In this document: piece by piece, positions 1 through 63,232 of the stretch
Numbering within the stretch: position 1 is the first letter of the stretch
How the letters are laid out: every line of letters starts with the position of its first letter
Assembly (NCBI GenBank): GCA_050012475.1
Contig: JBEKHC010000015.1
Coordinates: 1-63,232 of the forward strand
Source of the DNA: Candidatus Velthaea sp.
GTDB lineage: Bacteria > Vulcanimicrobiota > Vulcanimicrobiia > Vulcanimicrobiales > Vulcanimicrobiaceae
Length of the DNA stretch: 63,232 nucleotides
Direction of reading: 5' to 3'
Translations under genes and position numbers: made by a program
Notes under the pieces: generated by a model
Told to the model about the DNA's origin: nothing
Seen by the model: only the letters and a program-made list of their open reading frames with translations
Databases searched by the model: none

Positions 1-261
1 AATCAACTCCTGCGATGCACTCCACGTGCTGCATCGCAAAACGGTACTTCACGATGAACGGCGGGTCGCCCGGCATTTTGCACGCGGAGATTCGCTGCTC
101 CGCAACGGCGCGCCGATTGCCAGCCGTCCGCCGTTGTAACGGCGCTTGGAAATCTCCGATTTCGTACGAGCGCTCGCCAGGCCGTGCCGTGCAATTTATG
201 CGCGCGAATTCATTCGACGTTCGTAATATGTTCAACGGCGGACGTTACAGTGCGCGCCAGG

Positions 262-486
262 ATGAGAAACAACGAACGCCTCGTCGCGGCTTGGATGGCC
301 TTATCGATCGTCGCGCCGGTGTGCGCAGGGATCGGGCAAATTGCCGGCGCGTCTCCGTGGGCGACTTTCCTACCGATCGTTCTCTTGCTGTCTTATCTTT
401 TCGGCAGCGCGCGCTGCCGCCTGCCGCGCCCTGCGCATGCCTTCGCATCAACCGCGAGCACGATGCCGGGAGGCCGATTCAGATGA
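262..486 (+). CDS. small hypothetical membrane protein
   Basis: ATG at 262; two hydrophobic stretches (LVAAWMALSIVAPVCAGIG, WATFLPIVLLLSYLF); no family recognised. Confidence 0.35.
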   Translation: MRNNERLVAAWMALSIVAPVCAGIGQIAGASPWATFLPIVLLLSYLFGSARCRLPRPAHAFASTASTMPGGRFR

Positions 487-761
487 GTTGCATTCCGCCG
501 CGCAAGGCCGCCGGGCCAGTCGACGCCGAGAATCGTTGGAATGCGAACGTGATCACCGTCGGGACGCACGCGCGCACGCGAGCGGCGCGACTCAATCGCC
601 AGCGCCGCCGGCGCCACTTGAAACTGAGCCGCTGCTCGGGTCGCCGTTACAGCCGGCCGGCGCGGCCGCTCTGGCTCAAGAAGCGCCGCCCCCGGCATCG
701 GCGTTTCTGTTCGATCCGAGCTCGCACCCGACCGTAATGCACCGGCAGGTCGGACTCGATC

Positions 762-1310
762 TTGCCTCCCGCAAGACGATCATCCGCCGCGCACGTAACG
801 CCGCGCCGCGCCCGGTCCGCGGGTCTCGAACGCGGCTGGCTCAAGGCGACCGTGCTGGGCGCGCTGCTCGGCCGCTGCCTGCAATTCAGCGCCGACAGCG
901 GCATCGGCGCGTCGCTGGTTTCCGGCTGGCCGATCGCCGTTCAAATCGGCCTTGGCGCGGTGTTGGGCGCGCTGGTCGGAGCGCTCATGGCAGCTCCGCA
1001 GGCCGTGCTCCTCTCCCGCCGGGTGCCGCGGGCGTGGGCTTGGATCGGCGTCCGGGCAATCGCGTGGTCGATCGCGCTGCCGGCGCTGATGCTGGCGGGG
1101 GCATGGCTGGCAAGCATCTCCGGCAACGGCCTCGGCGCACTGGTTTGCGCCCTGCTGGTCACGTTCGCGCTGATCGGAGCGTTCGTCGGGTCGCTCGAAG
1201 GCGTCGCCCTTGCCGCGCTGCTGCGCATGCCGCCGATTCGTACGTCCGGCTGGATTCCACCGCCGATCGCCTCTCCCGCGGCGCCCCCTTGCTTACAGGT
1301 TCGACAATGA
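762..1310 (+). CDS. hypothetical integral membrane protein (start uncertain)
   Basis: About 4 Gly/Ala/Leu-rich TM segments and a QAVLL..RVPRAWAWI pattern; N-terminus unclear. Confidence 0.5.
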   Translation: MPPARRSSAAHVTPRRARSAGLERGWLKATVLGALLGRCLQFSADSGIGASLVSGWPIAVQIGLGAVLGALVGALMAAPQAVLLSRRVPRAWAWIGVRAIAWSIALPALMLAGAWLASISGNGLGALVCALLVTFALIGAFVGSLEGVALAALLRMPPIRTSGWIPPPIASPAAPPCLQVRQ

Positions 1311-1359
1311 GAGCGCAGGGCAAATGAAATGACGCGCCCGCGCGTTGCCGGGGAGACCA

Positions 1360-1989
1360 ATGAACATCGACTTCATCGAAACACTGCACGCTCTCGACCA
1401 TCTCGACATCCGGGTCGTGCGGGCAGCCTACGCCGATTCGGCCGACAGCGCGATCGCCTTTGCAGCGCGCCGCGACATGCACGATCCGCGCACGACCGCG
1501 ATCGTCTTGAGCCGGACAGACGATGGAAAAGGCGCCCCGGGGACCGGCGCTTTTCCCGCCCTGGCGCTTGCTGATGAAACCGCGATCCGGGCGGCGTTCG
1601 ATGCCCTGATGGCAGCAGCGCCGGCCGGAAGCCGCATCCTGGCCCGCGAGTACGTCGCTCCGGGCACCGACGTCGCGATCGTCGGCCGAACCGAAGCGGG
1701 TCGAAAATACATGGAGTTGCGGGCGGGCGAGCACGGCGTTCGCCGGATGATCCCGCTCACTGAGATCGGCGCCGAGTTGATGGCCGGTCATTTCCTCAGC
1801 CGCGACCACCGCGGATCCGACAAACATCGCCGGCGGATGCTCGAACACCTCACGCTGCGCGCGGCCGAACTTTTCGCGACGGCTGGGATCGATTCGCTCG
1901 TCCTCGATCCGATTCGCCTTCACGAGAACGGCTACACGGTTCTGGGAGCGGCGATCGAAGCCTCAACCGCACTGCACTTCGAGTCGTGA
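1360..1989 (+). CDS. hypothetical protein, possibly a stand-alone degenerate ATP-grasp (acyl-CoA ligase C-terminal-like) domain
   Basis: GGGAGA RBS before ATG; AIRAAFDAL...ILAREYVAPGTDVAI...PLTE...LVLDPIRL resembles the acetate-CoA ligase ATP-grasp domain. Confidence 0.5.
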   Translation: MNIDFIETLHALDHLDIRVVRAAYADSADSAIAFAARRDMHDPRTTAIVLSRTDDGKGAPGTGAFPALALADETAIRAAFDALMAAAPAGSRILAREYVAPGTDVAIVGRTEAGRKYMELRAGEHGVRRMIPLTEIGAELMAGHFLSRDHRGSDKHRRRMLEHLTLRAAELFATAGIDSLVLDPIRLHENGYTVLGAAIEASTALHFES

Positions 1990-2023
1990 GGGAATCGCAC
2001 GCGGCGCGGGCAAAGCGTGAAGC

Positions 2024-2305
2024 ATGGAAGGCATGCTCTCGCCTGAAGCCGCGGCAGCAATCTGCGAGCACATGAACGAGGATCATGCCGATGCCGTCGT
2101 TGCGTACGCGCGCGCATACGGCAACGTCACGAGCGCCCGGACGGCCGAACTCGTCGCGCTGGATGCACGGGCGATGGAGCTTTCGGTCGACACGGGCGCC
2201 CAACGAATCGTGGTCAGCATCGCGTTCGATCACGCCCTCGCCGGCAAAGACGACGCGCGCGAAACGCTCGTGCGCATGGCCCGAGAGGCGCAGCGGGCCG
2301 GCTGA
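2024..2305 (+). CDS. DUF2470-domain protein (HugZ-associated domain)
   Basis: ICEHMNEDHADAV..YAR.YG motif; C-terminal ARETLVRMAREA. Confidence 0.85.
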   Translation: MEGMLSPEAAAAICEHMNEDHADAVVAYARAYGNVTSARTAELVALDARAMELSVDTGAQRIVVSIAFDHALAGKDDARETLVRMAREAQRAG

Positions 2306-2306
2306 G

Positions 2307-2903
2307 ATGAGTTGGCCGGCGGCGGTCACGCTGAGCGGCGAGACGGTCGTGCTCGAGTTGCTTTGCGCCCGGCACCACGACGATCTCGTCGCCGCGACCC
2401 GCGACGGCGACCTCTTCAACATCTGGTATACCAGCGTTCCGGCGCCGGAGGCGATGGCGGCCGAAATCGAACGGCGGCTCGCGCTCTTCGAGCACGGTAC
2501 GATGCTGCCGTTTGCGGTCATCGAGCGCTCGACCGGAATCGCCGTCGGCATGACCTCCTATATGAACGTCGATCCGGCCGCGCTGCGCGTCGAGATCGGC
2601 TCGACGTGGTATCGCAAGCGGGTGCAGGGAACGGCGCTCAATACCGAGTGCAAGTTGCTGCTGCTCGCGCACGCTTTCGAGGCACTCGACTGCATCGCGG
2701 TCGAGTTTCGCACGGCGACGCACAACCGGCAAAGCCGGCGCGCGATCGAACGGCTCGGCGCAAAGCTCGACGGCATACTGCGCAGTCATCAGCGGTTTGC
2801 CAACGGGACGCTGCGCGACAGCTGCGTGTACAGCGTCGTCGCGGCGGAGTGGCCAGCCGTGCGCGCCGGTCTGATCTACGAGCTGACGCGCCCGCGCAGC
2901 TGA
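2307..2903 (+). CDS. GNAT family N-acetyltransferase (RimJ/RimL-like)
   Basis: VEIGSTWY...QGTALNTECKLLLLAHAFE, NRQSRRAIERLGAKLDGILR motifs. Confidence 0.9.
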   Translation: MSWPAAVTLSGETVVLELLCARHHDDLVAATRDGDLFNIWYTSVPAPEAMAAEIERRLALFEHGTMLPFAVIERSTGIAVGMTSYMNVDPAALRVEIGSTWYRKRVQGTALNTECKLLLLAHAFEALDCIAVEFRTATHNRQSRRAIERLGAKLDGILRSHQRFANGTLRDSCVYSVVAAEWPAVRAGLIYELTRPRS

Positions 2904-2989
2904 CGCACCCGCTCGCTCGGCGCGCACGTCCACCGACGGGCGGCTTGGGCGAAACTCAACCGCGAAGAAAAGCGCATCGCTGCAATCCG

Positions 2990-3343
2990 TCAGCCCACTT
3001 TGAGTGGATCGTGGCCCCAATTCTTGAGGCTATCCGCCCAGTGGGTCGCATGCACGTCGCCGCTGGGCCGTTGCGCGAGATGCCGTTTGATAGAGCCGAC
3101 CACCCGGTGCATCGCACGCAGATCGGCATCGTTCCATATGCCTTTCTTTTTGCGTAAGATCTTGACGATGTGCCGGCCCGACGCGTGACCGGTCGATTCA
3201 CCGCCCTGCGGCGGCTTCGCGCCTACCTCACGCGACTGGTCGGCCTGCAGCCACGCTTCGAGCTCGTGCGGCGTCATGTTGACCAGCTGCGCGAAGGCCG
3301 CGGTGATGGGATCCTCAGCTAGAGCCGAAGCGCGCGTCGTCAT
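2990..3343 (-). CDS. DUF3140 domain-containing protein
   Basis: F..LVNMTP.ELE.WL...ESTGH.SGR.IV.IL...SLKNWGHDP signature. Confidence 0.85.
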   Translation of the reverse strand: MTTRASALAEDPITAAFAQLVNMTPHELEAWLQADQSREVGAKPPQGGESTGHASGRHIVKILRKKKGIWNDADLRAMHRVVGSIKRHLAQRPSGDVHATHWADSLKNWGHDPLKVG

Positions 3344-3420
3344 TTCAAGACGTCTTGCCGCCTAGCGCGCGGCGCGAAACGCGCCGTTGCGCCGCACCGG
3401 CCGGCGGCCGCCCCGTTCTG

Positions 3421-5466
3421 TCACGCCGCTCGGCCGTCGGGTGCCTCGATGATGCCGGCGGGCTCGAGCACGATGTCGGTCGGAATCTCGGTATAGGCAA
3501 AGACGTCGATGTGGAAGCCGGTTTGCTCGAAAAATTCGGCCAGCATGGGCCGCAGCGCGGCGGTCGCAACGATCGCATGCGGACCGGGAACGGGTTCTTC
3601 GAGATAGCCGGCGATGCGCGTTCGCACGTGCATCGTCGTAACGGGATCGGGTGCCAAACCTCCGGCCGGGCTCCACATCCGGACGAGTTCACTCTCGAAC
3701 TGGGGGGCGAAGATCAGCGGCCGGATCCGGTGGATGCCGTCGCGGCGAAACTGCTGCGGAACGACGACGCGGCGCGCAGCCTCGGCAAGTTCGCGCGGAT
3801 CGCGCGAACCCGCTGCAGCGTCGAGAATCGTTTCGAAGACGGCGATGGGGTCACGCGGCCAAATGCGCTCCTTGAGCAGATGGGTGAAGACCCGGTGGGC
3901 CGCCGCGATCGGCAGGACGTCTCCGCCGATATCTTTGACCACCGACGGGACGCTCGCGCGCAGATGCTCGAGGAGCGTATGAAACTCCTGACGGCCGAGC
4001 AGTTCGGCGGCATGACGCCGGACGATTTCCGACAGATGTGAGCCGACAATCGAAATTGCGTCGAAGGTGAGCGCGCCGGCCTGCGTGGCGGTGTCGCGCT
4101 GAGCATAGTCGAGCCACTTCGCGTTCAAGCCGTACACGGGCTCGACGGTATCTTCGCCGGGAAGTCGAGCCAAAGTTGCCGGCCGGCCGACGGCCAGCAG
4201 CCGATCGAGCCGCACGATCCCTTCGCCGGCAACGCGGTCGCGAACCCGGATCGCGTAGGTGCGCGGATCGCGCACGCCGTCGTCGCGCAAGCGCACGCCG
4301 GGGATGACGATGCCCAATTCGGCAGCCAGCGCGCGCCGCACGTCGGCGACGCGATCCAGCAGTGCGTCGGCATTGGGCGGTGCGAGCAAGCCGTACAAAT
4401 CGCTGCCGACGTCGATCGACAGCGCATCGACGCCGACGAGCGCCAGCGCCATCTCGGGTCGCCGGATCGCGACCTTGCGGGCCTGCTCGCCAGCGGCGCT
4501 CGCGCGGGCGGCGATCCGCGCGTTGCGCCGTTGGGCGAAGTGCGCGCCGGCAAACGCGCACGCGCCGATCCCGATGAACAGCGGCGCGGGCAATGCCGGA
4601 ACGAGCCCGAGCAAGGTCACGAGCACGGCCGCCGAGCGCAGCACGTCCGGCCGGCCGATGAGCTGGCGCGCGAGATCGGTGCCCAGCGCGCCGTCGCCGG
4701 CTACCCGCGTGACCATCATCCCCATCGCCGTCGAGATCAGGAATGCCGGCAGTGTGGTCACGAGCGCGTTGCCGATCGACAGCAGCGCGAAGGTCGCGAA
4801 AGCATCGCCCGGCGAGAGCTCGTGATAGGCAATCCCGACGACGATTCCGCCGATCAGGTTGAGCGCCACGATCGCCAACGCGGCGATCGCGTCGCCCTTG
4901 ACGAACTTCCCGGCGCCGTCCATCGCGGCGTAGAAATCGGCCTCGCGCTGCACCCGGGCGCGCTTGCGGCGCGCGCCGTCGGCGTCGAGCACGCCGGCGT
5001 GCACGTCGGCATCGATCGCCATTTGCTTGCCAGGCATCGCGTCGAGCGTGAAGCGCGCGCAGACTTCGGCGACGCGCTGCGCGCCCGTCGCGATCACGAT
5101 GAATTGAATGATGATCAAAATCGCAAAGACGATCAACCCGACGACGATATTGCCGCGCACTACGAACTGCCCGAACGCCGGGATGATGGCGCCAACGCCG
5201 CCCTCGAGGTGCCCCTGCGTCAAGATCAAGCGCGTTGCGCTCACGTCGAGCGCCAGCCGGAACAGCGTCGCGAGCAAGAGCGACGGCGCGAAGGCGGAAA
5301 ACTCGAGCGGCTCCTCCACCCGCAGCGTCAGCAACAGCACCAGGGCAGAGCCGAAAATGTTGAGCGCCAGCAGGGCGTCGAGCATGACCGGCGGCAGCGG
5401 AACGATCAAAATCGCGACGATTCCCAGCACGCCGAAGGCAAACGCCGACGTCAACTTGCCGTTCAT
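3421..5466 (-). CDS. flhA: flagellar-type export gate protein FlhA (SctV family)
   Basis: RVAEV.ARFTLDAMPGKQMAIDAD and EADFY.AMDGA.KFVKGDAIA motifs; TM N-terminus plus cytoplasmic domain. Confidence 0.95.
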   Translation of the reverse strand: MNGKLTSAFAFGVLGIVAILIVPLPPVMLDALLALNIFGSALVLLLTLRVEEPLEFSAFAPSLLLATLFRLALDVSATRLILTQGHLEGGVGAIIPAFGQFVVRGNIVVGLIVFAILIIIQFIVIATGAQRVAEVCARFTLDAMPGKQMAIDADVHAGVLDADGARRKRARVQREADFYAAMDGAGKFVKGDAIAALAIVALNLIGGIVVGIAYHELSPGDAFATFALLSIGNALVTTLPAFLISTAMGMMVTRVAGDGALGTDLARQLIGRPDVLRSAAVLVTLLGLVPALPAPLFIGIGACAFAGAHFAQRRNARIAARASAAGEQARKVAIRRPEMALALVGVDALSIDVGSDLYGLLAPPNADALLDRVADVRRALAAELGIVIPGVRLRDDGVRDPRTYAIRVRDRVAGEGIVRLDRLLAVGRPATLARLPGEDTVEPVYGLNAKWLDYAQRDTATQAGALTFDAISIVGSHLSEIVRRHAAELLGRQEFHTLLEHLRASVPSVVKDIGGDVLPIAAAHRVFTHLLKERIWPRDPIAVFETILDAAAGSRDPRELAEAARRVVVPQQFRRDGIHRIRPLIFAPQFESELVRMWSPAGGLAPDPVTTMHVRTRIAGYLEEPVPGPHAIVATAALRPMLAEFFEQTGFHIDVFAYTEIPTDIVLEPAGIIEAPDGRAA

Positions 5467-6485
5467 GCGAACACCCCTTCGCGAGCGAGCGCGGCGATGA
5501 CGCGGGCAACCGCTACGAACGTCGCCGTCGGGATCGTGCGGCCGGCCTCACCTTGCGCATACAGCGCGCGGGCAAGCGCGACGTTTTCGACGATCGGAAT
5601 GCGGTGCCGGCGCGCGATCGATTTTACGTTTTGCGCCGTTTCGTCGGCCGCGCGCACCAGAATCTCGGGCACGGCGATGCTCGGCGGCGCGTAGCGGACC
5701 GCGATCGCAATGTGCGTCGGATTGACGACCACGAACGACGCATCTTTGGTGCGCTCGATCGACCCGCGCACCAGCGTGCGGTGCAGCGTCTTGCGCCGTG
5801 CGCGAGCGTTGGGATCGCCATCGTTTTCTTTTTGATCGCGCCGCATTTCTTCGAACGACATCTTGAGTTCCCGCAGCCAGCGGCGGCGCACGAGCGCGTA
5901 GTCGACGACGGCGAAGCACGCACCGGCCGCGATCGCCGCCCAGCACGCGTGCTGCGCGGCATCCAACGCCAATGCGCCGAACGCGCCGGCACCGCTCAGG
6001 GTGGTCGAGCGGGCGAACAATTCGCGCACGATCGGGGCCAACGCCAGCGTGACGGTCGCGAACGCGATGACGGCCCGCAGTGCACCCACGAGGGCTTCGG
6101 CGCCGAGCATCCGCTTCAAGCCCGCGACCGGATTGAGCCGCGCGAACTCGAGCTTGGGCGGCGTCAGCCGCAATCCGCCGGACTGCAGCACCCCCGCCGT
6201 CAGCGCTCCCGCCGCTGCAGCGCACGCCGGAATGAGGCTCAGGCCCAACGCCGTACCCAGTTCGGCCGGGAGCCGTCGAGGATCGGGCTGCGCTGCGGCA
6301 CCGCCGAGCGCGCGTGCTGCGGCAACACCGATTGCCGGTACAACGGCGAACGCGGCGAGTGCAGCGCCGGCGAACGCCGCGCTGCCGCCGATCTCGGTCG
6401 AGCGGGGGACATTGCCCTCGCGCTTGGCTTTCTGCTTGCGCGCCGGTGTCGGCTCGAAGTTCTTTTGCCCGCGGTCGGCGCTCAT
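5463..6485 (-). CDS. flhB: export switch protein FlhB (SctU family)
   Basis: N-terminal EPTP.R..KA.REG.VPRS.E; intact NPTH autocleavage motif; overlaps the flhA start. Confidence 0.95.
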   Translation of the reverse strand: MSADRGQKNFEPTPARKQKAKREGNVPRSTEIGGSAAFAGAALAAFAVVPAIGVAAARALGGAAAQPDPRRLPAELGTALGLSLIPACAAAAGALTAGVLQSGGLRLTPPKLEFARLNPVAGLKRMLGAEALVGALRAVIAFATVTLALAPIVRELFARSTTLSGAGAFGALALDAAQHACWAAIAAGACFAVVDYALVRRRWLRELKMSFEEMRRDQKENDGDPNARARRKTLHRTLVRGSIERTKDASFVVVNPTHIAIAVRYAPPSIAVPEILVRAADETAQNVKSIARRHRIPIVENVALARALYAQGEAGRTIPTATFVAVARVIAALAREGVFA

Positions 6486-7201
6486 GGCCGCCCGCCGTAA
6501 GGCACGAGCATGAGCGGATGCGCGGCCAGCGGTCCATACAGCGGAAGCGTTGCGATCGCAACGAGCAGCGCCGCGGCGAAGACGATTGGGAATGAGAGCG
6601 TAAAGCTCGAGAACCGCGGGACGACGCGTGTCACCGCCGCCAACGCGATTTGCACGACCGCGGCAACCGCGATCCCCGGCGCCGCGACGAGCAGCGCCGT
6701 TTTGGCGATCGTCTGCGGCAAGGCCAGCGCAAAACGGTACCACGACTCGCTCCCGATCAGCGCGCCGGCGCCCACGTGATCGAAGCTTTCGGCAAACGCG
6801 CGAATGACGACGGCATCGCCGTCGAGCAAAAAGAATCCGGCCAAGAACAGCGCCGACCATAAGCGGCCGAAGCCTTGCGCTGAGGTGACGGCCGCGTTGG
6901 GCACGCTGCCGCGAAAGCCGACATAGTCGTCGATCATGCGACCGCCGTAGTACGCTCCGTCGTACAGCAGCGACGCGCCGATTCCGATCGCGGCGCCGAT
7001 GGCGACTTCACCCGCGACGGCGAGACCCAAGAGCGCGGGGTCCAGCTCGCGATGAACCGCGATCGCCGGCGTGATGCCTAGGGCGAGGGCAAGCGCGAGC
7101 GCGAGCCGGACAATCATCGGCACCGCCGGATGGGTGAAACCGGGGGCGCGAAACATCAATCCCGCGCTGCGCGCGAACACCAGCAACGTCGTCTGCGTCA
7201 T
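6482..7201 (-). CDS. fliR: export apparatus protein FliR
   Basis: LVFAR..G.....P.F....VP..VR pattern, multi-TM, lies between fliQ and flhB. Confidence 0.9.
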   Translation of the reverse strand: MTQTTLLVFARSAGLMFRAPGFTHPAVPMIVRLALALALALGITPAIAVHRELDPALLGLAVAGEVAIGAAIGIGASLLYDGAYYGGRMIDDYVGFRGSVPNAAVTSAQGFGRLWSALFLAGFFLLDGDAVVIRAFAESFDHVGAGALIGSESWYRFALALPQTIAKTALLVAAPGIAVAAVVQIALAAVTRVVPRFSSFTLSFPIVFAAALLVAIATLPLYGPLAAHPLMLVPYGGRP

Positions 7202-7467
7202 CCGCCGTGGACCAGCGCCGGGATGCGCGCAAGCACGTCGGCGAACAACCGCGCGCACAGGTTCATGCCGAACCCCCCGAACAGTGCGAGCGCCGCGCCG
7301 ACCGCGATGACTTTGGGCAGCAGCGTGAGGGTTTGTTCCTGCACCTGGGTCGCCGCCTGGACGATCGCGACCGCCGCGCCGACGATTGTCGCCAACCCCA
7401 AGATCGGCAGGACCAGGATCGCGGTGACGATCAGCGCTTCGCGCAGCAGGATTGCGAATTCGGCCAC
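7198..7467 (-). CDS. fliQ: export apparatus protein FliQ
   Basis: QAATQVQEQTLTLLPK motif; 89 aa. Confidence 0.95.
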   Translation of the reverse strand: MAEFAILLREALIVTAILVLPILGLATIVGAAVAIVQAATQVQEQTLTLLPKVIAVGAALALFGGFGMNLCARLFADVLARIPALVHGG

Positions 7468-7523
7468 GTCCCAATCATGCCGGTTCGCGCTGACCGAATT
7501 AGCGCCGGATTGTTACGCGGCGA

Positions 7524-9602
7524 TTACCCCGCAGCCGGCCCGGCGCCGTCTTCGAACCGTGCGAAGCAGTTGCGCCCGCGTTCTTTGGCCCGGTACATCG
7601 CGATGTCGGCGTTGCGCACGAGCCCGGCGGCATCGGACGAATCGCTCGGATACACGGCGACGCCGACGCTCGCCGTGCACCGTATCTCGTGCCCTTCGAC
7701 CGAGAGCGGCTCGGCGATCGCCGCCAGAATCTTCCCGGCGACGAAATCGGCGTCGTCGGGTTTCGCCAGTTCCGGCAAGATGACGACAAATTCGTCGCCG
7801 CCCAATCGGCCCACGATATCGCCATGCCGAACGCAAGAGCGCATCCGCACGGCGGCCGTTTGTAACACCCGATCGCCGGCGAGATGGCCCAGCGTATCGT
7901 TGTACGACTTGAAATGATCGAGGTCGACGAACACGAGGGCGAGGATGCTGTCGTCGCGCTGGGCTTCGATCAGCAGGCGCGCGAGCGTTTCGTCGATTCC
8001 GGCCCGGTTGGGCAATTGCGTGAGCGGGTCGTGGTTGGCGGCGTGACGCAGCCGTTCTTCGGCCCGGCGGTGTTTGAGCATCTGCGAACGCTCGATGATC
8101 CGCTCGCGGAGACGCCGCGCACTATCGTGATCTTGTGCCGACCAGCGCGCACTTTGGCCGCGAACGGTTTCTTGCCACAGACGAAACGACGTGCGCGGAT
8201 GCAGCTTACCTGCGACCTCGGTGACCGGCACGCGCATGTCGCCGCCCCAATCGATCGACTTGACGACTTCTTCCCGAAAGCACAGCAGATACTCGTCGCC
8301 GCGTTCGGACAGCCGGATGAGCAGCGCACCGCACGCCCCTTGGTCACGGAGCGCGACTTCGGGCACGATCGTCGCCAGCTGGCTGCTCGCTGCAACGCCG
8401 TCTTCGGCGCCATACTGCAGCCCGGCGGCGATCGACCCGACCGATGCGTCATCGGGCACCGCGCCCAACCGTCTGAGCGTTCCGTCCACCGAAAAAGCCA
8501 GCCCCTGCGCGGCGAAGAGTTCGAGAAGCACCTGCGCGTCGGCCATCAAACCCTCCCCGAGTTCTTCGATCGATGCCAAGGTGCGGGTGTATGTACCGAT
8601 GAGCGTGTAGGCCGATAATTTGCGCTGCGCGTCTTCGTTCATCAAGCGCGAACCCAGCTGCCAGGACAGCATCCGGCCGAAAAACTCGCAGGAAGCGCGG
8701 GTGACGTAATCGACGCGCCGCGGTTGCCGATGATGACATGCGATGAGCCCCCACAACCGGCCCTCAACGATCAGCGAGACCGTCAAGCTGCCGCTCACGC
8801 CCATGTTGCGCAAGTACTCGAGGTGGACCGGCGAGACGCTGCGCAACACCGCGCGAGACAGGTCGACGGGCTGTCCCGTGCGCGGTTCGCGTTCGGGAAC
8901 GAGCGGCGCAGGAACGTATCCGGCATCCGCGACCACCCGCAGCGGGTTTGCCAGATAGAGCCGGCGCGCTTGTTCGGGAATGTCGCTGGCCGGAAAACGC
9001 AAGCCGAGGTAGGCCACCGGCAAACCGCCGTTCGTCGATTCCGCAATGACGTCGCCGTGCCAATCCTCATCGAAGCGGTAGATCAGTGCCCGATCGAACC
9101 CGCTGATGAGGCGCATTGCGTCCGCCGCATTGCGGACCAGCGTCGCAATATCGGGGGCGCGTTCCATTTGTTCGATCGGCGTGCGGACGTGCGCGAATGC
9201 GTCGAACGGATTCGGGCTCGACGAAGGTTCGTACCGTTCGAGTTCGACGATCACGACGTTGCCCGAGCGATGCAGCACGCATTCGAATTCGGCGAGCAGC
9301 GGACCCCGGCCCAGCACGAAACGCGGCGGGCTTGCGAGCGCGCGAGATTCTTCATGCAGCAAGCGTTCCAGCCGTTCGGTCTCGCCGGCGCCGAGCACCG
9401 TCGCGACGTGCGTCCCGAGCACGCCTGCGACCGGAAAACCCAGCAATGTTTCGATATTGGCGCTGACCTGCAATACGACGAGCTCGGGATCGCTGAGCAC
9501 GAACAGGACGCCGTGAGGCTGAATGCTTCCCGGAATGTGAATCGGCTCCTGAGCGCAGCGCGATTTATCGACGGGAGCCGTCGCGGATCCGTTCACGGTC
9601 AA
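7524..9602 (-). CDS. bphP: bacteriophytochrome-diguanylate cyclase (PAS-GAF-PHY-GGDEF)
   Basis: N-terminal biliverdin-binding Cys (CAQEPIHIPGSIQPHG), PASDIP, SPVHLEYL, PRTSF tongue, GGDEF A-site with RHGD I-site. Confidence 0.95.
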   Translation of the reverse strand: MTVNGSATAPVDKSRCAQEPIHIPGSIQPHGVLFVLSDPELVVLQVSANIETLLGFPVAGVLGTHVATVLGAGETERLERLLHEESRALASPPRFVLGRGPLLAEFECVLHRSGNVVIVELERYEPSSSPNPFDAFAHVRTPIEQMERAPDIATLVRNAADAMRLISGFDRALIYRFDEDWHGDVIAESTNGGLPVAYLGLRFPASDIPEQARRLYLANPLRVVADAGYVPAPLVPEREPRTGQPVDLSRAVLRSVSPVHLEYLRNMGVSGSLTVSLIVEGRLWGLIACHHRQPRRVDYVTRASCEFFGRMLSWQLGSRLMNEDAQRKLSAYTLIGTYTRTLASIEELGEGLMADAQVLLELFAAQGLAFSVDGTLRRLGAVPDDASVGSIAAGLQYGAEDGVAASSQLATIVPEVALRDQGACGALLIRLSERGDEYLLCFREEVVKSIDWGGDMRVPVTEVAGKLHPRTSFRLWQETVRGQSARWSAQDHDSARRLRERIIERSQMLKHRRAEERLRHAANHDPLTQLPNRAGIDETLARLLIEAQRDDSILALVFVDLDHFKSYNDTLGHLAGDRVLQTAAVRMRSCVRHGDIVGRLGGDEFVVILPELAKPDDADFVAGKILAAIAEPLSVEGHEIRCTASVGVAVYPSDSSDAAGLVRNADIAMYRAKERGRNCFARFEDGAGPAAG

Positions 9603-9704
9603 GCCGTCCGCACGGTTCCGGTGTTGTCGCTACGAAGATCAGCGCTCATCATTGCATCTCTTCGTGAAATGTTTCGCCCGATGCTTTTCACGGCGAGTGA
9701 AAGG

Positions 9705-10367
9705 TTAATGCTGCGTCGTGACGAGGCCGATGTCGCCGCCGGCAGAGGCCGGTTCGCTCAGCCAAGCGGCCATCGCGTCGAACGCCGCGCACGCGGCGGC
9801 ACACACTTCATCGACGTCGCCGGCGGCATCATTCAATACGCCGCAGAAGCGCCGCCAGTTGTCCGCGGTCCGCGCACCATCGCCGGCGAAGAAGCGCAGC
9901 GGTACGGCGGCGCGATCGGCAAACACGCGCGAGAGATGCTTGCAAATAACGCGTCCGCCGAGGGTCGAACCTTCGAAGACGTAGGCACAGCCGAGCGCGC
10001 GATCGGGTGTATCCAGCGGCGGCAGACGGCGGCAGCGGGTCAGGCCGGCGAGGTTGGCTTGCATCAAGCCGAGATCCAGCAAATCGCGGCGCAGCAGCTC
10101 GGTGCGCTCCGCCATGCGGACGCCCCACTCCCGGGCGAAATCGTGCGCGAGCAGCACCTGTCCGAGCGGTTCGTAGATGCCATACATCCGCTCCAGCGTG
10201 CGGGAGTATTCGGCTCGCGTGATGTCGCCGGCCAACAACCGCGGCTGCAGCGCTTCAAGGTTGCGATGACTCGCGCGGGTCGCACCGCGCAGGGTCTCAA
10301 GCACGCTTGGGATGGCGGTTGCGCAGACGGGCGAAACGTCAGCGCTGTTCACGGCGTCCCGATCCAT
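9705..10367 (-). CDS. bphO: biliverdin-producing heme oxygenase
   Basis: LR.AT...H..LE, G.AYV.EGSTLGGRVI, W..F motifs; directly upstream of the phytochrome. Confidence 0.9.
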   Translation of the reverse strand: MDRDAVNSADVSPVCATAIPSVLETLRGATRASHRNLEALQPRLLAGDITRAEYSRTLERMYGIYEPLGQVLLAHDFAREWGVRMAERTELLRRDLLDLGLMQANLAGLTRCRRLPPLDTPDRALGCAYVFEGSTLGGRVICKHLSRVFADRAAVPLRFFAGDGARTADNWRRFCGVLNDAAGDVDEVCAAACAAFDAMAAWLSEPASAGGDIGLVTTQH

Positions 10368-10693
10368 GACAAAGACAACGCGCCGGCTCCGCTGCAAGCC
10401 GGCACCGCGATCGAAGACGACGACGTCATACTCGAAGCGATTGCACCGCGTCTGTTTCGCACCTGCCCGTTCGACTCCCGAATCCTGGGAGCGTCGTTAC
10501 CCGAACCCGGCGCCGCATCGACCGCCGATTCTTTACCCGTGCTTTGCAAAGACCCGCGCAACAAATTACTGCGGTTCCCAGCGGCTCGCCGGCGCCGCGC
10601 CCCAACTCTCCGGCTTGCGGCGTAGCCGCACACGCGACGGATTCAAGGGGGTTCATTCGTTCGGATTCGTCGAGCGAAGCCGAGACGAATCCA

Positions 10694-11599
10694 TCAGGCG
10701 CTTTGTTTTGCCGGCACGCGCCGGCCGCCGAAGCGCGACGCTTGCAAAGCCGACACGACGGCTCGCGTGGCGGGCGATTTGTTGAGCGTATAAAAGTGGA
10801 TGCCCGGCGCGCCGCCGTCGAGCAACTCGACGCACTGCAAGGTTGCAAAGGCGACCCCGAGCTCGGTGACGGCTTCGGGTTCATTGCGCCGCAGTTCGAG
10901 TTCGGATCGCAGACCCGAAGGGATCGTCGCGCCGCACATCGCGGTGAAGCGGTCGATCTGTTCGTAGTTCGTGATCGGCATGATGCCGGGGATGACCGGG
11001 ACGGTAACGCCCCGCGCGCGAACGCGGGCAACGAAATCGAAGTAGTGCGCGTTGTCGAAAAAGAGCTGCGTCACGAGGAAACGTGCTCCCGCGCCAACCT
11101 TTCTTTCGATCGCGTCGAGATCGGCGTGGAAGCTGGGAGCCTCGGGATGTTTCTCGGGATAACACGCTGCGCCGATGCAGAAATCGAATTCGCGTTCCAG
11201 CAGTCCGACGAGTTCGTTGGCATGGCGAAAGCCGCCGGCGTGGGCTACGAAGCTATCGCTTCCGCGCGGCGGATCGCCGCGCAGCGCCAGGACGTTGGCG
11301 ATCTTCGCTGCTTCGAGGCTGCGGAACACCTCGCGCAGTTCATCGGCACTCGAGCCCACGCACGTGATGTGCGCCATCACGTCGATCCCGAGTTCCGTCT
11401 GGATGCGCTTCGCGACGTCGACGGTGCGCATGCGGGTCGAGCCGCCCGCGCCGTACGTCACCGAGACATAGGCCGGATCCAGTGACTTGAGCGCCGCCAC
11501 CGTGCGCATGAGCGACGCCACGCCTTCATCCGTTTTGGGCGGGAAGAACTCGAATGAGAAAAACGGCGCATGGGTCCGCAGGCGTTCAGTAATCCGCAT
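10694..11599 (-). CDS. metF: 5,10-methylenetetrahydrofolate reductase
   Basis: SFEFFPPK, SVTYGAGG, LALRGDPP, YPEKH, TQLFFD, GIHFYTLN motifs. Confidence 0.97.
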   Translation of the reverse strand: MRITERLRTHAPFFSFEFFPPKTDEGVASLMRTVAALKSLDPAYVSVTYGAGGSTRMRTVDVAKRIQTELGIDVMAHITCVGSSADELREVFRSLEAAKIANVLALRGDPPRGSDSFVAHAGGFRHANELVGLLEREFDFCIGAACYPEKHPEAPSFHADLDAIERKVGAGARFLVTQLFFDNAHYFDFVARVRARGVTVPVIPGIMPITNYEQIDRFTAMCGATIPSGLRSELELRRNEPEAVTELGVAFATLQCVELLDGGAPGIHFYTLNKSPATRAVVSALQASRFGGRRVPAKQSA

Positions 11600-11611
11600 C
11601 GGGCGCCACTT

Positions 11612-12271
11612 CTACCTGAAACTCGCGACGACCCCGTTACAGACCAGCGCCCAGCCGTCGACGAGCACGAACAGCAGGAGCTTCGCGGGCAGCGAAATGA
11701 CCGGCGGCGAGAGCATGAACATCCCCAAGCCCATGAGGATCGCAGCCACGGCGAGGTCGATCGCAACAAACGGTAAGTACAGCGCCACGCCGATTGCAAA
11801 CCCGTTGCGCAATTCGCCGACGACGAATGCCGGAACGAGCACGGTGAGCGGCGCGTTCCGCGCGGCTTCGTTGGCCGGGCGGCGGCTCGCACGGGCGAAG
11901 ATCGCGATGTCGTTCGTCTTCGTCTGACGCAGCATGAACGTGCGCAGCGGTTCGACGGCGCGCGCGAGAAACGCATGCTGCGACAGGCGTCCCGCGGCGT
12001 ACGGTTCGAGCGCATCGTGCGAGATGCGCTCGAACGTCGGCGTCATGATGACGAAGGTCAGAATCAGCGCGAGCCCCGTCAGCACCGTGTTGGGCGGCAG
12101 CGAGGCGGCCCCGATCGCCGAGCGGACCAGCGAAAGCACGACGATGATCCGGACGAACGACGTCGAGAGCACGATGACGAACGGCGCGATCGACAGCAGC
12201 GTCAGCCCGGCGAGCACGTCGAGCGGAAGCGACGAGCGTCCGTGGCTCGCCAGCGTGAGCAAAGCATCCAT
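11612..12271 (-). CDS. fliP: export apparatus protein FliP
   Basis: TSFVRIIVVLS.VR.AIG....PPN; GLGM.MLSPP.ISLP.KLLLFVLVDGW. Confidence 0.95.
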   Translation of the reverse strand: MDALLTLASHGRSSLPLDVLAGLTLLSIAPFVIVLSTSFVRIIVVLSLVRSAIGAASLPPNTVLTGLALILTFVIMTPTFERISHDALEPYAAGRLSQHAFLARAVEPLRTFMLRQTKTNDIAIFARASRRPANEAARNAPLTVLVPAFVVGELRNGFAIGVALYLPFVAIDLAVAAILMGLGMFMLSPPVISLPAKLLLFVLVDGWALVCNGVVASFR

Positions 12272-12389
12272 GCAGCCATTGTCCGCCGGGCCGATGGCCG
12301 AGATATGACCGGCTTGCTTCCAATGCTCCGCCCGTCCGGTTGTCGCAGTACATCGCGGCCAACGAGCGTCCGCCCCGAATTACCGCTGT

Positions 12390-12579
12390 CCCACTTCAGG
12401 GTCCAGACGCCTTTGCCGACCCCATCCCCGCCTCGCACTCGTATCCGACGGCCGGCGCTTCGGATTCGACTCTGGCAGAGGTCGGACGCCGGAGGCAGCC
12501 CCAGCTTCTACTGCCGGCCTTTCACGCCACCGGGTTCGCCGACGTCGTGCAGCCGCCGCGGAACCCTCAGCTGAATGGG
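12390..12579. ncRNA. candidate structured RNA in the fliN-fliP intergenic gap (unclassified)
   Basis: Terminal complementarity CCCACTTCAG (12390-12399) / CTGAATGGG (12571-12579) plus GGGTCC/GGAACCC; nested GCCTTTG-CCGACC / GGTCGG..CGGAGGC and TCCGA/TCGGA stems; no convincing ORF. Confidence 0.35.
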
Positions 12580-12597
12580 CGCAATATCTGCGGCGGT

Positions 12598-12855
12598 TTA
12601 CGGGCGTTCGATGAGTTCGGTGATGCGGACGCCGAAATTGTCGTCGATGGCGATGACCTCGCCGCGCGCGACGAGCTTGTCGTTGACCAGCAGATCAACT
12701 GGCCCGCCAGCGAGCCGGTCGAGTTCGACGATCGAGCCGGTTCCGAGCTTGAGAATATCCTCGACGAGCATTTTGCAGGTGCCCAGTTCCGCGGTGATCC
12801 TGAGCGGCACGGTCATGAGCAGGTCGAGATTTCTGCCGTTCTCCAGACTTGACAT
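12598..12855 (-). CDS. fliN: FliN/SpoA-domain C-ring protein
   Basis: NLDLLM.VPL.IT.ELG...GSIVELDRLAG.PVDLLVN.KLVARGEVI.IDDNFGVRITE. Confidence 0.95.
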   Translation of the reverse strand: MSSLENGRNLDLLMTVPLRITAELGTCKMLVEDILKLGTGSIVELDRLAGGPVDLLVNDKLVARGEVIAIDDNFGVRITELIERP

Positions 12856-13658
12856 TACGAACCCGCCTCCCTCGATTGCTGAACGAACCGTATCTCACAA
12901 CAGTATCGGCCGCCGGCGACACCGGCCGTACCGCGCGCGAAAAGCCGGCCGCCGATGTTCAAGTTCGTCGCCCCGTCGACCTGGGATTCGAGCCGAACGA
13001 CGTCGCCCGGAGCCAGCTGCAAAAGGGTGGCGACATCGATGATCCCGCTGGCGAACTCGGCTCGAAGCTCAACGGGAACGCGCGCCAGCCCGGCGGCCGG
13101 GAACGCGCCGGTCGGACCCGGATCGGGAAGCTCGCGCACGATCCCGATCCCGATCTCGAGCGGGACCGGCACGTGCACACGGACGTCGAAATAGGCCACG
13201 CACGCCGGGACGGAACCGGCATCGACCCGCTGCGACGCACTGCGGCGCTCGGCGCACAACGGGTCGAACGCAGCCGCGCAGCGCGCCGCGATGCGTTCGA
13301 CCGCCTCTAGTTCGAGCGCGCTCAACGTCGCTGCGACTTGCGGCTCGCCTTCGCCGAAAGCGCACAGCACCAGCGCACGCGCGTAGCGGTTTGGAACCAC
13401 CAGCACGATGTCGGTTTGCCGCCCGCAGGTGAGAAAGCAGTGCGCTTCGCGCGAGAGCGTGTCCCAAGCGTCGGGGCCGATCGCCGCCGGTTCGCCGATC
13501 GAGAGTTCGCACCGCTCGCCCAAGAGTTCGCGCAGCGTTTCGCGCAGCCCGTTGGCGACCAAACACGCCGCACCCAACGGAATGCTCGAGCGCCGCACGA
13601 ACCGCGCCCGCCGCACGCCGTGTGCATCGGCGCGCCCGAAGGCAAGTTCCGCGATCAC
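12855..13658 (-). CDS. fliM: divergent FliM-like C-ring protein with C-terminal SpoA domain, lacking the N-terminal CheY-binding peptide
   Basis: C-terminal VPVELRAE...LLQL.PGDVVRL SpoA domain; position before fliN; GTG start overlaps the upstream stop. Confidence 0.7.
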   Translation of the reverse strand: MIAELAFGRADAHGVRRARFVRRSSIPLGAACLVANGLRETLRELLGERCELSIGEPAAIGPDAWDTLSREAHCFLTCGRQTDIVLVVPNRYARALVLCAFGEGEPQVAATLSALELEAVERIAARCAAAFDPLCAERRSASQRVDAGSVPACVAYFDVRVHVPVPLEIGIGIVRELPDPGPTGAFPAAGLARVPVELRAEFASGIIDVATLLQLAPGDVVRLESQVDGATNLNIGGRLFARGTAGVAGGRYCCEIRFVQQSREAGS

Positions 13659-14380
13659 TTGAGCAAGTCCATCGCCGTTTGATCGGTGCCGCCGCGGGCT
13701 TTGTTCGCTGCTGCGAGGGCCGAGAACGCGCGATACGCTTCGGAAAGCTTGACCAGGCTCGCATCGACGTCGACCGCGCCGGTATCGCGCGCGTAGGTCG
13801 CGAGCCCCGCGAATGTTCCGTCGGCGGGGGTTCCCAGATGCGCGGGGATCCCTTGCGGGGCGGCCACGCGGCGCTCGTCGAGCCGAACCGGCTGGGTTCC
13901 CGCCGGAAACCGCGCCAGCGCGATGCGCCCCGCGGTGACCCGTTCGACGCTGCGTTCCGTGGTGCGCGGATCGATCGTCGAACGCGTATACGAGAGCGTG
14001 CCGTCGCTTTCGACGCGAACGTTGGTGCAGCGGCCCAGGGCCACGTCGTTCGCCGGCAACGTCAGCGGGACGGGCAGTGAACCGCGCGCGTCGCCGCCGG
14101 GATAGCCCAGGATCGCGGCACCGTCGGCCGCGCGCAGCGCGCCGCGCTCGACGGTGAGGCCGCCGTCGCGCGTAAACGATCGCGCACCCCCGGCGTCCTC
14201 GGTGACGAAGTACGCGTTGGGCGGCGCCGCGACGCTGAGCGGATCGGATGCATGTTCGGGCGACCGGACGGCATTGACGTCGTTGTTCGTCGCAAACCCG
14301 CCGGCGGTGTACGCGCGGGCAACGTCTTGCGCGCGCGCTGCGATCCGGCTCAGCGCTTCGGCGGTCGCCGCGGCGATCAT
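13655..14380 (-). CDS. degenerate rod/hook (FlgF/FlgG/FlgE-like) protein
   Basis: PLSVA.P.NAYFV....G...FTRDG.L.V..G.L...DG..ILG core and C-terminal VDV...LV.L..A.RAF helix; no ANNLAN N-terminal motif. Confidence 0.75.
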   Translation of the reverse strand: MIAAATAEALSRIAARAQDVARAYTAGGFATNNDVNAVRSPEHASDPLSVAAPPNAYFVTEDAGGARSFTRDGGLTVERGALRAADGAAILGYPGGDARGSLPVPLTLPANDVALGRCTNVRVESDGTLSYTRSTIDPRTTERSVERVTAGRIALARFPAGTQPVRLDERRVAAPQGIPAHLGTPADGTFAGLATYARDTGAVDVDASLVKLSEAYRAFSALAAANKARGGTDQTAMDLLK

Positions 14381-14916
14381 CCCGCCACCTCCAACCGCGT
14401 TCCGCCGGCAGCGAGCACGAAGCGGGCGTGCGCGAGCGCGCGATCGACGCGTTCGCGCAACTGCGGCGAACACAACGCGACGATGCGCGTCGCCGTGCGA
14501 TCCGTTCGCACCAACAGCTGCACGCGTCCATCGCCGGCGTCGATCGCGATCGTCGCGCTGCGCTGCGTGGCGCGCGCGACGTGCCGTACGATCGCGCGTT
14601 CGATTCGGCGCGCCAAGTCGCTGCCAGCCGAACGCCGTTCCAGGAGCTCCGGCGCTTGCCCCCGCGCCGTGGTCGGCACCCCGCCGGCGGAGGCCCGGTA
14701 GGCCGTCGCGGCCGGCGCCGTGCCGGCAGGCGCCGTCGTTTTCGGCGCGCCGCTGCGCGGCGGCGCAACGCACGTCGCGGCGTGCGGCGGCGCAGCACCG
14801 CCCCCGCACGGTTGCGCTAAATGTAAAGCCGAGAACCAGGCCACTGAGAGCGCCCGGCGATCCATGTCCGGCAGCCGGGTCGCGACGACCGCGACCGACC
14901 GTGTTGCAGTTGTCAT
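14377..14916 (-). CDS. short FliK-like (ruler/substrate-switch) protein
   Basis: Ala/Pro-rich linker then ATIAID.G.GRVQLLV...RIVALCS..LRERVDRAL..AR..L..GG, resembling the FliK C-terminal domain; occupies the fliK position. Confidence 0.5.
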   Translation of the reverse strand: MTTATRSVAVVATRLPDMDRRALSVAWFSALHLAQPCGGGAAPPHAATCVAPPRSGAPKTTAPAGTAPAATAYRASAGGVPTTARGQAPELLERRSAGSDLARRIERAIVRHVARATQRSATIAIDAGDGRVQLLVRTDRTATRIVALCSPQLRERVDRALAHARFVLAAGGTRLEVAG

Positions 14917-14947
14917 GGCCCGAGCATAGCGCCGGGCAGTCACGAAT

Positions 14948-16501
14948 TTACGACGGTGTTGTTGCCGTGCGAAGACGCCCGTCGTCGAAGCTCGTGCTCT
15001 TTTCGAGATACAACGCCCCATCGGCAAGATCGAACGTAACGATGAAATTGCGCAGGATGCCCAAGCCGACGTTCCCGGCATCGATGCGATCGGCGAAGGC
15101 GCCCTTCTCGGCGGTCACGACGTCGGTGACTTGATGGTACAGCGGCACGTCGCCCAGCAAGAGTTCGTCCAGCGATGAACGATACGTCGGCGCGGCTCCG
15201 CCGATACCGTAATTGGAGACGTTCGAACGGCTGAACGGGACGATGCCGGGATGGGCGGCGATGAACGGCCGATACAGGAGCAATTCGCCGCTGTTCCCGG
15301 TGTCGACGATGAACGGCGCGTCGATCGCGCCGTCCAAACGAAATACCGCTTCGACCAAACCGCGGTCGCCGTCGAGCGCCACCCGGACGCCGCGCGGCAC
15401 GAACGAACCGGGAACGCCGAAGCGCATCGCATGCCGCGCGAAGTCGATCTCGACGAGCGCCGAAGCGAAAAACGGCATGCCCAAGATGCCGTCGAGCTGC
15501 GAGCTCCCGCCCAGCGAACCGCGCAAGTCGATCGAACTGGCGACCAGATCGTCGAGATGGGCGCTGCCGATGTCGATGCGCGGGAGCCGGAGCACGTGTA
15601 AACCGCCCGTTCGGCTGGCGCCGCGAACCTCGAACGCACCGAGTTCGGCGAGCCCGGCTTCGCGCGCCACGCGTGAATCCAAGAGCACGCTCTGCGCGCC
15701 GGTATCGAGCAAGAACTCATAGGTTTTCGCGCCGATCGCGACCGCGCATGCGAGGTGCGCGTTGCGTTCGACGAGCGGAACGGTCTGCACCGTATCGGCA
15801 TGAATCGTCCGGCCGTGCAGCGGCGCAAAGACGTCGGCGGAGACCGGCTTATCGACGTCGAGCGCGGTCGTTTGCTGTTCCACGTCGAATTGCCGCTCGC
15901 CGTCGGAAGTGACCATTTTGAACGGGAAGCGGTGCCCGCCGACCTCGTGCCAATCGGAGAAATCGATCGTGGTCGGGCCGTCACCGTCGAGATATTCGAC
16001 GCGCAGCGGCAAACCGGTCTGGGTATCGATCCACAGCGTTTCGGGTTCGCCGCCTTCGGCCCGCACTTCCAGCCGCCACGCGCGCACGCCGGCCAGCGAG
16101 CCATAGCCCAAAAACGTCGACCGTTCCGGCGCGGCGACGAAATCGCCGCTGTCGACGAAATCCGCGGTCAGCGCGCGCCGGCGCAGGAAGCCGGTGAGTT
16201 CGCGCACGTTGCCGTCCGCGGTGCGCAAATACAGGCGCTTGTCCAGGCGCAGCGTCGTTTCCGAGCGCGGGCCCAAGCGTTCATCCTCGCGTTCGTTCGC
16301 GCCCGCGCGCCATGAATGAAACTCGCCGCTCAACCCGGCGCCCGTTACCGTGCCCGACGACTCGAACGACTTCAGCCCGGCATCGCCCATCGCGCGCGCG
16401 TAGCTCGCCAGAATCTCCGTTACCGGCGGCGGCACAGCGGCCGGGTGCGCCGCGGCGGGCAGCGCCGCGGCGAACGTCAGCGCAGCAGCAAACGCCCGCA
16501 G
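14948..16501 (-). CDS. secreted protein with two retropepsin-like aspartyl protease domains (start uncertain, possibly CTG)
   Basis: Signal-peptide-like RAFAAALTFAAALPAAA; LLDTGA and IVDTGN catalytic motifs; DGILG and GNVGL..L..F motifs. Confidence 0.85.
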   Translation of the reverse strand: MRAFAAALTFAAALPAAAHPAAVPPPVTEILASYARAMGDAGLKSFESSGTVTGAGLSGEFHSWRAGANEREDERLGPRSETTLRLDKRLYLRTADGNVRELTGFLRRRALTADFVDSGDFVAAPERSTFLGYGSLAGVRAWRLEVRAEGGEPETLWIDTQTGLPLRVEYLDGDGPTTIDFSDWHEVGGHRFPFKMVTSDGERQFDVEQQTTALDVDKPVSADVFAPLHGRTIHADTVQTVPLVERNAHLACAVAIGAKTYEFLLDTGAQSVLLDSRVAREAGLAELGAFEVRGASRTGGLHVLRLPRIDIGSAHLDDLVASSIDLRGSLGGSSQLDGILGMPFFASALVEIDFARHAMRFGVPGSFVPRGVRVALDGDRGLVEAVFRLDGAIDAPFIVDTGNSGELLLYRPFIAAHPGIVPFSRSNVSNYGIGGAAPTYRSSLDELLLGDVPLYHQVTDVVTAEKGAFADRIDAGNVGLGILRNFIVTFDLADGALYLEKSTSFDDGRLRTATTPS

Positions 16502-16505
16502 CGCT

Positions 16506-17090
16506 TTACTGAACGTTGCGGTATTTGGCGTACGAGCCCAGGACGTTTTGGACGTAGTTTTGCGTCTCAGCATAAGGCGGGACGTCGCCGTACTTCTCCA
16601 CGGCCCCGGGTCCCGCATTGTACGCCGCGACTGCCAAGCGAACGTCGCCGTTGAAGCGGTCGAGCAAGCCCTTGAGATAGCGCGTTCCGCCGGCCACGTT
16701 CTGCGCCGGGTCGTATGAATTGCGCACGCCGACCGCCTGTGCCGTCGACGGCATGAGCTGCATGAGCCCGGCTGCCCCGACTTTTGAGGTCGCGTTGGCG
16801 TCGAACCCCGATTCGTTGGCAATGATCGCTTTGACCAGTGACGGATCGACCTGCCAGGTCGTCGAGTTCTGGTTCACCAGCGCGTCGATCTGCTCGGGCG
16901 GAACGGGCGCGGGTGCGAGGGATGCGGCTTGCGCGGGCGCGGCGGGCAGCGCTCCTTGCGCTGCGGTTCCCAGCGCCGAGGCCAGGGCGTTCTGAAACGC
17001 AGGGCTCCGGCCGGTGTCGTCGCTCGCGGGCACTCCGGTGATCTCGGCAATCCGGCTTTGGACCGCCGAAATATCAGCGAGAATATCCAT
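16506..17090 (-). CDS. lytic transglycosylase (SLT domain), flagellum-associated type
   Basis: AII..ESGFD..A.S..GA.GLMQLMP.TA, AAYNAGPG, PPY.ETQNYV; no Sec signal; overlaps the fliI end. Confidence 0.95.
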   Translation of the reverse strand: MDILADISAVQSRIAEITGVPASDDTGRSPAFQNALASALGTAAQGALPAAPAQAASLAPAPVPPEQIDALVNQNSTTWQVDPSLVKAIIANESGFDANATSKVGAAGLMQLMPSTAQAVGVRNSYDPAQNVAGGTRYLKGLLDRFNGDVRLAVAAYNAGPGAVEKYGDVPPYAETQNYVQNVLGSYAKYRNVQ

Positions 17091-18333
17091 CGCTTAGCGT
17101 ATCGGCCAACATACCCAGGTCCCTGAGCGTCGCGTCCGGATCGGCCGGGGAGCGTTGGCGAAGAAAGCCGGCGATCGCCGCTTCGGCGGCGACGGCCCGG
17201 CGTACGGCAGGATCGCCGGCCCCGGGATCGAGCCCGAAGCCGCGGGCTTCGCGCGTTTCGTCGAGCACCGCGACCGCGTGCCGAAGCACATGTGCCGCCG
17301 CGAGATGCTCGGGCGAGACGACATCGGCGATCGTCCGGCTGGTCGAGGCCGGAATATCGATGGCCGGAAACCAGCCCTGCCGCGCGAGACGGTCGTTGAG
17401 TGCGATGTGGCCGTCCAGCACCGAACGGCAAGCATCGCTGACCGGATCGCGCTCGTCGGCCCCGTCGGTGAGGACGGTGGCAACGAGCGTGATCGAACCG
17501 CGGCCGAACTGTCCCGCACGCTCCAGCAGCTGCGTGAGCAAACTAAAAACGCTGGGCGGATATCCGCCGCGGCCGACCGGCTCGCCCGCAGCAACGCCGA
17601 CGTCGCGGGCCGCAGCGGCGACGCGCGCCAAGCTGTCGAGCACCAGCAAGACGTCCAAACCGCGCCGGCGCAGCGCCTCAGCTTGCGCGAACGCAACTTC
17701 GGCCGCGCGCAGCCGCTCGGCCGCGCTGCGATCGCTCGTCGCACAGACGATCGTCGTTCGCGCGTCGAGCCGCGCGAGCCAGCGTTCCGCTTCGCGGCCC
17801 CGTTCGCCCACCAGACCGATCACGGTCACGTCGGCCGACGACCCGTCGACGATGGTCTCGAGCAGCGTCGACTTGCCGCAGCCCGGACTGCCGAAAATGC
17901 CGATCCGCGCGCCGACGCCGAAGGCCAACGGTCCGTCGACGGCGCGAACGCCGGTCCGGAAACGGCGCCGAATCGGCCCGCGATCCCCCGGCGCCGCAGC
18001 ACTCGCCGCGCCTCCGCGCCGCCCGCGCGGCGCCGGGCGACCGTCGAGCGGAGCACCCAAGGCATCCAGACCGCGGCCGAGACACGCCGTGCCCAGGCAC
18101 AAATCGAGCACCGCCGGGTCCGCCTCGACCCGGTCGCCGACGGCGAGGCCGTCGACCCCGGCAAACGGCGCCAAGCTGACCCGCGCGCCGTCGAGGGCGC
18201 TGACCCGGGCCGGCACGATCCGGCCGCCGCGGGTCGCGATGCGGGCACCGGCCCCGATGCACAACGCCGGCATGCGCGCATCGACGAGCCCGCCCCGAAT
18301 CGCCACGATCGTTCCAACCGGCGTCCCGATCAC
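17074..18333 (-). CDS. fliI: export ATPase FliI (SctN family)
   Basis: Walker A GSPGCGKSTL, GERGRE, LLVLDSL.R, GYPPSVF, LDGHI.L; GTGA overlap with the fliH stop. Confidence 0.95.
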   Translation of the reverse strand: MIGTPVGTIVAIRGGLVDARMPALCIGAGARIATRGGRIVPARVSALDGARVSLAPFAGVDGLAVGDRVEADPAVLDLCLGTACLGRGLDALGAPLDGRPAPRGRRGGAASAAAPGDRGPIRRRFRTGVRAVDGPLAFGVGARIGIFGSPGCGKSTLLETIVDGSSADVTVIGLVGERGREAERWLARLDARTTIVCATSDRSAAERLRAAEVAFAQAEALRRRGLDVLLVLDSLARVAAAARDVGVAAGEPVGRGGYPPSVFSLLTQLLERAGQFGRGSITLVATVLTDGADERDPVSDACRSVLDGHIALNDRLARQGWFPAIDIPASTSRTIADVVSPEHLAAAHVLRHAVAVLDETREARGFGLDPGAGDPAVRRAVAAEAAIAGFLRQRSPADPDATLRDLGMLADTLSDGYSR

Positions 18334-18872
18334 GACGCGCTCTCCAGCACCTGCGCCAACCGAACCGCCAGACGCGCATCGATATCGCCGTTGCGGCAAA
18401 CCAGCACGGCGTCGCCGGGCTGCAGTTCGGGATCGCTGACGACGGGCAAATCGCAGGCAACGAGCGCGTCGGCCGGGCAGACGCGCAGCGACAGCGGCTC
18501 ATCCGCTCGGCGTTCGGCAATGATCTGCCGGGCAAGCGGCTCGATATCGGGCGGCGCGAGACGAAGTTCCCGGCCCAACACGGCGGCGGCGAAATCACGC
18601 ACGAGTTCGACCGTCAACGCCGCAAACGCATCGGCGAGTGCGGCACGAAACAGGCGCGCTTCGCGGATCGCCGCGCCGGACTCGCTGGGCCCGGCCGGCG
18701 CGCGCGCGGCCGGCGGCGCGATCGCCGGGGCCGGCGAGGACGTCTCCCGCACCGCCGGCTGCGGAGCATCGCGTTCGGGCAGCTGCGCTCGAACCGGGAG
18801 CGTTTCCGACGCGGGTGGCCGCGAGCGGATGATCTCGGCCAGCGAGACGAACCGCGCGTCACCCGCGGGCAC
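18330..18872 (-). CDS. fliH: shortened FliH/SctL-like ATPase regulator
   Basis: GAGGAG RBS and GTG start; C-terminal LRVCP.D....VVSDPEL.PGD.VL...NG.IDARL..RL FliH pattern. Confidence 0.75.
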   Translation of the reverse strand: MPAGDARFVSLAEIIRSRPPASETLPVRAQLPERDAPQPAVRETSSPAPAIAPPAARAPAGPSESGAAIREARLFRAALADAFAALTVELVRDFAAAVLGRELRLAPPDIEPLARQIIAERRADEPLSLRVCPADALVACDLPVVSDPELQPGDAVLVCRNGDIDARLAVRLAQVLESAS

Positions 18873-20343
18873 GGAGCAGCTCCTCGGCATCCGGAACGAG
18901 CGGCGAGGCGGCGCGGGCGAGTCGCCGGACGATTGCCGCGCGTTCGTCGGGCGGATACAGTTCGAGCACCGCGGTCGCGGTGGCAGCCGGCAACGCCGAG
19001 ATGATCGCTGCGGCGATATGCGGCGGTTCGCCCGCCAGCGCGCCGCGAACCCGGGTGGGCGGAATGCCCGCGACTTCACGCGAGGTCGCCCGGACGTTGG
19101 CCGAATCGATCAGCTTCACCGCGAGCGCATAAGCCGGCCGTGCACCGAACCAGCCCGCAAACGCCAGTGACAGCGCAACGATCGCTTGCGGCACGACGCC
19201 GGCGAAGGCGCCGACGAGCGCCCAAGCCGGCACGAGTGGCCCGCGCACCGAAGCCGGCGTTGCGAAACGCACCGCTTCGACGTGCAAGACGTCGCCGCGC
19301 GTCGGATCGAGCCCCGCGGCCGCTTCTGCCAGCGAGCGGATTTTCGCCAAGTCCAGGCCTTTGGCTTCGTCGACGAAGACGGCAACGGAGCGGCGTCCGG
19401 TGGCGCCCGGCAAAGCGACGAGCGTTTCGTCGTGGGTGTCGCTGCCGCGTTCCTCGACGCTGTTGGCCTTGGTGTACTTCTTGAGGTTCGAGTTGTAGCG
19501 CTCATCGCTGGCCGAGCGCGAAAGCGTGCCGCCCAAGGCGGTGCGGCGCACGTCGTGAACGTCGCGGCGCTCGGCGATCAGGTCGCGGTGTACGCGCACG
19601 ATCGTGACATTCGGCCCGAACGCGGCATCGAGCGCCGACTGCAACGCGGCCGCGATGCCGTCGTCGTCGCCGTCGCCGCCGGCTTCGGCGCCAGAACCGA
19701 GCTCGGGCGCCAGTCCACGGTCGTCGAGCACGGTGACGTGCGCCGCATCGAGACCCGGCACGCCGCCGGCGACGAACGCGCGGATCCCCGCGAGCGTTCG
19801 CGCGTTCATGCGCGCCCCGTTGGCGAGCGTTATCCGCACGCTTGCGGACGCGTCGTGCGAGGCTTCGTCGGCGTACATGCCGGTGCGGGCCGGCGCGATG
19901 ATGACGCGGGCATCGGCGACGCCGTCGAGTCCGCGCAACCCGAGCGCCAGATCGGACGCCAATCCGTCGCGTGTCTGGGCCTCGAGCACCGACTGCGGCG
20001 TCAGTGCGCCGGCGTGCGCAAACAGTTCGGCCGAGGTCGCCAAATGCGCGTGCGGCACGCCCGCGATGGACAGCCGCAGCAGGATGTCGCTGCGTTTGGC
20101 CGGTGCGACGCGGACGTTGTCGGCGCCGGGCGCATACGCCACGTTCCAGGCCGCGAGCCGCGTCTGCACTTCGCCGACCTGGTCGGGACTGAGCGGAGCG
20201 GCGAACAGCGCGATCCGGTCGTCGCGCGTCAGGGCGAAACTCGCCGCCACCAGCCCGACGGCCGCGAGGACGAACGCGCCGTACAAGGCTTTGGTTTTCA
20301 GCGGCGCGGCCAGCACGCGAGCCAACATCGGAGTGACGTTCAT
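18859..20343 (-). CDS. fliF: MS-ring protein FliF fused to a FliG middle-domain-like C-terminus
   Basis: TM1, RBM motifs (L...L.GLDGVADARV.I, ASASV.I.L, VAGGVPGL...HVTVLDDRG), TM2, then L.GEPPHIAAAIISAL....A.AVL..YP..ERA.IV.RLA (similar to the FliG EHPQ domain). Confidence 0.85.
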   Translation of the reverse strand: MNVTPMLARVLAAPLKTKALYGAFVLAAVGLVAASFALTRDDRIALFAAPLSPDQVGEVQTRLAAWNVAYAPGADNVRVAPAKRSDILLRLSIAGVPHAHLATSAELFAHAGALTPQSVLEAQTRDGLASDLALGLRGLDGVADARVIIAPARTGMYADEASHDASASVRITLANGARMNARTLAGIRAFVAGGVPGLDAAHVTVLDDRGLAPELGSGAEAGGDGDDDGIAAALQSALDAAFGPNVTIVRVHRDLIAERRDVHDVRRTALGGTLSRSASDERYNSNLKKYTKANSVEERGSDTHDETLVALPGATGRRSVAVFVDEAKGLDLAKIRSLAEAAAGLDPTRGDVLHVEAVRFATPASVRGPLVPAWALVGAFAGVVPQAIVALSLAFAGWFGARPAYALAVKLIDSANVRATSREVAGIPPTRVRGALAGEPPHIAAAIISALPAATATAVLELYPPDERAAIVRRLARAASPLVPDAEELLRARG

Positions 20344-20346
20344 CGC

Positions 20347-20619
20347 TTAGATCTGCATGCCGAGCAGCGTGTTGAGCGCTTGAGCGGCGCGCTGTGCGCC
20401 GCTCGCCGCAACGGCCAGCGCGATATCAGCCTGGGCCCGGCTGACGACCATCTCTTGCAACCCGCCATGGCCGCGGGCGAACGCCGCTTCCGCGCCGTCG
20501 GCGGTTGCCAGCGCTTGGCCGGCCGCATCGACGAGCCGTTCGAATTGCCTGGCAGCGTCGTTCGATTCGCCGGCCGGCGAGCTTGGGCCGCGATCGGGAA
20601 CGATCGGTTCGATCCGCAT
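20347..20619 (-). CDS. fliE: hook-basal body protein FliE
   Basis: F..LV..A....A....F.RG...LQEMVV...QADIAL...LLGMQI C-terminus. Confidence 0.85.
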   Translation of the reverse strand: MRIEPIVPDRGPSSPAGESNDAARQFERLVDAAGQALATADGAEAAFARGHGGLQEMVVSRAQADIALAVAASGAQRAAQALNTLLGMQI

Positions 20620-20999
20620 CAGCCGCGCCCGACGTCGATGGTGCGTTCGGCCAGCCGCTTCGCGGTATCGAAAATCGAAGCATTTTGTTCGTACGCCCGC
20701 TGCGCGTCGAGGACCGCGATCATCTCGGTGAGCGCATCGCCCGAGCCCGGCTCAGAGCGCACGCCGACCACGGCCGATCCGGCTGCCGATGCGGCGAGAT
20801 CGTCCGGATCCGGATCCATTACCTCGTCGGCCGCCGGGTCCGCGGCCGTTCGGAATTGCGCGACCAGCCGCGCGTAGGGGTGACTCGGGGTCGACGCTTG
20901 AGCGGCCGCGACGTTGCGCGCCGCGATGTCCAGGACCGAGCGCTGCGCGCTCATTGCGGACGCGGCCGAAGCCAGCAGATCCATCTCGCTGAAGGCCAT
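20619..20999 (-). CDS. flgC: basal-body rod protein FlgC (divergent)
   Basis: ASAMSAQR..LDI.A.NVA.A...PY.R; D.LTEMI.VLDAQRAYEQN..IFD.AK.L...TIDVG. Confidence 0.85.
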   Translation of the reverse strand: MAFSEMDLLASAASAMSAQRSVLDIAARNVAAAQASTPSHPYARLVAQFRTAADPAADEVMDPDPDDLAASAAGSAVVGVRSEPGSGDALTEMIAVLDAQRAYEQNASIFDTAKRLAERTIDVGRG

Positions 21000-21000
21000 G

Positions 21001-21192
21001 TTATTTCGCGACCGTGCGGAGTTCGCCCAAACGCGCGTGCACCGCGTTGAGGAGCGCTTCGGTAAAGATTGCGGCCTGGGCGATGCGCGCCATGCGCGGT
21101 TCGTCGACACCGTTGCCGCGCGCCGAGTGAGTAAGCGTCGTTCGGGCTGCCAACGCTGCCGAGCCGGTGGAGTTAACCGTTGCGAGTTCCAT
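21001..21192 (-). CDS. flgB: truncated FlgB-like protein (C-terminal helix only, 63 aa)
   Basis: GGAG RBS; RGNGVD..RMA..A.A.IF..ALL......L..L..V resembles the FlgB C-terminus; lies immediately before flgC. Confidence 0.6.
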   Translation of the reverse strand: MELATVNSTGSAALAARTTLTHSARGNGVDEPRMARIAQAAIFTEALLNAVHARLGELRTVAK

Positions 21193-21372
21193 CGCTCCAC
21201 GGTAGCGGGCGGATATGAGCGGGACGTTACCGCGACGTGAGGAACCACGTTTGGTGCGACACGGTCGAAGCTTTCGACGGCAGCGGCCCCCCTCCACCAC
21301 CGCTGTCGTCGTCTCTCCTTGGTTCCGCGCAGCGCGGCGTGGCGCGCCGACGCCGGTTCGGCCGATCGTCCA

Positions 21373-23106
21373 ATGAGCATGCCGGAAGCGCCGCAGGAAT
21401 CGGTCAAGATTCTTGCGGCGCTCCAGCGGGCGGCCCGGGCGAGCGGCGATACGCGACTGCTCGACGCGGCAACCGCCGTCGAGCGCGCGTACGATGCTTT
21501 GTCGCTCGAAAAGATGTCGCTCGACAGCCGGCTCGCTGCCTCCACGGCGCAGACCGAACGCGAGGTCCAAAAAGCGGCCACGATTGCCCGCGTCGCCGAG
21601 ACGGTCAATTCGTCGCTCGAACTCGACGTCGTGCTGCGCCGCGTCCTGGACATCGCCGTCGACGTGCTCGGCGCGCAACGCGGCTTCGTGATGATCGCGG
21701 ACGAACGCAGCGGAGCGCTCAACCTCGCGGCGATGCACGGACTGGATCGCGCCTCGCTCGATTCCGACGAGATGCGCCCCTCGCACACCGCCGTTCAGCG
21801 CGTGTTCGAATCCGGCGAAACGCTCGTCACGACCGACGCGCAAAGCGATCCCCGCTTCAACGCGCAACTTTCGGTGCGCTTGCTGAACCTGCGTTCGATC
21901 ATCTGCGTGCCGCTCACCAGCAAAGCGCGGCGAATCGGCGTCGTCTATTTGGACTCGCGCGTGACCCCGGGATTGTTCACGCCGCAAGATCCGAGTCTGT
22001 TGCTGGCGTTCGCGAATCAAGCGGCGCTGGCGATCGAGAATGCGCGTTTGTTCAACGATCAACGCGCGCAGCTGCGCGAGATCGTGTGGCTCGAAGAACT
22101 GCAAGCCAAAGTGCTGGCCTCGATCACCAACGGCGTCATTACCGTCGACGCCGGCGGAACGATTACCACGTTCAATGCCGCCGCCGGTGAAACGTTCGGC
22201 ATTCCGGCCGGTTCGATGACCGGACGACCGATCGCGGCGCTCGATGCCCTCGTGCCGCGCTTTTCGACGCTCATCGGGCAGGCCGAACTCTTCAGCAAGC
22301 CGCTCGAAGTCGACGCCATTCATCCCACCCGCGGGAACCTCACGCTCCAGGTCCGTATCGCGCCGCTCGAATTGGGCGAAAACAAAGGGCAAGGCGAACA
22401 AAGCGTCGCCATCGCGATCACCGATCTGACCGAACGCCGCGCGCTCGAGACGATGCACCGCACCGACATCGAACAGCGGCGGGCGATCGGCGCGGCCTTC
22501 TCGCGGTATTTGGCGCCGCACGTCGTGGAATCGCTGATGAAATCGCCGTCGGCCGTCGGCCTCGGCGGCGAACGGCAGATGGCGACGATTTTATTTGCCG
22601 ACATCCGTGATTTCACCAAGATGGCGGCGCGCATGGAAGCCGAGCGGGTCGTCGAGATTCTCAACCACTACTTCGAGGCGGCCGTCGCCGTGCTGTTCGA
22701 GAACGACGGACTGCTCGACAAGTTTTACGGCGACGGGCTGATGGCCGTGTTCGGACCGCCGCGCGTGCGCTCGGACGACGCGGCCCGCGCGCTGCGTTCC
22801 GCCGCGCGCCTGCATGAAGTGGTCCGCGAACTCGAACCGGTCATTCGCGAGCCGCTGCGGATCTCGGTCGGCTTGGCGACGGGCGAAGTGGTTGCCGGTC
22901 ACATCGGCAGCACGCGACGGCTCGACTACACGGTGATCGGCGATGCCGTCAACTTAGCTTCGCGCCTGCAGTCGGCCGCGCCGCCGAGCGCTACCTATTG
23001 CGACGAAACGACGTATCTGCGGTCCGGCTTGCACCTGCGCGGCGAACGCCTGCAGGCCAAGATCAAAGGCCGCGACGACCTCGTCACGGTCTACCGCTTA
23101 ACCTAA
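21373..23106 (+). CDS. class III adenylate cyclase with GAF and PAS domains
   Basis: GAF (LRSIICVPL, FANQAALAIENARL), PAS (SITNGVITVD), ILFADIRDFT, DKFYGDGLMAVFG, YTVIGDAVNLASRL. Confidence 0.93.
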   Translation: MSMPEAPQESVKILAALQRAARASGDTRLLDAATAVERAYDALSLEKMSLDSRLAASTAQTEREVQKAATIARVAETVNSSLELDVVLRRVLDIAVDVLGAQRGFVMIADERSGALNLAAMHGLDRASLDSDEMRPSHTAVQRVFESGETLVTTDAQSDPRFNAQLSVRLLNLRSIICVPLTSKARRIGVVYLDSRVTPGLFTPQDPSLLLAFANQAALAIENARLFNDQRAQLREIVWLEELQAKVLASITNGVITVDAGGTITTFNAAAGETFGIPAGSMTGRPIAALDALVPRFSTLIGQAELFSKPLEVDAIHPTRGNLTLQVRIAPLELGENKGQGEQSVAIAITDLTERRALETMHRTDIEQRRAIGAAFSRYLAPHVVESLMKSPSAVGLGGERQMATILFADIRDFTKMAARMEAERVVEILNHYFEAAVAVLFENDGLLDKFYGDGLMAVFGPPRVRSDDAARALRSAARLHEVVRELEPVIREPLRISVGLATGEVVAGHIGSTRRLDYTVIGDAVNLASRLQSAAPPSATYCDETTYLRSGLHLRGERLQAKIKGRDDLVTVYRLT

Positions 23107-23136
23107 AACGAACACCCGCGCCGCGGGTGTTCGTTT
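23106..23136. terminator. bidirectional intrinsic terminator between the cyclase and rpsI
   Basis: 14-bp perfect stem AAACGAACACCCGC-GCC-GCGGGTGTTCGTTT between convergent genes. Confidence 0.75.
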
Positions 23137-23168
23137 CGACTGCGTCTTGCTTTGTTGGAGCGAAACGC

Positions 23169-23564
23169 TTAGCGCTTCGAGAACTGGAAGCGTTTGCGGG
23201 CCCGCTTGCGGCCGTACTTCTTGGATTCTTTCTCGCGCGGGTCACGCGTGAGCAAGCCGTTGCGGCGCAACGGCTCTCGCAGCGACTCGTCCATCTCGAG
23301 CAGGGCGCGCGCGATGCCGTGGCGGACCGCTCCGGCCTGGCCGGACACGCCGCCGCCTTCGCACTTCACGTCGACGTTGAAACGCGAGAGGCTTTGGGTG
23401 ACGTCGAGCGGCTGACGGACGATCTGGACCCAGCTTGCCCGCGGAAAATAGTCGTCGACGGTCTTCTTGTTGACCGTGATGACGCCTTGACCGAGGGTGA
23501 GCTTGACGCGGGCGACGGCCCGTTTGCGGCGGCCGGTGCCTTGAAAGATATCCGAAGTTTGCAT
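23169..23564 (-). CDS. rpsI: 30S ribosomal protein S9
   Basis: GTGRRK.AVARV, GGG.SGQAGA.RHGIARAL, KKYG.K.ARK.FQFSKR. Confidence 0.99.
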   Translation of the reverse strand: MQTSDIFQGTGRRKRAVARVKLTLGQGVITVNKKTVDDYFPRASWVQIVRQPLDVTQSLSRFNVDVKCEGGGVSGQAGAVRHGIARALLEMDESLREPLRRNGLLTRDPREKESKKYGRKRARKRFQFSKR

Positions 23565-23570
23565 GGGGTC

Positions 23571-23996
23571 CTAATTCAGCGGTGCGGGCTTTTGCGCCGC
23601 GTGGGGGTGAGTTTCGCCCGCATACACCGCGAGCCGGTTGAGCTGCACGTCCCGCATGCGGTTCGTCGGCAGCATCCCGCGGACGGCGCGTTCGATGAGC
23701 CGTTCGGGATAGCGCTCACGAACGTTTTGGGCCGTCTCCGTGCGCAAGCCGCCCGGGAAGCCCGAGTGGCGATAATAGACTTTCTGCTGCCATTTGTCGC
23801 CGCCCAGTTCGACTTTGCCGGCGTTGATGACCACGACATGGTCGCCGTTGTCGATATGCGGCGTCCAGGTCGGTTTCCGCTTCCCGGAGAGCGCCTGCGC
23901 GATCCGAACCGCCAACGTTCCCAGCCGGAGTCCGGCGGCGTCGACGATGTACCAATCGTGCTGCGTCTGAGCGGTCGTTTGAAAGTAGGTGCGCAT
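23571..23996 (-). CDS. rplM: 50S ribosomal protein L13
   Basis: WYIVDA.G..LG.LA, GK.KP.WTPH.D.GD.VVVINA, YYRHSG.PGGL, HPH.AQ.P. Confidence 0.99.
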   Translation of the reverse strand: MRTYFQTTAQTQHDWYIVDAAGLRLGTLAVRIAQALSGKRKPTWTPHIDNGDHVVVINAGKVELGGDKWQQKVYYRHSGFPGGLRTETAQNVRERYPERLIERAVRGMLPTNRMRDVQLNRLAVYAGETHPHAAQKPAPLN

Positions 23997-24121
23997 GGCT
24001 CTATTCACAAGAAAAGCGGACCGGGGCCCGACGGCCTCGGCAACCCTCGAAGTATACGAAGTCGGGGAGCCCGCGTCAAGGCGCATCCCAGCGCCCGCGG
24101 TCCCCGGCGGCGGCGTCCGCT

Positions 24122-24760
24122 TCAGAGAACAAGGGCCTCGAGGGCCGGCCGATCGGCGATGATGAGGCCCTTGAGCCGGCCGCCGACCACGAACCCGCCC
24201 CGAGCGAAGGCAGCGACCGCCTGCGAGCAGGACTCCCGCGAGGTCCCGGCCAGGTGGGCCAAGTCTTCTTGCGAGAGCGGCAAATCGATCTTCGTTCCGG
24301 CCGGAACGGGCAAGCCGAAGTCGTCGGCCAGTTCCAGCAGCGCTCCGGCGACGCGGTTTTCGACCCCCGCTCGGCTGAACGCCTCGAGCTTGGTCTGCAG
24401 CCGCGCGATCCGGCGGCCGACGTTGGCTGCAATTTTGATGTAGAGGGACGGGTCGGCGCCAGCCTGCCGCTCGAAGGCCTCGCGCGGGACGAACAGCATT
24501 TCAGCATCGGCGATCGCCTGAGCGCCGCTCTCGGCCGAGCGTTCGCCGAAAATCGTGCCCGGCGCGAGCACGTCGCCGCGCTGGGCCAAAAACAGCGTCA
24601 CGTCGCGAACGTACGCTGCGCGCCGGAAGACGCGGAACCAAGCGCCGGAAACGATGGCGACCTCGGGAGCGTCGAGTTGGACGACGGCACCGCGGCTGAC
24701 GCGCTCGACGCGGCCCTCGGCGGCGAGCCGCGCGATCTGATCGCCCGTCAGTCCAGACAC
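24122..24760 (-). CDS. Crp/Fnr family transcriptional regulator
   Basis: cNMP-like N-terminal domain and HTH LSQEDLAHLAGTSRES. Confidence 0.9.
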   Translation of the reverse strand: MSGLTGDQIARLAAEGRVERVSRGAVVQLDAPEVAIVSGAWFRVFRRAAYVRDVTLFLAQRGDVLAPGTIFGERSAESGAQAIADAEMLFVPREAFERQAGADPSLYIKIAANVGRRIARLQTKLEAFSRAGVENRVAGALLELADDFGLPVPAGTKIDLPLSQEDLAHLAGTSRESCSQAVAAFARGGFVVGGRLKGLIIADRPALEALVL

Positions 24761-24818
24761 GCGGCTAGGTTTCGCGCTCAGGGGCGCGCGACATTCCGGG
24801 GGCGAACGCGCCGCGTCT

Positions 24819-25187
24819 ATGGAGACGCCGGCGTCGGGGGTATTCGATCTCGCGGAATCCGAAATCGACGCGCTGCCGTTCGGATTGATCGGCGTCGACG
24901 CCGCCGGAACGATCGAACAGTACAATGCGTACGAGTCGCGGCTGTCGCGTCTATCCAAGGACCGCGTGATCGGGCGCAACTTCTTCCGCGACGTCGCGCC
25001 GTGCGCGTCCGTGCAAGAGTTCCAAGGCCGGTTCGAGCGCTTCGTGCAGGAAACCGGCGACGCAGCCGAATCGTTCGATTTCGAGTTTCGCTTCGCGTTC
25101 GGCCGTCAGTTCGTCAACATCACCTTCGTGCGCAGCGCCAAGAATCGGCAGATCAAGATTCTCGTCAACCGCTACGACGCCTCATGA
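24819..25187 (+). CDS. pyp: photoactive yellow protein (PYP)-like PAS protein
   Basis: IDALPFG.I.VD..G.I.QYNA.E...VIGRNFFRDVAPC; Tyr42, Glu46 and Cys69 equivalents present. Confidence 0.85.
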   Translation: METPASGVFDLAESEIDALPFGLIGVDAAGTIEQYNAYESRLSRLSKDRVIGRNFFRDVAPCASVQEFQGRFERFVQETGDAAESFDFEFRFAFGRQFVNITFVRSAKNRQIKILVNRYDAS

Positions 25188-25960
25188 TCGAGACCGGCGA
25201 TCGCCGGCCGGTACGAGTCGAAGTCGGCGTAGCGCACGCCGCACAGATAGAGCGCGCAGGCCGGTGCGGTATAGCCGGCCTGTTTGCGATCGCGCGACGC
25301 GATGATGCGCGGGATGTCGTCGCCGGCGCGCCGGCCGGTGGCGATCTCGATCAACGTTCCGACCGTGATGCGGACCATGCGGTGCAGAAAGCCGTCGCCG
25401 ACGATGCGGATCCGGGCGAGCTCGCCGCGGCGTTCGAGCGACACGGAGAGCAGTGCCCGCACCGTCGGGCCGCTGGCCGGCAAGACGCCGCAGAAGGCGA
25501 GGAAATCGCGTTCGCCGATGAGATCGGCGGCCGCGCGCTCGAAGCGCGCGCGATCGATCGGCTTCCACACGTGGTGGGTGAACCGCCCCGCGGCGGCCGA
25601 CGGCGTTTGCCGGTTGAGTACCAGATATTCGTAGGTCCGCGTCAGCGCGTCGAAACGGGCCGAAAACCCTTCGGTGACGATTGCGGCATCGCGCGCACTG
25701 ATGTCGGGCGGCAGCCGGGCGTTGAGCGCGAGCGCCAGCCGATCGATCGGAAAGGTCCGCCGGGCGCAGAACGACACGACCTGACCCGTCGCGTGAACGC
25801 CGGTATCGGTGCGTCCGGCAGCGGTGAGTTTGATCGGTTCGGCATACAGATCGGACAGCGTCGCTTCGACTTCGCCGCAAACGGTTCGCAAGCCGGGCTG
25901 ATATTGCCAACCGTGAAATGCCGTGCCGTCATACTCGATGACGCAGCGATAGAAGACCAA
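25172..25960 (-). CDS. truA: tRNA pseudouridine(38-40) synthase
   Basis: IEYDGT.FHGWQ.Q, AGRTD.GVHA.GQV, FSARFDA, GFLH.MVR..VGTL. Confidence 0.97.
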   Translation of the reverse strand: MVFYRCVIEYDGTAFHGWQYQPGLRTVCGEVEATLSDLYAEPIKLTAAGRTDTGVHATGQVVSFCARRTFPIDRLALALNARLPPDISARDAAIVTEGFSARFDALTRTYEYLVLNRQTPSAAAGRFTHHVWKPIDRARFERAAADLIGERDFLAFCGVLPASGPTVRALLSVSLERRGELARIRIVGDGFLHRMVRITVGTLIEIATGRRAGDDIPRIIASRDRKQAGYTAPACALYLCGVRYADFDSYRPAIAGLDHEAS

Positions 25961-26047
25961 TGACGTCTGCTCCGTAACCGCCTCGCGTACCCGACGCGGC
26001 CCGCCGGCGACGGACGGCGCCGGAACGCCGGCCAAGCCGACGCGTTC

Positions 26048-26488
26048 TTACGCGGGAACCACGGTCGGGACGGGGCGCTTTTCATCCAAGTCGAGCAGAT
26101 CGGCCCAGGCGATGACGTCGGTTCGTTGCGGCGCGACCTCGCTGCGCAGCTGCAAGAAGTACTTCTCGCTCTCAGAGCCGGGCGCCGGTGACGACTTGAG
26201 CCACTGGGTGTTCCAGGCCGCGATCTCGGCGTCCGATTTCTTGGCGATGAACGGCACGACGTAGTCGCTGATCTCCGCGTCGCTCTTCGCTTTGTCGATC
26301 ACATCGAGCAACGCTTCGTGATCGATGCCTAAAAACGTGAACACGGCGGCATCCATCGGGCAGTTATAGTGATACTCACCGAGATTGCCATGGGCTTTCG
26401 CCTTGCCCTTGTCGATCGTGCGCGCGATTTGAACCAAGCCGTGAAGCTTCGTTTTTACGCTCGTCGGGTAGGTCTTGGTAAGATCCAT
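26048..26488 (-). CDS. DUF5069 domain-containing protein
   Basis: MDL...YP.S....L.G.V...R.IDK..A...G.LGEYHYNCP.D...F.FLGI...DLLDLDE; AAGGAG RBS. Confidence 0.8.
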   Translation of the reverse strand: MDLTKTYPTSVKTKLHGLVQIARTIDKGKAKAHGNLGEYHYNCPMDAAVFTFLGIDHEALLDVIDKAKSDAEISDYVVPFIAKKSDAEIAAWNTQWLKSSPAPGSESEKYFLQLRSEVAPQRTDVIAWADLLDLDEKRPVPTVVPA

Positions 26489-26529
26489 GCTGCTCCTTGT
26501 CAATGCGATAACGGGCATTCGCCCGATCA

Positions 26530-28062
26530 TTAAGACGTCGCGCCGGCGGCTCCGGTTGCGCTCGGGCGTTCGTGCAGCGGGCGCTGCAGCGGAAACAAGA
26601 TGACGTCGCGGATCGAGGCGTTGTTGGTCAGCAGCATGACGAGCCGGTCGACCCCCACGCCGATGCCGGCGGTCGGCGGCATGCCGACCTCGAGCGCGTT
26701 GACGAAATCCCAGTCGGGCGGTGGCACTTCTTCGTCACCCGCCGAGCGTTCGGCGATCTGAAGATTGAACCGCCGCCGCTGATCGTCGGGATCGTTGAGT
26801 TCGCTGAACGCGTTGGCGAGTTCCATGTACGCGCCGAACAGCTCGTAGCGTTCGGTGAGTTCGGAGTCGTCGGCCATCCGTTTCGCCAGCGGCGACAAAA
26901 CGACGGGATAACCGTAGACGAAGGTCGGCTCGAGCAGATGCGGCTCGACGACGCGCTCGAAGATCTTGTCCAACGCGTGCGCATGCGTCGGCGACGCCGG
27001 CAGTCCGAACTCGGCCAGAATCCCTTGAGCTTCGGCGAAGTCCAGCAGCCGGTCGCGCTGCAAGCCGCCGAACTCGTTCATCGCTTCGAGGTACCCGATG
27101 CGTTTGAACGGCGTCGCGAACGAGATCGCGTTTTCACCAAACATCAGCGTGTCGCCGCCGTGCACGCTGCGGACCAGATGCGCGAACAAGTCTTCGTTGA
27201 ATTGCATCATCTCGTGAACCGACCAATACGCCGCATACAGTTCGAGCATCGTAAACTCGGGATTGTGCGTGGTGTCGATGCCTTCGTTGCGGAAGATGCG
27301 GCCGATCTCGTAAACCCGCTCGAGGCCGCCGACGATCAGGCGTTTGAGATTGAGTTCGGTCGCGATCCGCAGCGTGAGCCCGATATCACCCAGCGCGTTG
27401 GAGCGGGTGAGGAAGGGCCGCGCCGCCGCGCCGCCGGCGATGTGCAGCAGCACCGGCGTTTCGCACTCGTAGAAGCCGCGCTCATCGATGAACCGGCGCA
27501 TCTCGGCGACGATCTTCGAGCGTGTGATGAAGACCTCGCGAACGTGCGGATTGACGGCGAGATCGACGTAGCGCTGCCGGTAGCGCTTTTCGACGTCGGT
27601 GAGCCCGTGCCACTTATCGGGCAACGGCGCGAGCGCTTTGCCCAGGACCTCGAACGACGTGACGTGCAGCGTCAGCTCGCCCATCTTCGAGCGAAACACG
27701 AAGCCGCGCGCCCCGACGAAATCGCCGCGGTCGAGTTCACGGAACGCGTCGAAAGCGCTGCCGAGTTCGTCCTTTTTCAGGTACAGCTGGAAGCGGCCGC
27801 TGACGTCGTCGATGTCGGCGAAAATAACTTTGCCCTGGCCGCGCGACGCCATTAGCCGGCCGGCGATGGCATGCGTCTGCGCCTGCGCGTGTTCCTGATT
27901 GGCCAGACCCGCGTACGTCCGGGCCAGCTCCGCGGCATGCGCCGTTACGTCGAAACGCGTCGCCCGAAACGGATCGATGCCGCGCTCACGCAACGCGGCC
28001 AGGTTGTTCCGCCTGGCCGCGATGAGCTCCGCTTCACGCTTCCCTACTTCTTCGTCGATCAC
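26530..28062 (-). CDS. lysS: lysine--tRNA ligase (class II)
   Basis: PLPDKWHGLTD.E.RYRQRYVDL, GGAAARPF, FRNEG...HNPEFTMLE, GMPPTAG.G.GVDRL. Confidence 0.99.
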   Translation of the reverse strand: MIDEEVGKREAELIAARRNNLAALRERGIDPFRATRFDVTAHAAELARTYAGLANQEHAQAQTHAIAGRLMASRGQGKVIFADIDDVSGRFQLYLKKDELGSAFDAFRELDRGDFVGARGFVFRSKMGELTLHVTSFEVLGKALAPLPDKWHGLTDVEKRYRQRYVDLAVNPHVREVFITRSKIVAEMRRFIDERGFYECETPVLLHIAGGAAARPFLTRSNALGDIGLTLRIATELNLKRLIVGGLERVYEIGRIFRNEGIDTTHNPEFTMLELYAAYWSVHEMMQFNEDLFAHLVRSVHGGDTLMFGENAISFATPFKRIGYLEAMNEFGGLQRDRLLDFAEAQGILAEFGLPASPTHAHALDKIFERVVEPHLLEPTFVYGYPVVLSPLAKRMADDSELTERYELFGAYMELANAFSELNDPDDQRRRFNLQIAERSAGDEEVPPPDWDFVNALEVGMPPTAGIGVGVDRLVMLLTNNASIRDVILFPLQRPLHERPSATGAAGATS

Positions 28063-28087
28063 GATGCCGGTGCCGATGTTTCCCCGA

Positions 28088-28591
28088 TCACGAAGCTTTC
28101 TTGGCTTTTTTCACTGCTTTGTTGATCGACTCGACTTTGTACTTCATCTGTCCGCGCGGCGTCGTGACATCGACCACGTCGCCTTGCTTGCGGCCCATGA
28201 GCGCGCGGCCGAGCGGGGACTCATTCGAGAGCCGCGCGTTCTTGGGATCGGCCTCGGCCGAACCGACGATCGTAAATTCATGCGAATTACCCGTCCCGGT
28301 CTCTTTGACCCGCACGGTCGCACCGAGATGAACTTCGTCCGCAACGTAGTCGCTCTGATCGATGATGCGCGCGTTGCGAATCATCCCTTCGAGCTTGAGA
28401 ATGCGTCCTTCGACGAACGCCTGCTCTTGCTTGGCGTCCTCGTATTCGGCATTTTCGGAGATGTCGCCGAACTCTTTCGCCTGACGAATTCGTTCGTTGA
28501 CTTCTCTGCGATGAACGGTCTTGAGCTCATCGAGCTCTTCCTGGAGCTTCTTTAACCCATCGCGCGTCAGTACGATCTCTTTATCGTTCAA
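28088..28591 (-). CDS. greA: transcription elongation factor GreA
   Basis: GDISENAEYEDAK, S.ESPLGRAL.G; TTG start with AGGAG RBS. Confidence 0.98.
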   Translation of the reverse strand: MNDKEIVLTRDGLKKLQEELDELKTVHRREVNERIRQAKEFGDISENAEYEDAKQEQAFVEGRILKLEGMIRNARIIDQSDYVADEVHLGATVRVKETGTGNSHEFTIVGSAEADPKNARLSNESPLGRALMGRKQGDVVDVTTPRGQMKYKVESINKAVKKAKKAS

Positions 28592-28602
28592 TCCGGACTC
28601 CT

Positions 28603-28834
28603 GGGAAATGCCGAACGCCGCTCAAGGTGCGGCGTTCCAAACCCGACCCCGCTGATTCGCGAGGGTCCGTCGTGCGTACCTTCCGCCAGACCTGTTACCA
28701 GGCTTACATCTAACGTAACCCGGCCAAACGCGCGGTTCAGATGAGCGCGTGACCAAGCATGCCCGTCCTTGCGCTGCGGAGCTCGACCGGGCGAGGCTTG
28801 GGTTTCGAGCGGCCGCCGAAACGGCACCTTCCCC
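28603..28834 (-). ncRNA. candidate structured leader/ncRNA upstream of greA
   Basis: 5' GGGAAGGUGCCG pairs with 3' CGGCAUUUCCC; AAACCC..GCCUCGC / GCGGGGU.GGGUUU stem; GAACGCCGC/GCGGCGUUC hairpin; CATACT -10-like hexamer at 28840-28845. Confidence 0.45.
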
Positions 28835-28933
28835 TTCGTAGTATGTTAGAAATATACCCGATCTTTGCCGGTGAAAAGCGCTTGGTGCAGGCGTCCCGGC
28901 GTAAGCGCGAGCAGCCGACGCCGGGACGCCGGA

Positions 28934-29608
28934 TCAGCTCTTTTTGTCGGGCGGGCGGTAACGCTCGACGAGTTCGGCGACTTCGCGGGCGGCCTCAGTC
29001 GGCAGTTCGGTCAGACCGCGAACCACGCCGTCGATATCTTCGGCGGGACGATTCTGGCTGAGCTTCGACTTCCCGACGAGCTCGTCGATCGGCAACTCGA
29101 AGGCGACGATCCCTTGCATCATTGCAGCGATGAACTCGTCGGGAGCATCGGTGATGCGCCAGTCGCTCTCGACCGACGTTTCGTGGTGCGCGGTCAATTT
29201 GGAGAGGTGGTCGTGAACCCGCGCGCGATCGTCGACGATCCGCAACGATCCGCGCGCCTGGACGACGACGTAATCGTAGGTCGGGACGACTTTCGCCGTG
29301 CGGCGCTTGGTTTCGTACCACGCCGGAGTGATGTAATGGGCCGGCCCCGTAAACACCGCGAGGGCGCGGACGTCGGGGCGCCGGCGCGCCAACTGCGCGT
29401 TGGGGCGCGCAAGATGACCGCGCAACGTTCCGTACGGCGTCTCGCCGGCTTCGAGTTCGACGGGGACGAGCGACGCTTCGAGTTCCGTGCCGAACGTGAT
29501 GAGCGTGCAGATCCCGACGCGCCGGATGAACGCGAACACGTCGTCCGGGTCCTCCATGGCGAACGGGCGCGGCACGTAAAAATCCGGTTCAGATCGGTCC
29601 GACGGCAT
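28934..29608 (-). CDS. paiB: FMN-binding negative transcriptional regulator (PaiB family)
   Basis: YVP..F, L.GHLARPN.Q, GP.HYITP.WY, VVPT..Y..V, GK.KLSQN. Confidence 0.9.
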   Translation of the reverse strand: MPSDRSEPDFYVPRPFAMEDPDDVFAFIRRVGICTLITFGTELEASLVPVELEAGETPYGTLRGHLARPNAQLARRRPDVRALAVFTGPAHYITPAWYETKRRTAKVVPTYDYVVVQARGSLRIVDDRARVHDHLSKLTAHHETSVESDWRITDAPDEFIAAMMQGIVAFELPIDELVGKSKLSQNRPAEDIDGVVRGLTELPTEAAREVAELVERYRPPDKKS

Positions 29609-29769
29609 GCAACGACGTTCGCGTCCCGAGCCGAAGACGCCCGCGCACACCGGCTGCGGCGAATCGTGAAACGGCGCTTGGAGGTTTGTCAAGAAAGCGC
29701 GGCGACCGGCGGCCGAGCCGCAGATCGAACGCCAAATCGTTCGATAACTTAACCGTGAGACCCGTTGCC

Positions 29770-31074
29770 GTGCGGATCGTGCGCCGCGCCATTCTCCACG
29801 CGTTCGCCGCCGTCGCCGCGCTTCGTCTGGTGCTGCCGGCGCCGGCCGTTGCGGTATCGACGAGTCCGAGCGGCTTGACGGCACAAGTCGATTACAACGC
29901 CGTGGCCCTGGCCTGGTCGGCGCTGAGCGGCGCTCAGAGTTATAACGTCTATCGCGGCTCGTCGAGCGGGGGCGAGACGCTCATGGCAAGCGGGATAACG
30001 TTGCCGGCAAATCTCACCAATCCGGTCTACTACGATCTCACGGCTGCCAACGGCTCGACGTACTACTACGAAGTTTCCGCGGTGAGCGGCGGCCTCGAAG
30101 GCGCGCGGTCAACGGAAGTGCTGGCGGTGCTGCCGAGTTTCACCGGTTACGCCGCCCTCGCATATCAACTCATCGGCGCGCCCAGTGGGATTCCGCCGTA
30201 TGCGCCGGATACCGCATACGTCAGCGCCGGAAATGAAACGTCGCTCGCGAATCCCGTCAACACGAGCGCAGCGATCAATAATCCGGCGCCTGCCGGCGTC
30301 TACAAAGACGAGCACAACGGTCACGGATTCGCCTATACCTTGGGCGGGCTGCAGCCGAACATGCCGTACATCGTGCGGCTGCACGAGTCCGAAAATTATT
30401 GGGGTGTGTCGACCACCTGCGCGAACAACAACAACTGCACGGGTTCCCGCGTTTTCACCGTCACGATCAACGGCGCGGCAGTGTTGCCGCGCTTCGATAT
30501 TTTCGCCGCTGCGGGAGGCTCGGACATCGCCATCGGCCGGGTCTTCAACGCGACGGCGAACAGCTCCGGAACCATCTACCTCGGATTCTGCTCGGCGAAC
30601 ACGCTCACCACGCCGACGACGTGCAGTCCGCCGAGCAATGAAGCCGACCAGGGCAAGATCGACGCGATTCAAGTCTTCGGCCAGTCGCCGCAAATAACGC
30701 TGACGTTGACAGCATCGCCGGCGACCGCGCTTCCCGGCACCGACATCACGTACGCCGAAACGTTCGTGAACGTCGGACTCATGCCCGCGGTCAATACGGC
30801 GATCACGATCCCCGTCCCGAGCAACACCTGTTTCAAGCTCGGTTCGGCAACGCCCGTCTCCGGTTCGAGCGGACTGAGCGCGACGATCGACTACTCGAAC
30901 AGCACCAGCGGCACACCGTCCTACGGTTACGTTCCCGTCAGCGGCAGCTGCGGCACGGCGAGCACCGGCTACGACCCGACCGTGACCTTCGTTCGCTGGA
31001 CGCTGAGCGGCTCGCTGAGTGCGACGCCGCCCAAGAACAGCGGAGCCATCGGCTTTTCGTCACACGTTCGCTAA
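29770..31074 (+). CDS. secreted Fn3 + malectin-like + C-terminal DUF11 protein (putative adhesin)
   Basis: Signal peptide; Fn3 (PSGLTA..V.L.W..YNVYRG..YYY.VSAV); malectin (Y.VRLH..E.YW...G.RVF.V.ING..VL..FDIFAAAG); DUF11 (PGTDITY...FVN.G...VRW). Confidence 0.8.
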   Translation: MRIVRRAILHAFAAVAALRLVLPAPAVAVSTSPSGLTAQVDYNAVALAWSALSGAQSYNVYRGSSSGGETLMASGITLPANLTNPVYYDLTAANGSTYYYEVSAVSGGLEGARSTEVLAVLPSFTGYAALAYQLIGAPSGIPPYAPDTAYVSAGNETSLANPVNTSAAINNPAPAGVYKDEHNGHGFAYTLGGLQPNMPYIVRLHESENYWGVSTTCANNNNCTGSRVFTVTINGAAVLPRFDIFAAAGGSDIAIGRVFNATANSSGTIYLGFCSANTLTTPTTCSPPSNEADQGKIDAIQVFGQSPQITLTLTASPATALPGTDITYAETFVNVGLMPAVNTAITIPVPSNTCFKLGSATPVSGSSGLSATIDYSNSTSGTPSYGYVPVSGSCGTASTGYDPTVTFVRWTLSGSLSATPPKNSGAIGFSSHVR

Positions 31075-31151
31075 CCTCAACCTGATGCCGGGCGCGTCCG
31101 GCCCGGCGAAGCCGAACGCCACCGCGGCTTGCGGCGCAGCCGCAAACGCCA

Positions 31152-31184
31152 TGGATTCGCGGCGCGTTCAGCGCCGCGAATCCA
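31152..31184. terminator. stem-loop, probable terminator between convergent genes
   Basis: 14-bp perfect stem TGGATTCGCGGCGC-GTTCA-GCGCCGCGAATCCA. Confidence 0.6.
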
Positions 31185-31185
31185 G

Positions 31186-34100
31186 TTAGTGCTCAGCGCC
31201 CCAGCCGAAGATGCGGTCGATCGTGGTGGTCAACGTCACGTACACGCCTTTGCGCGTCGGTGCGGCGGCCAGCGTCGAATCGGCGGTCGTGCCGAAGTTG
31301 TAGCCCAGGGCCGCGCGCAGCGTGTTGCCCGGCAGCGCGCCGACCTCGACCGCCGTCGAATGCAAGCCGCCGCCGGCCGCCCGGGCCAGGACCTCGCGCG
31401 TCTCGATTCCGACGTCGAGTCGCGGTCCGATCCGTTGGCGCGCGCCGACACCGATCAGCGCCGTGCCGACGGCATAGTTGGAGTCGCCGTCGGTTTTGTA
31501 GGCGTAGCGTCCGGTCAGTTCGAGGCGTTCGGCGGGCCGATACACGCCGTCGAGCGACAAGACACCGCTTTGCGCGCCGGCCACGTCCGCGTTGCCCGAA
31601 GCGCGCTGATACCCGGCCAAGAGCGCACCGCGATCGGACAGCGAGGGACGCCAAGCCAAGGCGACGCGTGCATCCGTGGTGGCGTTGCCGAGCGCGCGCG
31701 AACCGTCGTACGCGCCCAAGAGCGACACATCGCCCACGAGTTTTCCCGCCGCTCCGAGCGACCAGGTCGCGCCGCCGCCGTCACCGGTCCGGTCTTGCAG
31801 CGAACCAGTGGCCTTGAGCCGCCCGAACGCGTCGCCGTAGCCCAGCGACAGCCCGTACACCGCGAAACCGCTGGTGTCCGAGCCGTAAGCGACGCCGCGT
31901 TGCACGAACGCGTCGCCTTTGAGCTGCTGCGATAGAACCAAACGCTCGCGAACGCCGATCGCCGCATTGACGTCGGTGCCGTTTCCGGTGCCCGACACCA
32001 AGTATTCGGAATCGACGGACGTGTTCGCGTTGACTTTCTGTTCGATCCCGAATTCGGTTGCATGCGTCGCCGAACCGACGGCCGCCAGATTACCGGTCGA
32101 ATTCGCCAAGCTCAGCGGCGAGTCGGTCCACAATTCGCGCGCATAGATCCGGCCGCGGCCGCCCAGATCCCAGCTTGCCTGCGCCGTCGTTTGCGCCGGC
32201 TGCGTTGCATCGAATCCGCCCACGTTTTGATCGCGCTCCGCCGACAGACTCAGATTTTTCGTTGCCTTCCAATCCGCACCCAGAACCGCTTGCATGACGC
32301 TCGCCTGCGCGTCGGCGTTCGCCGCGCCCGCGGAGCCGGGAACCGCTGCGGCGGTCGTCTCGCTGCCGTGCAGTGCGAGCCCCGCGTGAACCGCGAGCCG
32401 GGCGTTGAGTTTTTCGTGCAGCGTTGCGATGAGATTCGAGCGCATCGACGTTTCATCGACACTAGCGGTCGCCGCGTAATTTTCCCGATCGTAGGCCAGC
32501 GACAGATCGCCGTTTTGGCCGCCGAGGGCGCGCACCAGCGCGACGTGATAGTCGGTGAGTCCCGGGGTGGCGAGATCGCCGAACGGGTTGCCGTAGCCCG
32601 CGGTCGTGGCGTCATAGCCGAAGGAGAATTTGTACGGGCCGCCCGCCGTCGCGCCGGCGAATCGCAGTGCATCGCCGCCGCCATCGCCGACGCCGGTGAG
32701 CGTCCCCGCGCCGATGCCCGGAACGGTGCCGGTGCTCGCTGCATGCGAGACCGACCACGATCCGCCCGGCAGCCGGCCGGCGACGTTTTCGTTGAGTAAG
32801 GCGAAGTTCGCGCTGCCGGTCGAATCGTTGAGGTAGCCCAGACCCAAGCGCAGATCGTCGAAATTCCCCAGCGGCGCATCGAGCCGCGCGCCGGTCGTTT
32901 TCGCATCTCCGCCCAGCGCGGAATACTCGTACGTCACCAAGACCTGCTGCGGATTGAATTGCGCGTCGTACGGCAACGGGATGTCGATGAAGCGAATGAT
33001 GCCCGACGTGTAGTCGATCGTGTAGTCGATGGTGTTCTGCAAAATCGTTTGCCGCAACACGATCCCGGTGTGGCGATCGATGCTGGCCAGCGTCACGGTT
33101 TCGCTGCCGACGACCAGATTGTCGTGGTCGAGCAGATTCAACGTCGCAAGACCGCTGGGGTTGATCAATTCGCGGCCGTAGCCGACCTGGTTGGACGCGC
33201 TGAAGGCAGTTGCCGAGAGCGCCGCTGAACCGCCGCTGATGCGGGCCCCGTCGACTTGCATCGCAACCGCGCCCGCAGCCCCTTGCGGTCCGGTGGTGGC
33301 CTCGAATTCGCCCCACATTGCGTTGGCATGGCCGTCGTCGACCCGCGCGTACAGCCGGTCTTGCGTGAGCGCATCGTTGCGGCGAATGCTCGCATCGCCG
33401 TAGGTGGCGTAGGGCCGGTCGTTGGGATCGGCGTTGAGCGTCCCGGTCGAGGTCGTCGGCGCCAGCGAACCGGCGGTGTCATAACCGATCGTGCCCACCG
33501 CGTTTCCGCTCAACGCGCCCGTTCCGAACAGCGCGACGCGGCCCAGGCGCGAGTTGGTCCCGTCCGGCGCGGTCGGATCGGTTGCCGGATCGCCCGGCAC
33601 CGCACCGACTCCGACGGTCGCGAGACCGGTCACGATCGGCCGCCGGGCGTAGGCCATGACGTCGAGAACGACGCGCGTCGAAAGCGCGGCGACGTCGGCG
33701 TCGATCCGGATGCGCCCGGGATTGACGCCCGGCACCACCGGGATCGTGGCCGTCGAACCGGCCGCCAACGTCACCGCGACCGAACGCAAATTTGCCGCAT
33801 CGGTCGACGCAGTCGCGTCGGTCGAGACGACAATCGTGCCGCCGCTGATCCCCGCCGGCGCGAACGTCGCATCGCCGGCGGCGATCGTGGCTTTGAGTGT
33901 GGCACCGGGGGCGGCTGGATGCCCCCAGCGGTCGAGCACGGCGATACGCACCGCGCACGGCGTCCGGCCGTCGGCGCGCGGCGCAGAGCAGGCCGCACCG
34001 TGAATGACGGCCGGCGCGCCCGGACCCCACACCCGTTCGGTGACGCTGGGGCCGCGCAAGCCGTCCGCACCCAGCGGCGTGAGCACGACGATGTTTTCTC

Positions 34101-34434
34101 CCGGCGCGAGAACCACGCCGTAGTATGTGTAGCGGACGGTTCCGTCGGTTTGCTCGGCGCGCCGTCCCAGCCGCGACGGCGGTATGACCTTTGCATTGAC
34201 CGCGAGTTCCACGCCCGCGCCGGCAACGGTCGCCACCTCGAACGATGTCGCCGGGGCGTTCACGATGCCGCCGTCGTCGGGCGAGATCGCCTTCGCCATG
34301 AGCCCTTCACGGGCCGAATACGTCAGATGCGAAAGATCCCCGTTCGAGGTTGATTGCGCCAGCCCCGGGCCGCACAGGCTCGTCGTGACCAGCGCGAAGA
34401 CCGCGGCTACCGAGAGCGCCTTCATGGCTGACAT
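31186..34434 (-). CDS. large secreted protein with N-terminal Ig-like domains and a predicted C-terminal outer-membrane beta-barrel
   Basis: Signal peptide; about 1080 aa; YGD.S.R, LY.RVD, DY.IDY.SG.I.F motifs; alternating amphipathic strands to the C-terminus (LGYNF..KGVYVTLT). Confidence 0.7.
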   Translation of the reverse strand: MSAMKALSVAAVFALVTTSLCGPGLAQSTSNGDLSHLTYSAREGLMAKAISPDDGGIVNAPATSFEVATVAGAGVELAVNAKVIPPSRLGRRAEQTDGTVRYTYYGVVLAPGENIVVLTPLGADGLRGPSVTERVWGPGAPAVIHGAACSAPRADGRTPCAVRIAVLDRWGHPAAPGATLKATIAAGDATFAPAGISGGTIVVSTDATASTDAANLRSVAVTLAAGSTATIPVVPGVNPGRIRIDADVAALSTRVVLDVMAYARRPIVTGLATVGVGAVPGDPATDPTAPDGTNSRLGRVALFGTGALSGNAVGTIGYDTAGSLAPTTSTGTLNADPNDRPYATYGDASIRRNDALTQDRLYARVDDGHANAMWGEFEATTGPQGAAGAVAMQVDGARISGGSAALSATAFSASNQVGYGRELINPSGLATLNLLDHDNLVVGSETVTLASIDRHTGIVLRQTILQNTIDYTIDYTSGIIRFIDIPLPYDAQFNPQQVLVTYEYSALGGDAKTTGARLDAPLGNFDDLRLGLGYLNDSTGSANFALLNENVAGRLPGGSWSVSHAASTGTVPGIGAGTLTGVGDGGGDALRFAGATAGGPYKFSFGYDATTAGYGNPFGDLATPGLTDYHVALVRALGGQNGDLSLAYDRENYAATASVDETSMRSNLIATLHEKLNARLAVHAGLALHGSETTAAAVPGSAGAANADAQASVMQAVLGADWKATKNLSLSAERDQNVGGFDATQPAQTTAQASWDLGGRGRIYARELWTDSPLSLANSTGNLAAVGSATHATEFGIEQKVNANTSVDSEYLVSGTGNGTDVNAAIGVRERLVLSQQLKGDAFVQRGVAYGSDTSGFAVYGLSLGYGDAFGRLKATGSLQDRTGDGGGATWSLGAAGKLVGDVSLLGAYDGSRALGNATTDARVALAWRPSLSDRGALLAGYQRASGNADVAGAQSGVLSLDGVYRPAERLELTGRYAYKTDGDSNYAVGTALIGVGARQRIGPRLDVGIETREVLARAAGGGLHSTAVEVGALPGNTLRAALGYNFGTTADSTLAAAPTRKGVYVTLTTTIDRIFGWGAEH

Positions 34435-34435
34435 C

Positions 34436-36613
34436 TCAATCCGCCCCCTCATTGACCGCAAAGCTGACGTCGTGCATCAGGCCGGCGTCGAAGATCCCGT
34501 GCACCAGCTGCACGCTGCTGCGCGAATCGTTGACCGCGTGGCCGTGATACGGATGCATGCCGGCCGGCAGCGTGACCGGATCGAGGTGCAGCACGTGCTG
34601 GCCCGGCCGAACCGCCGGAAACGAGAACCGGCCGTCGCCATCGGTCTGCACCGACTCGCCGTCCTCGAGATAAATGCGCACGCCGGGCAGCCCCAAATCG
34701 CCGGGCACGAAGTGCCCGCTATGCGCATGGTCCGCAAAGACGCGTCCGGTGAGGATGCTGCGCGAGCTCAGTGGGCCGCCCACGACGGCGACATCCACCC
34801 CCGCGTCGGTCGTCAGCGCTGCGCCCAGAACCATGACGGACAGATGCGCGCGGGTGTTGATCGTCGTGCTTTCACTGACGCCGGGCAGCACGACGGTATC
34901 GAATGCCAACGTATGGCGGCCGGCAAGATCTTTGACCGGCCACGACAAGCTGCGGGCACTCGCCGCCGGTTCGATCGCGACCGTGTCCAAGCGCGCGGTG
35001 CCGTGGGCGTACGCGACGCCGGCGGGCAGCGCGATCGTGAGTTGAGCGGCGCCGGTCAACGGCTTGTTGCCGGGGCCGAAATCGACGCTGTAGCCAAGCC
35101 GGTCGCCGGCCGACGCGACGGTTCGATCGACCGCGATCGAGAGCGACAGCGCCTGCGGTGAAAAAAGCGGAACGTTGCCGAAAAAGCCGCTGACGCCGGT
35201 AACGCTGACCGGCGCCGACGTCAGGCCGAAACCGCCGACGCTGGCCAGCGGCAAATCGTCGAGCGCGCGCAGCGTCGTGGTTAGCGCGCCGTCGGCAGCC
35301 GTGCCGACCGTCAGTCGAATCTTTCGGTTGAGATAGTCCGGCGCGGTGACGTAGAGATCGTAATCCGTCGAGCGGCTCGACGCCGCAGCCAGCGCGAACC
35401 CGAACGTGCCGCTCGACGCGGTCGAAAACGGATTGACGTTGGACGCGTTGAGCGCCGGCCCGACGGTGGGAAGTTTCGGCGCCAAGCCGGTGTTGGGATC
35501 GATCAGCGAAACCACCGCGCCTGCGATCGGATGTGCCGAGCCGCCCAGCGCGTCGTACACGGTGTCCATTACGCCGACGAAAACAATCGCCGGGACCGCC
35601 GCAATTTTCGCCACCGACTCCGCCGAGATGACCGCCGGATTGGCGATCGTCGTGCCGATCGGGACCGAACTGCTCGTCGTGGCTTGAAAACCGATCGTTA
35701 CGTCGACGCCGGGATCCAGCCGCGGGATCGTCGCGCTAACCGTATTGCCGGCGATCGTGACGCGCGCGCCGACGGAGGCGATCATGCGTGCCGTTCGATG
35801 GTCGACGCTCTGCAGGGTGAGGCTGCCGGCGATCGGGTGCAGATCGGGGGGAATCTGATCCACGACGACGACACCCAGCGCCGGCGCGTCGCCGAGATTG
35901 GTGAACGGCAAATTGAAGTTGAGCGTGCTGCCGGGCTGGGCTTGGGCGACCGGAGCGCCGTTGACGAGGCCGCTGACGGCCAACGCCGCGGATCCGTTCG
36001 AACCGCCGGATGCCGCCGGCGTGTTGGGCGGCGCGACGCCCGAGATTTGCGGGCCGTGCGCGACGAAGACCCAGGCCTTGCCGCTATCGGACTGCGCGCC
36101 GTTGGCCGCGGCCGCGGTCGTCTTCGCCGTCAGTGAAACGGCGATGCTGCTGCCGATCGGCGCATTCGCGGTCGCCACCGCGACCGTCACTGACAGCGAC
36201 GCCCCGGGCGGCACGGCCGGCGATACCGTCGAACCGACGGTCGCCGCCACCGCTGCCGCATTCGCCGGCGCGAAGGCGACGTTTTGGACGCTCCCAGCAC
36301 TGACGCCGGCGGCCGTGATCACGTACGCGTCGCTGATGTTCGACTGGTTCGTGATGATGAAGGTTTTGGTCGCGACGGTTCCAGCCGTCACCGCATCGGC
36401 GGTCGTGTCGGCGGCGGCCTGTTTGGGCATGACCATCGCCGACGAGATCGCCGCGACCGAAACGGCCGCGCTGCTCGAAGCCGCGCCATAGGTGTGGTTG
36501 GCGTTGTCTTGATACGTGCCGCTGCCCGAATTGCTGACGACGACCGCAGCGACCGTTGCTGCGCCGACAGCGAGCGCGACTCCCCAGCCAATGACCGACT
36601 CCGAGAGTGCCAC
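34436..36613 (-). CDS. DUF11-repeat surface protein with C-terminal SdrD-B-like domain
   Basis: Signal peptide; DUF11 motifs (PG.TL.F.L..TN.GD.PA.GVVVVD.IP; GD.L.Y.V...LPAG.AY..G.A); GRVF.D...G....G..GLPGVRIYLEDG..V.TD.DGRFSF. Confidence 0.8.
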   Translation of the reverse strand: MALSESVIGWGVALAVGAATVAAVVVSNSGSGTYQDNANHTYGAASSSAAVSVAAISSAMVMPKQAAADTTADAVTAGTVATKTFIITNQSNISDAYVITAAGVSAGSVQNVAFAPANAAAVAATVGSTVSPAVPPGASLSVTVAVATANAPIGSSIAVSLTAKTTAAAANGAQSDSGKAWVFVAHGPQISGVAPPNTPAASGGSNGSAALAVSGLVNGAPVAQAQPGSTLNFNLPFTNLGDAPALGVVVVDQIPPDLHPIAGSLTLQSVDHRTARMIASVGARVTIAGNTVSATIPRLDPGVDVTIGFQATTSSSVPIGTTIANPAVISAESVAKIAAVPAIVFVGVMDTVYDALGGSAHPIAGAVVSLIDPNTGLAPKLPTVGPALNASNVNPFSTASSGTFGFALAAASSRSTDYDLYVTAPDYLNRKIRLTVGTAADGALTTTLRALDDLPLASVGGFGLTSAPVSVTGVSGFFGNVPLFSPQALSLSIAVDRTVASAGDRLGYSVDFGPGNKPLTGAAQLTIALPAGVAYAHGTARLDTVAIEPAASARSLSWPVKDLAGRHTLAFDTVVLPGVSESTTINTRAHLSVMVLGAALTTDAGVDVAVVGGPLSSRSILTGRVFADHAHSGHFVPGDLGLPGVRIYLEDGESVQTDGDGRFSFPAVRPGQHVLHLDPVTLPAGMHPYHGHAVNDSRSSVQLVHGIFDAGLMHDVSFAVNEGAD

Positions 36614-36614
36614 G

Positions 36615-38969
36615 TCAGTTCACGGTCACCGCGAAAGTGATCGTCCCCTGACAACCGGTGCCGTTCGCGACGCCGTAGGGCACCAGTTGAAATGCGGCGC
36701 CGCCGACGACGGCGGTGAATTTCGTGAGGCCGGTCTGAAACGTGCCGGCCGGCGTTCCAGCGCTCGAACCGCTGAAAAACGCGAACACCGTGTTGGCGGT
36801 GGTATCGACCGGCGGCGCGGTCGGACCGCTCGAATACGTCGCCCAATTGTTTCCCAGGCTGGTCCCGTCGGGCTTGAGCGCCGCGCTGGTTCCGTCGGCG
36901 GTGATCAGCAGCGAGCCCGGCTTCGTCATGACGCCGGCGAAGGAGACCGCCGCAGCCGAAGAGCGATCGTAATTGCTGCTGCCGCCCACGATGTTGCGGT
37001 AGTCGATGGTGTAGGTGATGGTGCCGCCGGGGCAGACCGTACCGGCCGTCGGGCTGACGCCGGCGGGACAATTCGGGGTCGTCGCCGCGGTCGTCGTGAT
37101 CGCGACGAAGCCGGCGTACAACAGATGATTGGTCGAATTCTTGATCGTGCCGTCGCCAACGGACGTCGCGACGACCGTTCCGGTTGCGTGCGAGAGATAC
37201 GCTACGCCGCTGGGAGCCGCGTAGACGGCCCAATAGTTGAGCGTCGCACCCGAAGCCAGCGGAACGAGCGTAGCCGTCGAACTCTGCCCCGCCGCGGCGC
37301 CGCCGAGCGCGCCGGCGGGTGCGTTTCCGGCATCGGCTTGCAACTGCACCGTCCAGCCCGGCGGCGCGGTCGCGACGATGGTGTACGCGTCGGCCTTGTT
37401 GCCGGTGTTGGCCAGCGTGTTTTCGATCTTGATGTTGCTGACGGCCGTCTTCGTCGCCGTCGCGGTCGTCGGCGAGTACGTCGGGCTGACGTCGGTCGTG
37501 GTGTAGATGTCGCCGGTCGAAACGAACGATACTGCGGTGAAGTCGTGATTGTCGTCGTTGCTCGAACCGTCGAACGAGCCGCTGGCCGCAGCGCTGCCGA
37601 ACGGACCGTTCTTGACCGCGTATTGAGCGAGTGACTGGTTCGAGGTTAACTGCGACGCGCCGCTGGGGCTGGTGATCGCGGTCGTGTTGTCGATCCCCGC
37701 GCCCGCCGTCGTGAGCGCCGCCGTAGCGAGGAGCGAGTCAGTCAACGAACTGCGGGTGATTCCGGGCGCGACCACGTGCTCGGGCATCGCGTTGTCGCCG
37801 ATGACGCTGTTGGCCAGCGTCGTTACCGCACCGCTGTTTGCCGATCCGTTGCCGGCCGGCTGCGCGACGGTGAAAGATAGCGCGAGCGCCGGATTCGGCA
37901 CGCTTCCGGCGCTCGAAGCCGGACCGGCAAGCGGACAAAACTCGACGCCGCTCATCGCGCCGCCGTTGATCGTGCAGGTTCCGCCGGAGACGAACGCCCC
38001 GATGAACTGCGCGCCCGCGGGAACGCTTGCGGAGGTTGCCGTCCAGCCGGTGCTGCCGTTCGGCGACGTGGTGTAGTATAACGTCGCGGCCGCACCCGCT
38101 GCGAAACCATAGGTTCCATTCGGCGTCGCGGTGGCGCTGCCCACGACCGTCAACGGCGATCCGTTGAACTGGGGAATCTTCACCGAGATGAAAACGCCGG
38201 GGACCGTCGTGCCGAGCAGTGCTTTGACGGCGAGGCTGTCTCTCGCGCCCCACGTCGATGAGCCGTCGACCGCGCCGGCCGTGTACGTGATCGCACCGCT
38301 GGCCGGATCTTGGCTGGTCGAGATCGCGACATCGAGCCGCACGTCGGCCATGACGGTATCGGTTTCGGGCGTCGCCGTCGCCGGACTCGACGTCTGTGCC
38401 GGCGCGCTGCCGGCGGCGGCGTACGCAATCGTCCCGGAGAGGTTGGTCACGACCGTGCCCGATGCCGCGCCGCCCGTTGCCGGCAAAGCGTACACGACGT
38501 TTACGGCAATCGATGCCCCGGCCGGCACCGGGACGGCGGACAACGCCGCGTTGAGCGCCGCAACATTCGCGTACGCGGTCGCATCGTACGCGTAGCTGAC
38601 CGTCGGCGAACCGCTGTACGTGCCGCCCGTGACGCCCGTGCCGCTGCAGGCGGTGAGCGTGACGATGCCGTTGGCGTTGCCCGTATTCTGGATCGTGAAC
38701 GTGTCGCTGACCGTTTGTCCCGGGGCGACCGTTTTGCCCGAACCGGCGGAGATGGTCAGTGCGGGCGCATTTTGCACGACGACGCTGACGGTGTTCGAGG
38801 TCGTTCCGTACGTTTGCGCGCTCGCATCCTCGTACGTCGCACTCGAGGTATTCGAGATCACGGTGTTCGCAGCCGTACCGGCACACGCCGCACGCGCCCC
38901 GCTCACCAGCGCCCAACCAACGACGAACGCGGCGCCGAAACGCGCGGGCAACCGCCGGCTGCGCGTCAT
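36615..38969 (-). CDS. DUF11/Ig-like multi-domain secreted protein (putative pilin shaft)
   Basis: Signal peptide, mature N-terminus GTAANTVISNTSSATY...SNTVSVVV, repeated F/YTI.NTGN..D.Y domains, C-terminus GTITFAVTVN. Confidence 0.8.
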   Translation of the reverse strand: MTRSRRLPARFGAAFVVGWALVSGARAACAGTAANTVISNTSSATYEDASAQTYGTTSNTVSVVVQNAPALTISAGSGKTVAPGQTVSDTFTIQNTGNANGIVTLTACSGTGVTGGTYSGSPTVSYAYDATAYANVAALNAALSAVPVPAGASIAVNVVYALPATGGAASGTVVTNLSGTIAYAAAGSAPAQTSSPATATPETDTVMADVRLDVAISTSQDPASGAITYTAGAVDGSSTWGARDSLAVKALLGTTVPGVFISVKIPQFNGSPLTVVGSATATPNGTYGFAAGAAATLYYTTSPNGSTGWTATSASVPAGAQFIGAFVSGGTCTINGGAMSGVEFCPLAGPASSAGSVPNPALALSFTVAQPAGNGSANSGAVTTLANSVIGDNAMPEHVVAPGITRSSLTDSLLATAALTTAGAGIDNTTAITSPSGASQLTSNQSLAQYAVKNGPFGSAAASGSFDGSSNDDNHDFTAVSFVSTGDIYTTTDVSPTYSPTTATATKTAVSNIKIENTLANTGNKADAYTIVATAPPGWTVQLQADAGNAPAGALGGAAAGQSSTATLVPLASGATLNYWAVYAAPSGVAYLSHATGTVVATSVGDGTIKNSTNHLLYAGFVAITTTAATTPNCPAGVSPTAGTVCPGGTITYTIDYRNIVGGSSNYDRSSAAAVSFAGVMTKPGSLLITADGTSAALKPDGTSLGNNWATYSSGPTAPPVDTTANTVFAFFSGSSAGTPAGTFQTGLTKFTAVVGGAAFQLVPYGVANGTGCQGTITFAVTVN

Positions 38970-39103
38970 TTTATTCGAACCCCGGGGCACGTCGGCGGCG
39001 CACCGGTGTGCGTGACGCGTCCGGGCGCTGTATGGGAAACCGCCGGCGCGACATTCGCACATATCGCCAAGGTGGCTGCAACAGCAGCTCGTGCGTACGT
39101 CAT
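38966..39103 (-). CDS. putative 45-aa small secreted peptide
   Basis: GGAG RBS; signal-like MTYARAAVAATLAICANVAPA; stop overlaps the next ATG (ATGA). Confidence 0.3.
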   Translation of the reverse strand: MTYARAAVAATLAICANVAPAVSHTAPGRVTHTGAPPTCPGVRIK

Positions 39104-39185
39104 CGTTCGTTCTCCGCGAATTCCTCGCGCGTGAAAGCCGATCCGCAGCAAGCACGAGATCGGAAGAGTGAGGGGTCCCACTCTT

Positions 39186-39212
39186 CTATCGGAAATTCGG
39201 CGGGAAAGCTAA
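39186..39212 (-). promoter_or_regulatory. sigma-28 (FliA/SigD)-like promoter upstream of the DUF11 operon
   Basis: TTAG-N15-TCCGATAG versus consensus TAAA-N15-GCCGATAA, followed by a GAAGAGTG/CACTCTTC hairpin. Confidence 0.45.
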
Positions 39213-39272
39213 ACTGCTACGCGAGGCAGGCGGGGCACGCGCGCGACAGGCTGCTGCGGCGTGGTACGGCCG

Positions 39273-39896
39273 CTACACCGCGCGCCGAATCTCGGCTGCG
39301 CCAAGCACGCCGAGCACGGCTCCCGAAAGCCGATCGATCCAGCGCCGCGCACGCGGACCCAGTGAAAGCCGTGCCGCGCCGACGAGCGAAACGACCAACA
39401 CCCACCACACCAGTGAGCCGGCAAACACGCCGCCGACCATCGCGACCGAACCCGGCGCGGTCAAGCGGGGCGGCGCGAGCACCGCGAAAACGGCGATGAA
39501 CGAAACGATCGTCGGCGGGTTCGTCAGCGTCAGAAGCAGCGCGCTGCCGAAGGCAGCGCCCTGCGATGCGACGGGCACCCGATCGCGCCGCGCCTCCGAT
39601 GACGGGCCGAAGAACGCGTGCCAGCCAAGGTAGACGAGGAACGCGCCGGCGGCGACATGCAGCGGCCGATCGTACGCGGCCATGAAGTGCATGATGCCGG
39701 TGAGGCCGAGCGCCGCGACGACCGCGTAGACGCCGTCGCCCAGCGCGATGCCCAGCCCGGTGCTCAACCCGCACGGAGCGCCGGCGGCAAGCGTACGGCG
39801 GATGAGCAGCAGGCACATCGGGCCCACCGGCGCCGCGATGGCCGCACCGATTCCGCAGCATTTGACGAAGGTCAGAAGCTCAGCCGGTACTCCCAT
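39273..39896 (-). CDS. LysE family translocator
   Basis: IAAPVGP...L.IRRTL..G...G...GLG.A.GD, LLTLTNP.TI..F. Confidence 0.92.
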   Translation of the reverse strand: MGVPAELLTFVKCCGIGAAIAAPVGPMCLLLIRRTLAAGAPCGLSTGLGIALGDGVYAVVAALGLTGIMHFMAAYDRPLHVAAGAFLVYLGWHAFFGPSSEARRDRVPVASQGAAFGSALLLTLTNPPTIVSFIAVFAVLAPPRLTAPGSVAMVGGVFAGSLVWWVLVVSLVGAARLSLGPRARRWIDRLSGAVLGVLGAAEIRRAV

Positions 39897-39952
39897 ACTG
39901 CGATGACTTCGCCCCCGCAGCGAGGCCGAACCTCGGGACGCACTCGGAATCG

Positions 39953-39974
39953 GGGGCTTCGGCGCCGAAGCCCC
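39953..39974. repeat. perfect 22-bp palindrome in a divergent intergenic region
   Basis: GGGGCTTCGGCGCCGAAGCCCC. Confidence 0.7.
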
Positions 39975-40086
39975 GTCGCCTCGACCGCACGACGCGCGGG
40001 CTCGAGCTTCCTCGCAGGCGCGAGTTTCCTTGTACTGCCGACGGAGGTGCAGACGGAATGGCTCCGCAAAGCGCAAGCGCCGTTTG

Positions 40087-41937
40087 ATGCGCCCGTCACT
40101 GGCCGCACGGATTTTCATCTTTCTGCTGACGTTCTGGGCGCTGATCGTTATCGGGCCCGACATGGGGCGCCCATTTCATCCGCTGGGGATGTTGGGCATC
40201 GACTACGACAACGACGGCCGCATCCTGGACGTGGACGACGGCCGCATCCTGGTCGTGGACAAAGAGGGGTCCGAAGCGCATGAACGGATCGTCGCCGGTG
40301 ACCGAATCGATCTGGGCAAGCCGAGCTTTCGGGCGAACGACGACCTGCTGGCGCTCTTCGGCGGCATGGGAGGCTTGCAATACCTTCAGATCGACCGGCG
40401 GGTGAAGCTTGAGCTCATCGGGCCCACCGGTGCACGCCGGTCGGTAACGCTGCAGGCTCGCCGGCACGACCTTTCTCTTCTCGAGTCGGTCGTACTCGAA
40501 CTCGACGAGATCTGCGGAATCGGCTTTATCTTGCTGGGCGCGTTTCTGGTCTGGGTCCGTCCGGCGCGCGTCACCTGGGGCTTTTTTCTCTTCGCTGTGT
40601 GGTTCAATCCGGGCCAATACTTCACGTATTATTCGTGGCTGCCGCCTAGCGGTGTTCTCCTCCAAGAATTTCTTCAGGCGATTTTCCAGGCCGCCGGCAT
40701 CGCCGGCTTTGTCGAATTCTCGCTCCGCTTTCCGAACGATCGAGTTGAAGGTTGGCGGCGCCCGGTCGAACGCATGCTCCCGCTGCTGTTCGCTGTCCTC
40801 GCAATTTCCGGCGTGCTCATGTTTGCAACGCCGTTCGGGATTCATACCGAAGGGATCTCGCGCTTTGCCTACGGGCTGGCCTATGCGCTCTACCCGTTCG
40901 TCGTTTTCGCATTCGTGACGAAGCTTCGTGTCTTGCCGCCGACGGAAAGCCTCCGCCTGCGCACGGTCATCGCCGGCTGCATTCCCGGACTCTTGTTTTT
41001 CATCATCGCCGACAGTATCGAATCGACCTCACTCTGGCAGGGCTTGTGGGACAGGCTCGGTTGGCAACCGCCCGAGCTGTGGCTCAACCTCTGCTATCTC
41101 GTCAACGCACTCGTCGCCGTGAGCGTCGGCTACGCAGTGATTTGCCGCCGGGTGCTTTCGATATCGTTCATTCTCAACCGAGGTCTCGTCTTGAGCTTCG
41201 TGGGGATCTTCGTGGCGATGCTCGTCGAGCTGATCCTCGTCGTGACGCACCAGGTGCTGGAAGAACACCGCGTGCTGTCCAACGTCGTCGCCGCGGTCGC
41301 GATCGTCCTTTCCGCACCGTTCCTCGAGCGGCTCGCCGAACGCTTAAATCACGCGATCGACCAGATCGTGTTCCGCAGCCTCCACCACGCCGAAGATCGG
41401 CTCCACGAGGTCGCTGAGGCACTCGCTGAAGCAAGTTCCCTCGACGGCGTCGAACGCCAGTTGCTGGATGCACCGGTCGAGGTTTTGCAGCTCGCTTCGG
41501 CGGCATTTTTCACGGCGAACGACGACGATCGATTCGAGCTGTGCAAACACGCCCGCAACTGGCCGGCGAACGCCGTGAAGACGCTGGAAGCAGACGATCC
41601 GCTCGTGCTGCACCTGCGCCGTTATCACTCACCGACGCGGATGCACGAGATCATCCGTGACGATGCCGATCTGCCAACCGGCGCGGCGTATCCGGCGATC
41701 GTGATTCCGCTCGCGATCGAGCGGAACGTCGAGGCGTTCGTCGTGTACGGCGGCCACACGAACGGCTCCGATCTTTTGCCGGATGAGATTACCATTCTCG
41801 TCGCGCTCGCGAGCGCGGCGACCGCCGCGCGAGATCACGTCGCGGCCAAGGTCGCCCGCCGCCAGGTCGAAGAATACCGTCGCACGCTCGCGTCGCTCAA
41901 TGTCCCAAATCCGCGACCGGCGACCGGAAACGCCTGA
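40087..41937 (+). CDS. membrane protein with PDZ-like extracellular domain, about 9 TM helices and a C-terminal GAF-like domain
   Basis: V...S.A...I.AGDRI PDZ-like motif; hydrophobic core; C-terminal AIVIPL.......FVVYG.H..G..L..DE..IL..LA. Confidence 0.7.
   Translation: MRPSLAARIFIFLLTFWALIVIGPDMGRPFHPLGMLGIDYDNDGRILDVDDGRILVVDKEGSEAHERIVAGDRIDLGKPSFRANDDLLALFGGMGGLQYLQIDRRVKLELIGPTGARRSVTLQARRHDLSLLESVVLELDEICGIGFILLGAFLVWVRPARVTWGFFLFAVWFNPGQYFTYYSWLPPSGVLLQEFLQAIFQAAGIAGFVEFSLRFPNDRVEGWRRPVERMLPLLFAVLAISGVLMFATPFGIHTEGISRFAYGLAYALYPFVVFAFVTKLRVLPPTESLRLRTVIAGCIPGLLFFIIADSIESTSLWQGLWDRLGWQPPELWLNLCYLVNALVAVSVGYAVICRRVLSISFILNRGLVLSFVGIFVAMLVELILVVTHQVLEEHRVLSNVVAAVAIVLSAPFLERLAERLNHAIDQIVFRSLHHAEDRLHEVAEALAEASSLDGVERQLLDAPVEVLQLASAAFFTANDDDRFELCKHARNWPANAVKTLEADDPLVLHLRRYHSPTRMHEIIRDDADLPTGAAYPAIVIPLAIERNVEAFVVYGGHTNGSDLLPDEITILVALASAATAARDHVAAKVARRQVEEYRRTLASLNVPNPRPATGNA
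40213..40260 (+). repeat. 24-bp in-frame tandem duplication
   Basis: GACGGCCGCATCCTGG(A/T)CGTGGAC twice, encoding DGRILDVD-DGRILVVD. Confidence 0.85.
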
Positions 41938-42021
41938 CGTTTCCGATCCCAAGCAACGCCGTCATCGCCGGCGCGCGCAGACGCACGCCGGCGATTCGAG
42001 CTTTGGTCAACAAATCGAGCG

Positions 42022-42390
42022 TTAGTTGCGCAGCAGAACGCGATTGGCGATGAACGTCCCGCGGCTGTAATAGCCGACGACGGCAACGCGCTGCGTCGCG
42101 GTCGGCGTGGCACCGGTCGGCAAGATCACCGTGCCGTTCTTGAGGTCGATCGTTTGGACGACGCCGTTGCGGCGCGCGACGGTCAGCCGGTACGGTGCGA
42201 ACGCCGTCACCGTACCGAGGATGACGTGACGGCGGTCGAACCGCCCCGCGTCCCAACCCGGCTGCCAGGTGCGATACAGCGGTACATGGTGCGGACCCGT
42301 CTCGATGACGACGGTTTGCGCCGACACGGGCAGCACGGCCGCCGAACACAGCGCGACGAACAAGGCAAGCGCGCTCAAGCGAATTTTCAT
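42022..42390 (-). CDS. small secreted hypothetical protein
   Basis: Clear Sec signal (MKIRLSALALFVALCSAAVLPVSA); beta-rich, OB-fold-like C-terminus; GGAG RBS. Confidence 0.75.
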   Translation of the reverse strand: MKIRLSALALFVALCSAAVLPVSAQTVVIETGPHHVPLYRTWQPGWDAGRFDRRHVILGTVTAFAPYRLTVARRNGVVQTIDLKNGTVILPTGATPTATQRVAVVGYYSRGTFIANRVLLRN

Positions 42391-42502
42391 GATGATTGCT
42401 TCTCCGAACGGACGCGCCGCAATGGGTAGCGTTGCAGCCGCGGCCAGTGATGTAGCTGAGAAACGCCGCGGCCCCCGCGGTCGTTGCCGCGCTCACGGGA
42501 GA

Positions 42503-43807
42503 TTAATGCGCAGCTGCTCGTCCATGCCAAACGGCAAGCGGCAGCCCGATGAGGGCGGCTGCGAGGATGAACGCGCGCGTGCTCCAGCTGTCTTGGATGA
42601 ACGAGAAGATCAAGATCGCAGCCAACGCCGCCGTTCCCGCGGCGGGCAGCACGACGCCGCTCAAGCGCCGTGCCGGTTCCGGATGAAAAATGCGGACGGC
42701 TGCCGCGGCGCTCATGATGAACAAGATGCCCAAGAACACCGACGTGCCGTTCAAGATGAAGTCGAACGCGGCACGAATCGTCGGCGAAAGCCCGCTCGCG
42801 AGCGTGAATGCCATGCCGGCGCCGGTCATGAAAACGATCGCGCCCGTCGGCTGATCGCGCGCGTCGAGCGTCCCCAGGCCACGCGGCAGCACGCCGTCGC
42901 GACCCATCGCAAAGAAGCTCCGGGTGAGATAGACCAGCGTCGTCTGCAGCGAAGCGGCCAGCGAAACCAACACCGTTGCCGCGATGATGACTCCCCACGC
43001 AGCGCCGCCGAGCTGCGCCCCCACGTAGGCCATCGCATCGCCTTCGTGTTGGGCAAACCCGTCGAGCGTTCCGACCCGCATGAACGCCAGCATGCACAAC
43101 CACAACACTGCGGCGGTCGCGATCAATCCGGCCAGCCCGCTCAAGCCAGGGCCGCTCGTCGCCGCTTGGGCTTCTTCGGCCGTCGACGCCGAAACTTCCC
43201 AACCGTCGATCATCCAAATGCCGATCACCATCGCACCGATCAGCGCGGCGCCGCCGGGAAACGGGGCCCCGGCCGACGCCTGCGCGATTACGGGATGCGC
43301 GAAGGCAACGCCGGCGCCAACGATGAGAATCGCGAGTTCGGCGACCAGCAGCACGTTCGTTACCCGCGTCGTCGGCCGCAAACCGGACTGGAGCAGCACG
43401 CCCGACCCCAACACCCACGCGGTTCCCACGACCGCATCGGCAAGCGGAGATTCCGCCAACGCGGGGGCCGCCAGCGCGAGCGTGTACGCACCTGCCGGAA
43501 CCGCCGTCGCAACGACGGCGAAGATGTTGGCGACGATGAGCACCCAGGCCGCGTACGCCCCTGCCGCCGGCCCGAATGCCGTTCGAACCCACGAGTACGA
43601 CGAGCCGGCCGCCGGGTAGCGTTCGCCCAAACGGCGATAACCGACCGCGATGCAGCACATCACGAGCGTGACGAGCAGCAGTGCCGACGGGGTCGCGCTG
43701 CCGCCGGTGATGACCATCGGCCCGAACACCGTTGCCAGCACGAACGCCGGGCCGATGGCGGCCGCGGCGATCACGAGTAGGTCGCCCAGATTCAGAACGC
43801 GGCGCAC
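42503..43807 (-). CDS. APC family amino acid/polyamine permease
   Basis: About 12 TM; YPAAGSSYSWV, GWE.SA..AEEA, MGRDG.LP. Confidence 0.9.
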   Translation of the reverse strand: MRRVLNLGDLLVIAAAAIGPAFVLATVFGPMVITGGSATPSALLLVTLVMCCIAVGYRRLGERYPAAGSSYSWVRTAFGPAAGAYAAWVLIVANIFAVVATAVPAGAYTLALAAPALAESPLADAVVGTAWVLGSGVLLQSGLRPTTRVTNVLLVAELAILIVGAGVAFAHPVIAQASAGAPFPGGAALIGAMVIGIWMIDGWEVSASTAEEAQAATSGPGLSGLAGLIATAAVLWLCMLAFMRVGTLDGFAQHEGDAMAYVGAQLGGAAWGVIIAATVLVSLAASLQTTLVYLTRSFFAMGRDGVLPRGLGTLDARDQPTGAIVFMTGAGMAFTLASGLSPTIRAAFDFILNGTSVFLGILFIMSAAAAVRIFHPEPARRLSGVVLPAAGTAALAAILIFSFIQDSWSTRAFILAAALIGLPLAVWHGRAAAH

Positions 43808-43808
43808 A

Positions 43809-45215
43809 TCAGCGGTCTCGCAGCAGCGAGTGACGGTAACCGTAGCCGGCGTAGATCGCGACGCCCACGATGAACCAGACGACGAACCGGATCCAGGTCG
43901 CCGTGCCCAAACCCGTCATGATGAAGAGACACAGCAGTGCGCCCAGCGGAGCGGTGACGAAGACGAACGGCGCCCGAAACGGCCGCAGCGCGGCCGGTTT
44001 GCGCAACCGCAAAACGAACACTCCGATGCACACGATGGTAAAGGCCGAGAGCGTTCCAACGTTGACGAGCGCCAACAGGGCTTCGATCGGAATGACGCCG
44101 GCGAGAATCGCGACGAGCACGCCGGTCACGACCGTCGTGAGGACCGGCGTGTGCGAGCGCGCGTCGACGCGAGCGACGAACGGCGGGAGCATGCGGTCAC
44201 GGGCCATCACGTAGAAGATACGCACCTGCCCCAGCAGCGAGGTCAGCATCACGGTCGTCGTTCCCGCAAACGCGCCGGCGAAGACCAGCGCCGCAAGCCA
44301 GCGCGGGTTTCCGGCGTGCGTCACCGCGTCCGCCATCCCGGCGTTGGGATCGATCGTCTTCCACGGTACGAGCCCCACGGTCACGTACGCGACGCCCAGA
44401 TACAACACGCAGCCGATCAGCAGCGAACCGATGACCGCTCGCGGGACATCGCGCGCCGGGTCGCGCGCTTCCTCCGACGCCACCGTGACGGTGTCGAATC
44501 CGATGTAGGCAAAGAAGACCAAGCCCGCACCGGCGATCACGCCGTTCGCTCCGGTCGGAAACGGCACCGCGAACGACGCGCTGCCGCTCGCGGCGCCGAA
44601 GAGCCCGACGATGAAGACGGCGATCGCCACCACTTGGACGACCACGAAGAGCGAGTTCAGCGAGGTCGACTCTTTGATACCGATCGCCAAGACCGCGGTA
44701 ATCGTCAAGATGATCGCGATGGCGAGGACGTCGATCTGCGAATGCGCGAGATCGACGCCACCCAACGACACGTGCAGTGTCGCGGGGTCGAAGGCGAAGC
44801 CGGTCGTCGCGATGTGCGCGACACGGGCCCAGGCCGGGAGCGTCAAGCCGAAATTACCGCTGAAGCTCTGCACGTAGCCCGACCAGGCTGCGGCGGTGGG
44901 GGCAACGCTGATGCCGTATTCGAGGATCAGGTCCCAACCGATGATCCAAGCCACGAATTCACCGAGCGTCGCGTAGGCGTACGTATACGCGCTGCCTGCC
45001 ACGGGCACCATCGCCGCCAGTTCCGCATAGCAAAGCGCAACGAATACGCAGGCCAGGCCGGACAGCGCGAACGCGGCGATGACACCCGGGCCGGCCACGT
45101 TCATGCCGGCGCCGATCGTGGCGAAGATGCCCCCGAGCATCGTGCCCAGTCCGACGCCGATCAGCCCCGCGACGCCCAGTACCCGGCGCAGCGGCACGCC
45201 TTCGGCGGCGCGCAC
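43809..45215 (-). CDS. APC family (cationic amino acid-type) permease; N-terminus may extend to about 45278
   Basis: LRRVLG...GLG..LG.GIF, CYAELA.MVP.AGSAY.Y.YA..GE, FFAYIGFD.V....EE. Confidence 0.93.
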   Translation of the reverse strand: MRAAEGVPLRRVLGVAGLIGVGLGTMLGGIFATIGAGMNVAGPGVIAAFALSGLACVFVALCYAELAAMVPVAGSAYTYAYATLGEFVAWIIGWDLILEYGISVAPTAAAWSGYVQSFSGNFGLTLPAWARVAHIATTGFAFDPATLHVSLGGVDLAHSQIDVLAIAIILTITAVLAIGIKESTSLNSLFVVVQVVAIAVFIVGLFGAASGSASFAVPFPTGANGVIAGAGLVFFAYIGFDTVTVASEEARDPARDVPRAVIGSLLIGCVLYLGVAYVTVGLVPWKTIDPNAGMADAVTHAGNPRWLAALVFAGAFAGTTTVMLTSLLGQVRIFYVMARDRMLPPFVARVDARSHTPVLTTVVTGVLVAILAGVIPIEALLALVNVGTLSAFTIVCIGVFVLRLRKPAALRPFRAPFVFVTAPLGALLCLFIMTGLGTATWIRFVVWFIVGVAIYAGYGYRHSLLRDR

Positions 45216-45287
45216 GCGGTCGTGCGGCTGCGTCGCAACGAGCTGCTTCCAAACGCCGCGGGAATGCGCTTTATGAATGCGGCGCGA

Positions 45288-46202
45288 TCACGAAGCGGGC
45301 TGCAAATCGACGACCCGCGGGCGCAAGCGCAATTCGTGCAGGATACGCGCGTAGTCGGCGTCGGTCACGTCGCTCCAGACCTTTCCGAGCAGTGCGATCA
45401 ACGCGGCTTCGACGACGTTGGTGCCGAACGAGCGGCCGCCGAAATCCGGCGTGGTCGTGACGAGCGTCGTGACGCCGCGCGCGCGCAGTTCGGTGATGTC
45501 GCGCTCGGTGAGTGTATTGGTGAGGATCATCTTGCCGTCGAGCCGGTCGGGCATGAACTGACGCATGAAATGAAAGTCGCCGGCGATGATCTCGGCATCA
45601 TCGTAGTACTCGGGATACTTGGGCTGCGGCGGGCGATCTTGTTTTTTCCCGGTCGGATAAAAGAATTGGAACGGCAGCTTACAGGCGTCGGGCAAATACT
45701 TGCGCGCCATCTCTTCGAACTCTTCGAGTCCGCGCACCGGCTTGTCGAGATCGAGCGCGAAGATGAAATCACCGAAGATCACTTCCGCGCCGGCTGCGAC
45801 GAGCGCCTGGGCCATGCCGAATCGATCGAGGGCGCTGACCATCAGCACGCGCTTCCCCGCCAAGTTCATGCCCAGTTCGCTGGTCAAGAAGCCGACGGCT
45901 TCACGTTCGAGGGTGTTCTTGAGGCCGCTGCCGTCGACGACCGGCGTTTTTTTGACCGCTTCGAGCAGGCGCAGCCCGTCGCGCAGCGCGTACCGCTGCG
46001 TTCCGGCATACAGATAGACATCGATCCCGCCGAGGCCGATCGCGTCGACGACGCCGTCGAGTTCGCGCAGTTTGGCCAGCGCGCGATCGATCGAACCGTC
46101 CATTCCGATCCGGGTGATGTCAAAACGTTCGCCCAGCAGTTCGATCTGCGCGCGATGATCGCGCGACGACGAGCCCAGCGAAACACTGACGACGCGTTTA
46201 AT
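45288..46202 (-). CDS. conserved protein usually annotated 'quinate 5-dehydrogenase' (function unproven); probable ATT start
   Basis: KRVVSVSLGSSSRD N-terminus, DAIGLGGID, VDGSGLKNTLE, GRSFGTNV.EA. Confidence 0.75.
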   Translation of the reverse strand: MKRVVSVSLGSSSRDHRAQIELLGERFDITRIGMDGSIDRALAKLRELDGVVDAIGLGGIDVYLYAGTQRYALRDGLRLLEAVKKTPVVDGSGLKNTLEREAVGFLTSELGMNLAGKRVLMVSALDRFGMAQALVAAGAEVIFGDFIFALDLDKPVRGLEEFEEMARKYLPDACKLPFQFFYPTGKKQDRPPQPKYPEYYDDAEIIAGDFHFMRQFMPDRLDGKMILTNTLTERDITELRARGVTTLVTTTPDFGGRSFGTNVVEAALIALLGKVWSDVTDADYARILHELRLRPRVVDLQPAS

Positions 46203-46220
46203 GACGCCCGACCCGCGCGG

Positions 46221-47330
46221 TCACGATGCGCGTTCCCGCCGCTGGGCCGCCGCCGCACGGACCGACGCGATTTTCTCGCGCGTGACGGCGGTGTCGAACG
46301 CGCGCATGTCGGCGAGCGAGAAGCCGCACTGGGTAGCCAGCTGCTCGATCTCGCGAACTTTGGCCAGATCGATGCCGCGTCCCAGCGTGTATGATTCCCG
46401 GCGATCGCACAGCGCCAACAGTGCGGTCTCCGACATGCAGGCGAGCAACGTCCCGCGCGGCAGATTGAGGTCGAACGGACGGTCGGGTTCGCGCACGCGC
46501 TGCGCGCGCAACTCGCCCGGGACGCGCATATTGCCGCCTTCGACGACCAGGACGTCGGGCCGTTCCACGGCGACGCGGCGGCTGACGTCGTGCGGCAGCG
46601 AAAGTTCGCACACGACGGCGCCGGTGCGCAGATCCTCGGGTTCGATCACGTCCTGGGTGGACGAGGTCGCGGTGAGGACGAGGTCGGCGCGCCGCACCGC
46701 GGCGCCGATGTCGAGCGTGTAGGAACTCGCGCAGGGCAAGCGCGGGGCAAGCGCGGCGTGCGCTTTGCGCAGCCGGGTCTCATTGCGGGCTACGAAAATG
46801 ACTTCGCGCACCCGCGGCGCGATGAGTTCGATGCAGGCCGAACCGATCGAGCCGGTCGCGCCGACGACGACCGCTGTCGCCGCCCCGGCCTCGATGCCCA
46901 TCTCAGCTGCGCCGCGGAACAGACTGCGGACACCCGCGGAGATGGTGAGCGAGTTGCCCGTCGTCACCGGGATCGGGGCGCGCTGGGCGATCGTGACCCC
47001 GGCATCCCCGACCACCCCCGAGAAGGCGCCCAGCCCGGCGATCTCGGCGCCCAGTTCGACGCCGATGTCGATCGCGCGCAAGATGCGCGCATACACTTCC
47101 TCGCGCGGCAGCTCGAGCATCTGCTCGGGCAGCAGCGGAGCGGCGACGAACCAGCCTTCGGTCTCGCGGCCGTCTGGCGCACGAATGCCGGTCAGGTGGG
47201 CGGCCGCGTATGCCGGCATCCATTCCAGGATCTTGGCGACGATCGGCCGGCCCTTCCCGGCGGCTCCCGGTTCATAGCGAACGACGTCCTCGAACGATAC
47301 CGGGTGGATCACAAAGCAGAATTTGGCCAT
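46221..47330 (-). CDS. acyl-ACP reductase-like NAD(P)-dependent reductase (often annotated shikimate/semialdehyde dehydrogenase)
   Basis: F.FVIHP, GLGAF, TTGNSLT, VVGATGSIG, catalytic-like ACMSE, matching cyanobacterial Aar and TamH reductase motifs. Confidence 0.8.
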   Translation of the reverse strand: MAKFCFVIHPVSFEDVVRYEPGAAGKGRPIVAKILEWMPAYAAAHLTGIRAPDGRETEGWFVAAPLLPEQMLELPREEVYARILRAIDIGVELGAEIAGLGAFSGVVGDAGVTIAQRAPIPVTTGNSLTISAGVRSLFRGAAEMGIEAGAATAVVVGATGSIGSACIELIAPRVREVIFVARNETRLRKAHAALAPRLPCASSYTLDIGAAVRRADLVLTATSSTQDVIEPEDLRTGAVVCELSLPHDVSRRVAVERPDVLVVEGGNMRVPGELRAQRVREPDRPFDLNLPRGTLLACMSETALLALCDRRESYTLGRGIDLAKVREIEQLATQCGFSLADMRAFDTAVTREKIASVRAAAAQRRERAS

Positions 47331-47461
47331 GGTTCGGGACAGTTATTTCGCGCTGCGGCCAGGTCAGCCCCGGTCCCTCGGCGGGCGCTCCGCCAAGCCG
47401 GGGCGGCCGGCCTCGAGCGCGGGGAGCAGGCTCCACCCCTGGATGCTGGAAGCGACGGAGT

Positions 47462-48127
47462 ATGACGAATGAAACGCTCGCATCAATCGAGGAACTTCAG
47501 CGCATTCCGTCGCCCGGACCGGCACCACAAGCCCTAGCTTGCGACGGAACGGATATTTGGGTTACGTCGGCCGAGACCTATCGACTCTACGGCCTGCGCG
47601 GCAACACCGGCGCCGTTTTCGAGGAGGCGGAAGCGCCCGGCAGGCCGATGGGGATGGTCGTCACCGGCGATGCGCTGCGGATGGTGACCAGCGAACTTCA
47701 CGATGCGCGCTACATTCGGCGCTACATCGTCGGCCACGGCTTCAAAAAAGAAGCGTTGGCGTGTCCCGACGACACCGGTTCGTTCTTAGCCTACGACGGC
47801 GACAACCTATTTTTGAGCCAGCGCTTCAATCAAAAGATTCTGCAACTCGACATGTGGGGCGAAGTGCAGCGCACGATCCCCGCCCCGCGTCAAATCTGCG
47901 GCATGGTCATCGTCAACGCGCGGTTCTTCCTGATGACGACCGCCGGCCCCGACGATCCCGAAGATTATCGCCTCATCCGTCTCGACGCGCGCAAGCCGGT
48001 TCCCGAAACCGTCGAACTCGCGCGCGTCCCGTTCCTCGCGCGCTCGCTGGCCTGGGACGGCTCGAAATTCTGGACCTGTGCACGCGATGCGAACGAGATC
48101 GTGGCCTTCGCTCCGATCGGGGTGTAG
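47462..48127 (+). CDS. beta-propeller protein (glutaminyl cyclase/NHL-like repeats)
   Basis: Repeated LA.DG..(I/L/F)W blades (PQALACDGTDIWV, LAYDGDNLFL, SLAWDGSKFW); GGAG RBS. Confidence 0.7.
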   Translation: MTNETLASIEELQRIPSPGPAPQALACDGTDIWVTSAETYRLYGLRGNTGAVFEEAEAPGRPMGMVVTGDALRMVTSELHDARYIRRYIVGHGFKKEALACPDDTGSFLAYDGDNLFLSQRFNQKILQLDMWGEVQRTIPAPRQICGMVIVNARFFLMTTAGPDDPEDYRLIRLDARKPVPETVELARVPFLARSLAWDGSKFWTCARDANEIVAFAPIGV

Positions 48128-48136
48128 CCTCGGGCG

Positions 48137-48862
48137 GTGGATCTGGGCTTGCGCGCGCGCCGCGCGCTGGTGACCGGCGGAACCAAGGGCATCGGGCGCG
48201 CGATCGCCGAGACGCTCGCCGATGAAGGCGCGGCCGTGGCGGTGTGCGCACGCGACGCCGCCGAAATCGAAGCAACGGTTCGCGCCCTGCGCGAGCGCGG
48301 CGTGACCGCCGGCGGACGCGCGCTCGACGTCAGTGACGGCTCGGCGCTGCGCGCTTGGGTTGTCGACGTCGCCGAGGAGTTCGGCGGACTCGACATCGTC
48401 GTGGCCAACGTCAGCGCGCAGGCAATCGGGAACACCGAAGAGACGTGGTCGAAAAGTTTCGAGGTCGACGTCATGCACGCCGTCCGGCTCATCGAAGCCG
48501 CGCTGCCGTATCTGGAACGCAGCGACGCCGCATCGATTACCACGATTGCGAGCGCGTCGGGACGCGAGATCGATTTCGCTTCCGGTTCGTACGGCGCGAT
48601 GAAGGCCGCGCTCATCCATCTCACGCAAGGCTTGGCCTTCAATCTCGCCGCCAAGAACATTCGCGCGAACTCGGTCTCACCGGGTAACGCGTATTTTCCG
48701 GGCGGCGGGTCGGAGCGCATCGCGCTCAATCCGACGGGCCGGATGCCACGGCGCGAGGAAATCGCCCGCGCGGTCGCGTTCATCGCGAGCCCCGCGGCAA
48801 ATTTCATCACGGGGATAAATCTCGTCGTCGACGGCGCGCTGACGCGCGGAGTTCCGTCGTAG
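48137..48862 (+). CDS. SDR family oxidoreductase
   Basis: TGGTKGIG, YGAMK catalytic motif, NSVSPG, VDG. Confidence 0.92.
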   Translation: MDLGLRARRALVTGGTKGIGRAIAETLADEGAAVAVCARDAAEIEATVRALRERGVTAGGRALDVSDGSALRAWVVDVAEEFGGLDIVVANVSAQAIGNTEETWSKSFEVDVMHAVRLIEAALPYLERSDAASITTIASASGREIDFASGSYGAMKAALIHLTQGLAFNLAAKNIRANSVSPGNAYFPGGGSERIALNPTGRMPRREEIARAVAFIASPAANFITGINLVVDGALTRGVPS

Positions 48863-48879
48863 GGAACGGCGGCCGGCGG

Positions 48880-49572
48880 TCACGTCTTCCCCGCCGCGTG
48901 GGCCTCGAAGACCGCGACGTCCGCGAGCGTCTCGCGTTGGTTGAAGAGTTCCGCCGCGACGGCGGCGGAAAAAGTGTAAGTATCGAGCCCGGCTTGACCG
49001 AGTTGGCTGATATCCGCTGCGGAGCGAACGCTGGCAACGAGCAGCCGCGTGGAGCTGTCGAGCCGATTCAGGAGCGTTTGCATCGCGATCACTTCAGCGT
49101 GTCCGTCGCGGCCGCTGTCGGAGATCCGGCCCAGATACGGCGCGGCGTATTCGACGCCCACGACCGCTGCGGTGAGCGCTTGATGCGCGGCGTAGAGCGC
49201 CGTGAACGTCGTGACGATGTCGCGCGAACGCAGATGGCGCACGACTTCGATGCCGGCGCGCGTGATCGGCACCTTGACGACGACGCGATGGTTGATCGCC
49301 GCAAGCGCTTTGCCGTGCTCGATCATCACTTCGGCGGTGGCACCCCACGTTTGCACGTGCACTTCGTGGATGCCGTGTTCGAGGGCGACGTGCACGAGTG
49401 CGGTAAGCGCCTTGAGATCGCACGGCACGCCGGCCGCAGCCAGCACGGTCGGATTCGTCGTGACCCCGTAGAAGAGGCCGGTGGCCAGCCAATCGTCCCA
49501 CTCCGACCGTTTGGCCGAGTCGAGATACAGGCGGATCCGGCCTTCGCCGGGCCGCACGAACGTGGTGATCAT
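48880..49572 (-). CDS. transaldolase / fructose-6-phosphate aldolase family protein
   Basis: LYLDSA, GVTTNP, VVKVP, APYLGR, LLVAS.R. Confidence 0.9.
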   Translation of the reverse strand: MITTFVRPGEGRIRLYLDSAKRSEWDDWLATGLFYGVTTNPTVLAAAGVPCDLKALTALVHVALEHGIHEVHVQTWGATAEVMIEHGKALAAINHRVVVKVPITRAGIEVVRHLRSRDIVTTFTALYAAHQALTAAVVGVEYAAPYLGRISDSGRDGHAEVIAMQTLLNRLDSSTRLLVASVRSAADISQLGQAGLDTYTFSAAVAAELFNQRETLADVAVFEAHAAGKT

Positions 49573-50528
49573 GGCTTTCCTTTCGCCCCGCTCGCGCCAG
49601 CGGGCAAGGTGACCTCGTCGCTCCACGGCGGATCGGCGCCCGCGCGGCTGCAGGTGATCGCCGAAACTTGGGCCGCGAACCCGAGCGCGCGCTCGATGGC
49701 GGCATCGTCGAGGCGCGCGAGGTCGGCCGGCTCGGCCGCCCCGGCGGCGTCGAGTCCGACCAGGAACGAACCCATGAAGCTGTCGCCGGCGCCGACGGTG
49801 TCGACCAGCGTAATGGGCACCGCCGGACGCCGAATCGTGCGGCCGTCGCGGGCGAACGCCGTCGAACCGTCGGCCCCGGCGGTGATGACGACGATCGACG
49901 CGCCGCCGGCGATCCAAGCGGCGGCAATCTCGGCTGGCGCATGCAGCGGATCGAGCCATTCCAAATCGGCGCCGCTTATTTTGATGACGTCGGCCAACCC
50001 CAGCATCGCCGACAAGCGCGCGCGATAGGCGGCTTCTTTATTGCGCACGACGGTCGGCCGGATGTTCGGATCGAGCGACAGGATGCGGCGCCCTTTTTCG
50101 CGCGCCATGAGTTCGGCGAAACGATCGGCGGCCGGCTCCTCGATGAGCGAGAGCGAGCCGAAATGCAGGATCGAAACGTCGCGCGTGATGTCGGTGGTTG
50201 GTTCCCAATAGCGATCCGCTGCTGCGCTGTTGTAAAACGTGTATTCCGGCTCGACCGACGCGAGACTGACGAACGCCAGCGTGCTCGGCCGTTCGAGGCG
50301 CGAAACATAGCGGGTATCGACCTTGCTCTTGTGCAGCGCGGCCAGCAGCTGGCTGCCGAAAAAATCGCTCGACACGCTGCCCAAGAATCCCGCCGGATGC
50401 GCGAGTCGGCCGACGGTCACGGCAACGTTGAACGGCGATCCGCCCGCCCGCGGAACGTAGCAGCCTTCGCCCGTCGTCGTGCGCGCGGGAACGAAGTCGA
50501 TGAGCGCTTCGCCGCACGAGACGATCAT
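49569..50528 (-). CDS. PfkB family carbohydrate kinase (fructokinase-like)
   Basis: GEALID, GGSPFNVA, DPNIRP, DTVGAGDSF. Confidence 0.93.
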   Translation of the reverse strand: MIVSCGEALIDFVPARTTTGEGCYVPRAGGSPFNVAVTVGRLAHPAGFLGSVSSDFFGSQLLAALHKSKVDTRYVSRLERPSTLAFVSLASVEPEYTFYNSAAADRYWEPTTDITRDVSILHFGSLSLIEEPAADRFAELMAREKGRRILSLDPNIRPTVVRNKEAAYRARLSAMLGLADVIKISGADLEWLDPLHAPAEIAAAWIAGGASIVVITAGADGSTAFARDGRTIRRPAVPITLVDTVGAGDSFMGSFLVGLDAAGAAEPADLARLDDAAIERALGFAAQVSAITCSRAGADPPWSDEVTLPAGASGAKGKP

Positions 50529-51571
50529 CGCATCGCCTCCCGAACCTGCGCCGGCGCGTCGAGCGCGCCAACGTCGTCCCAAAAATCCGCTGGAATCGGT
50601 TTCGCGAACAGCGCGAGTCCGGCATGCGCCTCCGCGCCGCTGCGGAAGCCGGCGACGACGCCGGCCACGGCGGGGGCGCGCAGCGGGAACTGCAGCGCCG
50701 CAGCCGCCAGCGTTACGCCGTGTTTTGCGCACAACCGTTCGAGCGCTCCGACGCGGGCGCGAATCTCGGGCGGCGCCGGCAAGTAGTTATAGCGCGCGTC
50801 GGGCGTCGCGCCCGTCGCCAAGATGCCCGAATTGAACGGCGCCGCCGCGATGACCGCAACGTCGTGTTCCGCGCAGCGCGCGAAGAGTTCTTCGCAGCCG
50901 GTCCGCTCGAGCAGCGTATGCCGTCCGGCCAACATGAAACAGTCGATCGCCGGATGATCCACCAGGCGCAAACACGCCTCGACGTCGTTCACTCCGGCGC
51001 CGATCGCACCGATGAGGCCCTCGTCCTTGGCGCGCTGCAGTTCGGGCAACGCCGCGCCGACCACCTCGGCCAGGCCTTCCTCATACGCTGCGCCGTGGGT
51101 CCAGCGATCGACATCGTGGATGAGCGCGACGTCGAGCCGATGGGTGCCCAAGCGCTGCAAACTATCTTCGATCGAGCGGCGCACGCCGGCGGCGCTGAAA
51201 TCGAAGGCCGGCGTGAACGGCAGCTCGTCGACGAAAATACCGCCCTGGCTGACGGTGAGCTTCGGCGGCGGGACCGGACCGTGCGGACGCAAAAGCCGGC
51301 CGACCTTCGTGGACAGCACGTACGAGCCGCGCGGAAACGCGCGCAGAGCGCGGCCGATCCGATGCTCGCCCAGGCCGTACCCGTACAGCGGAGCCGTATC
51401 GAAATAGCGAACGCCGGCAGCGTAACTCGTCCGAACGGCATCGATCGCCTGCGCTTCATCGACCGCGGCGTACAAATTGCTCAGGGCATTGCCGCCAAAG
51501 CCAAGCGGGCTGATGAAAACGGCGCTTCGACCAAGCCGGCGCCGCTGTGAAAGATCGATCACCGTAGCCAC
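50525..51571 (-). CDS. aldo/keto reductase (D-threo-aldose/L-fucose dehydrogenase-like)
   Basis: GFGG..L.NLY, YFDTAPLYG.G..E, STKVGR, SL.RLG...D...IHD, FNSGILA. Confidence 0.9.
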   Translation of the reverse strand: MATVIDLSQRRRLGRSAVFISPLGFGGNALSNLYAAVDEAQAIDAVRTSYAAGVRYFDTAPLYGYGLGEHRIGRALRAFPRGSYVLSTKVGRLLRPHGPVPPPKLTVSQGGIFVDELPFTPAFDFSAAGVRRSIEDSLQRLGTHRLDVALIHDVDRWTHGAAYEEGLAEVVGAALPELQRAKDEGLIGAIGAGVNDVEACLRLVDHPAIDCFMLAGRHTLLERTGCEELFARCAEHDVAVIAAAPFNSGILATGATPDARYNYLPAPPEIRARVGALERLCAKHGVTLAAAALQFPLRAPAVAGVVAGFRSGAEAHAGLALFAKPIPADFWDDVGALDAPAQVREAMR

Positions 51572-51730
51572 TCCCTCCGTTGCACCACTGGGTCCTCCCT
51601 ACGACACGGGGCGAGCATGCACCGGCCTTTACCGCATCTTAATCCTGCGGTCGTACCATGAAACGGCGCGCGATCTGCAGACGCCGGTCGCAGCTCAGTC
51701 GTTCCACCGTCTTTGGAAGAAGGCACCAGC

Positions 51731-53605
51731 GTGAATGTACGACGGACGGCGGCCTTGATTGCCGCCGCTTCCCTGCTTGTTCCGGCCGCCGGCAACGCAG
51801 CTGCCGCCGGCGCACCGCGCGGCGTGCAGGCCTTGTCCGCCGCACAAACCCCGGCGCAACTTGCAGCAATCGCACAGCGCAAAGCGCTCATCGCCGCACT
51901 GCAAAAACGGGTCAAATACGTGTTCGTCCTGTATCAGGAAAACCGTTCGTTCGATTCGTACTTCGGGACGTTCCCCGGCGCGGACGGCCTTTTCTCCCGA
52001 CCGCGAGCCCAAACGCCAGGCTTCGTGCAGCAGATTCGGAACGTCGACGGGAGCCTCTCGAACATCTCGCCCTTCCGCATCGGGCCGGATCAATATGCCG
52101 CCGACACTGATGACGTCAACCATTCGCATCCCGGACTCGTCGCCAAAGTCGACGTCACCTCCGGCGGTCCGCAAATGGACAAGTTCGCGTTAGAAGAAGA
52201 GACGCTCAAGGCAGGTCCGACGCTCACGCCGCTGCAGGTTCCGCTGCTCTGGAACTACGCCAACCGTTTCACCCTCTTCGATCACATCTTCCAGTCCTAT
52301 CTGGGGCCCTCCACGCCGGGCAATCTCAGCATCATCGGCGCACAGGCGGGTGAAACGCAGGCCGCCCTTCACCCGCTCTTCGACTATTCCGACAATGGCG
52401 GCAGCGCGGCCGGCGTACCGGTGCTCAACGATAACGATCCGGCCGCGGGACCGTACGACAGCGGCAAGACGCCGGCGAAGACCGCGCTGAACCTCACCTA
52501 TGCGACGCTGCCGATCACGCTGGCCGGCCCGCTGCTGCCCGGAATCGTCGCCAACGACTCCAATCCCACCGCCGATCTAGCCGATATCAAAGACGACATC
52601 GGCTACGTCGCCCATCAATGGAATGGCGCCACGTGGGGCTGGTTCCAGGAAGGCTACAGCGGCGAGCCGCTGACGAGCTACATCAGCCATCATAACGCGC
52701 CGCAGTATTTCGGTTACGTCGCGAACAACAACGTCGAACGCGCGAACTTGCACGGCTTGGGCGATTTCCGCACCGCGCTGCAAATGCAGACGTTACCGCG
52801 GGCCGGTGTCTTTTACGTCAAGGGCGGCTATCAGAACATCCTGGGACTCAAGCCGGTCGCGCCGTATGCGGCAGTGCAAACGAACTTTACCGGTGACGAC
52901 GATCATCCGGGTTATTCCGACGCGCAGATCAGCGAGGCAATGGTCGCCGCCAACGTCAACGCGATCGCGCGGAGCAAATATTGGCCGCAGAGCGCGATCA
53001 TCATCACCTACGACGATTCGGAGGGCGACTACGATCACGTGCCGCCGCCGCTGCGTTCGATCGGTCCCGGCACCGGCAACGTGCCGGCCGACTTTCTCTC
53101 GGATGGTCCGCGCGTACCGCTGATCGTCATCTCGCCCTTCGCCAAGACGCACGTCGTCGAACATTCGTACGGTGACCAAGGTTCGGTCGTGAAGTTCGTC
53201 GACAAAGTCTTCGGTTTGACGGCCCTGAGCAATCTTCCCGACGAGCAGAAAGCACGTCTGGCCGCGCTTATCGCGGGCAAGGCCAACTACGGTCCCGACG
53301 ACGACGACACCAACGGCATCAGCGATCTGCTGGGAGGATTCGATCCCGGTCGACTCAACGGCACGACTGCGCCGATCCCGCGTTCGTATGCGAGCGTTCC
53401 GTCATGGGCGATCTCCACACTGCCGCAAACGTCGAAGATCGGTTGCAACTCGATCGGCGTGAGGCCCGTGGATTATCTGCAGGGCGTGCAGAACAACATC
53501 CCGGCCGACTTCAATCCGCGCCCAGCCACGGTGCCGACACAAACCACGATCGCGCCCGCCAGCGCGCGCCGCGCCGTCAGCAAAGCCATGGATCCCGACG
53601 ACTGA
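51731..53605 (+). CDS. secreted phosphoesterase (phospholipase C / acid phosphatase AcpA family)
   Basis: Signal peptide; KYVFVLYQENRSFDSYFG, GPSTPG, HH..PQYFGY, DDHPGYSD, TYD.SEG.YDHVPPP, GPRVP. Confidence 0.9.
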   Translation: MNVRRTAALIAAASLLVPAAGNAAAAGAPRGVQALSAAQTPAQLAAIAQRKALIAALQKRVKYVFVLYQENRSFDSYFGTFPGADGLFSRPRAQTPGFVQQIRNVDGSLSNISPFRIGPDQYAADTDDVNHSHPGLVAKVDVTSGGPQMDKFALEEETLKAGPTLTPLQVPLLWNYANRFTLFDHIFQSYLGPSTPGNLSIIGAQAGETQAALHPLFDYSDNGGSAAGVPVLNDNDPAAGPYDSGKTPAKTALNLTYATLPITLAGPLLPGIVANDSNPTADLADIKDDIGYVAHQWNGATWGWFQEGYSGEPLTSYISHHNAPQYFGYVANNNVERANLHGLGDFRTALQMQTLPRAGVFYVKGGYQNILGLKPVAPYAAVQTNFTGDDDHPGYSDAQISEAMVAANVNAIARSKYWPQSAIIITYDDSEGDYDHVPPPLRSIGPGTGNVPADFLSDGPRVPLIVISPFAKTHVVEHSYGDQGSVVKFVDKVFGLTALSNLPDEQKARLAALIAGKANYGPDDDDTNGISDLLGGFDPGRLNGTTAPIPRSYASVPSWAISTLPQTSKIGCNSIGVRPVDYLQGVQNNIPADFNPRPATVPTQTTIAPASARRAVSKAMDPDD

Positions 53606-53678
53606 CGGAACGTGGGCTGCCGCTGGGTCGAGGGAAAAACGGAAGCGTGGACGACCGGCGTCTCGCGCGCGCTTCGAA

Positions 53679-54155
53679 TCAACTCGCGCGTATCGATGCT
53701 TTAACGTCATCCGCCCGGCGTGGCGCTTCGGCTTCACGTTTGAGCGCGGCGAGCATCATGGCGCAATTTTCGCGCACTTTCTTTTCCAGCGTCGGGCCGA
53801 TGAGCTCGGCCAACGTCGGCACGCCGAAATCGAACTCGACCGTCAGCAGGACCCGCGTTCCATTCACGTCCGGCTCGAACGTCCAGGCGCCCTCGAACGT
53901 ATCGAGATCGCCTTCGATGAGTTTGTAATCGATGCGCGGCGTCAAATCGTCGAAGCGGTCTTCTTCCGTCCATTCGATCGGCGCGTCTTCGACCAGCGTC
54001 TTCCAGCGCGTGACGATGTAGTCGGGATGACGTTCGAGCACGGTGACGGTTTCGACGTCCGGCATGAAATCGGGGAAGCGTTCCTGCTCTTTGGCCAGTT
54101 CGTAGACGTCGCGCGCCGGCGCGCCGATCGTGATCTCCGATTGCACGAACGCCAA
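53679..54155 (-). CDS. SRPBCC/START (polyketide cyclase/dehydrase) lipid-binding protein
   Basis: I.AP..VY....E.FP.FMPDV..V.V, W.E.D, EGD...FEG.W.F. Confidence 0.85.
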   Translation of the reverse strand: MAFVQSEITIGAPARDVYELAKEQERFPDFMPDVETVTVLERHPDYIVTRWKTLVEDAPIEWTEEDRFDDLTPRIDYKLIEGDLDTFEGAWTFEPDVNGTRVLLTVEFDFGVPTLAELIGPTLEKKVRENCAMMLAALKREAEAPRRADDVKASIRAS

Positions 54156-55490
54156 TTATGCGCCCTCGCGCGCGGGGCGCGCCGGAACCAGCGTTCCCAG
54201 CCCCCGCACGGCCGTTTCGACCGCTGCATCGAACGCTTCGAGCGCGGTCGCGACTTGCGCCGCCGAGACGATCAGCGGCGGCTCGAGCCGGATGACGTGC
54301 TGGGCGTTGAGCGTCCAGGCCGCGGTGACGCCGCGCTTGAGCAATTCCGGCACGATCGTTCCGGCATAGCCTTCGTGCGTCAACTCGACACCGACGAGCA
54401 GGCCGGCGCCGCGCACCGCGGCGATCGCTTCCGGCCAGCGCGTTGCGATCGCGCGCGCGCCCGCCACGAGTTCCGCGCCGCGTTCGCGCGCGTTGCCGGC
54501 GAGATCCTCGTCGACGAGCACGTCGATCGCCGCCAGTGCCGCCGCGCACGCGAGTTCGTTCCCGCCGAAGGTCGACGTGTGCATCAACGGCGCTTTCGCG
54601 TAGGCCGCGTTCCAAACCGGTGCGCGCGCGATGGTCGCGCCGATGGGAACGACCCCGCCGGACAGCCCTTTGGCCAGCGTCATGATGTCGGGAACCACGC
54701 CCTCGACGTCGCACGCGAACAGGCTGCCGCAGCGGCCGAGTCCGGTCTGCACCTCATCGGCGATCAACAATGCCCCCGCGTGGTCGCAGCAGTCGCGCGC
54801 GCCGCGCAGATAACCCGGCGGCGGAACATTGACGCCGCCTTCGGCCTGGATCGGCTCGACGATGAATGCCGCCGCGTCCGCCAGTTCCGCCGCCAGCGCG
54901 CGCAGATCGCCGAACGGCACGTGGACGACATCGGGGAGCAGCGGCGCATAGGCGAGACGGTAATAGTCGCGGCCGCTGGCGGACAGCGCACCGAAGGTTT
55001 TGCCGTGAAACGCGTTGTGCGTGGCGACGATCTTCGGGCGCTTGGTCGCCGCGCGCGCGAGTTTGAGCGCGCCCTCCACCGCTTCGGTCCCGCTGTTGGC
55101 GAAAAAGGAAATCTGCAAATCGCCGGGAGTGATTTCGGCGAGCCGGCGCGCCAAACGGCCCATGAGCGGGTTGAACATCGTGCGGCCGGAGAGCGCCATC
55201 GCGTCGAGCTGCGCGCGCACCGCGGCGACGACCCGCGGGTGACGATGACCGACGGTGAAGACGCCGTACCCCCCGGCGAAGTCGAGATACGTCTTGCCGG
55301 TATGATCGCGGATCGTGCAGCCGTCGGCGCCGACTTCGACCGGCGACCCTGACAGCTTCATCACCCGCGCCAGCGGCGGGTTCAGATACCGCCGGTAGTT
55401 CTCGCAGGCTTCGTCATAGATCGCCTGCGGCGAGGCGGCGTGCGCGATTGCCGCCGCCGAGGCGTCGGGCTCGGTGCGCGAAGCGCTCAC
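54156..55490 (-). CDS. class III (omega) aminotransferase, putrescine/ornithine aminotransferase-like
   Basis: YLDF.GGYG...GHRHP, NSGTEAVEGALK, FHGKT.GALS, DEVQTGLGR.G, AK.LSGG. Confidence 0.93.
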   Translation of the reverse strand: MSASRTEPDASAAAIAHAASPQAIYDEACENYRRYLNPPLARVMKLSGSPVEVGADGCTIRDHTGKTYLDFAGGYGVFTVGHRHPRVVAAVRAQLDAMALSGRTMFNPLMGRLARRLAEITPGDLQISFFANSGTEAVEGALKLARAATKRPKIVATHNAFHGKTFGALSASGRDYYRLAYAPLLPDVVHVPFGDLRALAAELADAAAFIVEPIQAEGGVNVPPPGYLRGARDCCDHAGALLIADEVQTGLGRCGSLFACDVEGVVPDIMTLAKGLSGGVVPIGATIARAPVWNAAYAKAPLMHTSTFGGNELACAAALAAIDVLVDEDLAGNARERGAELVAGARAIATRWPEAIAAVRGAGLLVGVELTHEGYAGTIVPELLKRGVTAAWTLNAQHVIRLEPPLIVSAAQVATALEAFDAAVETAVRGLGTLVPARPAREGA

Positions 55491-56500
55491 TATGCGACGG
55501 CGCGTTCGGAGGGTGCTTCGAGCCGCGCGACGGTCTGCCGGACGATACCCAGCGTCTCGGCTGCGGTGAGCGTGCGCATCAAGCGCTCGCGCAATTCGCT
55601 CGCGCCGTAAAATCCTTTGAGGTAATACCCCAGATGCTTGCGCATTTGCGGTACGGCGCGCGCCTCGCCCCACTCGTCGATCATCGCTTGATAATGCGCG
55701 ATCGCGAAACGCAGGCGTTCGGCGGCCGGCGGATACGCCGCGGGCGTTTCCCCGCACATCAGCGCGCGCAGCGCCGAGACCAGCCATGGATTGCCGAGCG
55801 TCGCGCGCCCGAGCATCACCGCGTCGACGCCGCTTTCACGCATGCGCTCGAACGCGAGCTGCGCGTCGGTCAGATCGCCGTTCCCGATCACCGGGATGTC
55901 GAGCGCAGCTTTGAGTTCGGCGATTCGCTGCCAGTCGGCTGCACCGCGGTAGAACTGTTTGGCGGTGCGGGCGTGGAGCGTCACCGCCTGCACCCCGACG
56001 GCCTGCGCACGCTTTGCGACGTCGATGAAGACCAGATCGTCTTCGCTCCAGCCCAGCCGCATTTTCACCGTCACCGGGCAATCGACGGCGCGGACCACGG
56101 CGCGCATGATCGCTTCGCAGCGGTCGACGTCGCGCAGGCAGGCGCTGCCGCCTTCGGTTTTCGTTACCTTGGGCGCGGGACAGCCGAAATTGATGTCGAC
56201 GATGTCGGCGCCGCATTCACGCACGACGCGCGCGGCCTGGGCCATGACCGCGGGATCGTTGCCCCATAACTGGGTCGAGACCGGCTGCTCGAGCCCATGC
56301 TGGTCGATCATCTCCATGGTCCGGCGGCTGCCGACCTGGAGCGCATTGGACGATACGAATTCGGTGACGGTCAAGCCGAAACCAAAGGGCTTATAGAGGG
56401 CCCGCAGGGTGCGGTTCGTTACCCCTGACATCGGCGCCAGGACGATGGGAGGCCAAATTTCGTGCGGACCGATCCGCAGTGCGGGGACGACGCGGGCCAT
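55490..56500 (-). CDS. dusB: tRNA-dihydrouridine synthase DusB
   Basis: LAPMSGVT, DINFGCP..KV, VKMRLGW, LHART, IGNGD, GNPW. Confidence 0.93.
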   Translation of the reverse strand: MARVVPALRIGPHEIWPPIVLAPMSGVTNRTLRALYKPFGFGLTVTEFVSSNALQVGSRRTMEMIDQHGLEQPVSTQLWGNDPAVMAQAARVVRECGADIVDINFGCPAPKVTKTEGGSACLRDVDRCEAIMRAVVRAVDCPVTVKMRLGWSEDDLVFIDVAKRAQAVGVQAVTLHARTAKQFYRGAADWQRIAELKAALDIPVIGNGDLTDAQLAFERMRESGVDAVMLGRATLGNPWLVSALRALMCGETPAAYPPAAERLRFAIAHYQAMIDEWGEARAVPQMRKHLGYYLKGFYGASELRERLMRTLTAAETLGIVRQTVARLEAPSERAVA

Positions 56501-56697
56501 GACGATCAAGTATAGCGCGCTGGGGCAAGCCGGACCTCGGTTGCGGGCTCCGCGGGTCGCAAAAGGATGCTCCTTCAGCCGTTCTGAGCAACGATTCTTC
56601 ACCGAATTGCCAGCGGCATACCAGCGATTCGGACGAGTTCTCAGCCTGCTCCCAGCATCGCTGCCGATGGAGAGGGTGAAGGAGTACCACACCACCG

Positions 56698-57174
56698 ATG
56701 TCAGGAATTCAAAGCCTCTCCGTTTCCGCGACGCAATCGTATGCCAGCGTCGGAACGCAAAGCCAGCAATCGCTGCAGCCGTTTGCCAACCTCGATTTGA
56801 CCGCAGCCCAACGCACGCAACTGCGCTCGATCTTCGCCACGGCGAAGCAAAACGGCACCTCGCAAGCCGACGTCCAAAAGCAAGTCAATGCCGTGCTCAC
56901 GCCGGCCCAGCAACAGACGCTGGCCAGCGACCTCAAAGCCGGCGGCGGTCATTTCGGACACCACCATCATCACGACTCCGACGGTTCGTCCGCTTCGTCG
57001 ACGCCGTCATCGTCCGCCGCGAGCGCTTCGACCGCAGCGTCAGGGTCCTCATCCTCGACGATTCTGGATTTGGTCACCAACGTGCAAAACCAAGCCGCGG
57101 CGGCCCAATCGACGCTCGACAAGAATTTGCAGCAACAGGTCCTCTCGACCGACGGAGAGAGCACGACGTCGTGA
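56698..57174 (+). CDS. Ser/Gln-rich protein with two LTXXQ (Spy/CpxP-like) motifs and a poly-His tract, no Sec signal
   Basis: LDLTAAQ and VLTPAQQ motifs; HFGHHHHH; AAGGAG RBS. Confidence 0.75.
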   Translation: MSGIQSLSVSATQSYASVGTQSQQSLQPFANLDLTAAQRTQLRSIFATAKQNGTSQADVQKQVNAVLTPAQQQTLASDLKAGGGHFGHHHHHDSDGSSASSTPSSSAASASTAASGSSSSTILDLVTNVQNQAAAAQSTLDKNLQQQVLSTDGESTTS

Positions 57175-57244
57175 TCCGCGAACGCGGGAGCGGCGCAGGT
57201 CCGGCGTCCTCTCCGCACGCGGGCGCTGGCGGCGCCTCGCCCGC

Positions 57245-58720
57245 GTGCTGAACGGGACGCTTTCAACCCAGCAACTCGAAACGGCGGTCGCGAGCATCGA
57301 CGGCCGTTTGGCCGGCGGGCCGGCGCCGCTCGAGCTTCATATCGCCCGCGCCCAGTTCCTCGAAATGCTCGGCCGCAAAGACGAGGCCGTGCGGGCCTAC
57401 GTCGACGTGCTGCGCATCGAGCCGACCCAGGTCGACGCCCTCAACGCGCTGGGGCTGCTGTCGTTATCCGCCGGCAATCGCGACGCGGCCCGGACGCTGC
57501 TCTGCGGCGCGGTCTTGCACGGGCCCGAGCACGCCGCCGCACATGCCAACCTCGCGGGCCTGTACGTGCTCGACGCTCAGCTCAGCGGCGCCCGAACGTT
57601 GTACGAAGAGGCCCTGCGCCTCGACCCGCACCTCGCCGCCGCCCATCACGGGTTGGCCGAATTGCTGCCGCGGCTCGGCGACGACGAGGGCGCGGCACGT
57701 CACCACGCGCTTGGTTTGCGGTACGGTCCGATCACGATCGGGCGCTATACCGGAAACGGGCGGCCGATCCATATCCTCGGATTGGGAACGGCCGCATTCG
57801 GCAACGTTCCGACCTACGGCTTCTTCGACAGTGGCGTGTTCCTGTTGGCTTCGCTGGCCGTCGAGTATGTCGATCCCGCGATCCCGCTGCCGCCGCACGA
57901 CGTCGTCTTCAATGTCGTCGGCGAAGCCGACTTGTGCGCCGGCGTGCTCGCGACCGCAGCCGCGATCGTCGCGCGAACGGACGCGCCGATCGTCAATCAC
58001 CCCAGCGCCGTGCTGGCGACGAGCCGCGCCGCCAACGCGACCCGGCTGCGCCGGCTGGATGGCGTCGTCACGCCGCGCATCATTTCGTTCGCGCGCGATG
58101 CATTGACGGACGGATCGGCGCCAGCGCGCCTGCGCGAACACGGCTTGCGATTCCCGCTGCTGGTCCGCTCGCCCGGCTACCACACCGGGGATCATTTCGT
58201 CAAAGTCGATGCGGCAGACGATCTGCGTGAAGCCATCGCCGCATTGCCGGGCGACGAACTGCTCGTCATCGAGTATCTCGGGGTCCGCGACGCGGACGAG
58301 CGGTTCCGCAAATACCGCGTGATGATCGTCGACGGACAACTGTACCCGCTGCACCTCGCAATTTCGGGCGAGTGGAAAGTCCACTATTTCAGCGCCGACA
58401 TGGCCGAGCGCGCCGATCACCGCGCCCAAGATGCGGCATTTCTGACCGATATGAACGGCGTGCTCGGCGCGCGCGCGATCGCCGCACTCGAACGCGTCCG
58501 CGACACGCTCGAGCTCGACTACGGCGGAATCGACTTCGCGCTCGACCGCGCCGGCAACGTCGTCGTGTTCGAAGCGAACGCCTCGATGATCGTGCCGACA
58601 CCCGGCCCGGACGCGCGCTGGGACTATCGGCGCGGGCCGGTCGCGCGAATCCGGCGCGCCGTCCGCGCGATGCTCGTGCGCCGCGCAGCCGCATACATCC
58701 AGGGCAAGATCGTGCGTTAG
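57245..58720 (+). CDS. TPR-repeat protein with C-terminal ATP-grasp (RimK-like) domain
   Basis: TPRs (ALRLDP...A.H.LA); FPLLVR.PG.H.G, FRKYRV...G..YPLH.A, LDYGGIDF, FEAN. Confidence 0.85.
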   Translation: MLNGTLSTQQLETAVASIDGRLAGGPAPLELHIARAQFLEMLGRKDEAVRAYVDVLRIEPTQVDALNALGLLSLSAGNRDAARTLLCGAVLHGPEHAAAHANLAGLYVLDAQLSGARTLYEEALRLDPHLAAAHHGLAELLPRLGDDEGAARHHALGLRYGPITIGRYTGNGRPIHILGLGTAAFGNVPTYGFFDSGVFLLASLAVEYVDPAIPLPPHDVVFNVVGEADLCAGVLATAAAIVARTDAPIVNHPSAVLATSRAANATRLRRLDGVVTPRIISFARDALTDGSAPARLREHGLRFPLLVRSPGYHTGDHFVKVDAADDLREAIAALPGDELLVIEYLGVRDADERFRKYRVMIVDGQLYPLHLAISGEWKVHYFSADMAERADHRAQDAAFLTDMNGVLGARAIAALERVRDTLELDYGGIDFALDRAGNVVVFEANASMIVPTPGPDARWDYRRGPVARIRRAVRAMLVRRAAAYIQGKIVR

Positions 58721-58744
58721 CGCGCGGAAAACGCTGGGCGGCGA

Positions 58745-59131
58745 TCAGCGGGGAAACGATCGGATCCCGACCGCGGGGCCGAGGTCGTTGTTGTCCTCGA
58801 TCCGCAGCATCCGAATGTCACGCACGGCGGCAGTGAACCACGCAAGCTCGTGCGCCAAGCGCTGCGCTGCAAGAACGCAGGTGACGGCATCGATCCGGTC
58901 GGAGCCGAAATAGACGCTCCCTTGCGTCCACAAAAAGCCTTGATCGCGCAAAATCTTTCGGATCTCGAAATACGCGTTATTGGCCGAAGAGCCGGGGTAG
59001 GCATGCTTGAGCGCATCTTGGTCGAGATCGAAGCTGATCGCGTACATGCGTTTTCCAAAGGGCGGCGGCTCGAACGCGACGGCTGGTACTCCGTCGACGT
59101 CCGAGCTATTCGCCAACGCCGTCATTTCCAT
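58745..59131 (-). CDS. vapD: VapD family (Cas2-like) endoribonuclease; core begins MYAISFD at 59047
   Basis: MYAISFDL, NAY.EIR..L...GF...QGSVY, WF..AVRDIRMLRIED..D. Confidence 0.88.
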   Translation of the reverse strand: MEMTALANSSDVDGVPAVAFEPPPFGKRMYAISFDLDQDALKHAYPGSSANNAYFEIRKILRDQGFLWTQGSVYFGSDRIDAVTCVLAAQRLAHELAWFTAAVRDIRMLRIEDNNDLGPAVGIRSFPR

Positions 59132-59279
59132 CGCCAAGAGTGTACCACATCGAGCGCACCGGTCGATCGAAGCTTTCCAGCGCGAACCGCGTCAGCGAGA
59201 GTGTTTGCGGCCAATCACGCAGCACCAGAAGAAAACTAGCTAGAGCCCGCCGGACGTTGCGTGACGCGCGCCGCACAGG

Positions 59280-60077
59280 CTATGAAGCGCGGCCGTGTTC
59301 GTGGAGCGTTGCGCCGGTGATGAGTTTGATGACTTCGTCCATCGTCGTGTCGAGCGTTTTGACGGTGCCGGCGTGCGTGCCGTGACGCAACACGAAGATG
59401 CGGTCGGTGACATCGAACACTTGGGGCATGTTGTGGCTGATCAAGATCACTGCGGTGCCGCGATCGCGCACGCGCTTGATGAGTTCTTGCACGCCGCGCG
59501 ATTCCTTGACGCCTAGCGCGGCGGTGGGTTCGTCCATGATGACGATCTTGCGGCTCCACGCCACCGCACGCGCAACCGCGACGCTTTGGCGCTGCCCGCC
59601 CGAGAGCGTGCCGACGCGCTGACGCACCGACGGAATTCCGACGCGTAATTCGGCGATTTCCGCCGCGGCTCGGGTACGCATCTTCTTTTTCGTCAAGAGC
59701 TTCAAGAACCCGAGCGGGCCGGGTGCGCTCAACTCGCGGCCCAAAAAGAAGTTCTCTTCGACGTCCATGAGCGGGACGACGGCCAACTCCTGAAATACCG
59801 TCTCGATGCCCGCCCGGCGGGCATCGAGCGGTCCGCGAAAATGCACGGGCGCGCCTTCGACCTCGATCGATCCGGCGTCGGGAGCGATCGCTCCCGACAG
59901 GATCTTGATGAAGGTCGATTTGCCGGCACCGTTGTCGCCGACGATGCCGAGCACTTCGCCGGGATACAACTCGAAATCGATGCCGCCCAGCGCCCGGACG
60001 GCACCGTAGACTTTGCTGACCCCCGTCGCGCGCAGGATCGGCGCACGCGCGACCGGCGTCGCGACGGCATCGGTCAT
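59280..60077 (-). CDS. sugar ABC transporter ATP-binding protein
   Basis: GDNGAGKST, LSGGQRQ, MDEPTAALG, ISHN. Confidence 0.95.
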   Translation of the reverse strand: MTDAVATPVARAPILRATGVSKVYGAVRALGGIDFELYPGEVLGIVGDNGAGKSTFIKILSGAIAPDAGSIEVEGAPVHFRGPLDARRAGIETVFQELAVVPLMDVEENFFLGRELSAPGPLGFLKLLTKKKMRTRAAAEIAELRVGIPSVRQRVGTLSGGQRQSVAVARAVAWSRKIVIMDEPTAALGVKESRGVQELIKRVRDRGTAVILISHNMPQVFDVTDRIFVLRHGTHAGTVKTLDTTMDEVIKLITGATLHEHGRAS

Positions 60078-61111
60078 GACGGCGGGATCGGCGCTTCTTT
60101 GAACGCTGCCGCCATGCCGGCAGCTGTCTTGGACATGTCCCACTTCTTCTGATAGTCGGCGACGTTCGCCGTGGTAACGACCGGCAAGGCTTGCGGCACG
60201 AAGGCGGGATACGTTTTGCCCGTCAGCAGCCCGTGCAAGATCTGCACGGATTGATAGCCCCAGCCCCAATAATCTTGCCCCACCGACGCTTTGACCGTAC
60301 CGTCGACGATGAACGGCAGCTCTTGTTCGAGATAATCGAACGCGACGACTTGCAAGCCGGCCTTCGCGCGGGCTTTGAGCGTCGGCAGCGCTCCGGGGCT
60401 GCTGAACAGCGGCCACGCGCCGATCATGATGTAGCCGATGAGCGCCGGGTGGGCGCGCAACACGTTCTCGACCTGCGAGACGCCCAAGGCGACGTCTTCA
60501 TTGCAGAAGCTCGTGCCCGCGATCGTCAGATCTTTGGAAAGCACGGTCTTGACGCCGCGAATGCGGTCCTCCAAGTTCTGCGCCGACTGCAAACCGGACA
60601 GCAGCCAGATGTCGCCCTTCTTGCCCTTGAGCAAATCGTTGAGCAGTTTCGCTTGCAGCTGGCCGCCTTTGAAGCTGTCGACGCCGTAGAATACGGACCG
60701 TTTGCTTTGCGGGGAATCGGAGTCCCAGGTGATGACCTTGATGCCTTTGGCCACCGCGCGATCGATCGGCTGGACCAGCGTTTCCGACGAGTCGCAGCTG
60801 ATGCCGATCGCGTCGTAGCCGGCGGAGATGAGTCCGTCGACCGTCGCGACTTGCTGGGCGGCGTCCGACGTGGCCGGCCCGATGAATTTGAAGTCGACGT
60901 CACCGAGTTCGGCGGCCCGCGTCTGACCGCCGAAATCAGCCGACTTGAAGACCGGGTTGTTAAGCCCTTTGGGGACGATTGCGATCTTATATTTCTTGGC
61001 TTGCGCACGCGCGATGTTGATCGAACCGAACAATTGCGCTGCGGTGAGCGCGCCGGCGGCGGCCGTTCCGCGAACGAGGAGGTCGCGTCGCGATACCTTG
61101 CGATCGGTCAT
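60074..61111 (-). CDS. sugar ABC transporter substrate-binding protein (RbsB-like), Tat-exported
   Basis: SRRDLL twin-arginine signal; periplasmic binding protein type I motifs (VITWDSD, VVAFD, GQD...WGY). Confidence 0.92.
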   Translation of the reverse strand: MTDRKVSRRDLLVRGTAAAGALTAAQLFGSINIARAQAKKYKIAIVPKGLNNPVFKSADFGGQTRAAELGDVDFKFIGPATSDAAQQVATVDGLISAGYDAIGISCDSSETLVQPIDRAVAKGIKVITWDSDSPQSKRSVFYGVDSFKGGQLQAKLLNDLLKGKKGDIWLLSGLQSAQNLEDRIRGVKTVLSKDLTIAGTSFCNEDVALGVSQVENVLRAHPALIGYIMIGAWPLFSSPGALPTLKARAKAGLQVVAFDYLEQELPFIVDGTVKASVGQDYWGWGYQSVQILHGLLTGKTYPAFVPQALPVVTTANVADYQKKWDMSKTAAGMAAAFKEAPIPPS

Positions 61112-61175
61112 GCTTGTCTTTCCTCACGGTAATGAATACGGCGCTTGAACGCCGAAAGTGGTGTATGAGTTCTGG

Positions 61176-62195
61176 TCAAACACGGCGCAGCCGGCGCCGT
61201 AACTGGTCGAAGCTAACGGTGATGAGAATGACGGCGCCGATGATGAGATCCTGCCAGTATTCGCCCCAACCAAGAATGTCGAGACTATTGCGAATGAGCG
61301 CCAGCAGCGCCGCGCCGACGAGCACGCCGACCATCGTCCCTTCACCGCCGGTCAAACTCGCGCCGCCGATGACGGCGGCGGCAATGCAGATCAATTCATA
61401 TCCTAACGCGTTGCTGGGCGTCGCCGAACCCAGCCGTGCGGCGAGCACGATGCCGCCGATCGCACCGAGAATTGCCGCGGCGATGTACATCGTCCATTTC
61501 ACCCGGTGCACGTTGATACCGCACAAGCGCGCTGCGCTTTCGCCGCCGCCCACGGCGTAGATGTGCCGGCCCCACGCCGTGTTGTTCATCAAAAACGCCG
61601 TCGCCGCCGTCAACACGAACAGGATGACCGCCGAGATCGGAACCGGTCCCCAATAGCCCTGTCCGATCACGGTGAAGCCGTTGGCCGCGTTGACGGTTTG
61701 ACCGCTCACGATACCGGTGCCCAAACCGCGAAAAACGCTCATCGTTCCGAGCGTCGCGATGAACGGAATCAAGCCGATCCCGGTGATGAGCGTTGCGTTG
61801 AGCACGCCGGCCAGAATGCCGACTCCCAGGCCCGCGGCGATCGCCAGCGGAATCGGCCAGCCCGACGAGATCGCAAGCGCCGTGAGCAAGCCGGTCAGTG
61901 CCATGTTCGCGCCGACCGACAGATCGATGCCGCCGCCGATGATGACGATCGCTGAGCCCAGTGCGGCCATGGCGATGTACGAAAAATCGAGCGCGACCGA
62001 CGACAGGTTGTCGGGCGAGAGAAAGATCGGGCCGGTCTTGATCGTCATGAAGATCGCCAGCAGCACGAGGACGCCGAGTACGCCGACCCACGGGACGGCG
62101 ATGATTTCGGCAAGCCGCGACGGCGGCCGCAACGGTGCTGCCGGGGAATCGGTTTCCGGCTCAGCTGCGTCAGTTGCGGTGACAACTTGCCTCAT
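61176..62195 (-). CDS. sugar ABC transporter permease (RbsC-like)
   Basis: GGIDLSVG, PFIATLG, GR.IYAVGG.E.AARL.GI, YEL..IAA.VIGG.SL.GG.G. Confidence 0.95.
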   Translation of the reverse strand: MRQVVTATDAAEPETDSPAAPLRPPSRLAEIIAVPWVGVLGVLVLLAIFMTIKTGPIFLSPDNLSSVALDFSYIAMAALGSAIVIIGGGIDLSVGANMALTGLLTALAISSGWPIPLAIAAGLGVGILAGVLNATLITGIGLIPFIATLGTMSVFRGLGTGIVSGQTVNAANGFTVIGQGYWGPVPISAVILFVLTAATAFLMNNTAWGRHIYAVGGGESAARLCGINVHRVKWTMYIAAAILGAIGGIVLAARLGSATPSNALGYELICIAAAVIGGASLTGGEGTMVGVLVGAALLALIRNSLDILGWGEYWQDLIIGAVILITVSFDQLRRRLRRV

Positions 62196-62361
62196 GGGCC
62201 GAGTTGATTGTCTTCGGGTCGCTCATTCGCCTGCGCTCATCCGCGCCCGCAATGAGCGTCGGCGTCACGCGACCTGCTCGGCGCGAAAACGTCGCCGGCG
62301 CGCTCGTCATCTAAGGCTTCAACGAACCGCTCGTCGCAGGTTGCCGCAAAGCAATGCGGGT

Positions 62362-63183
62362 TTACGCGGGGTGTCGTTGGTGAGCAGCGGCGACGGCCGC
62401 GTGCGCCGTCTTTGCGGCCAGCGTCGACTCGAAGTGCAGGCGCAGTCCCTCGTGGACGAGATTGGGGTGGACGCGTTCGATCGTGCGGGTCTCGCGCGCG
62501 ACGACGTCGGCGAGACCGCCGGTGGCGATGACGCCGACGTTGCCGCCGATCTCAGCCTGCAGCCGCGCGACGATGCCTTCGGTTTGCGCCACCGCCCCGT
62601 ACATGATGCCCGATTGCAGTGCCGCGACCGTATCGCGGCCGATCGCCGACGGCGGCGCGGCGAGCGCGATTTGCGGCAGTTTCGCGGTGCGCGTGGCCAA
62701 GGCGTCGATCGAGATTTGAATGCCCGGGGCAATCGCGACGCCCAGCAGCGAGCCATCGCTCCCGATCGCGGTGTAGGTCGTTGCGGTGCCGAAATTGACG
62801 ACCACGAGCGGGAAGCCGGCGACTGAAATCGCGCCGATCGCCCCCGCCGCAAGATCCGCTCCAAGCTCGTGCGGACGATCGGTCCGCAGCTTCAACAGGG
62901 TCTGCGTGCCAGCCGTGAACGGCAGCGGCTCGCGGCCGAAATAGGCGCGACAGCCTTCGTAGAGCGCCCAATCGACTTGCGGCACGACGCTCGCGATGAC
63001 GATCGCCTCGACATCGGCGAGATCCAGCCGGGCGGATGCGAAGAACGCTTGAAACAGCACGCCGTATTCGTCCGACGTGCGGCGCTGAGCGGTGGTGAGC
63101 CGCCAATGCCCCATGAGGCCGCCGGACAGATCGAAATAGCCAAGCTTGGTGTCGGTGTTGCCGACATCGATCGTAACGAGCAT
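62362..63183 (-). CDS. coaX: type III pantothenate kinase
   Basis: IDVGNT, ASVVP, LGAD, FGTATT, TGGLA, EGL. Confidence 0.95.
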   Translation of the reverse strand: MLVTIDVGNTDTKLGYFDLSGGLMGHWRLTTAQRRTSDEYGVLFQAFFASARLDLADVEAIVIASVVPQVDWALYEGCRAYFGREPLPFTAGTQTLLKLRTDRPHELGADLAAGAIGAISVAGFPLVVVNFGTATTYTAIGSDGSLLGVAIAPGIQISIDALATRTAKLPQIALAAPPSAIGRDTVAALQSGIMYGAVAQTEGIVARLQAEIGGNVGVIATGGLADVVARETRTIERVHPNLVHEGLRLHFESTLAAKTAHAAVAAAHQRHPA

Positions 63184-63187
63184 CAGT

Positions 63188-63232
63188 TCAGCCCGGCTTC
63201 GTCCGCAACGCCGCGAGCGCATCCCAAAACCG
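63188..63232 (-). CDS. 3' end of an upstream gene running off the window (possibly coaBC)
   Basis: Open frame RFWDALAALRTKPG* ending just before coaX; identity guessed from context only. Confidence 0.3.
   Translation of the reverse strand, partial: RFWDALAALRTKPG

Follow-up and report, generated by a model that had tools for sequence, protein, structure and literature searches.

The minus-strand gene cluster at positions 3421 to 21192 of the window (the whole 63,232-nucleotide stretch of Candidatus Velthaea sp. DNA analysed) encodes a reduced flagellar export system; its genes are intact, keep their order in other genera and evolve under purifying selection. Judged by its FlhA sequence, the system is a clade specific to the Eremiobacterota, a soil phylum, lying within the flagellar lineage and apart from the canonical flagellum resident in the same genome. 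We consider it rather likely that the cluster is an Eremiobacterota-specific, flagellum-derived type III export apparatus, which would build a basal-body-like structure without filament, stator or L/P rings. Since the genes are conserved and under selection across the Eremiobacterota with no propeller or motor, their role is probably something other than swimming.

All reading frames are intact, from a 63-aa ORF (21001-21192) through to FlhA (3421-5466). Matches in Pfam or NCBIfam were obtained for FlhA, FlhB, FliR, FliQ, FliP, FliN, FliI, FliH, FliF, FliE and a FlgC-like protein, confirming the intact core given in a preliminary description of this DNA; NCBIfam cut-offs were passed by 2 of 18 stretches scanned (fliP and fliN), most others falling below. 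The export gate comprises FlhA (681 aa; Pfam FHIPEP E 6e-193; NCBIfam FlhA 621 vs SctV 470 bits, both below cut-off), FlhB (5463-6485, 340 aa; Bac_export_2 E 6.4e-72), FliR (6482-7201, 239 aa; Bac_export_1 E 1.7e-32), FliQ (7198-7467, 89 aa; Bac_export_3 E 5.2e-20) and FliP (11612-12271, 219 aa; NCBIfam fliP 235 bits, cut-off 217). The ATG codons of FlhA, FlhB and FliR overlap the stop codons of FlhB, FliR and FliQ, respectively. The FliI/SctN-type ATPase (17074-18333; ATP-synt_ab E 6e-63; below cut-off in NCBIfam for both SctN, 358 bits, and FliI clade 1, 352 bits) starts at a GTG at 18333 that overlaps the FliH stop, with a TTG at 18399 as the alternative. The short FliH-like protein (18330-18890, start provisional; Pfam FliH E 1.4e-7) has about 186 residues, compared to up to 301 in the canonical copy, and a search with the FliJ of contig C10 as query found no FliJ for the copy in the window. 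Reading of the sequence located the autocleavage motif NPTH at residue 250 of FlhB, the previously quoted FlhA motif at residue 139, and both Walker A and GERGRE in FliI. Translational coupling, also described earlier, was seen as overlaps of 1-4 nt at no fewer than eight junctions (FlgC/FliE, FliH/FliI, FliK-like/hook-like, hook-like/FliM-like, FliM-like/FliN, FliQ/FliR, FliR/FlhB and FlhB/FlhA).

The rotor components are simplified. The MS-ring protein FliF (18859-20343, 494 aa; YscJ_FliF E 4.9e-22, YscJ_FliF_C E 1e-9) has in its last 65 or so residues a match to the FliG middle domain (FliG_M E 1.3e-7), a cytoplasmic fragment at about residues 430-478, in agreement with the earlier view that FliG survives as a fused fragment; this end is kept in seven same-family alignment rows, and is recognisable but shortened in three class-level rows. 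The FliM-fold protein (12855-13658, 267 aa) matched FliMN_C only (E 7.8e-14) and not PF02154 in Pfam, and lacks the N-terminal extension, as had been proposed; the canonical copy has up to 334 aa. Its AF2 model (pLDDT 72.4) gave Salmonella C-ring entries as best Foldseek matches (E 2e-9), with a TMt of about 0.6 to FliM middle-domain crystals. FliN (12598-12855, 85 aa; FliMN_C E 8.6e-25) passed its NCBIfam cut-off (102 bits, cut-off 84). Pair prediction of FliF residues 420-494 with the FliM-like protein gave a median score of 0.60, compared to 0.00 for the best control, with contact agreement of at least 94% between runs and a partner pLDDT of at least 83. Of 157 solved complexes 116 reach the mark used, as do 2 of 215 mismatched pairs, and scores of 0.60 or under were given by 18 of the 157 complexes and also by both passing mismatches. 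The prediction thus lends weak support to a pairing of the two; solved FliG-FliM complexes exist, and the pass may therefore come from likeness and not from binding.

The axial genes were identified with varying confidence. The FlgC-like proximal rod protein (20619-20999, 126 aa) matched Flg_bbr_C (E 1.4e-5) and NCBIfam FlgC (E 1.8e-12, below cut-off), and the FliE-like protein (20347-20619, 90 aa), whose start and the FlgC stop share 1 nt, just passed the Pfam FliE cut-off (E 1.3e-4; 22.5 bits vs 22.4). The 63-aa protein, encoded by the operon's first gene in the flgB position, is conserved in an orthologue alignment of seven rows; nothing meaningful was returned by Pfam or a PDB profile search, and its earlier naming as a reduced FlgB has no more than a lead, an Atlas FlgB cluster scoring 0.87. 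The 241-aa FlgG/FlgE-type protein with D0 and D1 only (13655-14380; LlgE_F_G_D1 E 1.3e-4, below cut-off) has a degenerate N-terminal motif and did not match Flg_bb_rod, as expected of the degenerate gene described before; nonetheless, Foldseek gave 42 PDB matches for its AF2 model (pLDDT 77.5) at E<=0.001, distal-rod and hook entries first, FlgG and FlgE-D1 among those matched. The product of 14377-14916 (179 aa, conserved in six rows) is small compared to canonical FliK (up to 656 aa), as had been noted, and is on present leads a candidate FliK/SctP-like ruler or switch protein: Flg_hook matched one of six rows (E 0.065), hhalign against canonical FliK gave E 0.29, and the Atlas pointed to HpaP/SctP clusters (0.92 and 0.90, by features) and to Flg_hook (TM 0.42-0.46, by structure). 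An SLT-domain lytic transglycosylase (16506-17090, 194 aa; SLT E 2.6e-32) had as its best NCBIfam name the Borrelia flagellar-assembly lytic transglycosylase (E 5.4e-26, below cut-off). Scans with Pfam and NCBIfam recognised no cargo or chaperone genes in the cluster.

Four non-flagellar genes lie within the span. A protein with a LolA-like and two retropepsin-type aspartic protease domains (14948-16573, start provisional; Asp_protease_2 E 1.8e-17, LolA_like E 1.5e-5) has a hydrophobic, signal-peptide-like N-terminus; its gene is syntenic in 5/5 same-family loci and lies in the cluster only in the window's own family, with no tblastn match in four class-level loci. MTHFR (metF; 10694-11599, E 1.1e-91), between fliP and fliQ, occupies the identical position in all five same-family loci and is the genome's only strong metF homologue by tblastn. 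The heme oxygenase (9705-10397; E 1.2e-10) and the bacteriophytochrome (PAS_2-GAF-PHY) fused to a GGDEF diguanylate cyclase (7524-9602; GGDEF E 5.8e-50, PHY E 4.6e-39) had no tblastn match in eight related loci, and are insertions unseen in the related loci examined.

The order FlgC-FliE-FliF-FliH-FliI-(SLT)-protease-FliK-like-hook-like-FliM-like-FliN-FliP-MTHFR-FliQ-FliR-FlhB-FlhA was found in five of five same-family loci from different genera or species, except that SLT was unmatched in two and the FliK-like gene in one. Between the window and a congener, dN/dS was 0.06-0.28 in 16/16 genes, ratios that are approximate since dS (0.66-2.05) is near saturation; the values are not those of a decaying pseudo-operon. 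The FlhA lineage was present in 111/131, 3/3 and 14/15 sampled genomes of the class's three families.

The genome contains three FlhA genes. A complete canonical flagellar set is distributed over contigs C42, C93 and C163, and a second, paralogous reduced cluster lies on C10, so that the window does not hold the genome's single export set, as had been assumed. Contig C57 carries FlgF-like and FlgG-like genes with a FliA-like sigma factor, and a FliA/WhiG-like sigma factor adjoins such genes in all five loci examined (C57, C10, G007, G009 and G018). An anti-sigma factor (FlgM) was not identified; a small ORF, conserved between the FlgG-like and sigma genes, had no Pfam match (0/5).

In an FlhA tree of 50 rows, the flagellar and SctV proteins were split with a support of 100, and the window's FlhA fell on the flagellar side; the FlhA trees were 'quick' searches with SH-aLRT support only, the amino-acid composition being atypical in many rows. 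The reduced FlhAs formed a clade of 12 rows (100), sister (98) to a five-row clade of FlhAs from four families in the phylum's other classes together with the library representative P0004. Elsewhere in the tree stood the canonical FlhAs from the order of the window (six rows, 100), which grouped with a Clostridia FlhA (97). FlhA scores exceeded SctV scores in 31/31 nearest library representatives. Loci from four other-class families contain FliF, FliI, SLT, FliM, FliN, FliPQR, FlhB and FlhA, a short hook-like gene and a FliG that is separate and of full length; full FliG is kept in the other classes. MotB_plug was found in 0/5 other-class genomes, and MotA_ExbB gave 0-1 matches in seven. Flagellin was detected in 0/14, 0/4 and 0/1 sampled genomes of families f5, f11 and f7, and flagellin-domain matches were present in 6/13 genomes of f17.

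We surveyed 41 genomes by profile searches of MAGs, which can overlook flagellin, stator or ring proteins that have diverged strongly. Flagellin and MotB_plug were detected in the identical 18 genomes, and FliG_C in 17 (all but one that is 82% complete), co-occurring with canonical FlhA. Among the 23 flagellin-less genomes, window-type FlhA (45-69% identity) was present in 19, a FliF match in 20 and exactly three Flg_bbr_C rod-protein matches in 20. Three of the flagellin-less genomes are single contigs. FliD_C, FlgD, FlgI and FliM PF02154 were each undetected in five flagellin-less genomes (0/5), which had one MotA_ExbB-family match apiece; FlgH was found in 0/2 flagellin-less genomes, and in 3/3 (FlgI in 5/5) genomes with the canonical set. 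In one genus, eleven genomes each gave a single sub-threshold Flagellin_N match (E about 1e-4 to 1e-5). The single-contig genome G012 carries both systems on one chromosome. The preliminary description had suggested an independently repurposed apparatus, a view to be abandoned if canonical fliG, hook, filament and stator genes elsewhere grouped with a single export set. Those genes were found, but belong with their own FlhA, so the objection does not apply as worded. The cluster is a selected and conserved apparatus of flagellar origin, which many relatives have without flagellin, FliG_C or MotB; its suggested use in protein secretion or contact is hypothetical. The event is not private to this genome, as the FlhA lineage extends over several of the phylum's classes. 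Because 18 of the 41 genomes, this one among them, have a complete flagellum, cross-talk between the two systems may occur.

In the mechanism that we propose, FlhA, FlhB and FliPQR would form an export gate in the inner membrane within the FliF ring. Because the FliF C-terminus bears the FliM-binding part of FliG, a simplified FliM/FliN platform with FliH/FliI could dock on it directly. With neither a FliG torque domain nor stators, the ring would be undriven and the machine non-rotating. The gate would export the FliE-like, 63-aa and FlgC-like proteins, the C57-encoded FlgF-like and FlgG-like proteins and the D0-D1-only protein, which would form a rod, the SLT enzyme opening peptidoglycan for its passage. 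As no L/P ring or dedicated secretin was detected, the most likely end point of the rod is the periplasm or the outer membrane. NPTH in FlhB and the FliK/SctP-like protein suggest a retained substrate switch, and hence later substrates, and the FliA-like sigma factor next to flgF/flgG suggests a persisting link between gene expression and assembly. Candidate roles are protein delivery to the periplasm or cell surface, and assembly-coupled regulation. For a cultured relative, Vulcanimicrobium alpinus, it is reported that flagella were not seen, a flagellin gene was absent and motility was by type IV pili, and Table S8 of that study includes a fliN gene (PMC9758169).

A possible, though clearly less probable, reading is a structural or regulatory device that assembles its own rod only and acts via the FliA-like sigma factor, c-di-GMP or another machine, e.g. 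type IV pili. The sigma gene conserved in five of five loci, the lack of recognisable cargo or chaperone genes and the phytochrome-GGDEF insertion in the window's copy are consistent with this, as are the pilus-based motility reported for V. alpinus (PMC9758169) and the precedent of non-flagellated Lysobacter enzymogenes, where retained flagellar T3SS genes are reported to have such a role (PMC7277350). However, NPTH and the FliK/SctP-like protein indicate more than one substrate class, and FlgM was not identified, the intervening ORF being unmatched in Pfam (0/5).

We regard a second, highly divergent functional flagellum, with filament, hook, rotor and stator encoded elsewhere and too divergent for detection, as improbable. 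Homologues of rod, MS-ring and C-ring are all present, full-length FliG occurs in the homologous cluster of the other classes, and one genus has the sub-threshold Flagellin_N matches; yet flagellin and MotB_plug were undetected in 23/41 genomes and FliG_C in 24/41, 19 of the 23 flagellin-less genomes have the window-type FlhA, FliD, FlgD, FlgI and PF02154 were 0/5, the window's FliF bears only a FliG middle-domain-like fragment, and flagella were reportedly not seen in cultured V. alpinus (PMC9758169). Decay of a relic operon since motility loss is disfavoured and more improbable still: FliH, the FliK-like, hook-like and FliM-like proteins and FliG are shortened and just 2 of 18 stretches exceed NCBIfam cut-offs, but every frame is intact with low dN/dS in 16/16 genes, synteny and the lineage persist across genera and the class's families, a paralogous copy is retained, and the genome's only clear metF lies within the operon. 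An injectisome-type non-flagellar T3SS for eukaryotic or bacterial targets, also disfavoured, is hardly credible. NCBIfam slightly favours Sct for three proteins (SctU 207.6 vs FlhB 198.9 bits, SctN 357.9 vs FliI 351.6, SctJ 37.3 vs FliF 35.1), but SctC, SctD, SctF and translocon families were absent from the cluster's Pfam and NCBIfam scans, the nearest FlhA representatives all score as FlhA, a fully supported split places the window's FlhA with the flagellar proteins, and flagellar rod proteins are present.

The gene cluster at 3421-21192 lies on the minus strand of contig C15 in a 5.36 Mb assembly (204 contigs, completeness 93.8%, contamination 5.3%); G+C was 66.3%, against a contig mean of 63.8 +/- 1.9%. 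Read from 21192 down to 3421, all on the minus strand, it encodes a conserved 63-aa ORF, FlgC-like and FliE-like proteins, FliF, a FliH-like protein and FliI, followed by an SLT lytic transglycosylase, a LolA-like protein with two aspartic protease domains, a 179-aa FliK/SctP-like candidate, a 241-aa axial protein of the FlgE/F/G type, a 267-aa FliM-like protein, FliN and FliP, and finally MTHFR, heme oxygenase, a bacteriophytochrome-GGDEF fusion, FliQ, FliR, FlhB and FlhA. All sequence motifs quoted in the preliminary description were found in the cluster, and overlaps of 1-4 nt at no fewer than eight gene junctions bear out the translational coupling reported there. FlhA, FlhB, FliQ, FliR, FliI and FliH matched Pfam families over the gathering score, and FliP was recognised through NCBIfam (235 bits). 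The curated NCBIfam cut-offs were passed by just two of 18 stretches, fliP and fliN; FlhB, FliI and FliF scored nearly equally with flagellar and Sct models, and the window FlhA scored 621 bits with the FlhA model versus 470 with SctV. No Sct-specific family was detected in Pfam and NCBIfam scans of the cluster ORFs (an injectisome needs, for example, SctC, SctF and SctD).

The FlgC-like and FliE-like rod proteins are encoded in the cluster, and FlgF-like and FlgG-like proteins on contig C57. The candidate FlgB position is filled by the 63-aa ORF, which has no family match: no relevant Pfam family was found in any of seven members, and a PDB profile search returned chance-level matches only (E >= 0.46). 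No stator genes and no filament, cap or junction genes (FliC, FliD, FlgK/L) are present within the cluster. Upstream of the operon, six genomes showed no evident sigma-28-type promoter; inspection by eye picked out only a -10 of TAnnnT type and an upstream element resembling GGTAAC. Divergent from the first gene of the operon, and sharing with it an intergenic region of ~125 bp, is a GAF-PAS adenylate/guanylate cyclase gene (21319-23106, plus strand).

The phylogenetic position of FlhA was examined in a 50-row tree (IQ-TREE 'quick' mode, LG+C20, SH-aLRT support only). In agreement with the flagellar origin claimed in the preliminary description, the window FlhA fell on the flagellar side of the split from SctV (44 of 50 rows against six, SH-aLRT 100), and flagellar FlhAs were separated from five plasmid SctVs at support 100. 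Window-type FlhAs formed a 12-row clade (support 100) on a long stem of 0.68, whose sister (98) was a 5-row clade (100) containing the FlhAs of four families from other classes of the phylum and P0004, a representative from the library. A separate clade (100) was formed by the canonical FlhAs from the window's own order, and this clade grouped (97) with a Clostridia FlhA. An earlier 58-row tree without the other-class rows gave the same flagellar-side position, with the window clade weakly placed (81-83). All 31 nearest representatives in a library of 1.84 billion proteins scored higher with FlhA than with SctV, and those of the window type were under the FlhA cut-off. A 'FlhA'-annotated gene of Sinorhizobium meliloti plasmid pSme442-208 (locus L126) had fallen on the side of the SctVs in the earlier tree, with a very long branch (2.23), and was excluded from the 50-row tree. 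In G028, a MAG of the same order, a third FlhA-family gene (G028:C346:131800-134400, locus L138; 35% identical) grouped (100) with the annotated SctV of Mycetohabitans, indicating a true gene of injectisome type that either belongs to this MAG or contaminates it.

The genome contains three FlhA genes, the top-scoring of which, on C163, is part of a complete canonical set. The preliminary description had named fliG, stator, hook and filament genes elsewhere in the genome as evidence against a non-motile system, should they belong with the cluster; all were found, but they form the canonical set with its own FlhA. Contig C42 carries FliF, full FliG, FliH, FliI, FliJ, FliK, FlgE with D2, MotA and MotB, as well as FliM with PF02154, FliN/Y, FliO and FliPQR, and C93 carries FlgB, FlgC, FliE, rod genes, FlgH, FlgI and four flagellin-domain genes. 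FlgH and FlgI occur in one copy each in the genome, adjoining the canonical rod genes on C93, and MotB_plug was matched three times (C20, C145 and C42). The canonical set and the cluster share a homologous export gate, ATPase complex, MS ring, rod proteins and FliM/FliN, in the same overall core order. Unlike the cluster, the canonical set has a full FliG (366-aa frame), FliM with PF02154, FliK (656-aa frame) and FlgE with D2 (513-aa frame), together with FliJ, FliO, MotA/MotB, FlgH, FlgI and the four flagellin-domain genes, and its FlhA is 37-39% identical to that of the window and falls in a separate clade.

The FlhA on C10 is 55% identical to that of the window and belongs to a paralogous reduced cluster of the same genome (G000:C10:33800-53300; loci L009 and L010), which has its own FliJ, FlgF-like, FlgG-like, hook-like, FliM-like, FliN and FliP proteins and a FliA-like sigma factor, without the protease or metF. 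Second copies are also seen in G002 and G103. A tblastn search with the C10 FliJ gave matches in the genome on C10 and C42 only, and nothing convincing in eight related loci. The FlgF-like and FlgG-like genes on C57, which are the window system's own, both encode the canonical N-terminal motif; next come a small conserved ORF and a gene for a FliA/WhiG-like sigma factor (108 bits, under the cut-off), and this arrangement of four genes is repeated in three single-contig relatives. A common hydrophobic motif is seen in this small ORF (11151-11321 in locus L038) and its counterparts in loci L010, L039, L040 and L041. Motif likeness had suggested the rod-binding region of FlgJ; this assignment was dropped, as no such Pfam family was matched at E <= 10 in any of the five.

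In the reduced system, FliG survives only as a fused fragment, as had been claimed. Over its final ~65 residues, FliF has a match to Pfam FliG_M (E 1.3e-7), and the single FliG_C of the genome lies in the canonical C42 cluster. In a 10-row alignment, this segment was conserved in the seven same-family rows and recognisable but shortened in the three class-level rows. The FliM-like protein contains FliMN_C and begins directly at the folded domain. As to the claimed lack of a CheY-binding N-terminus, neither PF02154 nor an N-terminal extension was detected, and the peptide itself may be absent, as judged from protein length only. An AF2 model of the FliM-like protein (seven sequences, pLDDT 72.4) matched Salmonella C-ring entries in chains of ~290-300 residues (E 2e-9) and, at a TMt of about 0.6, FliM middle-domain crystals. 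A predicted complex of FliF residues 420-494 with the FliM-like protein gave a median score of 0.60 (best control 0.00), with contact agreement of at least 94% between runs and a partner pLDDT of at least 83, and weakly supports docking. Of 157 solved complexes, 116 also reached the score mark that it passed, as did two of 215 mismatched pairs, and scores at or below 0.60 included only 18 of the 157 solved complexes, plus both passing mismatches. Since FliG-FliM complexes have already been solved, the pass may reflect likeness alone.

The AF2 model of the 241-aa hook-like protein (nine sequences, pLDDT 77.5) contains only the terminal D0 helices and a beta-rich D1 core, and matched structures of the distal-rod protein FlgG and of FlgE-D1 (best E 2.1e-8; 42 matches at E <= 0.001). 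For the FliK-like candidate, Pfam Flg_hook was matched weakly in one of six orthologues (E 0.065), and an hhalign comparison with canonical FliK was not significant (E 0.29), with the alignment on the right region. Atlas feature and structure leads pointed to HpaP/SctP/Flg_hook, and a PDB profile search returned VirB10 only, at E 6.2.

A set of this kind could be a decaying pseudo-operon, or two systems could appear together in one MAG through faulty binning. The preliminary description had argued against random decay, and this was upheld by dN/dS ratios against a congener of 0.06-0.28 in all 16 genes, which are approximate as dS (0.66-2.05) is near saturation. Gene order, including the protease and the MTHFR between fliP and fliQ, is kept in five loci from other genera or species of the family, among which SLT was not matched in two and the FliK-like gene in one; in a sister family of the class, the cluster genes are spread over three loci. 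The co-occurrence of two systems is not a binning artefact, because the single-contig genome G012 has both on one chromosome.

The distribution of both gene sets was compared across 41 genomes (the window's own and others from its genus, family, order and class). Flagellin_N was found in 18 of the 41, MotB_plug in the same 18 and FliG_C in 17 of those. Canonical-type FlhA (~39-40% identity) was present in 17 of the 18 flagellin-bearing genomes, and was not found in the remaining one, G003 (90% complete, 280 contigs). Among the 23 flagellin-less genomes, FliG_C and MotB_plug were absent throughout, while window-type FlhA (45-69% identity) was present in 19, a FliF match in 20, and exactly three Flg_bbr_C proteins (FlgC-like and an adjacent FlgF/FlgG-like pair) in 20, so that no canonical FlgE or FlgK is left in these. 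Two small flagellin-less genomes had none of the FlhA type, FliF or Flg_bbr_C. FliD_C, FlgD, FlgI and FliM PF02154 were each absent from five flagellin-less genomes, three of them single-contig, and FlgH from the two in which it was sought; each of the five had one MotA_ExbB-family match, of a type also seen apart from motB in flagellated genomes. The tallies include the unpublished-flagged genomes G011, G024 and G036 (and G176 in the phylum sample), and the conclusions are independent of them.

A FliF relative was encoded in 217 stretches, and the closest among the best 80 of the 217 carry the names Candidatus Velthaea and other Baltobacteraceae (Eremiobacterota = Vulcanimicrobiota/WPS-2). 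Four loci (L075, L105, L120 and L122) whose titles name Limnocylindrales, Acidoferrum or Acidiferrales encode FliF of the Eremiobacterota type (48-61% identity) and are probably mis-binned or mislabelled MAG contigs. In a 201-genome phylum sample, FlhA matching that of the window at E <= 1e-150 was found in 111 of 131, three of three and 14 of 15 genomes of the three families of the class. This filter proved unsafe for separating reduced from canonical FlhA outside the class, and for this reason loci of other classes were looked at directly and included in the tree. In four families these encode FliF, a separate full-length FliG, FliI, SLT, a short hook-like protein, FliM, FliN, FliPQR, FlhB and FlhA. 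MotB_plug was absent from five genomes representing three of these families, and MotA_ExbB gave 0-1 matches in seven genomes. Three of the families had no flagellin in the sampled genomes (0/14, 0/4 and 0/1) and encode the same three rod proteins; in the fourth (f17), flagellin-domain matches were found in six of 13 genomes. Eleven genomes of genus g34 (G081, G086, G093, G101, G117, G133, G139, G155, G156, G163 and G213) lacked a proper flagellin, but each had a single Flagellin_N match under the threshold (E about 1e-4 to 1e-5); these matches could stem from a divergent protein of the axis or tip, or be noise.

Taken together, these results support a conserved, selected, non-motile basal-body and export apparatus derived from the flagellum. 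They also support an origin ancestral to several classes of Eremiobacterota, with further reduction in the window's class, where FliG is a FliM-docking fragment fused to FliF. Such a machine would be unable to rotate, and its rod would end below or at the outer membrane; a substrate switch appears to be retained, and export may extend beyond its own parts. We give about even weight to the fuller reading that in several classes of Eremiobacterota a vertically inherited basal body lost filament, stators and L/P rings long ago and was kept as a non-rotating type III machine; that in class Eremiobacteria FliG was cut to the FliM-docking segment fused to FliF; and that this would be a second independent natural case, within the flagellar lineage and with rod proteins still present, of what has been proposed as the first step towards injectisomes, namely the change from a flagellum to an exporter without motility.

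The endosymbiont Buchnera, whose genome is reduced, has a gene set left over in recent times from a canonical enterobacterial flagellum, with FliG, hook and L/P rings retained. In the part of the literature available to us, export apparatus and basal-body genes of Buchnera aphidicola are described as kept without flagellin, and are thought to serve export, not motility (PMC8109811). The export and basal-body genes without flagellin are shared with the system here, Buchnera being compared by description only. Unlike Buchnera, however, this lineage is free-living, phylum-wide and old, and its system can coexist with a separate canonical flagellum, is without L/P rings and, in this class, has FliG as a fragment fused to FliF. 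We know of no comparable fusion, dedicated rod set and sigma factor, or phylum-wide clade in Lysobacter OH11. In accessible excerpts on this non-flagellated soil bacterium, Lysobacter enzymogenes OH11, flagellar type III homologues are reported now to control type IV pilus twitching (PMC7277350, PMC9927559). The homologues are kept without a flagellum, as here, but as a genus-level remnant in Gammaproteobacteria.

The 'Myxo' NF-T3SS, or needleless T3SS*, of Myxococcales is described, in the excerpts available, as without motility parts, outer-membrane channel or needle; it is argued to be functional from conservation and synteny, and is a proposed intermediate in flagellum exaptation (PMC3459982, PMC12075869). 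It belongs to the non-flagellar (Sct) lineage, whereas the system here is of the flagellar FlhA lineage and retains rod proteins, FliE, FliM and FliN, and is therefore an independent reduction and not a Myxo member. A hat-shaped inner-membrane structure, its role given as unknown in the portion available, has been tied to flagellar T3SS proteins and not to motility (PMC9380563). That structure comes from cryo-ET of species with ordinary flagellar genes and is of unknown protein composition. The cultured relative Vulcanimicrobium alpinus is reported, in the sections available, to have no flagella, no flagellin gene and pilus-based phototaxis, with fliN present in the supplementary gene table (PMC9758169). 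Our literature search, conducted outside subscription journals, found no published description of this system for Eremiobacterota/WPS-2.

Transitions from flagellum to exporter are central to injectisome origin, and living intermediates are few, namely the Myxococcales system and endosymbiont remnants. Eremiobacterota are abundant in peat, permafrost and polar soils. A free-living lineage of several classes with graded reduction offers a comparative series for the parts needed by a non-rotating type III machine, and for C-ring attachment without FliG, from full FliG in some classes to the fusion of FliF with a FliG fragment in another. This system may mislead surveys that count 'flagellar genes' in Eremiobacterota MAGs into predicting motility where there is none. 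With V. alpinus in culture, cryo-ET and genetics are feasible.

Genes of non-flagellar type are embedded in the operon. The MTHFR gene (metF; 10694-11599, minus strand) lies between fliP and fliQ in all five same-family loci and is the sole strong homologue in the genome by tblastn (runner-up 23% identical). The embedding of this housekeeping gene argues that the operon is transcribed. The gene at 14948-16573 (minus strand), syntenic in all five same-family loci and without tblastn matches in four class-level loci, encodes a signal-peptide-like N-terminus, a LolA-like domain and two retropepsin-type domains with a DTG triad in each. Between metF and fliQ, 7524-10397 (minus strand) encodes the bacteriophytochrome (PAS_2-GAF-PHY)-GGDEF fusion and heme oxygenase, neither of which had tblastn matches in eight related loci; judged from its domains, this insertion would place light-dependent c-di-GMP synthesis inside the type III operon. 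The GGDEF domain of the phytochrome protein gave tblastn matches on more than 50 contigs of the genome, indicating a very large c-di-GMP signalling repertoire.

Follow-up and report, generated by a model that had tools for sequence, protein, structure and literature searches.

The operon P4-P3-P2 and the neighbouring lectin gene P1, found in an uncultured soil bacterium, raise the question of whether surface proteins whose chain ends look like complementary parts of one domain could join into a fibre, and what would hold such a fibre at the outer membrane. A sequence-only reading of this DNA had proposed that the N-terminal hairpin of one subunit completes the C-terminal domain of the next, and the motifs and coordinates that it quoted for P1, P3 and P4 were all found in the translations where it had placed them. 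Within the window (the whole analysed stretch, 63,232 nucleotides), P4, P3 and P2 form an operon on the minus strand and P1 lies on the plus strand, convergent with P2:

29770..31074, plus strand: P1, 434 aa, with Fn3, malectin and a P0-type end domain; it may serve as tip lectin or alternative cap
31186..34434, minus strand: P2, 1082 aa, predicted outer-membrane protein with a signal peptide, two Ig-like domains and a giant beta-barrel
34436..36613, minus strand: P3, 725 aa, candidate base with a donor hairpin only and a stalk of complete domains
36615..38969, minus strand: P4, 784 aa, candidate shaft built of successive Ig-like domains, with a donor hairpin and an acceptor end domain

We put at roughly 0.6 the probability that the P4-P3-P2 operon encodes the parts of a surface fibre whose subunits join by complementing a split CLIPPER (DUF11) domain in trans, with the fibre's base at the P2 barrel. 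P4 and P1 stop one hairpin short of a DUF11/CLIPPER-type domain. The mature N-terminal two-strand hairpin of P4 or P3 would insert into the strand-deficient last domain of its partner, so that the chain would run from a cap through one or more copies of P4 to P3. The cap would here be a P0-type domain carried by P1 or by other proteins whose genes lie elsewhere in the genome; P3 would likely be held by P2, and the chain would pass through the P2 barrel or be anchored in it. Assembly would proceed without a chaperone: PapD-like and usher genes are confined to contig C89 of the genome, with none in the window, in line with the earlier remark that no chaperone gene was visible. The genome also has an Omp85/BamA gene.

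P4 is the candidate shaft subunit, with a donor and an acceptor end. It had no family match in Pfam or NCBIfam, and its AlphaFold2 monomer model (pLDDT 78.9, pTM 0.66) matched only generic multi-Ig chains in Foldseek. A search gave 24 homologues, and 32 full-length ones were used for the conservation counts. After the signal peptide the protein starts 'GTAANTVISNTSSATYEDASAQTYGTTSNTVSVVV', and its C-terminal end reads 'GTITFAVTVN*'. Its relevant parts are:

38889..38969, minus strand: signal peptide of P4, residues 1-27, read from the sequence, with 'ARA' ahead of a putative cleavage site
38775..38879, minus strand: donor hairpin at the N-terminus of P4, residues 31-65, 'TAANTVISNTSSATYEDASAQTYGTTSNTVSVVV', modelled as strands E37-47 and E53-64
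36618..37112, minus strand: P4 C-terminal acceptor domain, residues 620-784, ending 'GTITFAVTVN', with interface residues 620-713, 762 and 783-784

No part of P4 is better conserved than the hairpin, in which N40, Y46, D48, S58 and N59 are present in all 32 full-length homologues; it joins the first strand of domain 1 via a conserved four-residue link, 'QNAP'. In the monomer model its pLDDT is 57-66, that of residues 1-30 is below 50, and the acceptor domain is the part of lowest confidence.

P3 scored 35.5 bits against TIGR01451 (cut-off 24), contains '...VDVTIGFQATTSSSVPIGTTIANPAVISAESVAKIAAVPAIVFVGV' and begins '...AAVVVSNSGSGTYQDNANHTYGAASSSAAVSV'. Its features, compared within an alignment of 23 P3-family sequences (A2), are as follows:

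36455..36544, minus strand: P3 N-terminal donor hairpin, residues 24-53, 'VVVSNSGSGTYQDNANHTYGAASSSAAVSV', with profile homology to the P4 hairpin
35579..35998, minus strand: P3 complete CLIPPER/DUF11 domain 1, residues 206-345 (Pfam DUF11 at 222-331, TIGR01451 at 223-267)
34760..35164, minus strand: P3 complete CLIPPER-like domain 2, residues 484-618, A2 consensus 'KxVDR..GDRLxYT..VVDTLPxG..TLxNxVxV'
34514..34756, minus strand: P3 SdrD_B/CarboxypepD_reg-like domain, residues 620-700, both Pfam matches weak and below cut-off here, above cut-off in homologues fused to P2

The profiles of the P3 and P4 hairpins aligned with an hhalign probability of 98.5% (E 1.8e-15). N28 and S46 of the P3 hairpin are invariant in A2, and a tail after the SdrD_B-like domain is conserved in the same alignment as 'LVHGxFDxGLMxDVxFA'. 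With domain 2 of P3 as the complete-domain reference, the P4 hairpin aligned weakly with the last hairpin of a complete P3 CLIPPER domain (hhalign E 0.0065). When a hairpin HMM was searched against the whole genome (5.36 Mb), only three proteins matched, namely P3, P4 and a P4 paralogue, each with the hairpin directly behind its signal peptide. The terminal hairpin pattern goes beyond chance. The paralogue belongs to a second locus, on contig C68, which the sequence-only reading did not include.

Comparison with 80 related loci establishes, at the level of sequence, the gene order, the conserved hairpins right after the signal peptides, the conserved chain ends and the existence of P3-P2 fusions in other phyla. 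P3 homologues occur in 70 of these loci and P2 homologues in 68, and the order P4-P3-P2 on one strand was found in 66 of the 68 loci having both P3 and P2; the ten loci lacking P3 all end 0-693 nt past the P4 match. In three proteobacterial loci (L075, L076 and L079) one ORF of about 1900-1990 aa encodes both P3 and P2, passenger then barrel, with a linker of roughly 150-200 residues. These fusions, together with a P3 that carries a donor hairpin only, agree with the earlier assignment of P3 as the base adjoining the barrel.

The proposed tip is supported, with one limit. P1 has no hairpin and its end domain belongs to the P0 family, as would suit an acceptor-only subunit, yet P1 is not a conserved neighbour, being found in 1 of the 80 loci. 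Pfam gave Malectin at 2.7e-12 (above cut-off) and fn3 at 2.9e-5 (just below it), and TIGR01451 matched weakly (0.0026, residues 314-361). The relevant part is:

30682..31071, plus strand: P1 C-terminal acceptor-only domain, residues about 305-434, ending 'GAIGFSSHVR' (P0-family HMM iE 1.6e-4)

P0 is a small acceptor-only protein. Of the 76 loci with sufficient upstream DNA, 73 have its gene no more than 1.5 kb ahead of P4; this conserved small cap had not been part of the earlier description. The P0 family aligned with P1-type C-termini co-terminally to the last residue (hhalign probability 95.8%, E 8e-9) and with CLIPPER at 95% (E 2e-8), and P0-type end domains also terminate two other proteins of the genome, on contigs C68 and C90.

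Modelling predicts that the hairpin docks on the end domain. The complex fold of P4 28-250 with P4 520-784 gave scores of 0.73, 0.75 and 0.82 (median 0.75), against 0.00 for the best of three controls, and the runs shared at least 94% of their contacts, with a partner pLDDT of at least 75; in the benchmark, solved complexes attained the docking mark in 116 of 157 cases and mismatched pairs in 2 of 215. The interface lies between hairpin residues 29-70 and the acceptor residues listed above, as expected if the hairpin completes a C-terminal domain. The pass may reflect merely two halves of one known fold.

A further feature, absent from the sequence-only reading, is a split isopeptide triad. 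CLIPPER domains are described as carrying a bond from a Lys in the first strand to an Asn in the penultimate strand, with a catalytic Asp (10.1101/2025.04.25.650565). In A2, D252 and N325 of P3 domain 1 are invariant and K215 is nearly so (90% or more). In the P4 family the hairpin Asn is present in 32 of 32 sequences, a Lys at acceptor position 626 in 30 and an acid (Asp or Glu) at 691 in 31. In most relatives the junction could hence be sealed by an autocatalytic Lys-Asn isopeptide bond, with the Asn on the hairpin and the Lys and acid on the acceptor; such a covalent lock between subunits is possible. The P4 of the window has Thr at 626 and Ala at 691, so its own junctions would be non-covalent. 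Lys and acid are absent together in all six sequences of its clade, and this loss, being a single clade event, provides no independent evidence; the paralogue on C68 keeps Lys and Glu. The locus is atypical in other respects as well: no P0 gene lies upstream of P4, the P3 hairpin is the most divergent of the 23, reading 'SS' where 22 of 23 have 'SN', and the P3 signal peptide has zero basic residues. P3 domain 1 has the Asp and Asn of the triad in one chain and reads 'AVSGLVNG', with Gly in place of the relatives' triad Lys.

P2 had no family match in Pfam or NCBIfam and no PDB sequence match. Its own family has 3213 representatives at E <= 0.001; among the best 150 listed, 60 of the 148 newly listed representatives are at least 1500 aa long, with the P2 part C-terminal. 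The AlphaFold2 model (pLDDT 71.2, pTM 0.56) comprises:

33655..34296, minus strand: P2 N-terminal Ig-like (invasin/intimin-type) domains, residues 47-260, assigned by VIA-align
31219..33636, minus strand: barrel region of P2, residues 267-1072, in which DSSP of the model gives about 45 strands, with 32 strands of at least 8 residues at 496-1072, strand number and closure being taken from secondary structure and low-TM-score (0.18-0.29) fold matches, not from coordinates

Residues 142-261 superposed on invasin 1cwv with Z 13.1 (rmsd 1.2 over 92 residues), and the Ig-like domains on intimin D0-D1 with Z 11.9. Foldseek matched the barrel region with LptD (9fz5_A, E 3.4e-8), MtrB and TonB-dependent receptors, and VIA-align gave maltoporin (Z 14.3), OccAB1 (14.1), the Deinococcus SlpA complex 7zgx_A (13.9, 448 residues aligned) and PapC (10.1). 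The model and the fold matches point to a giant outer-membrane beta-barrel, as had been suggested; a point against it is the rarity of an aromatic C-terminal end, a terminal Phe occurring in 4 of 107 relatives of at least 1000 aa. The overall interpretation of the sequence-only reading is supported, with prediction and comparative genomics as the basis.

Since the docked fragments both come from P4, the docking score does not separate trans-complementation from self-closure, in which the P4 hairpin would complete P4's own C-terminal domain to give a clasped, ring-like monomer and no fibre, the P3 hairpin alone being donated in trans, to a P0-type cap, as a short capped stalk on the barrel. Intramolecular docking fits equally well, the monomer pTM is fairly high for a multidomain chain of 784 aa, and a donor-only P3 and an acceptor-only P0 could pair together. 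We nevertheless consider this unlikely: the 'QNAP' link enters domain 1 as between tandem beads, a geometry that favours linear continuation; a closed P4 would be unconnected to the cell, yet its gene holds a strictly syntenic place between those of P0 and P3; and the monomer model is least confident in the hairpin and the end domain. Less probable still would be the absence of any strand swap, with P1, P3 and P4 as ordinary fibrillar adhesins independent of one another, each ending in a complete but shorter variant of the Ig domain, the hairpin extending the first domain and P2 a porin-like or secretion-related barrel merely sharing the operon. DUF11 domains are described as ranging from 7 to 9 or 10 strands. 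Moreover, Pfam detected no DUF11 in the isolated termini, where the label rests on pattern and weak profile alignments, and the P4 end domain aligned ambiguously and poorly with complete CLIPPER domains (probability 6-12%, no clean truncation). Against it stand the docking scores of 0.75 versus 0.00 with contacts in the hairpin, the confinement of hairpins to mature N-termini, the stop at the same strand in three unrelated protein types (P0, P4 and P1), and the conservation of acceptor Lys and acid and hairpin Asn, a triad that makes sense only on meeting.

The export route could also differ. P3 might be threaded out through P2 in the manner of an autotransporter, its hairpin at the far end, with P4 and caps arriving separately and docking at the surface, in contrast to periplasmic assembly and tip-first extrusion as in usher systems. 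The passenger-then-barrel layout of the fusions, with their linker, and the resemblance of the P2 N-terminal domains to those of invasin and intimin would suit this display, which we regard as improbable. The cassette encodes no other export route for P4, and the P2 barrel, with more than 30 strands, lies far above the 12 strands of an autotransporter barrel and would be wide enough for folded Ig domains. This alternative concerns the route only, the split-domain junctions being common to it and to the trans-complemented fibre.

Among known systems, the trans-complemented fibre recalls chaperone-usher pili (type 1 and P), in which FimH-FimG-FimF-FimA(n)-FimI are assembled with the FimC chaperone and the FimD usher. 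Both would have subunits with a C-terminal incomplete Ig-like fold and an N-terminal donor element in matching polarity, a tip adhesin that accepts only, a last subunit that donates only and a dedicated outer-membrane barrel. In contrast, the donor here is a two-strand hairpin rather than one strand, the fold is CLIPPER/DUF11 rather than pilin, the subunits are multidomain rods of 700-800 aa, and the cassette has no gene for a PapD-like chaperone. Many relatives carry base and barrel as one polypeptide, and most relatives would probably have a covalent lock. P2 is moreover not a Pfam Usher, is larger, and gives a lower Z with PapC (10.1) than with porins and SlpA (14).

CLIPPER (DUF11) domains are themselves described as stalk domains of fibrillar adhesins in which Lys and Asn form an intramolecular isopeptide bond (10.1101/2025.04.25.650565; PMC12617251). 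The P3 domains fall above or near the family cut-offs, with the K, D, N triad in one chain in the P3 alignment and the same residue types conserved in the P4 family, whereas the split domain would be divided between two chain ends and any bond would be intermolecular; the terms 'split', 'strand complementation' and 'outer membrane' are absent from the text of that paper. In the literature we found no description of a split-domain surface fibre with its own outer-membrane barrel. The BsaA fibres of Clostridium perfringens (TasA family) are similar in chemistry (PMC11580942): an N-terminal element enters the next subunit's sheet by donor-strand exchange, followed by an autocatalytic intermolecular isopeptide lock ('exchange and lock'); they differ in fold family, Gram-positive host, single-domain subunits, type IV pilus-associated secretion and lack of an outer-membrane barrel. 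The threads of Sulfolobus acidocaldarius are likewise joined head to tail by donor-strand complementation with no known chaperone (PMC9715654), and a preprint title names isopeptide bonds in them, but they are archaeal, have neither outer membrane nor barrel, and consist of single-domain pilin-like subunits of unrelated sequence. The Deinococcus SlpA complex (7zgx), LptD and MtrB, which the P2 barrel region matched best in structure, have no sequence relation to P2. P2 differs from them in its invasin-like N-terminal domains and in its tie to a stalk protein, which is genetic and in many relatives also physical.

Three tightly packed minus-strand genes and a convergent fourth make up the cluster analyzed here, which a sequence-only reading had taken for a candidate donor-strand pilus:

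36615-38969, minus strand: P4, candidate shaft, 784 aa
34436-36613, minus strand: P3, candidate base, 725 aa; start codon one base past the P4 stop
31186-34434, minus strand: P2, predicted outer-membrane barrel, 1082 aa; begins directly behind the P3 stop
29770-31074, plus strand: P1, lectin-bearing protein, 434 aa; convergent with P2

The boldest reading, which at a probability of about 0.4 is somewhat less likely than not, places these genes in a widespread, undescribed pilus class of double-membraned bacteria. Its subunits would be the two matching halves of an adhesin domain that crosslinks itself; they would polymerise with no help from chaperone, sortase or ATP and become covalently locked, and the base would be attached to, or continuous with, a giant outer-membrane barrel of its own (a single-use "usher"). 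The shaft of the window would then be a derived, non-covalent form, accompanied by a paralogue able to form the bond and by several interchangeable caps, a lectin among them. The strings quoted in the sequence-only reading were all found in the translations of P1, P3 and P4. The cluster is surrounded by housekeeping and transport genes (LysRS, GreA, a PaiB-like gene, a LysE translocator and an amino-acid permease), its homologues are labelled Vulcanimicrobiaceae or Eremiobacterota, and the genome contains an Omp85/BamA gene and is therefore that of a diderm.

A synteny scan with one genome per species yielded 80 loci; a P3 homologue is present in 70 of them and a P2 homologue in 68. The survey of gene order to which the earlier reading had pointed came out in its favor, with P4-P3-P2 in this order on one strand in 66 of the 68 loci with a P2 homologue; in the two exceptions (L046 and L073) a P4-like C-terminal match lies downstream of P2, and the ten loci without P3 each end 0-693 nt beyond the P4 match. 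No flanking ORF of the window recurs in at least 3 of 33 other loci, and the only conserved extra gene at the cassette is P0, which encodes a small acceptor-only protein, the candidate cap. Of 121 genomes sampled from the phylum, 24 contain the P2 family (18 of the 90 of good quality). In a library of 1.84 billion public representatives, the family counts 3213 cluster representatives at E <= 0.001, of which 2475 remain at <= 1e-10 and 1348 at <= 1e-30; where names exist all are unnamed, and named homologues all read "hypothetical protein".

DUF11 has been renamed CLIPPER, and the accessible part of the source describes a crystal structure with an intramolecular Lys-Asn isopeptide bond from the first to the penultimate strand and an Asp nearby; the paper's text as accessible contains none of the terms "split", "strand complementation" or "outer membrane" (10.1101/2025.04.25.650565). 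P3 passes the cut-off of the corresponding model TIGR01451 (35.5 bits vs 24) and homologues in which P3 is fused to P2 match DUF11 at 37.8-49.4 bits, while P4, P1 and P0 stay under the cut-off of DUF11/TIGR01451 or give no score. P4 and P2 have no Pfam or NCBIfam family match, and Pfam scans of the cluster proteins and their neighbours gave no TasA-family-type match; TasA/BsaA fibres are characterised by that fold and by a SipW-type signal peptidase from the operon. The Fn3 and malectin-like content proposed for P1 was recovered with Pfam/NCBIfam (Malectin 2.7e-12, fn3 2.9e-5); the SdrD-B-like end domain proposed for P3 has its counterpart in C-terminal SdrD_B and CarboxypepD_reg matches, both of them weak.

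The pilus reading depends on two complementary ends, a two-strand donor hairpin behind the signal peptides of P4 and P3 and a strand-deficient C-terminal acceptor domain. Five hairpin residues (N40, Y46, D48, S58 and N59) never vary among 32 full-length P4 homologues, which comprise the window copy, those of 30 loci and the paralogue from contig C68 of the same genome. The P3 hairpin is homologous to that of P4 (hhalign Prob 98.5%, E 1.8e-15, 39 columns), both match, weakly, the last two strands of a complete P3 CLIPPER domain (E about 0.006), and a genome-wide search with a hairpin HMM found exactly three proteins, P3, P4 and the C68 paralogue. At the other end, the chains of P4, P0 and P1 stop at an equivalent strand ("..TFxVTVK", "..YEVRVK" and "..GFSSHVR"). 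When P4 residues 28-250 were folded with P4 residues 520-784, the scores were 0.73, 0.75 and 0.82 (best of three controls, 0.00), the runs sharing at least 94% of contacts with a partner pLDDT of at least 75; the docking mark so passed is one that 116 of 157 solved complexes attain, against 2 of 215 mismatched pairs. The predicted interface joins hairpin residues 29-70 to residues 620-713, 762 and 783-784; the docking element is here a hairpin, in a fold other than that of the chaperone-usher pilins. The P4 monomer model has a pLDDT of 78.9 (57-66 in the hairpin) and a pTM of 0.66; by Foldseek it matched generic multi-Ig chains only.

Of the strand insertion that the sequence-only reading had proposed, the folding covers one part: the hairpin is predicted to dock on the C-terminal domain (0.75 vs 0.00), but the two pieces are fragments of one protein, so insertion between chains is not separated from insertion within a chain. 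The docking would fit a self-closure of P4 equally well, a reading which we regard as unlikely. Some of the score may also stem from the model having learned intact domains of the same fold; even so, the P4 ends would still be complementary halves. That there is no strand swap at all appears to us quite improbable; beside the docking scores stand profile comparisons in which Pfam, run on the isolated P4 and P3 N-termini and the P4 and P1 end domains, gave no DUF11 match even at E <= 10, and in which hhalign of the P4 end domain against complete CLIPPER domains gave a Prob of 6-12% in an ambiguous register, with no clean truncation. In the mechanism that we propose, Sec export would deliver every component to the periplasm, and the insertion of P2 would fall to BAM. 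A P4 hairpin would be taken up by the cap domain, the end domain of P4 would receive a hairpin from either a further P4 or P3, and P3, as donor only, would end the chain and remain tied to P2.

The proposed cap position would be filled in most loci by P0, a secreted single-domain protein of about 150 aa when mature. Of the 76 loci with at least 700 nt upstream, 73 have its gene no more than 1.5 kb ahead of P4. P0 has no hairpin, is CLIPPER-related (Prob 95%, E 2e-8) and lacks the Lys and the Asp. In the window, the LysE gene occupies the place expected for P0; the P0 of this genome is found on C68, immediately in front of the P4 paralogue. Proteins with P0-type ends, together with their surroundings, were found on three further contigs of this genome:

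C68, 14657-21167, minus strand: second partial locus with P0, the P4 paralogue and two ORFs
C68, 20682-21167, minus strand: P0, cap family member
C68, 18529-20802, minus strand: P4 paralogue, 32% identical; Lys and acid kept
C68, 17580-18530, minus strand: 317-aa ORF, overlaps the 991-aa ORF
C68, 14657-17629, minus strand: 991-aa ORF, parallel beta-helix-like repeats, P0-type end domain
C90, 6005-9835, plus strand: 1277-aa repeat protein, ends in a P0/P1-type domain
C162, 2690-2932: fragment with a piece of a P0/P1-type domain, on a small contig

The overlap of the two C68 ORFs may point to a single frameshifted gene or to a start codon further downstream. This partial locus contains neither P3 nor P2 and would therefore rely on the base and barrel of the window. 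P1 ends in a domain of the P0 family (Prob 95.8%, E 8e-9, the alignment reaching the final residue of both) and is therefore a plausible alternative, lectin-carrying cap, as judged from homology and adjacency. The tip adhesin of the sequence-only reading is accordingly sustained as to its acceptor-only end domain; P1 is not a conserved neighbour, a match occurring in 1 of the 80 loci (L061, end domain only); one other protein of similar length with such an end domain was found. The C90 and C162 proteins look like further interchangeable caps.

The tie between candidate base and barrel takes the form of a fusion in three loci (L075, labelled Methylophilaceae, and L076 and L079, from a gammaproteobacterial MAG), in which P3 and P2 form a single ORF of 1897-1981 aa with the hairpin at its start and with P0 and a P4-like gene upstream. 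Among 148 newly listed P2-family members (best 150 of 3213), 60 have at least 1500 aa with the P2 match in the C-terminal part, and a strict regular expression for the hairpin matched 14 of these 60. Between the stalk and the first Ig-like domain of the barrel protein, the fused proteins L075:5109-11054 and L076:12996-18689 have a low-complexity linker of roughly 150-200 residues, which is long enough to cross the barrel lumen.

The AlphaFold2 model of P2 (pLDDT 71.2, pTM 0.56) consists of two beta-sandwich domains (47-260) followed by about 45 strands, 32 of which, between 496 and 1072, have at least 8 residues. Foldseek ranked LptD best (E 3.4e-8; TM-scores 0.18 and 0.23), then MtrB and TonB-dependent receptors, and VIA-align gave maltoporin (Z 14.3), OccAB1 (Z 14.1), the Deinococcus SlpA complex (Z 13.9, 448 residues aligned) and SprA (Z 10.0); model residues 142-261 resembled invasin (Z 13.1, rmsd 1.2 over 92 residues). 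By its signal peptide, its strands and its likeness to solved barrels such as LptD, maltoporin and SlpA, the modelled P2 qualifies as a predicted outer-membrane beta-barrel, its strands presumably closing, and in this the model agrees with the barrel gene predicted earlier. A PDB sequence search with the P2 profile gave no match at E <= 1, and a crude period-2 hydrophobicity scan gave no informative signal. An atlas look-up returned unnamed clusters and, as a lead only, a cluster called "outer membrane protein", 14% of whose members carry DUF2490. Outer-membrane barrels typically close with an aromatic residue at the C-terminus (the beta-signal). Window P2 ends in "...IFGWGAEH" and the L075 fused homologue in "...KFDENSF"; a C-terminal Phe is present in 4 of 107 long P2 relatives among the matches listed. 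Residues 462-535 (window 32830-33051, minus strand) contain a short conserved stretch, "NTIDYTIDYTSGIIRFIDIPLPYD..", modelled as short strands between barrel segments; its assignment to the type IX translocon SprA was rejected as noise (NCBIfam E 0.0023, 15 bits vs a cut-off of 200; structural support at Z 10.0 only).

At the P4 junction, the three residues needed for an isopeptide bond (Lys, Asn and the catalytic acid) are spread over two chain ends. The penultimate-strand Asn is on the hairpin in 32 of 32 P4-family members, the acceptor has a first-strand Lys at position 626 in 30 of 32 (Thr in the window, Ala in L040), and position 691 is an acid in 31 of 32 (Ala in the window), followed by D/N692 and G693. 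With the Asn on the hairpin and Lys and acid on the acceptor, most relatives could therefore, we infer, form an intermolecular bond when docked. In the window P4, Thr626 and Ala691 leave the triad of its own acceptor incomplete, and this acceptor is probably unable to form the bond, while the C68 paralogue ("LVKS", "ITEDG") could be competent. Six sequences of the window's clade in the alignment of P4 homologues lack both Lys and acid, and the remaining 14 carry both; judged from this alignment, the joint loss is one clade event and not independent evidence. The internal domains of P3 homologues have the whole triad in one chain (D252 and N325 invariant and K215 nearly invariant among 23 sequences). 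The window P3 has Gly at position 215, and its first complete domain therefore probably lacks the bond. Its hairpin is the most divergent of the 23, "SS" replacing the otherwise conserved "SN", and its signal-like N-terminus ("MALSESVIGWGVALAVGAATVAA") has no basic residue (both within 36455-36613, minus strand). The divergent P3 hairpin and signal, together with Thr626 and Ala691 of P4 and the absent P0, suggest that the window locus is a derived or relaxing copy of the system.

The proposed chain order and polarity are like those of chaperone-usher pili, but the cassette has neither a chaperone nor an usher family match and falls outside that class. A search of the whole genome with PF00345 (PapD-like chaperone) turned up a single match, which lies on contig C89 and thus outside both the window and C68, as expected from the earlier remark that no chaperone gene was visible; the only PF00577 (usher) match of the genome is also on C89. 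P2 differs from ushers in having no Pfam match and in resembling PapC (Z 10.1) less than it does porins. The classical chaperone-usher pair at C89:5354-7295 (Usher PF00577, 31.2 bits; PapD_N PF00345, 36.1 bits) is unlinked to the DUF11 loci. In a classical autotransporter (type Va), an N-terminal passenger and a C-terminal 12-strand barrel form one chain; here there are two genes; the arrangement recurs in the fused relatives, but more than 30 strands make up the barrel region. An autotransporter-like path, which would concern only the route of export, is in our opinion improbable. Type V pili (Bacteroidota FimA/Mfa) are built from lipoprotein precursors that lose their N-terminal strand by proteolysis and use a C-terminal donor strand; the P4 Cys, in contrast, has no lipobox and is not conserved, and the donor is N-terminal. 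As far as the accessible parts of the sources go, the chemistry would be like that of BsaA fibres (PMC11580942) and archaeal threads (PMC9715654), here in another fold and without their setting. In the literature covered (main texts and abstracts, few of them from subscription journals), no publication connects DUF11/CLIPPER to donor-strand assembly or to a barrel of its own; matches for "DUF11" turned out to be DUF1102.

If the pilus reading is true, diderms would have a further route to surface fibres beside the chaperone-usher, type IV, type V, curli and sortase routes, in which the completion of a split domain would alone drive assembly, with a covalent bond of the proteins' own making to close the junctions in most relatives. 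Many operons now labelled "hypothetical" could then be interpreted, and the split subunits, as a natural counterpart of SpyTag/SpyCatcher, would provide natural orthogonal protein-ligation pairs. The attachment of poorly known soil phyla such as Eremiobacterota to surfaces or polymers would also become easier to approach; the candidate cap P1 has a malectin-type carbohydrate-binding domain. No RNA run is among the 20 runs listed for the cluster DNA; DNA near-identical to window 34436-38969 (at least half of the sampled words) occurs in contigs of 8 public runs with peat or soil metagenome labels.
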